Origin: Tubiluchus corallicola
Taxonomy: Eukaryota; Animalia; Priapulida
DNA length: 43,170 bases
NCBI GenBank assembly: GCA_030141605.1
Contig: JAQGDQ010001388.1
Location: forward strand, 1 to 43,170
Reading direction: 5' to 3'
The position numbers and the translations under genes are program-made. Below, piece after piece: positions 1 through 43,170 of the stretch; the stretch's first letter is position 1; every line of letters begins with the position of its first letter. Below the pieces are notes generated by a model. That model did no database searches. It saw nothing but the letters and a program-made list of their open reading frames with translations, and was not told where the DNA came from.

Positions 1-3000
1 ACACTAAAGACAACACATAGTTATATTAAACTCGCTAGACTGGCTTTATACAGAAGCCAGGCAGAGGATAAACTGCTCTATAACTAAAGGCAACACATAG
101 GTATATTAAACTCGCTAGACTGGCTTTATACAGCAGCCAGGCGAGGATAAACTGCTCTGTAACTAAAGCAACACATAGTTATATTAAACTCGCTAAACTG
201 CTCTATAAGTAAAGACAACACATAGTTATATTAAACTCGCTAGACTGGCTTTATACAGAAACCAGGCAGAGGATAAACTGCTCTATAACTAAAGACAACA
301 CATAGTTATATTAAACTCGCTAAACTGCTCTATAAGTAAAGACAACACATAGAAAAACCGCTAAACTGCTCTATAAGTAAAGACAACACATAGTTATATT
401 AAACTCGCTAGACTAGCTTTATACAGAAACCAGGCAGAGGATAAACTGCTCTATAAGTAAAGACAAGACATAGTTATATTAAACTCGCTAGACTAGCTTT
501 ATACAGAAACCAGGCAGAGGATAAACTGCTCTATAAGTAAAGACAACACATAGTTATATTAAACTCGCTAGACTAGCTTTACACAGAAACCAGGCAGAGG
601 ATAAACTGCTCTATAACTAAAGACAACACATAGTTATATTAAACTCGCTAGACTAGCTTTATACAGAAACCAGGCAGAGGATAAACTGCTCTATAAGTAA
701 AGACAACACATAGTTATATTAAACTCGCTAGACTACCTTTATACAGAAACCAGGCAGAGGATAAACTGCTCTATAACTAAAGACAACACATAGTTATATT
801 AAACTCGCTAGACTAGCTTTACACAGAAACCAGGCAGAGGATAAACTGCTCTATAACTAAAGACAACACATAGTTATATTAAACTCGCTAGACTAGCTTT
901 ATACAGAAACCAGGCAGAGGATAAACTGCTCTATAAGTAAAGACAACACATAGTTATATTAAACTCGCTAGACTACCTTTATACAGAAACCAGGCAGAGG
1001 ATAAACTGCTCTAAAGACAACACATAGTTATATTAAACTCGCTAGACTGGCTTTATACAGTAGCCAGGCCGCGGATAAACTGCTCTATAAGTAAAGACAA
1101 CACATAGTTATATTAAACTCGCTAGACTGGCTTTATACAGTAGCCAGGCAGAGGATAAACTGCTCTGTAACTAAAGACAACACATAGTTATATTAAACTC
1201 CCTAAACTGCTCTATAAGTAAAGACAACACATAGAAAAACCGCTAAACTGCCCTATAAGTAAAGACTACACATAGTTATATTAAACTCGCTAGACTAGCT
1301 TTATACAGAAACCAGGCAGAGGATAAACTGCTCTATAAGTAAAGACAAGACATAGTTATATTAAACTCGGTAGACTGGCTTTATACAGAAACAAGGCAGA
1401 GGATAAACTGCTCTAAAGACAACACATAGTTAAATTAAACTCGCTAGACCGGCTTTATACAGAAACCAGGCAGAGGATAAACTGCTCTATAAGTAAAGAC
1501 AACACATAGTTATATTAAACTCGCTAGACTGGCTTTATACAGAAGCCAGGCAGAGGATAAACTGCTCTATAAGTAAAGACAACACATAGTTATATTAAAC
1601 TCGCTAGACTGTCTTTATACAGAAACCAGGCAGAGGATAAACTGCTCTATAACTAAAGACAACACATAGTTATATTAAACTCGCTAGACTGGCTTTATAC
1701 AGAAACCAGGCAGAGGGTAAACTGCTCTAAAGACAACACATAGTTATATTAAACTCGCTAGACTGGCTTTATACAGAAGCCAGGCAGAGGATAAACTGCT
1801 CTATAACTAAAGACAACACATAGTTATACTAAACTCGCTAGACTGGCTTTATACAGAAACCAGGAGAGGATAAACTGCTCTATAAGTAAAGACAACACAT
1901 AGTTATATTAAACTCGCTAGACTGTCTTTATACAGAAACCAGGCAGAGGATAAACTGCTCTATAAGTAAAGACAACATATAGTTATATTAAACTCGCTAG
2001 ACTGGCTTTATACAGAAACCAGGCAGAGGATAAACTGCTCTAAAGACAACACATAGTTATATTAAACTCGCTAGACTGGCTTTATACAGCAGCCAGGCGA
2101 GGATAAACTGCTCTGTAACTAAAGCAACACATAGTTATATTAAACTCCCTAGACTGGCTTTATACAGAAACCAGGCAGAGGATAAACTGCTCTTTACACT
2201 AAAGACAACACATAGTTATATTAAACTCGCTAGACTGTCTTTATACAGAAACCAGGCAGAGGATAAACTGCTCTATAAGTAAAGACAACACATAGTTATA
2301 TTAAACTCGATAGACTGGCTTTATACAGAAACAAGGCAGAGGATAAACTGCTCTAAAGACAACACATAGTTATATTAAACTCGCTAGACTGGCTTTATAC
2401 AGAAACCAGGCAAAGGACAAACTGCTCTGTAACTAAAGACAAGACATAGTTATATTGAACTCGCTAGACTGGCTTTATACAGAAACCAGGCAGAGGATAA
2501 ACTGCTCTATAAGTAAAGCAACACATAGTTATATTAAACTCGCTAGACTAGCTTTATACAGAAACCAGGCAGAGGATAAACTGCTCTATAAGTAAAGACA
2601 ACACATAGTTATATTAAACTCGCTAGACTAGCTTTACACAGAAACCAGGCAGAGGATAAACTGCTCTGTAACTAAAGACAACACATAGTTATATTAAACT
2701 CGATAGACTGGCTTTATACAGAAACAAGGCAGAGGATAAACTGCTCTAAAGACAACACATAGTTATATTAAACTCGCTAGACTGGCTTTATACAGTAGCC
2801 AGGCAGCGGATAAACTGCTCTATAAGTAAAGACGACACATAGTTATATTAAACTCGCTAGACTGGCTTTATACAGAAACCAGGCAGAGGATAAACTGCTC
2901 TATAAGTAAAGACAACACATAGTTATATTAAACTCGCTAGACTGGCTTTATACAGAAACCAGGCAGAGGATAAACTGCTCTATAAGTAAAGACAACACAT

Positions 3001-4230
3001 AGTTATATTAAACTCGCTAGAGTAGCTTTACACAGAAACCAGGCAGAGGATAAACTGCTCTATAACTAAAGACAACACATAGTTATATTAAACTCGCTAG
3101 ACTAGCTTTATACAGAAACCAGGCAGAGGATAAACTGCTCTATAAGTAAAGATAACACATAGTTATATTAAACTCGCTAGACTAGCTTTATACAGAAACC
3201 TGGCAAAGGATAAACTGCTCTGTAACTAAAGACAAGACATAGTTATATTGAACTCGCTAGACTGGCTTTATACAGAAACCAGGCGGAGGATAAACTGCTC
3301 TATAAGTAAAGCAACACATAGTTATATTAAACTCGCTAGACTAGCTTTATACAAAAACCAGGCAGAGGATAAACTGCTCTATAAGTAAAGACAACACATA
3401 GTTATATTAAACTCGCTAGACTAGCTTTACACAGAAACCAGGCAGAGGATAAACTGCTCTGTAACTAAAGACAACACATAGTTATATTAAACTCGCTAGA
3501 CTGGCTTTATACAGAAACCAGGCAGAGGATAAACTGCTCTATAAGTAAAGACAACACATAGTTATATTAAACTCGGTAGACTGGCTTTATACAGAAACAA
3601 GGCAGAGGATAAACTGCTCTAAAGACAACACATAGTTATATTAAACTCGCTAGACTGGCTTTATACAGTAGCCAGGCAGCGGATAAACTGCTCTATAAGT
3701 AAAGACAACACATAGTTACATTAAACTCGCTAGACTGGCTTTATACAGTAGCCAGGCAGCGGATAAACTGCTCTATAAGTAAAGACGACACATAGTTATA
3801 TTAAACTCGCTAGACTGTCTTTATACAGAAACCAGGCAGAGGATAAACTGCTCTATAAGTAAAGACAACACATAGTTATATTAAACTCACTAGACTGGCT
3901 TTATACAGAAACCAGGCAGAGGATAAACTGCTCTAAAGACAACACATAGTTATGCTAAACTCGCTAGACTGGCTTTATACAGAAACCAGGTAGAGGATAA
4001 ACTGCTCTATAAGTAAAGACAAGACATAGTTATATTAAACTCGCTAGACTAGCTTTATACAGAAACCAGGCAGAGGATAAACTGCTCTATAAGTAAAGAC
4101 AACACATAGGTATATTAAACTCGCTAGACTGTCTTTATACAGAAACCAGGCAGAGGATAAACTGCTCTATAAGTAAAGACAACACATAGTTATATTAAAC
4201 TCGCTAGACTGTCTTTATACAGAAACCAAG
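1..4230. repeat. 80-bp tandem satellite, roughly 55 monomers, truncated by the window start
   Basis: Consensus CTATAAGTAAAGACAACACATAGTTATATTAAACTCGCTAGACTGGCTTTATACAGAAACCAGGCAGAGGATAAACTGCT read directly, with an exact 80-bp period over 371-1010. Recurrent 73-bp and 47-bp deletion variants occur. The array ends at ~4230. Confidence 0.97.
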
Positions 4231-4693
4231 AGAAGTTATTATTCAACTTCAACTGTCTGTCAGCCTGTATTAATTTTGTTACGTTTGCGTGTAAAAGCTA
4301 CGCTGTGCAGCTCCGCCCACACATGGATTTCATGTAGAAGATCTAATCATGGGTAGTTGCAGTTAAATGGCCATCAGAGAAGTGCAATTTTTTAAGAAAA
4401 GGCAACATGAGCCACCATAAGTTTATTTTCTGTTCGAACATTAGTCGCAACTAAAATCTTGTTTACTTGCGCATTTACAATTTGGTAAATTAAGAACGTG
4501 ACTAAGAACATTTCTATTAAGGTAATAATTAAAAACATTATTCTATTTTCTATATCTAATTACAAAAGCTGAAAGACAGCATAGACGCAACATGTGTAGG
4601 TATCCTAATTTAATGGCAATTGGTTAACTACATATCATTGTATGTGAAAACACTTGAAAGATCTGGTTGGCTGCAAGAAAACATAATATATAT

Positions 4694-5072
4694 TGTGATG
4701 CCGTCCATGATAGCGAGGATTCATAATTAACCAAAGAAAATTATCAGAAAAAAAGAAAAGAAAGAAAATAAAGTAAAATGAAACACTTAGCAACAGTTTA
4801 TAGCTGACACTTACGCGTTGAGTCGAAATGCAAACCAAAGGGTTAAACCAGAAATTACTGAATCACGACTGACTTAATAACAGCAACCAAGAAGAGAAAA
4901 ACAAAATGAAACCGAAGCCGAACATGGCCGAGAACTCACTGCCCTCGAATCTACGAGAACAGGTTACACGCTCGAGAAAATTGGCCTAAAAAACTGAGCT
5001 CTGATTGGCCCACGCAATTTTACATTCAATACACTACATTTTCACGAATTCCGTGACGTGCGACCCGCCACA
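4694..5072. mobile_element. probable solo LTR (379 bp)
   Basis: Termini TGTGATG...CGCCACA (TG..CA with a TGTG/CACA inverted end), flanked on both sides by ATAT (4690-4693 and 5073-5076), a candidate 4-bp TSD. More CpG-rich than its flanks, with two CCAAT motifs on the minus strand. No internal coding sequence is present to confirm the call. Confidence 0.5.
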
Positions 5073-5099
5073 ATATATATATATATATATATATATATA
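5073..5099. repeat. (AT)n microsatellite
   Basis: Perfect AT dinucleotide run abutting the putative LTR. Confidence 0.9.
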
Positions 5100-5360
5100 G
5101 ACGTAACGTAATGACAAATATATTCAGAACACCCATGATAGGCGTAGGATTCTAAGCATTTCAGTTGAAAGCACTTGAAAAATCAAAACACCTACTGCTG
5201 GCACAATTAAAAGTGCTTCATTGCCATATCAGGAAATTGACGTTACTCAATATTCATGTTATTTTGCATTATAACTGCGACCAATCTTGAAAAAAATCTT
5301 ATTATCCTGATCTAAACATTCAACTTCTTTTACCAAGCAAAATCACCAGTTGACACTCAC

Positions 5361-5562
5361 TCACTGATTTTGTTGTCCTCGCAGAACTTAAAGTAATCCC
5401 AAACTTCTTGACTTTTAATTGTCGCCACAGATGCCCCAGATTGCTTGCATAAGTTATAGCCTTGTATGCGATTGTGAGCACCTGGGAAGATTTTGTAGCA
5501 GTAGTGCTTAGTCCCATTAGCACCAATAAATCCACCAAATCCATCAGGACATGAAGCCCAAG
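5361..5562 (-). CDS. exon encoding the N-terminal third of a C-type lectin-like domain, paralogous to exon 27898-28084
   Basis: TTTTTAG acceptor, phase 1; translates WASCPDGFGGFIGANGTKHYCYKIFPGAHNRIQGYNLCKQSGASVATIKSQEVWDYFKFCEDNKIS. Aligns with KASCPEGFEGFVGADGTNNYCYKF...ASIKSEEVWDYF and shares the phase-2 donor GTGAGTGTCAA. Confidence 0.85.
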
Positions 5563-7755
5563 CTAAAAAGCAAAAAAACTTGAAGTTAGTAAACACAAGA
5601 ATCTGTTAGACATTATTTAATGAATTTTGAATATTACAAACATTTGCAATTTATTTAAATATATTAACAACATCAGCAAACCATTTCAAAACAACAGATT
5701 TTAGCTTTTTTTCCAAATCTTATAGTCAATTCCAGAAGTAATCTAAAGCAAATTAAGATAAATACCCACTAAGGAACCAAATCTATAATCCAGCAAGGAA
5801 TTTTACTTTGGAATTCTCTACCACTACAGGTCACTTAAATTGGGGTCTGATTTAAAACAAAATTAAAATCATTAATATTAACCAAATATGAAGAACCATC
5901 AAACCAGTACCACAACACACACACATCAGTTCAGAATTTCTATATTCACAGCCATATTAATCAAATGATAATTTTTAATTTTTATAATAATTATGAATAC
6001 GTTATACTTTGATTCGATAATTAAATTTTGTTTCTACTCTTTGTGGATTACTACACAGTAATTTAGATTGCACTGACGTGTTCGATTTTAGCAGAGTAAG
6101 ATTTTGTTAGCTAACACTGATTGATCATCTCTTTATAGTTTTTTTGGTGGCTATCATTGTATTTTGATAGCGAATAAAGATTAATATATCTATATGAATA
6201 ATATACATACCCGACACACCATACCTAAAATACCCCTTAACAACAGACTATGCTATTTTTTTTTTAAAATCAAAAAATTGATGACGAAAAGCTTTTAATT
6301 CTTGTAATTATTATAATGATTTAAGACGTAGCCTGTTTTCTCATACCATTGGAATTTTCCCAAAGTATGTTAATCTTACGGTACAGGAAAAATTCATATT
6401 TCTAATGAATGGAAGTGAAAGTGAATTTGCAAATTTCAAACTAAATTACAGTCTGTTTTAAAAGAAGGAAATAATATCTTAGTCGCAGGAAATCCTATTC
6501 AATTGATAGCAACAGCTGATTATTGTAATTATATGATTTGTGTAAACGTACGAAAATTATTTACTGTTTAACCTTTACTGTTTCTTTTACTGTTTCAATA
6601 ATTATGATTATTATACCCAAGTGTTGGGATGTGTAGTGTGTTGTGTAATTTTTTGTTTGCATTTTATTGTATATGGTTTTGTGTCGTTCGTGAATAAACT
6701 GTAACATGAACATGTATAACTGTATATATTTGTGAATCCTTTTTCTCATGGACACCAGAAGAGGTAGCACGGTTTTCTTTCTTACTTTTGTTAATCTTTT
6801 GTTATTGATCTGTGCAGTAAGGTATACATGTGAATCAAACCAAAGGAACAAATGGTACTTTATTTGCGAACATAGTAAAGTATTGTAATATGTTTAATTT
6901 TTAATGTAAGTTTTTTGAAACACACACCAAAGTTCACTTTCCTCGCCCTTTAGAAATCGACAACCATTTTGTAAACAACGTAATAAGATCAAGGCAGGCA
7001 TTTCAGGATGAATACGTATTTATAACAAACAAATAATGTCAGATAACTTAAATTTTATGATTTCTTTTACTGACAAAGTTTAAGATACATTTGAATCTCG
7101 CACGGACAACAGAAAGATAAACAAAAAAATGCCATGCATAGTTTAGGGAAACAATTGTTGATACTAATTGACACACAGAATGTAAATAACCATTGATTCA
7201 GTGCACTGCACACAGTGTGGCTTTTTCTTCAAGTCTAACTTCTGCTTGCTGGGATCTATTACAGATGTGAGCATCGATTTCAAGAGACGTATGAACAGTG
7301 AGCTTTTATAGTCGATATAGAGGACATTCTTGTCGGATAGAAACGTTTTCGTTTCTCCCGTTTGAAGAAAAATAATTACGAATTCTGCGAAGATATTTGA
7401 TTCTCTCAGTACAGTGTGTTCTTTAGATCACAAAGCTCATGAACATCATTAAATAATAATAGAGAGATGATTATCACAAGTTATGAAACAAAACTAGAGA
7501 TGTTTATCAAAGTCGGTGCAAAAACAACTAACATAATATGTGTTGCTACAATTACATGAGTTCATTACATATTTTGTGGAAATTTGTCAATGAAAAGGGA
7601 CATATGTGGCAAAAATTAACAGCCTTACAATAAAGATGGGTAATTGACAGTTGGAATGATAGGATTCCTTAGAATACGACATTTTTAACAAATTTGGTCA
7701 GCTAATTTTGTCAGCTAAATTTTGACCTGTAATTGAAAATTGTAAAAATAATGAT

Positions 7756-8028
7756 GGTTTTCTAGTATCACCTTACTGTTCTTGTAGTGCCTGTCTTGAA
7801 ACTAATGAAAACTTTTTTTCTAAATTGTTCAAACTATATGATGCCAAGAAATAATATATTCAACGAGCTTAAAGCTTTGTGTAGTAAAAATGACATTAAA
7901 AATTTGGTAGTGAGAAATATTATAAATTTCTTACTCCACGGAGATGAAAATCTAAGATATGTAGATAATTGTAAAAAATATTTGATTGTGTACAGTTGTT
8001 TAAAACTGACTCGAAATGTTTCAATTAA
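7756..8028 (+). mobile_element. decayed 3' end of a non-LTR retrotransposon (LINE) ORF2
   Basis: Allowing two frameshifts in homopolymer runs, it reads GFLVSPYCSCSACLETNENFF/LNCSNYMMPRNNIFNEL...NFLLHGDENLRYVDNCK/IFDCVQLFKTDSKCFN*. This resembles the C-terminal Cys-knuckle, LL.G and terminal KRF-like pattern of invertebrate LINE ORF2 proteins. Recognised by eye only. Confidence 0.6.
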
Positions 8029-8662
8029 TGAACTGATTAATTTATATACATGTTTATCAACGATAAACAAGTTCAATGCACAGGCTAAATATTTAAATGT
8101 TCATCATTGTTTAGTATCTACTTACACTAGGCAGCTATATAACTTAGTAAATTTTGTTTATATTTTTATTTTGTACTACTTACTAAGCAGGGAAAACCAA
8201 TAAACTTTTTGGTACAAACTGCGTAATAAAATTATGTTTAAAATAAATAACAAATTTGATATTTGAGAATTTGTGTGTCGTTTACAGAGAAGAATAGAGT
8301 AAAACCAAAAGCAGGCAGTTTTTCTGGCGGTAGCAATGAAAGAAAGATTTGTGGTGAAGTTGCCATGGAGGTTATTCCAGAAGTAATGTCCTTGTTTTGA
8401 CTTATAAAAACTTGGTGGAAATATAACCAAAGCATTATGAAATACACCTTTGTCAGCTACCAGCGTTTTGTTGTGACGAATTTCTATAATTTATGAGGTT
8501 GGCTGATATTTATTTCAGTTCGTAAAATATTTAGTACTATTATGTCAGGTATGTTCAGTGGGGCGTAGCAAGTAACACACAAAATGTCGGCAGGTGAAAA
8601 AAAACTTAATTCTAGGTGCAGCAGGTCACATGCTTGCAACAAAAAGTGCATTCATTCTTTAC

Positions 8663-11600
8663 CCAAGCAATTTCTTCCCAATTCACTTGATCCACTCATG
8701 TCAATGGTTCCATCAATACATTGACACATGAAACTTCCTTCAGTGTTTGTGCAGTTAGCAAAGGCATGGTCACAGTCATGTGTAGGATTTGCTGTATCAC
8801 ATTCATTAACATCTGTAACATAAAAGCATAGGGAATTGAAAAGTAGCAAAAGGTTTTAGCACTTTTTGAGGATAGGCATTGCTGAGTGATCAAGTATGTC
8901 TTTAACAATGAAAGTTAAGCAATCCGTAGCCTGGTCAGTTAACAGAGTTCAGCTCCCCCTACAACAACCTACATAAGAAGTTTATGCAGCTGACTCATGT
9001 AACTCTGTTTAACCCCTTCAAGGCAATTCAAAACAGATTTTATAAGATCAACGGCTTTTCTGCAACTGTACGAGCACACGCATTAATTTCAAATTAGCTA
9101 CTGTTCTATTCAGAAAAATCTCGGCTATCCAATCCTGCTATTTGTTTAAACATTTATAAGTGATTTAATTGAATAAATTATAAAGAACTTAGTCTTTTGA
9201 GTGCCAAATATTACAGTACAAGAACTTTACATGTTTCGACTTCTATTTCTTGTTTTTTGGGTCAAACTGTGTATCTTCCATTGGCTGGTATTCTGAAAGG
9301 TTTATGATGTCTACGGGTTTCTATTGTAAGTGAATGGGAGCCAATACGTGGTTTTGTGAAAGCAATTTTAGCATTGCGAGTTACAATAAGAATTTGTAAA
9401 TAATTTTCTAATTCGTAGCTTTATTTTACTTTGCAGATGATATATTTCGTACATAACTGTTTTGCTATCGTAAACTGCGTTTTCACTTGCGTAAATTTGA
9501 TATTAAAAGTGATAATTGTTGTTATCATTTGACTTCATGTAATAATGATCATTCCGTGGGAATTTACATTTATTGTGTATGTATTTATGTAAATAAACAC
9601 TGTTCACTTATACACGAAGGTAAATGTGTTGTGGGCAATCAAGAAGCAGGGCTTGTTAGATTGTCCCACACAGTGATAGAAAAAAAATAATGGAGATAAT
9701 CTGAAAATTTAAAGTGAATCGTGATTAAAAAAAACATTAGTGCTTAAAATGGAATGACGTAATGAATGAAGCTCATACATGGGCTTCACATACTTATGAA
9801 GTTTGGTCTGGTAATCAATGTCTCTGTACAGTATGCATTTAGCAAGATTTATCATAAGCACTTTTGTGTCTTTACATAACGTTTCAGTAATTCTAACCTT
9901 AACTGTGTTTTTTGATTCATTATCATTGTATTCACACGCTTATAGATGACAAGAATAGCGGTTACTTCACTTGGGCATAATTTATATGCACATATTAATA
10001 CATGTTTATGGAATACATTACGAGGTCCAGTTTATTCATGTATTGAGGACACATTTGACCATTGTATTGAGAACGAAAGCACCAGTGTTCATTATTTACC
10101 TGAACAAATAGTTCCTGTAGCATTTGATCCACTCACATCAATTGTTCCATCAATACACTGGCATGTAAAACTTCCATCAGTATTCGAGCAGTTAGCAAGG
10201 AGAGGATCACAGTCATGAGTAGGGCTGGTGGCATCACATTCATCTATATCTGAATTAAATGAAACCGTGATGTTCAAAGTGTAATGTTCAACATTAATTA
10301 TAGTTACTGCATATTTTGTTCTAAAGCACCGAGTTATCCCTACTGTCACATGCAAAGTTTAATCTGGTTGTTAAATTATATGCAGTCATGGGTAGGACTG
10401 ACGGCATCACATTCATTTATGTCTGAATTAAACAAAACTGCAATGTTCAACAGTCATGTGTACAATTAGCAGCATGACATTAACGTATGTCTGAGTTAAA
10501 CAAAATGGTACTGTTTAATACTGATTATAGTTGCTGCATATTTCCTTTTTACACATAGAATTACCCTAAATTCACATACTTATGAAGTTTGGTCTGGTAA
10601 TCAATGTCTCTGTACAGTATGCATTTAGCAAGATTTATCATAAGCACTTTTGTGTCTTTACATAACGTTTCAGTAATTCTAACCTTAACTGTGTCTTTTG
10701 AATCATTATCATTGTATTCACACGCTTATAGATGACAAGAATAGCGGTTACTTCACTTGGGCATAATTTATATGCACATATTAATACATGTTTATGGAAT
10801 ACATTACGAGGTCCAGTTTATTCATGTATTGAGGACACATTTGACCATTGTATTGAGAACGAAAGCAGCAGTGTTCGTTATTTACCTGAGCAAATTATTC
10901 CTGTTGCATTTGCACCACTTAAATCAATTGTTCCATCAATACACTGACATGTAAAACTTCCATCAGTATTTGAGCAGTTAGCAAGGACAGGATCACAGTC
11001 ATGGGTAGGGCTGGTGGCATCACATTCATCTATATCTGAATTAAATGAAACCGTAATGTTCAAAGTGTAATGTTCAACATTAATTATAGTTACTGCATAT
11101 TTTGTTCTAAAGCACGGAGTTATCCCAACTGTCACATGCAAAGTTTAATCTGGTTGTTAATTTATATGCAGTCATGGGTAGGACTGACGGCACCACATTC
11201 ATTTATGTCTGAATTAAACAAAACTGCAATGTTCAACAGTCATGTGTACAATTAGCAGCATGACATTAACGTATGTCTGAGTTAAACAAAATGGTACTGT
11301 TTAATATTGATTATAGTTGCTGCATATTTCCTTTTTACACATTGAATTACCCTAAATTCACATACTTATGAAGTTTGGTCTGGTAATCAATGTCTCTGTA
11401 CAGTATGCATTTAGCAAGATTTATCATAAGCACTTTTGTGTCTTTACATAACGTTTCAGTAATTCTAACCTTAACTGTGTCTTTTGATTCATTATCATTG
11501 TATTCACACGCTTACAGATGACAAGAAAAGCGGTTACTTCACTTGGGCATAATTTCTGTTCGCATGTTAATACATGTTTATAAAATACATTATGTGGTCC

Positions 11601-14600
11601 AGTTTATTCATGTATTGAGGACACGTTTGACCATTGTATTGAGAACGAACGCAGCAGTGTTCATTATTTACCTGAGCAAATTATTCCTGTTGCATTTGCA
11701 CCACTTAAATCAATTGTTCCATCAATACACTGACATGTAAAACTTCCATCAGTATTTGAGCAGTTAGCAAGGACAGGATCACAGTCATGGGTAGGACTGG
11801 CGGCATCACATTCATCTATATCTGAATTAAATGAAACCGTAATGTTCAAAGTGTAATGTTCAACATTAATTATAGTTACTGCATATTTTGTTCTAAAGCA
11901 CCGAGTTATCCCAACTGTCACATGCAAAGTTTAATCTGGTTGTTAATTTATATGCAGTCATGGGTAGGACTGACGGCATCACATTCATTTATGTCTGAAT
12001 TAAACAAAACTGCAATGTTCAACAGTCATGTGTACAATTAGCAGCATGACATTAACGTATGTCTGAGTTAAACAAAATGGTACTGTTTAATATTGATTAT
12101 AGTTGCTGCATATTTCCTTTTTACACATAGAATTACCCTAAATGCTCATACTTATGAAGTTTGGTCTGGTAATCAATGTCTCTGTACAGTATGCATTTAG
12201 CAAGATTTATCATAAGCACTTTTGTGTCTTTACATAACGTTTCAGTAATTCTAACCTTAATTGTGTCTTTTGCTTCATTATCATTGTATTCACATGCTTA
12301 TAGATGACAAGAAAAGCGGTTACTTCACTTCGGCATAATTTCTGTTCGCATGTTAATACATGTTTATAAAATACATTATGTGGTCCAGTTTATTCATGTA
12401 TTGAGGACACGTTTGACCATTGTATTGTGAACGAAAGCAGCAGTGTTCATTATTTACCTGAGCAAATTATTCCTGTTGCACTTGAACCACTCAAATCAAT
12501 TGTTCCATCAATACACAGGCATGTAAAACTTCCATCAGTATTTGAGCAGTTAGCAAGGACAGGGTCACAGTCATGGGTAGGGCTGGTGGCATCACATTCA
12601 TCTATATCTGAATTAAATGAAACCGTGATGTTCAAAGTGTAATGTTCAACATTGATTATAGTTACTGCATATTTTGTTCTAAAGCACCGAGTTAACCTTA
12701 TTGTCACATGCAAAGTTTGATCTGCTTGTTAATCGAAACTTGAAAGACTTAATTTTGATCCCTAAAGGTATTATCCTTTGACTAGTAGTACTGATTCATA
12801 GTGTATAATTATGACACTTGTACATAATCCCTGTTCAGTATGCATTTATGATCACTTTTGTGAGTTTGCATCATGATTTTAGATAGGTCTAACATTTACC
12901 CGTGTTTTATTATCATTATCATTGTTCCAAAAAGTAAAAAAGGCTTTCGCCTCACTTTGGCATAATTTATTTGTACATATTTATAGTATACATTAAATGA
13001 TCTAGTTTATTTATGTATTGCAGATACACTTGATACTTGTTTTGGTAGAGATAACAACAGTGCTAATTTTTTACCTGAACAAATAGTTCCTGTAGCATTT
13101 GATCCTCTCACATCAATTGTTCCATCAATACACTGGCATGTAAAACTTCCATCAGTATTTGAGCAGTTAGCAAGGACAGGATCACAGTCATGGGTAGGAC
13201 TGGCGGCATCACATTCATTTATATCTGAATTGAACAAAACCGCAATGTTCAACAGTCATGTGTATAATTTGCAGCATAACATTAACATTAAACAAAATGA
13301 TAATGTTTAAAATTGATTATAGTTGCTGCATATTTCCTTTTTACACATAGAATTACCCTAAATTCACATACTTATGAAGTTTGGTCTGGTAATCAATGTC
13401 TCTGTACAGTATGCATTTAGCAAGATTTATCATAAGCACTTTTGTGTCTTTACATAACGTTTCAGTAATTCTAACCTTAACTGTGTCTTTTGAATCATTA
13501 TCATTGTATTCACACGCTTATAGATGACAAGAATAGAGGTTACTTCACTTGGGCATAATTTATATGCACATATTAATACATGTTTATGGAATACATTACG
13601 AGGTCCAGTTTATTCATGTATTGAGGACACATTTGACCATTGTATTGAGAACGAAAGCAGCAGTGTTCGTTATTTACCTGAGCAAATTATTCCTGTTGCA
13701 TTTGCACCACTTAAATCAATTGTTCCATCAATACACTGACATGTAAAACTTCCATCAGTATTTGAGCAGTTAGCAAGGACAGGATCACAGTCATGGGTAG
13801 GGCTGGTGGCATCACATTCATCTATATCTGAATTAAATGAAACCGTAATGTTCAAAGTGTAATGTTCAACATTAATTATAGTTACTGCATATTTTGTTCT
13901 AAAGCACGGAGTTATCCCAACTGTCACATGCAAAGTTTAATCTGGTTGTTAATTTATATGCAGTCATGGGTAGGACTGACGGCACCACATTCATTTATGT
14001 CTGAATTAAACAAAACTGCAATGTTCAACAGTCATGTGTACAATTAGCAGCATGACATTAACGTATGTCTGAGTTAAACAAAATGGTACTGTTTAATATT
14101 GATTATAGTTGCTGCATATTTCCTTTTTACACATTGAATTACCCTAAATTCACATACTTATGAAGTTTGGTCTGGTAATCAATGTCTCTGTACAGTATGC
14201 ATTTAGCAAGATTTATCATAAGCACTTTTGTGTCTTTACATAACGTTTCAGTAATTCTAACCTTAACTGTGTCTTTTGATTCATTATCATTGTATTCACA
14301 CGCTTACAGATGACAAGAAAAGCGGTTACTTCACTTGGGCATAATTTCTGTTCGCATGTTAATACATGTTTATAAAATACATTATGTGGTCCAGTTTATT
14401 CATGTATTGAGGACACGTTTGACCATTGTATTGAGAACGAACGCAGCAGTGTTCATTATTTACCTGAGCAAATTATTCCTGTTGCATTTGCACCACTTAA
14501 ATCAATTGTTCCATCAATACACTGACATGTAAAACTTCCATCAGTATTTGAGCAGTTAGCAAGGACAGGATCACAGTCATGGGTAGGACTGGCGGCATCA

Positions 14601-17600
14601 CATTCATCTATATCTGAATTAAATGAAACCGTAATGTTCAAAGTGTAATGTTCAACATTAATTATAGTTACTGCATATTTTGTTCTAAAGCACCGAGTTA
14701 TCCCAACTGTCACATGCAAAGTTTAATCTGGTTGTTAATTTATATGCAGTCATGGGTAGGACTGACGGCATCACATTCATTTATGTCTGAATTAAACAAA
14801 ACCGCAATGTTCAACAGTCATGTGTACAATTAGCAGCATGACATTAACGTATGTCTGAGTTAAACAAAATGGTACTGTTTAATATTGATTATAGTTGCTG
14901 CATATTTCCTTTTTACACATAGAATTACCCTAAATTCTCATACTTATGAAGTTTGGTCTGGTAATCAATGTCTCTGTACAGTATGCATTTAGCAAGATTT
15001 ATCATAAGCACTTTTGTGTCTTTACATAATGTTTCAGTAATTCTAACCTTAATTGTGTCTTTTGATTCATTATCATTGTATTCACACGCTTATAGATGAC
15101 AAGAAAAGCGGCTACTTCACTTGGGCATAATTTCTGTTCGCATGTTAATACATGTTTATAAAATACATTATGTGGTCCAGTTTATTCATGTATTGAGGAC
15201 ACGTTTGACCATTGTATTGTGAACGAAAGCAGCAGTGTTCATTATTTACCTGAGCAAATTATTCCTGTTGCACTTGAACCACTCAAATCAATTGTTCCAT
15301 CAATACACAGGCATGTAAAACTTCCATCAGTATTTGAGCAGTTAGCAAGGACAGGATCACAGTCATGGGTAGGACTGGCGGCATCACATTCATTTATATC
15401 TGAATTGAACAAAACCGCAATGTTCAACAGTCATGTGTATAATTTGCAGCATAACATTAACATTAAACAAAATGATAATGTTTAAAATTGATTATAGTTG
15501 CTGCATATTTTGTTCTAAAGCACCGAGTTAACCTTATTGTCACATGCAAAGTTTGATCTGCTTGTTAATCGAAACTTGAAAGACTTAATTTTGATCCCTA
15601 AAGGTATTATCCTTTGACTAGTAGTACTGATTCATAGTGTATAATTATGACACTTGTACATAATCCCTGTTCAGTATGCATTTATGATCACTTTTGTGAG
15701 TTTGCATCATGATTTTAGATAGGTCTAACATTTACCCGTGTTTTATTATCATTATCATTGTTCCAAAAAGTAAAAAAGGCTTTCGCCTCACTTTGGCATA
15801 ATTTATTTGTACATATTTATAGTATACATTAAATGATCTAGTTTATTTATGTATTGCAGATACACTTGATACTTGTTTTGGTAGAGATAACAACAGTGCT
15901 AATTTTTTACCTGAACAAATAGTTCCTGTAGCATTTGATCCTCTCACATCAATTGTTCCGTCAATACACTGGCATGTAAAACTTCCATCAGTATTTGAGC
16001 AGTTAGCAAGGACAGGATCACAGTCATGGGTAGGACTGGCGGCATCACATTCATTTATATCTGAATTGAACAAAACCGCAATGTTCAACAGTCATGTGTA
16101 TAATTTGCAGCATAACATTAACATTAAACAAAATGATAATGTTTAAAATTGATTATAGTTGCTGCATATTTCCTTTTTACACATAGAATTACCCTAAATT
16201 CACATACTTATGAAGTTTGGTCTGGTAATCAATGTCTCTGTACAGTATGCATTTAGCAAGATTTATCATAACCACTTTTGTGTCTTTACATAACGTTTCA
16301 GTAATTCTAACCTGTACTGTGTTTTTTATTCATTATCATTGTATTCACATGCTGACAGACGACAAGAGAAGCGGTTTTTTCACTTAGGCATAATTTCTGT
16401 TCGCATGTTAATACTTGTTTATAGAATACATTACATGGTTCTGTTTATTCATGTACTGAAGACACGTTTGACATTTGTATTTTGAATGAACGCAGCAGTC
16501 TGATCCAGTTATCAACCAAAACATGAATTGATTTTTTACTGCTTCATCTTTTGACAGGTAGTATTGAATCATAGTATATAATCATGAGTATGCATTTATC
16601 AAGGTTTTCTATGATCACATTTGTGTCTTTGCATGAAATTTCAGGTAATTCGTTAATGTTTTTTGTTGACCATCAGCTCTTTCCTAACAGTAAACGTGTA
16701 AAAGATCAGATTTATTCATGTATTTTATATATCTTTGACATTTTTGTTTAAAATAGTAATAAAATTGCTTATTTTTACCTGAGCAAATAGTTCCTGTAGC
16801 ATTTGGTCCACTCACATCCATTGTTCCATCAAAACACTGACAAGAAAAACTTCCATCAGTGTTTGTGCAGTTGGCGAGGACTGGGTCACAGTCATGTACT
16901 GGGTTACTTGCATCACATTCGTTCACATCTGCAAGATGAAATTTGTCAAAATACCATTAAATAATAACGTATTACCCACGTTTCACGTTTTACTGTTAAT
17001 CTTTGCAAACTGTTTTGTGAAACTGTTTACCTGTACGTCTTACCTGAGCAAAGTGTTCCTGTAGCATTTTGTCCACTCACATCAATTGTCCCATCAATAC
17101 ATTGACATGTAAAACTTCCATCAGTATTTGTGCAGTTTGCAAGTGTTGGATCACAGTCATGAATTCGATTATTTGCATCACATTCATTAACATCTGTAAG
17201 GAAAGATTTTCAATGTATATCATCAATTGCAAGATGCTAATTAGCTATGTTAAAGCTAATTGTGTAGGTTTAGTTTTTACCTGAGCATATAGTTCCTGTA
17301 CCATTTGGTCCACTCACAGCTAATCTTCCTTCAGGACACTGACAAGTGAAACTTCCGTCAGTATTAGTGCAGTTAGCAAAGATTGGATCACAGTCATGAA
17401 TGGGATTATTTGCATCACATTCATTAACATCTGTAAAAAAACAGCATTCAGTTATCTCGAATTATAAGTCTTTAATTTGCAACGAAGCATAATCTTTTAA
17501 AATTAACTGTTAGCTGCATTTTTACCTGAGCAAATAGTCCCTGTAGCATTTGCTCCACTCATGTCAATTGTTCCATCAATACACTGACAAGAAAAACTTC

Positions 17601-18298
17601 CACCAGTGTTTGTGCAATTAGCAAGCTGAGGGTCACAGTCATGTGTTAGATTAGTAGCATCACATTCATTTATATCTAGATTGAACAAAATAAAACTCAT
17701 CATTTATTACAACTGTCGCATACATTGTTTTTTATACAAAATAACAACAGTTATCACGTATTTACAAAATTTGTTGCTCTTATGTCAATCAAATCTGGCA
17801 GAGTTTATTAGAAATGCTGAAAGCTTCATAAACTTGCAAAACATTCTTATGTTGTCAACCAAAATTTCGACGAGGTTATTTAAAGAGAAATTTTTGCAGG
17901 GCTTTAGCTAGTGGTATAAATAGTATAAAATGTGAATGAGCTGCACCTAGCTGTTATAAAATACATTATTTTGTGACTGACCACCTTTAGTTTACCTGGC
18001 TAAGTTTACCTTTGATCATCTGTAATCTTATAATTAACCTGCAGAGCGACGAAACTCTTAAATATTTTAATTTTTGGCCTTGTACATAAACAACTGAAAT
18101 ATGCGCCTATTTTGTGTCTATATCTGCACATATTTCAATAATAAACTTCTTTAAAACTTCTCTTATACAGGTACCAGAATTGTATACAGGTTTTAATTGA
18201 TACTGCCAACTTAAAGCATTTATGTTTTACCTGAACAACTGGTTCCTTGGCCATTTGCTCCACTCACATCAATGGTTCCTTCAATACATTGACATGTG
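8663..18298 (-). CDS. cbEGF exon array left of the gap (14 complete 150-nt exons + 1 partial)
   Basis: Phase 1-1 exons: 8663-8812, 10100-10249, 10886-11035, 11672-11821, 12458-12607, 13075-13224, 13678-13827, 14464-14613, 15250-15399, 15911-16060, 16779-16928, 17044-17193, 17281-17430, 17526-17675, and partial 18231-18298. Motif D[IV][DN]EC...C.NT.GSF.C.C is the Ca-binding EGF consensus. Confidence 0.93.
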
Positions 18299-21200
18299 NN
18301 NNNNNNNNNNNNNNNNNNNNNNNNNNNNNNNNNNNNNNNNNNNNNNNNNNNNNNNNNNNNNNNNNNNNNNNNNNNNNNNNNNNNNNNNNNNNNNNNNNCC
18401 GAGTTAACCTTATTGTCACATGCAAAGTTTGATCTGCTTGTTAATCGAAACTTGAAAGACTTAATTTTGATCCCTAAAGGTATTATCCTTTGACTAGTAG
18501 TACTGATTCATAGTGTATAATTATGACACTTGTACATAATCCCTGTTCAGTATGCATTTATGATCACTTTTGTGAGTTTGCATCATGATTTTAGATAGGT
18601 CTAACATTTACCCGTGTTTTATTATCATTATCATTGTTCCAAAAAGTAAAAAAGGCTTTCGCCTCACTTTGGCATAATTTATTTGTACATATTTATAGTA
18701 TACATTAAATGATCTAGTTTATTTATGTATTGCAGATACACTTGATACTTGTTTTGGTAGAGATAACAACAGTGCTAATTTTTTACCTGAACAAATAGTT
18801 CCTGTAGCATTTGATCCTCTCACATCAATTGTTCCATCAATACACTGGCATGTAAAACTTCCATCAGTATTTGAGCAGTTAGCAAGGACAGGATCACAGT
18901 CATGGGTAGGACTGGCGGCATCACATTCATTTATATCTGAATTGAACAAAACCGCAATGTTCAACAGTCATGTGTATAATTTGCAGCATAACATTAACAT
19001 TAAACAAAATGGTACTGTTTAATATTGATTATAGTTGCTGCATATTTCCTTTTTACACATAGAATTACCCTAAATTCACATACTTATGAAGTTTGGTCTG
19101 GTAATCAATGTCTCTGTACAGTATGCATTTAGCAAGATTTATCATAACCACTTTTGTGTCTTTACATAACGTTTCAGTAATTCTAACCTGTACTGTGTTT
19201 TTTTATTCATTATCATTGTATTCACATGCTGACAGACGACAAGAGAAGCGGTTTTTTCACTTAGGCATAATTTCTGTTCGCATGTTAATACTTGTTTATA
19301 GAATACATTACATGGTTCTGTTTATTCATGTACTGAAGACACGTTTGACATTTGTATTTTGAATGAACGCAGCAGTCTGATCCAGTTATCAACCAAAACA
19401 TGAATTGATTTTTTACTGCTTCATCTTTTGACAGGTAGTATTGAATCATAGTATATAATCATGAGTATGCATTTATCAAGGTTTTCTATGATCACATTTG
19501 TGTCTTTGCATGAAATTTCAGGTAATTCGTTAATGTTTTTTGTTGACCATCAGCTCTTTCCTAACAGTAAACGTGTAAAAGATCAGATTTATTCATGTAT
19601 TTTATATATCTTTGACATTTTTGTTTAAAATAGTAATAAAATTGCTTATTTTTACCTGAGCAAATAGTTCCTGTAGCATTTGGTCCACTCACATCCATTG
19701 TTCCATCAAAACACTGACAAGAAAAACTTCCATCAGTGTTTGTGCAGTTGGCGAGGACTGGGTCACAGTCATGTACTGGGTTACTTGCATCACATTCGTT
19801 CACATCTGCAAGATGAAATTTGTCAAAATACCATTAAATAATAACGTATTACCCACGTTTCACGTTTTATTGTTAATCTTTGCAAACTGTTTTGTGAAAC
19901 TGTTTACCTGTACGTCTTACCTGAGCAAAGTGTTCCTGTAGCATTTTGTCCACTCACATCAATTGTCCCATCAATACATTGACATGTAAAACTTCCATCA
20001 GTATTTGTGCAGTTTGCAAGTGTTGGATCACAGTCATGAATTCGATTATTTGCATCACATTCATTAACATCTGTAAGGAAAGATTTTCAATGTATATCAT
20101 CAATTGCAAGATGCTAATTAGCTATGTTAAAGCTAATTGTGTAGGTTTAGTTTTTACCTGAGCATATAGTTCCTGTACCATTTGGTCCACTCACAGCTAA
20201 TCTTCCTTCAGGACACTGACAAGTGAAACTTCCGTCAGTATTAGTGCAGTTAGCAAAGATTGGATCACAGTCATGAATGGGATTATTTGCATCACATTCA
20301 TTAACATCTGTAAAAAACAGTATTCAGTTATCTCGAATTATAAGTCTTTAATTTGCAACGAAGCATAATCTTTTAAAATTAACTGTTAGCTGCATTTTAC
20401 CTGAGCAAATAGTCCCTGTAGCATTTGCTCCACTCATGTCAATTGTTCCATCAATACACTGACAAGAAAAACTTCCACCAGTGTTTGTGCAATTAGCAAG
20501 CTGAGGGTCACAGTTATGTGTTAGAATAGTAGCATCACATTCATTTATATCTAGATTGAACAAAATAAAACTCATCATTTATTACAACTGTCGCATACAT
20601 TGTTTTTTATACAAAATAACAACAGTTATCACGTATTTACAAAATTTGTTGCTCTTATGTCAATCAAATCTGGCAGAGTTTATTAGAAATGCTGAAAGCT
20701 TCATAAACTTGCAAAACATTCTTATGTTGTCAACCAAAATTTCGACGAGGTTATTTAAAGAGAAATTTTTGCAGGGCTTTAGCTAGTGGTATAAATAGTA
20801 TAAAATGTGAATGAGCTGCACCTAGCTGTTATAAAATACATTATTTTGTGACTGACCACCTTTAGTTTACCTGGTTAAGTTTACCTTTGATCATCTGTAA
20901 TCTTATAATTAACCTGCAGAGCGATGAAACTCTTAAATATTTTAATTTTTGGCCTTGTACATAAACAACTGAAATATGCGCCTATTTTGTGTCTATATCT
21001 GCACATATTTCAATAATAAACTTCTTTAAAACTTCTCTTATACAGGTACCAGAATTGTATACAGGTTTTAATTGATACTGCCAACTTAAAGCATTTATGT
21101 TTTACCTGAACAACTGGTTCCTTGGCCAATTGCTCCACTCACATCAATGGTTCCTTCAATACATTGACATGTGAAACTTCCATAAGTATTTGAGCAGTTT

Positions 21201-24200
21201 GCAAGGATTGGATCACAGTTGTGGGTTCCAGTAGCACATTCATCTGTATCTGAATTTATTAAATTAGTGTTAATTTTAGCATAGTCCATGTAAGCCTTTA
21301 CCAAGATTTTATGAAAGACAGGTCATATAGTTTGTTTCCATGAAAGATCGTGTGTTTCCTCAAGGTTTGCATATGTTTTTGCAAGTAGCATTACTGTTAG
21401 TTTTGCATTATTATTATTCTAATCTTTTGTCTGTTAAATTTTATGCTGAAAGTTGAACAACACTGTGACTACATATATATTGGGTGGATGACCTTTTATT
21501 TTTTTGTACGTGACTATTTCTGTACTGTTATATTTTCTGTATTGTTTTGTACAGTTTTACTGATATATAACTGTTATACATGCTATCATTATGCTTTTTT
21601 AGATTCGCCTGTGGCTTGAAACTACATCTTATCATTGAGTAAAAATAATGCCCTGCGACTAAGAAATTTGTTAGCTTGTTTTATTCATGAGTCCACCCAT
21701 ACACACAACACTGATCATGTTGTCAACCAAAATTTCAATGAGATTCTTCAACGAGAAATTATGGCGGGCTTTGGCTAGTGGTTTAATTATTACAAAATGA
21801 CTGTAATCGACGTTATTTTGCGATTGAGCATGTTTTAAAAAAGCTTGTTAAGTTTACCTTTGATCATCTGTAACCTTATAGTTAACCTGCGCAGTGACGA
21901 AACTCTTAAATGCTTTAAATGTTTGGCCTAGCACATGGACAACTGCAATATGGGCCTAATTTTTGTCTATATCTGCACATATTTCAATAATAAACTTCTT
22001 AAAAACTTCTCTTATACATACGTTACATCATCCAACCTTGTAGGTACCAGAATTGTATACAGGTTTTAATTGATGCCGCCAGCTTAAAGCATTTATTTTT
22101 TACCTGAACAACTGGTTCCTTGGCCATTTGCTCCACTCACATCATTGGTTCCTTCAATACATTGACATGTGAAGCTTCCATCAGTATTTGAGCAGTTTGC
22201 AAGGAATGGATCACAGTTGTGTGCTCCAGTAGCACATTCATCTGCATCCGAATTTATTAAATTAGTGTTAATTTTAGCATAGTCCATGTAAGCCTTTACC
22301 AATATTTCATGATAGATCTGTATCTAATAGGTATTATTAATTTTAGCACGGTTCATATAAGCCTACCAAGTTTTCATGATGTTGACTTAGTACTACCAAC
22401 AATACTAGTCCACTACGTATAACAAGAACCCCAGCTTCCATCCAATAAAATTTAATCAAGAACTCGAAAACTGTTGCCCTGTAGCTACTGTGATTAAATA
22501 GTTTTTCAAAATAAAAGACAATAAATATTGTTTGAATTAAATTTGAAAATAAAGTGCAGATAATTTTTTAATATATATGCTGTTTGGTGCAACTCGAACA
22601 GTTGATTAAAATTATTAATTTTTACTTGCACATTCATATTTGTATCTATATTATAAGTTTCTATATCCATGACGATATTCACATTCTTATTCTTAATTCA
22701 TGCATGTAATTCACATTTGGTCACCTATCTCAGGTGTTATTATAGAAAATACTGATCAACTGTTCACTTACATTTTGAATAACAAATTAAGCCAAAACCA
22801 AACTATGTCAACTGTATTTCATGATTATTTTCTTTGGGCCTATAGATAAGCTTTCTAGTTGTTGCAGATATATTCAAGTTTTGTTTAAGTAATTAAGTTT
22901 TGTTTAATCATATTCTTTGACAAAATCGCGTTTATTTTAGTGATCACTGCTGCAGTTGAATATTGCATGCTTATCTACTGGAAATAATTGTTATTATGAA
23001 TGTGGTACATACCAGAGTCAGATACATAAGAAATTTCACATACTGATGGGGACGTGTAGTCGCAATTATAGGTATAGTGTTTATAGGGTTCTACATAAAT
23101 AACACAAAATTCCACCTGAAAAAGATGAAGATGGAAGCAGTTTAATAATTATAGAAAGGATCAATATTAAAATTGTGGGGCAGACCAAGATAGCAAAATG
23201 TTTTAATTTCGATTTGCTGAGTGATAATTAGCGTTAATTAGAATATGATAATAGCGACAGAATAAAAATGATTCAGTTAATGAATCTAACAACAATTTGG
23301 CAAAAACGAACAGAAAAATAGTCCCGGTAACAAACAAATTTGCCTGTAACGTGGGTTTAGGCACAATTGATAATCCCTAAAGAATCACAAAAATTAATGA
23401 AATTGATACATGTGAATTACCCGAGAAACTTGTTGAAGTAGTTCACTTTTCCAAAGTGAATAACCCAGCCATTCAAATGTGTAATGGCCCTTTGAGGTCC
23501 AACCATTGAAAACTGAAACTATCTGTCCATCTGGTGTCTCATAGTTTCCGGTTCCAATTTTGAGCCTTGGTGAAAGCCAGACATTACCATGATTCCTTTA
23601 AAGCAGAAATGTTTAACAAATGGAAACTGAACTGATTTATATAAGTGATTTATTGCAACAAAAGTGAGCATTTTCTCCAATGGGCTATTTCATTGACAGC
23701 AAGCAACAAATAAACTGTTACCTATAGTGTATTACCTAAATATGCTACAAACTGAGGCTTAACAGCTGCTCGTAACGACAGAGGACTGTCAGTTGCTATT
23801 AATGATTGAAGAGTACAGTAGCTGTTGCTAATTGTGAAACATTAAATGTTTCTATTTAAGAAATGCCTCAAATGTGGCACCTTGTATGCCATTCACCAGT
23901 TAATGCTTCCTGCTGCCTCAATGGTGATGACACTAGTTGTCAACAACTGCTTATTCAGGATTATCAGCAGTATCGTCAATATCATCACCACCACCATCGT
24001 CATCATTAACATCAGCAATTGCTAACTTCGAAATCGCCATCATCTTGATTCCAAATTCGCAGCTTGCACAACGATGCAGAATGTATACTTACAGCCCCAT
24101 GAAATTATTATTGTCGTAGTCATAGTAATCACGGAGATTGAACATGCTTAAAAGGGCAATGGTATCCTGGGGTGATGTCACTTCCAAGAGTCTCCGTGGA

Positions 24201-27200
24201 GATGAACACATTACAAGAGCATCTCCATAAGACATTGCCAGTCCCTCCCTCTCAAGGCATTTGGATCGGCCATTATGAAAAGCAGTAGAACTACAGACTT
24301 GTTTAACTGCAAGTATAAAATGAACAATCATGTTAATTTAACCAGAGTCACTCAGACCTAAGCCCAAATGCACGGACTTATTGGTCGCTCAGATGCAGTC
24401 AGTATGGTTGTGATCTTTGGCAGGATTTCTGGTTGTCCTCTTTTAGCAAATTTCATTGGTCGCAAGACAAGAACAAGAGAATTAATATTGACAAACTTTA
24501 GTCAGAATTTACAAGTATAAAAACTGCAAGGTACCTTAAAAATAATCTTTTTTTAGCTTGCCTTTGTCAGTAGAAAGACATAAAACTGTACTTAGAAGAG
24601 CAAGAGTACAACACTGCTTGTATGTCATGGAACATTGCCAGGAAGACTTAACCTGTCTGAAACAATGTCATCTAACATCCTACATCCTGTCTCAGCTGCC
24701 TGCGGCTACAGCATCTCACAAAGTGCATTGCATCTCACCTGTCTGAGGCAATGGCATCTCACAAACTGCGTATTCTATAGAGTCGTTAGTTTTTCTGCTC
24801 TGAAGGACAAATGTGTTTGACTCTTTGAGCACAATCACCCCAACTTTGTCAGCAGCTTCTACAAAACACATTCAGAATATGATTCGTTTTAGTACAAGTG
24901 CACAAAAAATAAGCTAGGTGTTGATAAGTTATTCAAAAAATCTAAATAATTTCTAATTTTACTAGATAATCGTTGAATTTCGGGAAAAGAAACTTGACAG
25001 AAAAAGAAAATTTGAACAGTGGAGCTTCGGACTACAACTTTTATGAAGGTTTTGCGAGCACTGCAGTCAAATTTATTGCCATGAATTAAGTGAAATACGC
25101 GTTATGTGGTCAGAATTTTTATATACATTGCAACCTCTAGAGACTTAAGATCTTATAAGAGTTAACAGAAAATCTGAGTTAAGCAGATTTGAGTTAAGCA
25201 GAGTGAAGTGACTGTGAAAAGTTAGAGTTTGACAAATGCCACAGGCAAAGTGTTTAAGAATGTATGCAACGTACATAAGTTTACACATTTTGTACGAATG
25301 CACAGCAAAACCTTATTCATAACGTTTTTCAACATACCTTCAAATATTTCAACGTTACTGTAAATACCAGTCATGTCCATATCCTGTAGATGTATCCAGT
25401 TATTGGTATTCCCATATTGCATCAGCCCAACCCACGCTATCTGCTCTCCCCTAATGATAAAGTAAATTAGTATTGTGTGAAAATTTAAACAGTATATCTT
25501 CTATATCCAAAATTCTGCAGTCTTTTTTCGCCAAAATTTTAGTAAAATGATTTTAGTAAGTTTGTCAGCCTTAGCACATTTACATGCATTTCAACAAATT
25601 ATATATACTTACAATATATATCAAAAATAACATGGCGTGTCACAAATAGTTATTACATTCCAAACATAAATTAAGTGTGACACCCATTAATTCATAAGAT
25701 ACATACATTGTAATAGCTGATTCCACTGCTGCTCCAACAGCTGCTACTTTCTCTTCTGAATCAACTTTAGCTAGAGAAGCAGTTAATCCATCAGCTTCCT
25801 GCCAACAAGTCCATTCAGCCAGTGCCAAGGAGTCAAAGTGATTTCTGGCCAAATTCAGGTCAAGTTGAATTACTTTGAGGCAAGATGAAAAATTGGCACT
25901 GGAATAATCGGTCCATCCTGAAGGACACTGATTGCCATCAACTAAATTAAACAAAACTGTTTTGTAATGTCCAGAAAAAATGCAGAAATGGTTCTCTTGT
26001 AAATGTCTCACGTCTCTGTGTTAACTTTGTGTCTTCCAATGTCAACCTCTGGTGGACCCAGAAGCAAAATATACAGCTGCAAATGAATATTCATAGAACA
26101 TTTGAAACACTAAGTCGAGGAAGAGCTGCGTGGTCATGACGTGTGCTTAATTGTGAATGTGGCTCTGCTTGTTCTGTGTCTGATCTTAAATATTTGCAAT
26201 TGGGGATTATGATCTTGAGTGATTGATATAGATCTTGCTGTCATAGATCTGGAACATTAAAAAAACTGGATAGCCGCGAAACAGTTCAACATTTATTGTG
26301 AATCACATTAAAATAGCTATTCTATAATTACGAGTTGGTTTAATAAATTATCTCACCTCCTGTCAGTGCAGTTGGCACCGCTGCAGCATCATATTCGCAA
26401 ATGACGTTAATCTCTTCAGAATCATCATATTGACATCTGTTGGTTCTCCATTGGTAACCACTACTCAGTTCAGCAATTACACAAAATTTATCCGTTGATG
26501 CTAAAAAACAGAAGTAGTTAATAAAATTTTAATAGTTCTCGATATTATATTAGTAATTATTGTTGAAAGCAGGAGAATCATTGTGTGTAAGTAAGATGAT
26601 AATGTATTTTAGTCTGGTTTGTAAGTAAGCATTTACACAATTAAAAGCTTGTTTAGATCAAGCTGGAAATCTAGTATGGCTTGCCTTATTTATGCGTTTA
26701 TGCTATTTTTTATGTCAATGGTAGAAAGTACAGAAATATGGTAATAAATTTAATTGCTAGTAATTTTGGCATTTTGTCTTTAAATATTGATAAAATTTGA
26801 AAGATTCTTATCCATACTGTTGCGTACTAACATTTTATTTACACTGTGCAAGTATAGCATAGAAAACGTGCATTTGTAAACAAAGTATTTCAGGTCATCG
26901 TTGCTCTTTGTAATAATGTTTAATTATTTATTTCACGCTGACTTTTAACACGTCAGCAAGTGACCAAACTAACATCTAAATACACACACCCTTTTAATTC
27001 ATCATTGATGTTGTTACTAATTTTTACTCTTACTATGAAATATGTAGACTCGTTATCATTTGACATAAATAAGATTCTCTTATAGTATAAAAGATTAAAT
27101 AATGCGGAAACAGAGCCTTTAGAAGAATCTAAATATTCTTCTAAATTCAGACTAATTTTTCTGTATGGATGATTCCAAATTGATTTGAATTGATGTGTGA

Positions 27201-28084
27201 ATTCGTTGGTTTTTAAAACGTGATAATCAGAGATCAACATACGACGCATCCAATCTTCCTGCCAATTTTTATAGTACCAATGTTCAGGCCCTCCAAAATC
27301 TTCATAAAGACCACCATCATCCCAGTAAAAGTTTTTGGTCACTTCATCGTACGTTATTCCCAGCCAATAGTAGTAGACTGTTGATGGAAATACAGCTCTG
27401 TAAATAAGGCAGTACATGAAACTTGTTCGATGGTGTTTTGAAGATAATCAAAGAAAAACTACAATTGAACTTCATGACAGACATGCGTAGTAATTGCATA
27501 TGCATGGACGTGTGGTGCATGTATGGTCCATGAGTAGCATTTTGTCATCTTGGTTAACATGATGCCTAGGTAGTCAGTATGCAGATGGATTGGATAAACC
27601 ATTTTGGTTCTCCCTCTGTACGATTTCCTTTGCCATGTTTATTTGGGCTGTTTACCTTTGTGAAGGGAGGATTTACACCAATCCAAACTTATGGTACCAC
27701 AACCGGGTTAGAGACTTGTGAGATACCAGATTGTATAAAAAATGTTCAACTGAAACTGACATTACATAATATTTAATTCCTTTCAAAGGGACCTTTTACA
27801 GTCATGTCATCGTTAAAACTTATTAACAATGGTTAATGGTATGGGGTAGGCTTTAAGTCTAAAATTACGAAGAAAGTAAGAAACCTTTGACACTCACCCA
27901 TTGTCACGAGCAAAGTAGTCCCAAACCTCTTCACTTTTAATTGACGCTAAAGAGGCCCCATATTGCTTGCAGTTGTAATAAGCTTTTACTCGGTTAGAAT
28001 GATCCATGACAAACTTATAACAATAGTTGTTTGTTCCGTCGGCTCCAACAAACCCTTCAAATCCTTCAGGGCATGATGCCTTAG
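8663..28084 (-). CDS. multi-exon gene, copy A: 3 C-type lectin-like domains followed by >=21 calcium-binding EGF repeats (extracellular glycoprotein); first and last exons not firmly identified
   Basis: 9 CTL exons and 21 complete + 1 partial EGF exons, with GT-AG boundaries and compatible phases read manually. No TM segment or terminal stop exon was found. Confidence 0.88.
9790..16500. repeat. tandem exon+intron repeat with a 786-bp basic unit and a 2792-bp higher-order unit
   Basis: Exon spacing is 786, 786, 786, 617, 603, 786, 786, 661. Exon pairs 10886/13678, 11672/14464 and 12458/15250 are exactly 2792 bp apart and share diagnostic variants. Introns are near-identical. Confidence 0.93.
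10376..10422 (-). pseudogene. truncated EGF exon with in-frame stop; further copies at 11162-11208, 11948-11994, 13954-14000, 14740-14786
   Basis: Intact TTCAG acceptor, then (D)INEC[DG]AVSPTHDCI followed by TAA. Confidence 0.8.
15523..21173. repeat. ~2.8-kb direct duplication flanking the assembly gap (15523-18298 vs 18399-21173)
   Basis: Six exon pairs at offsets of 2875-2877 bp with near-identical introns. The sequence after the gap restarts at CCGAGTTAACCTTATTGTCAC, as at 15523. Confidence 0.9.
18299..18398. other. assembly gap (100 N, probably a placeholder size)
   Basis: Run of exactly 100 N. Confidence 0.99.
18787..22241 (-). CDS. cbEGF exon array right of the gap (7 exons)
   Basis: Exons 18787-18936, 19656-19805, 19921-20070, 20158-20307, 20401-20550 (150 nt each), 21106-21249 (144 nt) and 22104-22241 (138 nt, using a shifted acceptor). 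Confidence 0.92.
23013..24306 (-). CDS. CTL-like domain 3, copy A (exons 24093-24306, 23421-23595, 23013-23115)
   Basis: KQVCSSTAFHNGRSKCL...MSYGDALVMC...LLEV | NVWLSPRLK...FEWLGYSLW | VEFCVIYVEPYKHYTYNCDYTSPSVCE; phases 1-2, 2-0, 0-1. Confidence 0.82.
24739..25941 (-). CDS. CTL-like domain 2, copy A (exons 25707-25941, 25338-25450, 24739-24858)
   Basis: QCPSGW...SCLKV...AEWTC...ASLAKVDSEE | AWVGLMQY..NW | ...YAVCE; phases 1-2, 2-1, 1-1. Confidence 0.85.
26357..28084 (-). CDS. CTL-like domain 1, copy A (exons 27898-28084, 27243-27397, 26357-26500)
   Basis: SCPEGF...CYKF...AYYNCKQYGASLASIKSEE | YWLGIT...FYWDDG...YKNW | FCV...WRTNRC...VICE; phases 1-2, 2-1, 1-1. Confidence 0.9.
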
Positions 28085-28804
28085 CTAAAAAAGTGAACAT
28101 CTATGAGGCACTAAAATTGTAACTAATTTATAAACTCAGAAATTGCTAATAGGTTTAATTAACTTTAATTAGATTAATTAGTTTCATTAGTGTTCCTGGA
28201 CAACTTATTTGATAAATTAACTCCTTATGACTGACAAAGCACTTGCCATAACTAATGGTACTATACTTCCTGATTAGGTATTTGTCAATTATTAGAAGAA
28301 TCTCTGTTATGCAAGACAGTTTACTCTTGAATACCTCATGAAAATACACTATGAGGTATCAAGCTGACCAACTTTAAAAGCCTGAAACTTGACACATGAG
28401 TATATTTTTAAGCCAGCAGCTACTCGGGAGTTGGACAAAGGTTTTTTTGTGATTGATTATAATTTGAAGAACGTAAAATATAAACTTAGCAAATACAAAC
28501 ATCAAGGCAAAGGCAACATAATTTTGTTTACTCTCAACATTAGCAGTAGCTGCTATTTTTGTGACATAAATTTTGCAAAAAACAGGCAAAAATGCAAGAC
28601 ACAAATAACAAGCAGCATGTAGGGTGTGCACTCCAGTATTAACAGAACTTGTCTCCATCCTAAAACTGCATTGTTGCAATTTATGGTCTAAAGCATTTGA
28701 CTTGTGAGCTCAGATGCCTGGCTGCTACACCAGTATTGCAATGACCAATTTCTATAATACCAAAGGCTGAAATGTTTATATTTTATTAAAAAATGTTTAT
28801 CTAA

Positions 28805-29585
28805 TCTCTTATATTAATATTCTTGGTATATATATATAAGATTTGAGGCTACAGCCCGGACGACGGCACCATTTGCGGCGATCTATACATCAAACGAAAG
28901 GTCTCGATCTAGTGTCGTGCCATTGATGGTTTATTTTTCGAATCGGGCCCACCAGGAGGAACGGGGGCGAAAAACCTCCAAAAATGGCCATTTTTCGGCC
29001 GTTTTTTGCAAAAGTTATACGGCTGAGATGTGGAGAACGGGAATGCGCCGAGGGGGGTACTGGGTATGGATAAATAGCTCGTTCAGCGATGGGTGTCATA
29101 GCCCTATTTAGAATTCGCGAGAAGGCCACGGCGCCCCGCAACGGGCGTTTTCCCGGACCCAACTCGCGATTTTTTCGAACTTTTGACCAAACAGCATGCG
29201 GAAAAAACGTTCTAGCGTCGCCTGGTGGGACTCTCGGAAGGAGAGATACGACTCATCAGGAAGAGGAAGAAAGGGGCTACACGCAGATGTGGGCTATATG
29301 TTAGGACATGTCCACCGAGAGGAGTACCGACGAGTTAGTTAGATGTTCTATTTTCGGCAATTTTCGCTTAGAAAACTGCTGACGCAATGTCATTGTTGTG
29401 ACGTCATTCTTTGAACTCTGCTTATAGCTTTAATTCAGTAAAAGCTGCTTTGCGTTAGGTAAGTAAACAAACAGTAGGCAGGATGTTACCGGCTTTGTGT
29501 TATAAATGAGGACTATGTAGGATTTTCGCGTATTATTGATTACACGTGTATTTATACGCAAAATCTTTTGCGGGGCCTTTGCTAG
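28805..29585 (+). mobile_element. non-autonomous Helitron-like element, copy 1 (781 bp)
   Basis: 5' end A|TCTCTTATATTAATA. 3' end CGCAAAA-TC-TTTTGCG hairpin, 9 nt, then CTAG|T. No TIR or TSD. These are canonical Helitron termini. Confidence 0.85.
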
Positions 29586-30385
29586 TCTATTATATTAATA
29601 TTCTTGGTATCTTAACATATATATAAGATTCGAGGCTACAGTTTTGACGAGGGCATCATTTGCAGCGATCTATATATCAAACGAAAGGTCTCGATCTAGT
29701 GTCGTCTCATTGATGGTTTATTTTTCGAATCGGGCCCACCGGGAGGAACGGGGGGCGAAAAACCTCCAAAAATGGCCCTTTTTCGGCCGTTTTTTGCAAG
29801 AAAATTGCAAAACTTATACGGCTGAGATGTAGAGAACGGGAATGGGTCGAGGGGGGTGCTGGGTATGGATAGATAGCCCGTTCAGCATTGGGTGTAGTAG
29901 GCATATTTAGAATTCCCGAGAGGGCCACGGGGTCCCGCAACGGGCGTTTTCCAGGACCCAACTCGCGATTTTTTCGAAATTTTGGCCAAACAGCCTGCGG
30001 AAAAAACGTTCTAGCGGCGGCGCGTGGTGGGACTCTCGGAAGGAGATATGGGATTCTTTAGAAAGAGGAAGAACGGGGCTACACGATGATGTGGGCTATA
30101 TGTTAGAGCAGGTCCACCGAGAGGAGTACTGGCGAGTTAATTAGATGTTCTATTTTTCGCAATTTTCGCATAGAAAACTGCTGACGCAAAGGCATTGTTG
30201 TGACGTCATCCATTGTATTCTGTCTATAATCTTATAGCTTTAATTCAGCAAAAAGCTGCTACGCTGCTGTAATTCAGTAAAAGCTGCTACGGCTTTGTGT
30301 TAAAAATGAGGACTAGGTAGAATATTCGCATGTTATTGATTATACGTGGTTTTTTACACAAAATCTTTTGCGGGGCCTTTGCTAG
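29586..30385 (+). mobile_element. non-autonomous Helitron-like element, copy 2 (800 bp), head-to-tail with copy 1
   Basis: Starts TCTATTATATTAATA immediately after the CTAG of copy 1 and ends CACAAAATCTTTTGCGGGGCCTTTGCTAG|T. Homologous to copy 1 throughout, but diverged. Confidence 0.85.
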
Positions 30386-30678
30386 TCGTGGTGTGATGTG
30401 GTGGAGTCGCATGGTGTGGGTGGTGTGGTGTGGTGTGTGGGTGGTGTGGGTGGTGTGGTGTGTAGGTGGTATGGTGTGGTGCGGTGCGGTGTGGTGGTAT
30501 TGTGTGGTGCAGTGTGGTGCGATGAGGTGGAGTGGTATGGTGTGGTGCAGTGTGGTGCAGTGTGGTGCGATGAGGTGGGTGGTATGGTGTGGTGCAGTGT
30601 GGTGTGATGAGGTGGAGTGGTGTGGTGTGGGTTGTGTGTTGATTTGTGTGCAAAATTCTTTTTGTGGGGTTTGGCTAT
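30386..30678 (+). repeat. (GTGGT)n-like low-complexity repeat ending in a degenerate Helitron-type 3' end
   Basis: Degenerate pentamer array followed by GCAAAATTCTTTTTGTGGGGTTTGGCTA. Confidence 0.8.
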
Positions 30679-30805
30679 AACTTATATATCGGCGGGAAAA
30701 ACGTTCTAGCATCGCCCAGTGGGACTCTCGGAAGGAGATATATAGCTTATATTAAATATATATATATATATAACAATATATATATATTAGTAATAATAAT
30801 AATAA

Positions 30806-31350
30806 CTAGCCAAACCCCACAAAAAGAAATTTGTGCACAAATCAACACACAACTTACACCACACCACTCCACCTCATCACACCACACTGCACCACACCAT
30901 ACCACTCCACCTCATCACACCACACAATACCACCACACCGCACCGCACCACACCATACCAACTACACACCACACCACCCACACCATACCACTCCACCACA
31001 TCACACCACACCGCACCACACCATACCACTGCAGCACACAGCACCACCCACACACCACACCACACCACACCACACCACCCACACCATACGACTCCACCAC
31101 ATCACACCACACTGCACCACACTGCACCACCCACACACCACACCACACCACACCACCCACACCATAATACTCTGCCACATCACACTGCACTGCACCACAC
31201 CATAACACCACAACATCCACCCACCCACACACCACACCACCCACTCCATACCACACTACCCACACCACACCCTATCACCCCACCACACCATCCATAGCAC
31301 GACACACAAAGCACACCACCACCACACCACATCAAATCCACCACCTCACG
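30806..31350 (-). repeat. (CACCA)n-like repeat (inverse of 30386-30678) with a Helitron-type 3' end on the minus strand
   Basis: The minus strand ends CACAAATTTCTTTTTGTGGGGTTTGGCTAG|T, with CTAG at 30806-30809. Confidence 0.8.
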
Positions 31351-31496
31351 TGGTGGTCATGATGTTGATGATGATGATGATGGTGGTGGCAATGATGACG
31401 ACACCTATAGCACAAGCACCAACAGCACAGCATTACAACAAAACCATTCCAAACATTTTTCACAAAGTTGAAACTATGTGCTATAATATAATAAAT

Positions 31497-32592
31497 ATCA
31501 AAGGCCCCGCAAAAGATTTTGTGTAAAAAACCACGTATAATCAATAATACGCGAACATCCTACCTAGTTCTCATTTATAACACAAAGCCCGTAACATCTT
31601 GCCTACTGTTTGTTTAACTAATGCAAAGCCTGTAGCTTTTTGCTGAATTAAAGGTTTTGCGTAAAAAAAACGTATAATCAATAACACGTGAACATCCTAC
31701 ACAATCCTCATTTATAACACAAATCCCGTAACATCCTGTCTACTGTATGTCTGTTTATCTAACGCAAACCCGTAGCAGGCAGCTTTTTGCTGAATTAAAG
31801 GTTTTGCGTAAAAAAACACGTATAATCAATAACACGTGAACATCCTACACAATCCTCATTTATAACACAAATCCCGTAACATCCTGTCTACTGTATGTCT
31901 GTTTATCTAACGCAAAAACATAGCAGGCAGCTTTTTGCTGAATTAAAGTTATAAGATTACAGCAGGGTACAATGGATGACGTCAGCACAATGGAATGCGT
32001 CACCACGGTTTTCTAAGCGAAAATCGCCGAAAATAGAACATCAAATTAACTCGTTGATACTCCTCTCGATGGACCTGCCCTAACATATAACCCACATCAT
32101 CGTGTAGCCCTGTCCTTTCTCTTTCTGATGAGCCGTATATCTCCTTCCGAGAGTCCCACCGGGCGCCGCTAGAACTTTTTTTCCGCAGGCTGTTTGGTCA
32201 AAATTTCGAAAAAATCGCGAGTTGGGTCCGGGCAAACGCCCGTTGCGGGGTGCCGTGGCCCTCTCGTTAATTCTAAATATGCCTACTACACCCACCGCTG
32301 AACGGGCTATCTATCCATACCCAGCACTCCCCTCGGCCCGTTCTCGTTCTCTACATCTCAGCCTTATAACTTTTGCAAAAAACGGCCGAAAAAGGGCCAT
32401 TTTTGGAGGTTTTTCGCCCCCCGTTCCTCCCGGTGGGCCCCATTCGAAAAATAAACCATCAATGGCACGACACTAGATCGAGACCTTTCTTTTGATATAT
32501 AGATTGCTGCAAATGGTGCCCTCGTCCGGGCTGTAGCCTCGAATCTTATATGTAAATAAATAAATATATTAAGATACCAAGAATATATATAT
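31497..32592 (-). mobile_element. Helitron-like element copy with an internal ~147-bp subterminal tandem repeat (about 3 units) and a degenerate 3' end
   Basis: Homologous to 28805-29585 in reverse. Repeat GTTTTGCGTAAAAAAA occurs at 31654 and 31801. The 3' end reads GGGGCCTTTGATA instead of GCTAG. Confidence 0.78.
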
Positions 32593-32925
32593 AATCTTAT
32601 AACTTTAATTCAGCAAAAAGCTGCCTGCTACGGGTTTGCGTTAGATAAACAGACATACAGTAGACAGGATGTTACGGGCTTTGTGTTATAAATGAGGATT
32701 GTGTAGGATGTTCACGTGTTATTGATTATACGTGGTTTTTTACGCAAAATCTTTAATTCAGCAAAAAGCTACAGGCTTTGCGTTAGTTAAACAAACAGTA
32801 GGCATGATGTTACGGGCTTTGTGTTATATAAATATATAGCCATTGTTCTGACGTCATCCATTGTACTCTGTCTATAGCTTTAATTCAGTAAAAGCTGCCT
32901 GCTGGCTCTGTGTTAGATAAACTGA
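32593..32925 (+). mobile_element. rearranged plus-strand fragments of the Helitron-like subterminal region
   Basis: Reverse complement of parts of 31560-31990 (TTTAATTCAGCAAAAAGCTG..., GGATGTTACGGGCTTTGTGTTATAAATGAGG). Confidence 0.7.
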
Positions 32926-32944
32926 TATAATATAATATTAATAT

Positions 32945-33161
32945 CACACCACACTGCACCACACCATACCACTCCACCTCATCGCACCACACCACACTGC
33001 ACCACACCATACCACTCCACCTCATCGCACCACACTGCACCACACAATACCACCACACCGCACCGCACCACACCATACCACCTACACACCACACCACCCA
33101 CACCACTCACACACCACACCACACCACCCACACCATGCGACTCCACCACATCACACCACGA
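32945..33161 (-). repeat. (CACCA)n-like repeat, mirror of 30386-30620
   Basis: Junction CACATCACACCACGACTAGC is the reverse complement of GCTAGTCGTGGTGTGATGTG. Confidence 0.85.
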
Positions 33162-33947
33162 CTAGCAAAGGCCCCGCAAAAGATTATGCGTAAAAAACCA
33201 CGTATAATCAATAACACGCGAACATTCTACCTAGTCCTCATTTTTAACACAAAGCCCGTAGCAGCTTTTACTGAATTACAGCAGCGTAGCAGCTTTTTGC
33301 TGAATTAAAGCTATAAGATTATAGACAGAATACAATGGATGACGTCACAACAATGCCTTTGCGTCAGCAGTTTTCTAAGCGAAAATTGCCGAAAAATAGA
33401 ACATCTAATTAACTCGCTAGTACTCCTCTCGGTGGACCTGCCCTAACATATAGCCCACATCATCTTGTAGCCCCGTTCTTCCTCTTTCTAAAGAGCCCCA
33501 TATCTCTTTCCGAGAGTCCCACCAGGCGCCGCTAGAACGTTTTTTCCGCAGGCTGTTTGGCCAAAATTTCGAAAAAATCGCGAGTTGGGTCCGGGAAAAC
33601 GCCCGTTGCGGGACCCCGTGGCCCTTTCGGGAATTCTAAATATGCCTACTACACCCAACGCTGAACGGGCTATCTATCCGTACCCAGCACCCCCTCGACC
33701 CATTCCCGTTCTCTACATCTCAGCCGTATAACTTTTGCAATTTTTTGCAAAAAACGCCCGAAAAAGGGCCATTTTTGGAGGTTTTTCGCCCCCCGTTCCT
33801 CCCGGTGGGCCCGATTCGAAAAATAAGCCATCAATGAGACGACACCTTTCGTTTGATATATAGATCGCTGCAAATGATGCCCTCGTCAAAACTGTAGCCT
33901 CGAATCTTATATATATGTTAAGATACCAAGAATATTAATATAATAGA
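33162..33947 (-). mobile_element. Helitron-like element, mirror of copy 2
   Basis: CTAG at 33162-33165 and TC start at 33947. Several substitutions and a ~11-bp deletion relative to 29586-30385. Confidence 0.85.
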
Positions 33948-34728
33948 CTAGCAAAGGCCCCGCAAAAGATTTTGCATATAAATACACGTGTAATCAATAA
34001 TACGCGAAAATCCTACATAGTCCTCATTTATAACACAAAGCCGGTAACATCCTGCCTACTGTTTGTTTACTTACCTAACGCAAAGCAGCTTTTACTGAAT
34101 TAAAGCTATAAGCAGAGTTCAAAGAATGACGTCACAACAATGACATTGCGTCAGCAGTTTTCTAAGCGAAAATTGCCGAAAATAGAACATCTAACTAACT
34201 CGTCGGTACTCCTCTCGGTGGACATGTCCTAACATATAGCCCACATCTGCGTGTAGCCCCTTTCTTCCTCTTCCTGATGAGTCGTATCTCTCCTTCCGAG
34301 AGTCCCACCAGGCGACGCTAGAACGTTTTTTCCGCATGCTGTTTGGTCAAAAGTTCGAAAAAATCGCGAGTTGGGTCCGGGAAAACGCCCGTTGCGGGGC
34401 GCCGTGGCCTTCTCGCGAATTCTAAATAGGGCTATGACACCCATCGCTGAACGAGCTATTTATCCATACCCAGTACCCCCCTCGGCGCATTCCCGTTCTC
34501 CACATCTCAGCCGTATAACTTTTGCAAAAAACGGCCGAAAAATGGCCATTTTTGGAGGTTTTTCGCCCCCGTTCCTCCTGGTGGGCCCGATTCGAAAAAT
34601 AAACCATCAATGGCACGACACTAGATCGAGACCTTTCGTTTGATGTATAGATCGCCGCAAATGGTGCCGTCGTCCGGGCTGTAGCCTCAAATCTTATATA
34701 TATATACCAAGAATATTAATATAAGAGA
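33948..34728 (-). mobile_element. Helitron-like element, mirror of copy 1
   Basis: CTAG at 33948-33951 and TC start at 34728. Almost identical to 28805-29585. Confidence 0.85.
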
Positions 34729-34874
34729 TTAGATAAACATTTTTTAATAAAATATAAACATTTCAGCCTTTGGTATTATAGAAATTGGTCATTGCAATAC
34801 TGGTGTAGCAGCCAGGCATCTGAGCTCACAAGTCAAATGCTTTAGACCATAAATTGCAACAATGCAGTTTTAGG

Positions 34875-35001
34875 ATGGAGACAAGTTCTGTTAATACTGG
34901 AGTGCACACCCTACATGCTGCTTGTTATTTGTGTCTTGCATTTTTGCCTGTTTTTTGCAAAATTTATGTCACAAAAATAGCAGCTACTGCTAATGTTGAG
35001 A
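34875..35001 (+). CDS. possible first coding (leader) exon of copy B; mirror at 28532-28658 on the minus strand
   Basis: METSSVNTGVHTLHAACYLCLAFLPVFCKIYVTKIAATANVE has a hydrophobic stretch, and a weak phase-1 donor A|GTAAAC is compatible with the next exon. Speculative. Confidence 0.3.
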
Positions 35002-35448
35002 GTAAACAAAATTATGTTGCCTTTGCCTTGATGTTTGTATTTGCTAAGTTTATATTTTACGTTCTTCAAATTATAATCAATCACAAAAAAACCTTTGTCC
35101 AACTCCCGAGTAGCTGCTGGCTTAAAAATATACTCATGTGTCAAGTTTCAGGCTTTTAAAGTTGGTCAGCTTGATACCTCATAGTGTATTTTCATGAGGT
35201 ATTCAAGAGTAAACTGTCTTGCATAACAGAGATTCTTCTAATAATTGACAAATACCTAATCAGGAAGTATAGTACCATTAGTTATGGCAAGTGCTTTGTC
35301 AGTCATAAGGAGTTAATTTATCAAATAAGTTGTCCAGGAACACTAATGAAACTAATTAATCTAATTAAAGTTAATTAAACCTATTAGCAATTTCTGAGTT
35401 TATAAATTAGTTACAATTTTAGTGCCTCATAGATGTTCACTTTTTTAG

Positions 35449-38400
35449 CTAAGGCATCATGCCCTGAAGGATTTGAAGGGTTTGTTGGAGCCAACGGAAC
35501 AAACAACTATTGTTATAAGTTTGTCATGGATCATTCTAACCGAGTAAAAGCTTATTACAACTGCAAGCAATATGGGGCCTCTTTAGCGTCAATTAAAAGT
35601 GAAGAGGTTTGGGACTACTTTGCTCGTGACAATGGGTGAGTGTCAAAGGTTTCTTACTTTCTTCGTAATTTTAGACTTAAAGCCTACCCCATACCATTAA
35701 CCATTGTTAATAAGTTTTAACGATGACATGACTGTAAAAGGTCCCTTTGAAAGGAATTAAATATTATGTAATGTCAGTTTCAGTTGAACATTTTTTATAC
35801 AATCTGGTATCTCACAAGTCTCTAACCCGGTTGTGGTACCATAAGTTTGGATTGGTGTAAATCCTCCCTTCACAAAGGTAAACAGCCCAAATAAACATGG
35901 CAAAGGAAATCGTACAGAGGGAGAACCAAAATGGTTTATCCAATCCATCTGCATACTGACTACCTAGGCATCATGTTAACCAAGATGACAAAATGCTACT
36001 CATGGACCATACATGCACCACACGTCCATGCATATGCAATTACTACGCATGTCTGTCATGAAGTTCAATTGTAGTTTTTCTTTGATTATCTTCAAAACAC
36101 CATCGAACAAGTTTCATGTACTGCCTTATTTACAGAGCTGTATTTCCATCAACAGTCTACTACTATTGGCTGGGAATAACGTACGATGAAGTGACCAAAA
36201 ACTTTTACTGGGATGATGGTGGTCTTTATGAAGATTTTGGAGGGCCTGAACATTGGTACTATAAAAATTGGCAGGAAGATTGGATGCGTCGTATGTTGAT
36301 CTCTGATTATCACGTTTTAAAAACCAACGAATTCACACATCAATTCAAATCAATTTGGAATCATCCATACAGAAAAATTAGTCTGAATTTAGAAGAATAT
36401 TTAGATTCTTCTAAAGGCTCTGTTTCCGCATTATTTAATCTTTTATACTATAAGAGAATCTTATTTATGTCAAATGATAACGAGTCTACATATTTCATAG
36501 TAAGAGTAAAAATTAGTAACAACATCAATGATGAATTAAAAGGGTGTGTGTATTTAGATGTTAGTTTGGTCACTTGCTGACGTGTTAAAAGTCAGCGTGA
36601 AATAAATAATTAAACATTATTACAAAGAGCAACGATGACCTGAAATACTTTGTTTACAAATGCACGTTTTCTATGCTATACTTGCACAGTGTAAATAAAA
36701 TGTTAGTACGCAACAGTATGGATAAGAATCTTTCAAATTTTATCAATATTTAAAGACAAAATGCCAAAATTACTAGCAATTAAATTTATTACCATATTTC
36801 TGTACTTTCTACCATTGACATAAAAAATAGCATAAACGCATAAATAAGGCAAGCCATACTAGATTTCCAGCTTGATCTAAACAAGCTTTTAATTGTGTAA
36901 ATGCTTACTTACAAACCAGACTAAAATACATTATCATCTTACTTACACACAATGATTCTCCTGCTTTCAACAATAATTACTAATATAATATCGAGAACTA
37001 TTAAAATTTTATTAACTACTTCTGTTTTTTAGCATCAACGGATAAATTTTGTGTAATTGCTGAACTGAGTAGTGGTTACCAATGGAGAACCAACAGATGT
37101 CAATATGATGATTCTGAAGAGATTAACGTCATTTGCGAATATGATGCTGCAGCGGTGCCAACTGCACTGACAGGAGGTGAGATAATTTATTAAACCAACT
37201 CGTAATTATAGAATAGCTATTTTAATGTGATTCACAATAAATGTTGAACTGTTTCGCGGCTATCCAGTTTTTTTAATGTTCCAGATCTATGACAGCAAGA
37301 TCTATATCAATCACTCAAGATCATAATCCCCAATTGCAAATATTTAAGATCAGACACAGAACAAGCAGAGCCACATTCACAATTAAGCACACGTCATGAC
37401 CACGCAGCTCTTCCTCGACTTAGTGTTTCAAATGTTCTATGAATATTCATTTGCAGCTGTATATTTTGCTTCTGGGTCCACCAGAGGTTGACATTGGAAG
37501 ACACAAAGTTAACACAGAGACGTGAGACATTTACAAGAGAACCATTTCTGCATTTTTTCTGGACATTACAAAACAGTTTTGTTTAATTTAGTTGATGGCA
37601 ATCAGTGTCCTTCAGGATGGACCGATTATTCCAGTGCCAATTTTTCATCTTGCCTCAAAGTAATTCAACTTGACCTGAATTTGGCCAGAAATCACTTTGA
37701 CTCCTTGGCACTGGCTGAATGGACTTGTTGGCAGGAAGCTGATGGATTAACTGCTTCTCTAGCTAAAGTTGATTCAGAAGAGAAAGTAGCAGCTGTTGGA
37801 GCAGCAGTGGAATCAGCTATTACAATGTATGTATCTTATGAATTAATGGGTGTCACACTTAATTTATGTTTGGAATGTAATAACTATTTGTGACACGCCA
37901 TGTTATTTTTGATATATATTGTAAGTATATATAATTTGTTGAAATGCATGTAAATGTGCTAAGGCTGACAAACTTACTAAAATCATTTTACTAAAATTTT
38001 GGCGAAAAAAGACTGCAGAATTTTGGATATAGAAGATATACTGTTTAAATTTTCACACAATACTAATTTACTTTATCATTAGGGGAGAGCAGATAGCGTG
38101 GGTTGGGCTGATGCAATATGGGAATACCAATAACTGGATACATCTACAGGATATGGACATGACTGGTATTTACAGTAACGTTGAAATATTTGAAGGTATG
38201 TTGAAAAACGTTATGAATAAGGTTTTGCTGTGCATTCGTACAAAATGTGTAAACTTATGTACGTTGCATACATTCTTAAACACTTTGCCTGTGGCATTTG
38301 TCAAACTCTACCTTTTCACAGTCACTTCACTTTGCTTAACTCTGATTTTCTGTTAACTCTTATAAGATCTTAAGTCTCTAGAGGTTGCAATTTATAAAAA

Positions 38401-41400
38401 AATTCTGACCACATAACGCGTATTTCACTTAATTCATGGCAATAAATTTGACTGCAGTCCTCGCAAAACCTTCATAAAAGTTGTAATCCGAAGCTCCACA
38501 GTTCAAATTTAGCCTTTTCACATTTTATTTTTTGTGTCAAGTTTCTTTTCCCGAAATTCGACGGTTATCTGGTAAAATTAGAAATTATTTAGATTTTTTG
38601 AATAACTTATCAACACCTAGCTTATTTTTTTGTGCACTTGTACTAAAACGAATCATATTCTGAATGTGTTTTGTAGAAGCTGCTGACAAAGTTGGGGTGA
38701 TTGTGCTCAAAGAGTTAAACGCATTTGTCCTTCAGAGCAGAAAAACTAATGACTCTATAGAATATGCAGTTTGTGAGATGCCATTGCCTCAGACAGGTGA
38801 GATGCAATGCACTTTGTGAGATGCTGTAGCCGCAGGCAGCTGAGACAGGATGTAGGATGTTAGATGACATTGTTTCAGACAGGTTAAGTCTTCCTGACAA
38901 CCTTCCCTGACATACAAGCAGTGTTGTACTCTTGCTCTTCTAAGTACAGTTTTATGTCTTTCTACTGACAAAGGCAAGCTAAAAAAGATTATTTTTAAGG
39001 TACCTTGCAGTTTTTATACTTGTAAATTCTGACTAAAGTTTGTCAATATTAATTCTCTTGTTCTTGTCTTGCGACCAATGAAATTTGCTAAAAGAGGACA
39101 ACCAGAAATCCTGCCAAAGATCACAACCATACTGACTGCATCTGAGCGACCAATAAGTCCGTGCATTTGGGCTTAGGTCTGAGTGACTCTGGTTAAATTA
39201 ACATGATTGTTCATTTTATACTTGCAGTTAAACAAGTCTGTAGTTCTACTGCTTTTCATAATGGCCGATCCAAATGCCTTGAGAGGGAGGGACTGGCAAT
39301 GTCTTATGGAGATGCTCTTGTAATGTGTTCATCTCCACGGAGACTCTTGGAAGTGACATCACCCCAGGATACCATTGCCCTTTTAAGCATGTTCAATCTC
39401 CGTGATTACTATGACTACGACAATAATAATTTCATGGGGCTGTAAGTATACATTCTGCATCGTTGTGCAAGCTGCGAATTTGGAATCAAGATGATGGCGA
39501 TTTCGAAGTTAGCAATTGCTGATGTTAATGATGACGATGGTGGTGGTGATGATATTGACGATACTGCTGATAATCCTGAATAAGCAGTTGTTGACAACTA
39601 GTGTCATCACCATTGAGGCAGCAGGAAGCATTAACTGGTGAATGGCATACAAGGTGCCACATTTGAGGCATTTCTTAAATAGAAACATTTAATGTTTCAC
39701 AATTAGCAACAGCTACTGTACTCTTCAATCATTAATAGCAACTGACAGTCCTCTGTCGTTACGAGCAGCTGTTAAGCCTCAGTTTGTAGCATATTTAGGT
39801 AATACACTATAGGTAACAGTTTATTTGTTGCTTGCTGTCAATGAAATAGCCCATTGGAGAAAATGCTCACTTTTGTTGCAATAAATCACTTATATAAATC
39901 AGTTCAGTTTCCATTTGTTAAACATTTCTGCTTTAAAGGAATCATGGTAATGTCTGGCTTTCACCAAGGCTCAAAATTGGAACCGGAAACTATGAGACAC
40001 CAGATGGACAGATAGTTTCAGTTTTCAATGGTTGGACCTCAAAGGGCCATTACACATTTGAATGGCTGGGTTATTCACTTTGGAAAAGTGAACTACTTCA
40101 ACAAGTTTCTCGGGTAATTCACATGTATCAATTTCATTAATTTTTGTGATTCTTTAGGGATTATCAATTGTGCCTAAACCCACGTTACAGGCAAATTTGT
40201 TTGTTACCGGGACTATTTTTCTGTTCGTTTTTGCCAAATTGTTGTTAGATTCATTAACTGAATCATTTTTATTCTGTCGCTATTATCATATTCTAATTAA
40301 CGCTAATTATCACTCAGCAAATCGAAATTAAAACATTTTGCTATCTTGGTCTGCCCCACAATTTTAATATTGATCCTTTCTATAATTATTAAACTGCTTC
40401 CATCTTCATCTTTTTCAGGTGGAATTTTGTGTTATTTATGTAGAACCCTATAAACACTATACCTATAATTGCGACTACACGTCCCCATCAGTATGTGAAA
40501 TTTCTTATGTATCTGACTCTGGTATGTACCACATTCATAATAACAATTATTTCCAGTAGATAAGCATGCAATATTCAACTGCAGCAGTGATCACTAAAAT
40601 AAACGCGATTTTGTCAAAGAATATGATTAAACAAAACTTAATTACTTAAACAAAACTTGAATATATCTGCAACAACTAGAAAGCTTATCTATAGGCCCAA
40701 AGAAAATAATCATGAAATACAGTTGACATAGTTTGGTTTTGGCTTAATTTGTTATTCAAAATGTAAGTGAACAGTTGATCAGTATTTTCTATAATAACAC
40801 CTGAGATAGGTGACCAAATGTGAATTACATGCATGAATTAAGAATAAGAATGTGAATATCGTCATGGATATAGAAACTTATAATATAGATACAAATATGA
40901 ATGTGCAAGTAAAAATTAATAATTTTAATCAACTGTTCGAGTTGCACCAAACAGCATATATATTAAAAAATTATCTGCACTTTATTTTCAAATTTAATTC
41001 AAACAATATTTATTGTCTTTTATTTTGAAAAACTATTTAATCACAGTAGCTACAGGGCAACAGTTTTCGAGTTCTTGATTAAATTTTATTGGATGGAAGC
41101 TGGGGTTCTTGTTATACGTAGTGGACTAGTATTGTTGGTAGTACTAAGTCAACATCATGAAAACTTGGTAGGCTTATATGAACCGTGCTAAAATTAATAA
41201 TGACCTATTAGATACAGATCTATCATGAAATATTGGTAAAGGCTTACATGGACTATGCTAAAATTAACACTAATTTAATAAATTCGGATGCAGATGAATG
41301 TGCTACTGGAGCACACAACTGTGATCCATTCCTTGCAAACTGCTCAAATACTGATGGAAGCTTCACATGTCAATGTATTGAAGGAACCAATGATGTGAGT

Positions 41401-43134
41401 GGAGCAAATGGCCAAGGAACCAGTTGTTCAGGTAAAAAATAAATGCTTTAAGCTGGCGGCATCAATTAAAACCTGTATACAATTCTGGTACCTACAAGGT
41501 TGGATGATGTAACGTATGTATAAGAGAAGTTTTTAAGAAGTTTATTATTGAAATATGTGCAGATATAGACAAAAATTAGGCCCATATTGCAGTTGTCCAT
41601 GTGCTAGGCCAAACATTTAAAGCATTTAAGAGTTTCGTCACTGCGCAGGTTAACTATAAGGTTACAGATGATCAAAGGTAAACTTAACAAGCTTTTTTAA
41701 AACGTGCTCAATCGCAAAATAACGTCGATTACAGTCATTTTGTAATAATTAAACCACTAGCCAAAGCCCGCCATAATTTCTCGTTGAAGAATCTCATTGA
41801 AATTTTGGTTGACAACATGATCAGTGTTGTGTGTATGGGTGGACTCATGAATAAAACAAGCTAACAAATTTCTTAGTCGCAGGGCATTATTTTTACTCAA
41901 TGATAAGATGTAGTTTCAAGCCACAGGCGAATCTAAAAAAGCATAATGATAGCATGTATAACAGTTATATATCAGTAAAACTGTACAAAACAATACAGAA
42001 AATATAACAGTACAGAAATAGTCACGTACAAAAAAATAAAAGGTCATCCACCCAATATATATGTAGTCACAGTGTTGTTCAACTTTCAGCATAAAATTTA
42101 ACAGACAAAAGATTAGAATAATAATAATGCAAAACTAACAGTAATGCTACTTGCAAAAACATATGCAAACCTTGAGGAAACACACGATCTTTCATGGAAA
42201 CAAACTATATGACCTGTCTTTCATAAAATCTTGGTAAAGGCTTACATGGACTATGCTAAAATTAACACTAATTTAATAAATTCAGATACAGATGAATGTG
42301 CTACTGGAACCCACAACTGTGATCCAATCCTTGCAAACTGCTCAAATACTTATGGAAGTTTCACATGTCAATGTATTGAAGGAACCATTGATGTGAGTGG
42401 AGCAATTGGCCAAGGAACCAGTTGTTCAGGTAAAACATAAATGCTTTAAGTTGGCAGTATCAATTAAAACCTGTATACAATTCTGGTACCTGTATAAGAG
42501 AAGTTTTAAAGAAGTTTATTATTGAAATATGTGCAGATATAGACACAAAATAGGCGCATATTTCAGTTGTTTATGTACAAGGCCAAAAATTAAAATATTT
42601 AAGAGTTTCATCGCTCTGCAGGTTAATTATAAGATTACAGATGATCAAAGGTAAACTTAACCAGGTAAACTAAAGGTGGTCAGTCACAAAATAATGTATT
42701 TTATAACAGCTAGGTGCAGCTCATTCACATTTTATACTATTTATACCACTAGCTAAAGCCCTGCAAAAATTTCTCTTTAAATAACCTCGTCGAAATTTTG
42801 GTTGACAACATAAGAATGTTTTGCAAGTTTATGAAGCTTTCAGCATTTCTAATAAACTCTGCCAGATTTGATTGACATAAGAGCAACAAATTTTGTAAAT
42901 ACGTGATAACTGTTGTTATTTTGTATAAAAAACAATGTATGCGACAGTTGTAATAAATGATGAGTTTTATTTTGTTCAACCTAGATATAAATGAATGCGA
43001 TGCTACTAATCTAACACATAACTGTGACCCTCAGCTTGCTAATTGCACAAACACTGGTGGAAGTTTTTCTTGTCAGTGTATTGATGGAACAATTGACATG
43101 AGTGGAGCAAATGCTACAGGGACTATTTGCTCAG
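35449..43134 (+). CDS. multi-exon gene, copy B: 3 CTL-like domains + cbEGF repeats, continuing past the window end
   Basis: Exons 35449-35635, 36136-36290, 37033-37176, 37592-37826, 38083-38195, 38677-38796, 39228-39441, 39939-40113, 40419-40521, 41294-41431, 42286-42429, 42985-43134. They splice into one open frame with GT-AG boundaries. Confidence 0.9.
38772..38890 (+). repeat. degenerate 43-bp triplication of an exon 3' end and donor site (mirror ~24645-24763)
   Basis: TGTGAGATGCCATTGCCTCAGACAGGTGAG (38772), TGTGAGATGCTGTAGCCGCAGGCAGCTGAG (38815), TGTTAGATGACATTGTTTCAGACAGGTTAA (38858). Confidence 0.7.
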
Positions 43135-43170
43135 GTAAAATGCAGCTAACAGTTAATTTTAAAAGATTAT

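What the first reader, a model, noticed from the sequence alone, without database searches (positions are those of the whole stretch)
20365..43170. Giant (>22 kb) palindrome centred on a Helitron nest that duplicates a CTL-EGF gene head-to-head
Seen: arms of >=10 kb with a constant coordinate sum (63533-63535) and only scattered differences by eye (e.g. GADGT vs GANGT in CTL1, which creates a sequon). An asymmetric ~2.3-kb spacer is made almost entirely of Helitron-derived and simple-repeat DNA. Both sides of the nest are flanked by the same host sequence, so the host DNA originally 3' of the Helitron insertion is absent and the fold-back point lies inside the nest. Inference: inverted Helitron copies seeded a fold-back or inverted-amplification event, giving two divergently oriented recognition genes that can be homogenised by arm-to-arm conversion, as in sex-chromosome palindromes.
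Basis: partly seen in the sequence, partly recalled or inferred. Interest (0 to 1): 0.85.

Follow-up and report, generated by a model that had tools for sequence, protein, structure and literature searches.

The report
Hairpin scaffold end, likely assembly artefact
The 10-kb mirror repeat is present in the assembled sequence, but it runs to the last base of its scaffold, as do several other sampled scaffold ends in this assembly, and both arms lack the start exon seen in related lectin-EGF genes, so it is likely an assembly fold-back that would have set two alleles head to head, not a real palindrome.

Summary
The inverted repeat is in the sequence: arms 20365-30608 and 32943-43170 (99.0%), with a 2,334-bp spacer 94% covered by a non-autonomous Helitron family. 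The reading as a real, conversion-maintained palindrome is doubtful. The right arm stops on the scaffold's last base, and 9 of 80 sampled scaffold ends in this assembly end in such a hairpin (11 within 100 nt), against 0 of 76 interior edges. One has 8.9-kb arms and no Helitron at its centre. Arm divergence (0.45% substitutions) resembles the allele-level distances measured here (0.4-0.6%). Both arms begin at an internal exon and lack the signal-peptide-like exon of two paralogs, so two working divergent genes are not supported. A non-palindromic copy (C2185) is bridged by contigs from another sample. Best reading (0.70): a fold-back read, likely primed by a 31-nt inverted Helitron stub, led the assembler back along the locus, partly through the other allele. 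A real palindrome remains possible (0.20): the inner repeat copies diverged independently and no raw reads were available. Three look-ups in the scan's earlier notes showed no such finding on other DNA.

The parts
20365..30608 (+). Left arm of the inverted repeat
   Evidence: blastn self-comparison, 98.99% to the right arm
32943..43170 (-). Right arm; ends on the last base of scaffold C1789
   Evidence: scaffold length 43,170
30609..32942 (.). Asymmetric spacer, 2,334 bp, 93.5% A/B Helitron-derived
28801..30386 (+). Two head-to-tail ~790-bp units of repeat A (A1, A2), 5' TC and 3' CTAG
   Evidence: family has 2,774 first-look candidates in the genome
30388..30677 (+). B1: 3' part (387-690) of the TGGTG-microsatellite unit B; its join to A2 occurs only here and in the mirror copy
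30678..30806 (.). AT-rich filler with a 51-bp piece of A and a (TA)n run; element polarity switches here
30807..32576 (-). Near-complete A+B element (A3-B2) with a 148-bp subterminal repeat x3, ending CTAG then T
32596..32898 (+). Three scrambled inverted fragments of A's 3' region
   Evidence: the inner junction is unique in the assembly
32931..32973 (.). 43-nt scar across the mirror boundary, holding 31 nt of inverted B; identical to the DNA beside the 3' end of a RepHel Helitron on C2218; likely fold-back primer
32943..34732 (-). Mirror copies B3 (387-621), A5, A6
24548..25222 (.). Divergent tract 1 (mirror 38311-38981): 20 substitutions and 5 indels, includes exon CTL2c; three versions exist (left, right, C2185)
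29698..30608 (.). Divergent tract 2: A2/B1 versus A5/B3, 20 substitutions and 8 indels, rare states on both copies
23014..28084 (-). Nine exons of three C-type-lectin-like modules, left copy; first exon opens with a phase-1 acceptor
   Evidence: tblastn exon map; Pfam Lectin_C only E 0.012, below cut-off
35449..40520 (+). Same nine exons, right copy
41284..43139 (+). Three calcium-binding EGF exons, right copy
   Evidence: Pfam EGF_CA E 9.5e-11 and 1.2e-9 for the two scanned
8658..22251 (-). Tandem array of 22 EGF exon matches (one cut by the gap) downstream of the left lectin modules
18299..18398 (.). N100 scaffold gap flanked by a 2.78-kb direct duplication (15523-18298 / 18399-21173, 11 substitutions, 3 gaps)

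Best explanation
The scaffold ends in a 10-kb mirror copy of a 5'-truncated lectin-EGF gene segment around a real Helitron nest, and this mirror is likely an assembly fold-back rather than a palindrome in the animal. Steps: (1, shown) a nest of non-autonomous Helitron units sits 0.7 kb upstream of the first lectin exon and contains inverted pieces, including a 31-nt inverted stub of unit B at 32943-32973; (2, inferred) during amplification or library making a strand ending in that stub annealed back to B1, 2.3 kb upstream, and copied the locus in reverse, giving a fold-back read; (3, inferred) the assembler followed that read and tiled the return path with leftover reads, partly from the other allele, so the arms are identical where the same or identical haplotypes were used and differ in tracts where the alleles differ; (4, shown) the path stops at the scaffold tip inside the EGF array. 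No second working gene results.
For: Right arm ends at base 43170, the scaffold's last. In 40 evenly numbered scaffolds, 9 of 80 ends finish within 5 nt of the tip in an inverted copy of nearby DNA, 11 of 80 within 100 nt (arms 522-8,924 bp, spacers 171-3,059 bp, 92-99.6%), against 0 of 76 interior window edges (Fisher p 0.003) and 0 of 39 interior windows with any inverted repeat of 500 bp or more at 90%. Only 1 of those 11 has an A/B hit at its centre. The C2220 hairpin has 8.9-kb arms, 55 substitutions (0.62%), 17 indels and a two-copy test stretch. Two tips look like raw reads (21 gaps in 591 columns; 16 indels in 857 bp) and one has a G-rich junk junction. At an A/B nest on C2517 a hairpin end cuts a 650-codon open frame in the middle, at 6 nt of microhomology. 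Arm substitution rate 0.45% is close to 0.40% across the N gap, 0.62% in C2220 and 0.56-0.60% between sample S1 and C2185. In S1, contigs matching the window type had about half the depth of C2185-type contigs in all three runs, the reverse of what a two-armed haplotype opposite one C2185 allele would give (weak, contig depth is not copy number). Precedent: the palindromes of the first Adineta vaga assembly were absent from the chromosome-level one (PMC8494291, passages); whole-genome amplification makes palindromic reads and false inverted duplications (PMC6218980, passages).
Against: No raw reads of this assembly were seen and its library method is not known to me. Real long palindromes also break assemblies at their arms, so enrichment at scaffold ends does not by itself prove artefact. 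A2 and A5 each carry their own rare states (about 16 and 9 sites against 40 other copies) right up to the turn, so the arms are two real sequences and not a copy of one read. Stretch 20365-21173 exists in three versions (contig before the gap, left arm, right arm), which two alleles explain only with a mosaic consensus, a real tandem copy or pooled animals. Outside the two tracts the arms differ at only 7 places in 8,658 bp, far less even than the C2220 hairpin. All junctions in the nest look like genuine Helitron scars. No other scaffold was found that carries the supposed true continuation of the nest. The interior control windows were not randomly chosen. Palindromes in a Botryllus assembly passed depth checks (PMC12448946, passages).
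Confidence: 0.7

Rival explanations
1. A real inverted duplication on one haplotype. A break in the nest folded back at the 31-nt inverted B stub, copied at least 10 kb and removed the upstream part of the gene; the arms have since diverged about 3% and most of their length was re-homogenised by arm-to-arm conversion, leaving two unconverted tracts. The copies would be decapitated gene fragments.
For: Both divergent tracts show about 3% substitutions with more transitions than transversions (24 to 16); one tract lies next to the spacer. A2 and A5 share a join that is unique in the assembly and have independent rare states. The boundary scar recurs beside a RepHel element. Three versions of tract 1 exist. 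Fold-back priming at short inverted repeats is shown in yeast (PMC10622511, passages).
Against: Same signature as 9-11 of 80 scaffold ends, most without Helitrons; if all were real the assembly would hold roughly 570 of them (extrapolated from 9 of 80 to 5,094 ends). Of 40 other A/B nests only 1 had long inverted host flanks, and it is at a scaffold tip. Allele-like divergence accounts for the tracts without conversion. S1 depth does not suggest two arms (weak).
Confidence: 0.2
2. The two alleles were joined head to head directly by the assembler through repeat overlap in the nest, with no fold-back read: left allele up to B1, right allele up to B2, joined in the AT-rich 30678-30806 stretch where element polarity flips.
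For: Read inward from each side, nearly all units are co-oriented, as in 26 of 28 other loci from one family search (27 of the 28 genome loci were single-orientation, one of two extra stretches); allele-level divergence of the arms.
Against: The join region offers only a short (TA)n self-complementary run and no long inverted homology; the 4-kb satellite and 10-kb arms in this scaffold point to long reads (inference), which need long overlaps.
Confidence: 0.1

Closest known systems
False palindromes and false duplications in long-read or haplotype-mixed assemblies (Adineta vaga AV13, PMC8494291; heterotype/homotype duplications, 10.1101/2020.05.22.110833; amplification palindromes, PMC6218980, PMC13265396; all seen as passages)
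   Same: Inverted or tandem second copy at a contig boundary or gap, about one read length long, diverged at allele level, recurring across the assembly.
   Different: Here the spacer is a real 2.3-kb Helitron nest with a plausible primer; the library type is unknown. Nanopore fold-back reads are defined with the turn within 200 bp (PMC12338684, passages), which fits only 2 of the 11 sampled hairpins (spacers 171 and 198 bp).
Mammalian Y-chromosome palindromes such as human P8 (38-kb arms, 3.4-kb spacer; PMC6790999, passages)
   Same: Long near-identical inverted arms around a kilobase-scale unique spacer, gene sequence in each arm.
   Different: P8 arms hold complete genes and were confirmed by fibre-FISH and linked reads. 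Here the arms hold 5'-truncated gene parts, identity is 99.0% with 3% tracts, one arm ends at a scaffold tip, and no molecule-level support was available.
Fold-back inversions primed at short inverted repeats (yeast, PMC10622511, passages)
   Same: A short inverted sequence at the turning point that can prime synthesis back along the same strand.
   Different: The yeast spacers in the passages seen are 6-35 bp; this loop would be 2.3 kb, and an in-vivo origin is not shown.
Non-autonomous Helitrons (terminal features as in Helraiser/Helibat1, PMC4778049, passages)
   Same: 5' TC, 3' CTAG then T, hairpin about 11 nt before the end, head-to-tail joins, ends shared with a RepHel-coding element in the same genome.
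   Different: Bipartite A+B build with two usable 3' ends and a TGGTG microsatellite; the left insertion junction is not a clean A|T site relative to C2185 but carries filler.

Membership tests
Real gene-conversion palindrome (Y-type) | Two long inverted arms around a spacer in the sequence | tested here: met
   10.2-kb arms, 2,334-bp spacer
Real gene-conversion palindrome (Y-type) | Both arms on one DNA molecule, each at full depth | not testable with these tools
   Only contigs of other samples could be laid; none listed spans the centre
Real gene-conversion palindrome (Y-type) | Arms much more alike than alleles | tested here: inconclusive
   7 events in 8,658 bp outside two tracts, but 0.45% overall against 0.4-0.6% allele-level estimates
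Real gene-conversion palindrome (Y-type) | Complete gene in each arm | tested here: not met
   First exon of paralogs C960 and C2220 has no counterpart in the window; arms start at an internal acceptor
Fold-back (hairpin) scaffold-end artefact | Inverted copy runs to the scaffold tip | tested here: met
   Right arm ends at 43170 = scaffold length
Fold-back (hairpin) scaffold-end artefact | Recurs at scaffold ends, not in interiors | tested here: met
   9 of 80 ends versus 0 of 76 interior edges; interior set not random
Fold-back (hairpin) scaffold-end artefact | Turn supported by one or few chimeric reads; arms at half depth | not testable with these tools
   No raw reads of the assembly were listed
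Non-autonomous Helitron (repeat A+B) | 3' end CTAG followed by T | tested here: met
   53 of 60 B ends; 24 of 81 A ends read CTAGT, 53 run on into B
Non-autonomous Helitron (repeat A+B) | 5' end TC after A or after a preceding CTAG | tested here: met
   Seen by inspection in the commonest 5' contexts of 90 starts and at 28801; not tallied exactly
Non-autonomous Helitron (repeat A+B) | Subterminal hairpin | tested here: met
   6-bp stems 10-14 nt before both 3' ends; short, no shuffle control
Non-autonomous Helitron (repeat A+B) | Ends shared with an autonomous RepHel element | tested here: met
   C2218 element: 1,249-aa frame with PF14214 over cut-off, 5' end matching A at 20 of 21 nt, 3' end 78% to B over 107 columns
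Helentron/DINE-1 type | Subterminal inverted repeats and TT target | not tested
   Features read in PMC4067079 (passages); not searched for in A+B
C-type lectin / EGF gene | Calcium-binding EGF exons | tested here: met
   EGF_CA over cut-off in 2 of 2 EGF exons scanned
C-type lectin / EGF gene | C-type lectin domains | tested here: inconclusive
   1 of 10 lectin-like exons hit Lectin_C, E 0.012, below cut-off; Atlas neighbours 0.87, Lectin_C in 11% of members; domains are split over three exons and were not scanned whole

The most novel reading that the evidence does not exclude
The palindrome is real and is one of hundreds: this animal's genome is rich in fold-back inverted duplications, and its Helitron leaves a recurrent 31-nt inverted stub beside its ends that primes fold-back in the germ line, here beheading and mirroring a lectin-EGF receptor gene whose arms then undergo patchy conversion.
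Probability: 0.1. Interest if true: 0.75.

Novelty: not a real feature. Interest (0 to 1): 0.17.

Why it matters
If the best reading holds, it is a warning for this whole assembly: about one scaffold end in nine carries a false inverted copy, up to 10 kb long and with allele-like differences, which can pass for gene duplication, palindromes or conversion tracts. Findings at scaffold tips in this genome need that check. If the rival holds, it would be a traceable birth of a palindrome from a transposon scar in an invertebrate gene family, with before (C2185-like) and after states in hand, though the duplicated copies would lack their start exon.

Tried and rejected
Mis-polishing of one copied repeat toward the family consensus as the source of the A2/A5 differences: rejected, because both copies hold rare states and almost none are shared beyond 29697. 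A start exon in the 0.7 kb between nest and first lectin exon: one weak ATG-to-donor candidate in the right arm has an in-frame stop in C2185; rejected. C2185 as the second allele of this individual: left open; S1 holds both C2185-type and window-exact contigs, so it may be a paralog. Helitrons as the general cause of hairpins: rejected, 1 of 11. Search for another scaffold continuing the spacer's junctions: only the window matched; the 30640-30860 search returned only repeat-end matches among 40 scored of 1,612 candidates. C420 inverted match was an interior 517-bp repeat, not a hairpin, and was not counted. Protein homolog search with one exon found nothing at E 0.001 among 103 candidates. 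Pfam gave nothing for two frames of the C2517 gene. No RNA holder listed. No listed contig of runs X1-X4 spans the centre, which proves nothing. Earlier scan notes: 5 unrelated notes by place, none by sequence or words. One paper search on Helitron plus palindrome terms (64 papers, 20 listed, titles and abstract starts only) showed no Helitron-seeded palindrome; this is not a claim of absence from print. Supplements were not read.
Full report
Observation. Self-comparison shows one long inverted repeat, 20365-30608 against 43170-32943, at 98.99% over 10,265 columns with 46 substitutions and 14 indels. The spacer is 2,334 bp and 93.5% covered by one repeat family. The window is the whole scaffold C1789, so the right arm is cut by the scaffold tip. 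An N100 gap at 18299-18398 is flanked by a 2.78-kb direct duplication with 11 substitutions and 3 gaps. Differences between the arms cluster: 25 events in 675 bp, 28 in the inner 911 bp, and 7 in the other 8,658 bp.

The centre. 28801-34732 is 97% covered by two units, A (~790 bp) and B (~690 bp, TGGTG microsatellite), normally found as head-to-tail A+B arrays in one orientation (27 of 28 genome loci). B ends in CTAG then T in 53 of 60 cases, both 3' ends have a short hairpin, and 5' ends begin TC. These are the terminal features given for Helraiser (PMC4778049, passages). A 1,249-aa RepHel frame on C2218 (PF14214 over cut-off) lies between a 5' end matching A and a 3' end resembling B (the Rep and helicase motifs I scanned for are recalled). 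The Helitron label therefore holds. The 43 nt across the mirror boundary (32931-32973) are identical to the DNA beside that element's 3' end, the only other match in 214 held loci. The boundary thus looks like a genuine scar holding 31 nt of inverted B, complementary to B1 at about 30578-30608, which is a plausible fold-back primer (inference).

The gene. Each arm carries nine exons of three lectin-like modules followed by EGF exons. EGF_CA is over cut-off; Lectin_C is only a weak hit. Paralogs on C960 and C2220 share a 76-nt ATG exon that encodes a hydrophobic 25-residue peptide and ends in a phase-1 donor, 2.0 and 3.3 kb upstream of the first lectin exon. Nothing like it is in the window or in C2185. 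C2185:33978-41231 is a 91-93% identical copy with no nest; there the first lectin exon follows an EGF exon. Contigs of sample S1 bridge that junction with 5 differences in 889 nt and 7 in 1,175 nt. Both arms are therefore 5'-truncated. The N-G-T sequon is the shared state and the left arm lost it. S1 holds C2185-type letters at 35 of 36 listed places and also contigs identical to the window where C2185 differs at 27 and 16 sites, so C2185 may be a paralog, and allele distances here may be near 0.6% rather than 7%.

Real or assembled? The arms are two real sequences: A2 and A5 share a join found nowhere else in the assembly, yet each has its own rare states against 40 other copies, and tract 1 has three versions. 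That rules out a plain copy of one read but not two alleles. I therefore asked how often this assembly ends scaffolds in hairpins. Among 40 A/B nests, one (C2517) has 1,833-bp inverted host arms at 99.9% starting at base 1, turning in the B microsatellite at 6 nt of microhomology and cutting a 650-codon open frame; C768 ends in G-rich junk followed by an inverted copy of B and its flank. Among 40 evenly numbered scaffolds, 9 of 80 ends finish within 5 nt of the tip in an inverted copy of nearby DNA and 11 within 100 nt; 0 of 76 interior window edges do (Fisher p 0.003), and 0 of 39 interior windows hold an inverted repeat of 500 bp at 90%. The ends were read to 10 kb, so this is a lower bound; the interior set came from five long stretches and 17 nests and was not random. 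One hairpin, on C2220, has 8.9-kb arms, 55 substitutions, 17 indels, a 198-bp spacer and no A/B repeat. Only 1 of the 11 has an A/B hit at the centre. Two tips have raw-read-like indel loads. The window's 0.45% substitution rate sits with 0.40% across the gap, 0.62% in C2220 and 0.56-0.60% for S1 against C2185.

Mechanism. Most likely a strand ending in the inverted B stub folded back on B1 during amplification or library making, and the assembler followed it back along the locus with unused reads, partly from the other allele, until the path ended in the EGF array. The nest, the stub, the tip-abutting arm and the recurrence of such ends are shown; the chimeric read and the use of the second allele are inferred. 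Passages read support the class: amplification yields palindromic reads and false inverted duplications (PMC6218980; 10.64898/2026.06.11.730069; PMC13265396); false duplications gather at contig boundaries and gaps (10.1101/2020.05.22.110833); artificial palindromes are a known risk (PMC7953838); and the Adineta vaga palindromes vanished on reassembly (PMC8494291). Nanopore fold-backs, defined within 200 bp, fit few of these spacers (PMC12338684).

Against this reading. No raw reads were available and the library method is unknown to me. Real palindromes also stop assemblers. The arms are far more alike outside the two tracts than the C2220 arms are, which suits conversion. Stretch 20365-21173 exists in three versions. 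No scaffold carrying a continuation of the nest was found. Botryllus palindromes survived depth checks (PMC12448946), fold-back priming occurs in vivo in yeast (PMC10622511), and human P8 has a similar spacer size (PMC6790999). I give a real palindrome 0.20 and a direct repeat-mediated join of two alleles 0.10.

Verdict. The mirror is in the assembly and the Helitron nest is real, but the palindrome is probably not a feature of the genome (0.70 fold-back artefact, 0.80 artefact of either kind). Even if real it would hold decapitated gene copies, not two divergent receptors. Interest 0.17; the useful result is the assembly-wide caution about scaffold tips.

Noticed in passing
G000 scaffold ends: C780, C1140, C2100, C1320, C1800 (both ends), C2220, C2340, C360, C1260, C1560 (L138, L141, L149, L162, L166, L202, L150+L175, L188, L191, L182, L200): 11 of 80 sampled scaffold ends finish in an inverted copy of nearby DNA (0.5-8.9 kb, 92-99.6%); any duplication finding at a scaffold tip of this assembly is suspect.
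   Followed up: yes
L107 (G000:C2517:1-7947): Hairpin scaffold start around an A/B nest; 1,833-bp arms with 2 substitutions; cuts a 650-codon low-complexity open frame with no Pfam hit.
   Followed up: partly
G000:C2218 221287-229545, minus strand (L063): Apparently full-length Helitron of about 8.3 kb with a 1,249-aa RepHel frame whose ends match repeats A and B; candidate autonomous partner. A 43-nt scar at its 3' end recurs in the window.
   Followed up: partly
window 15523-21173: 2.78-kb direct duplication across the N100 gap at 99.5%; may be two alleles placed in tandem or a real EGF-array repeat.
   Followed up: partly
window 8658-22251; G000:C960, C2220, C2518, C2185: Family of genes built of a signal-like exon, one or two blocks of three lectin-like modules and long arrays of single-exon EGF repeats (29 matches in the C2220 stretch read) that vary by tandem duplication; some EGF exons carry stops.
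   Followed up: partly
window 5390-5557, minus strand: A further first-lectin exon (64% protein identity) after the EGF array, with no matching later lectin exons before the satellite.
   Followed up: no
window 1-4228: 80-bp satellite, about 49 copies in the main array, 91% matches, running to the scaffold start.
   Followed up: no
G000:C2185 3818-9915 and 16416-22835: Direct segmental duplications of 4.2 and 2.2 kb at 91-93%, plus several satellites and a 7.3-kb N gap on the same scaffold.
   Followed up: no
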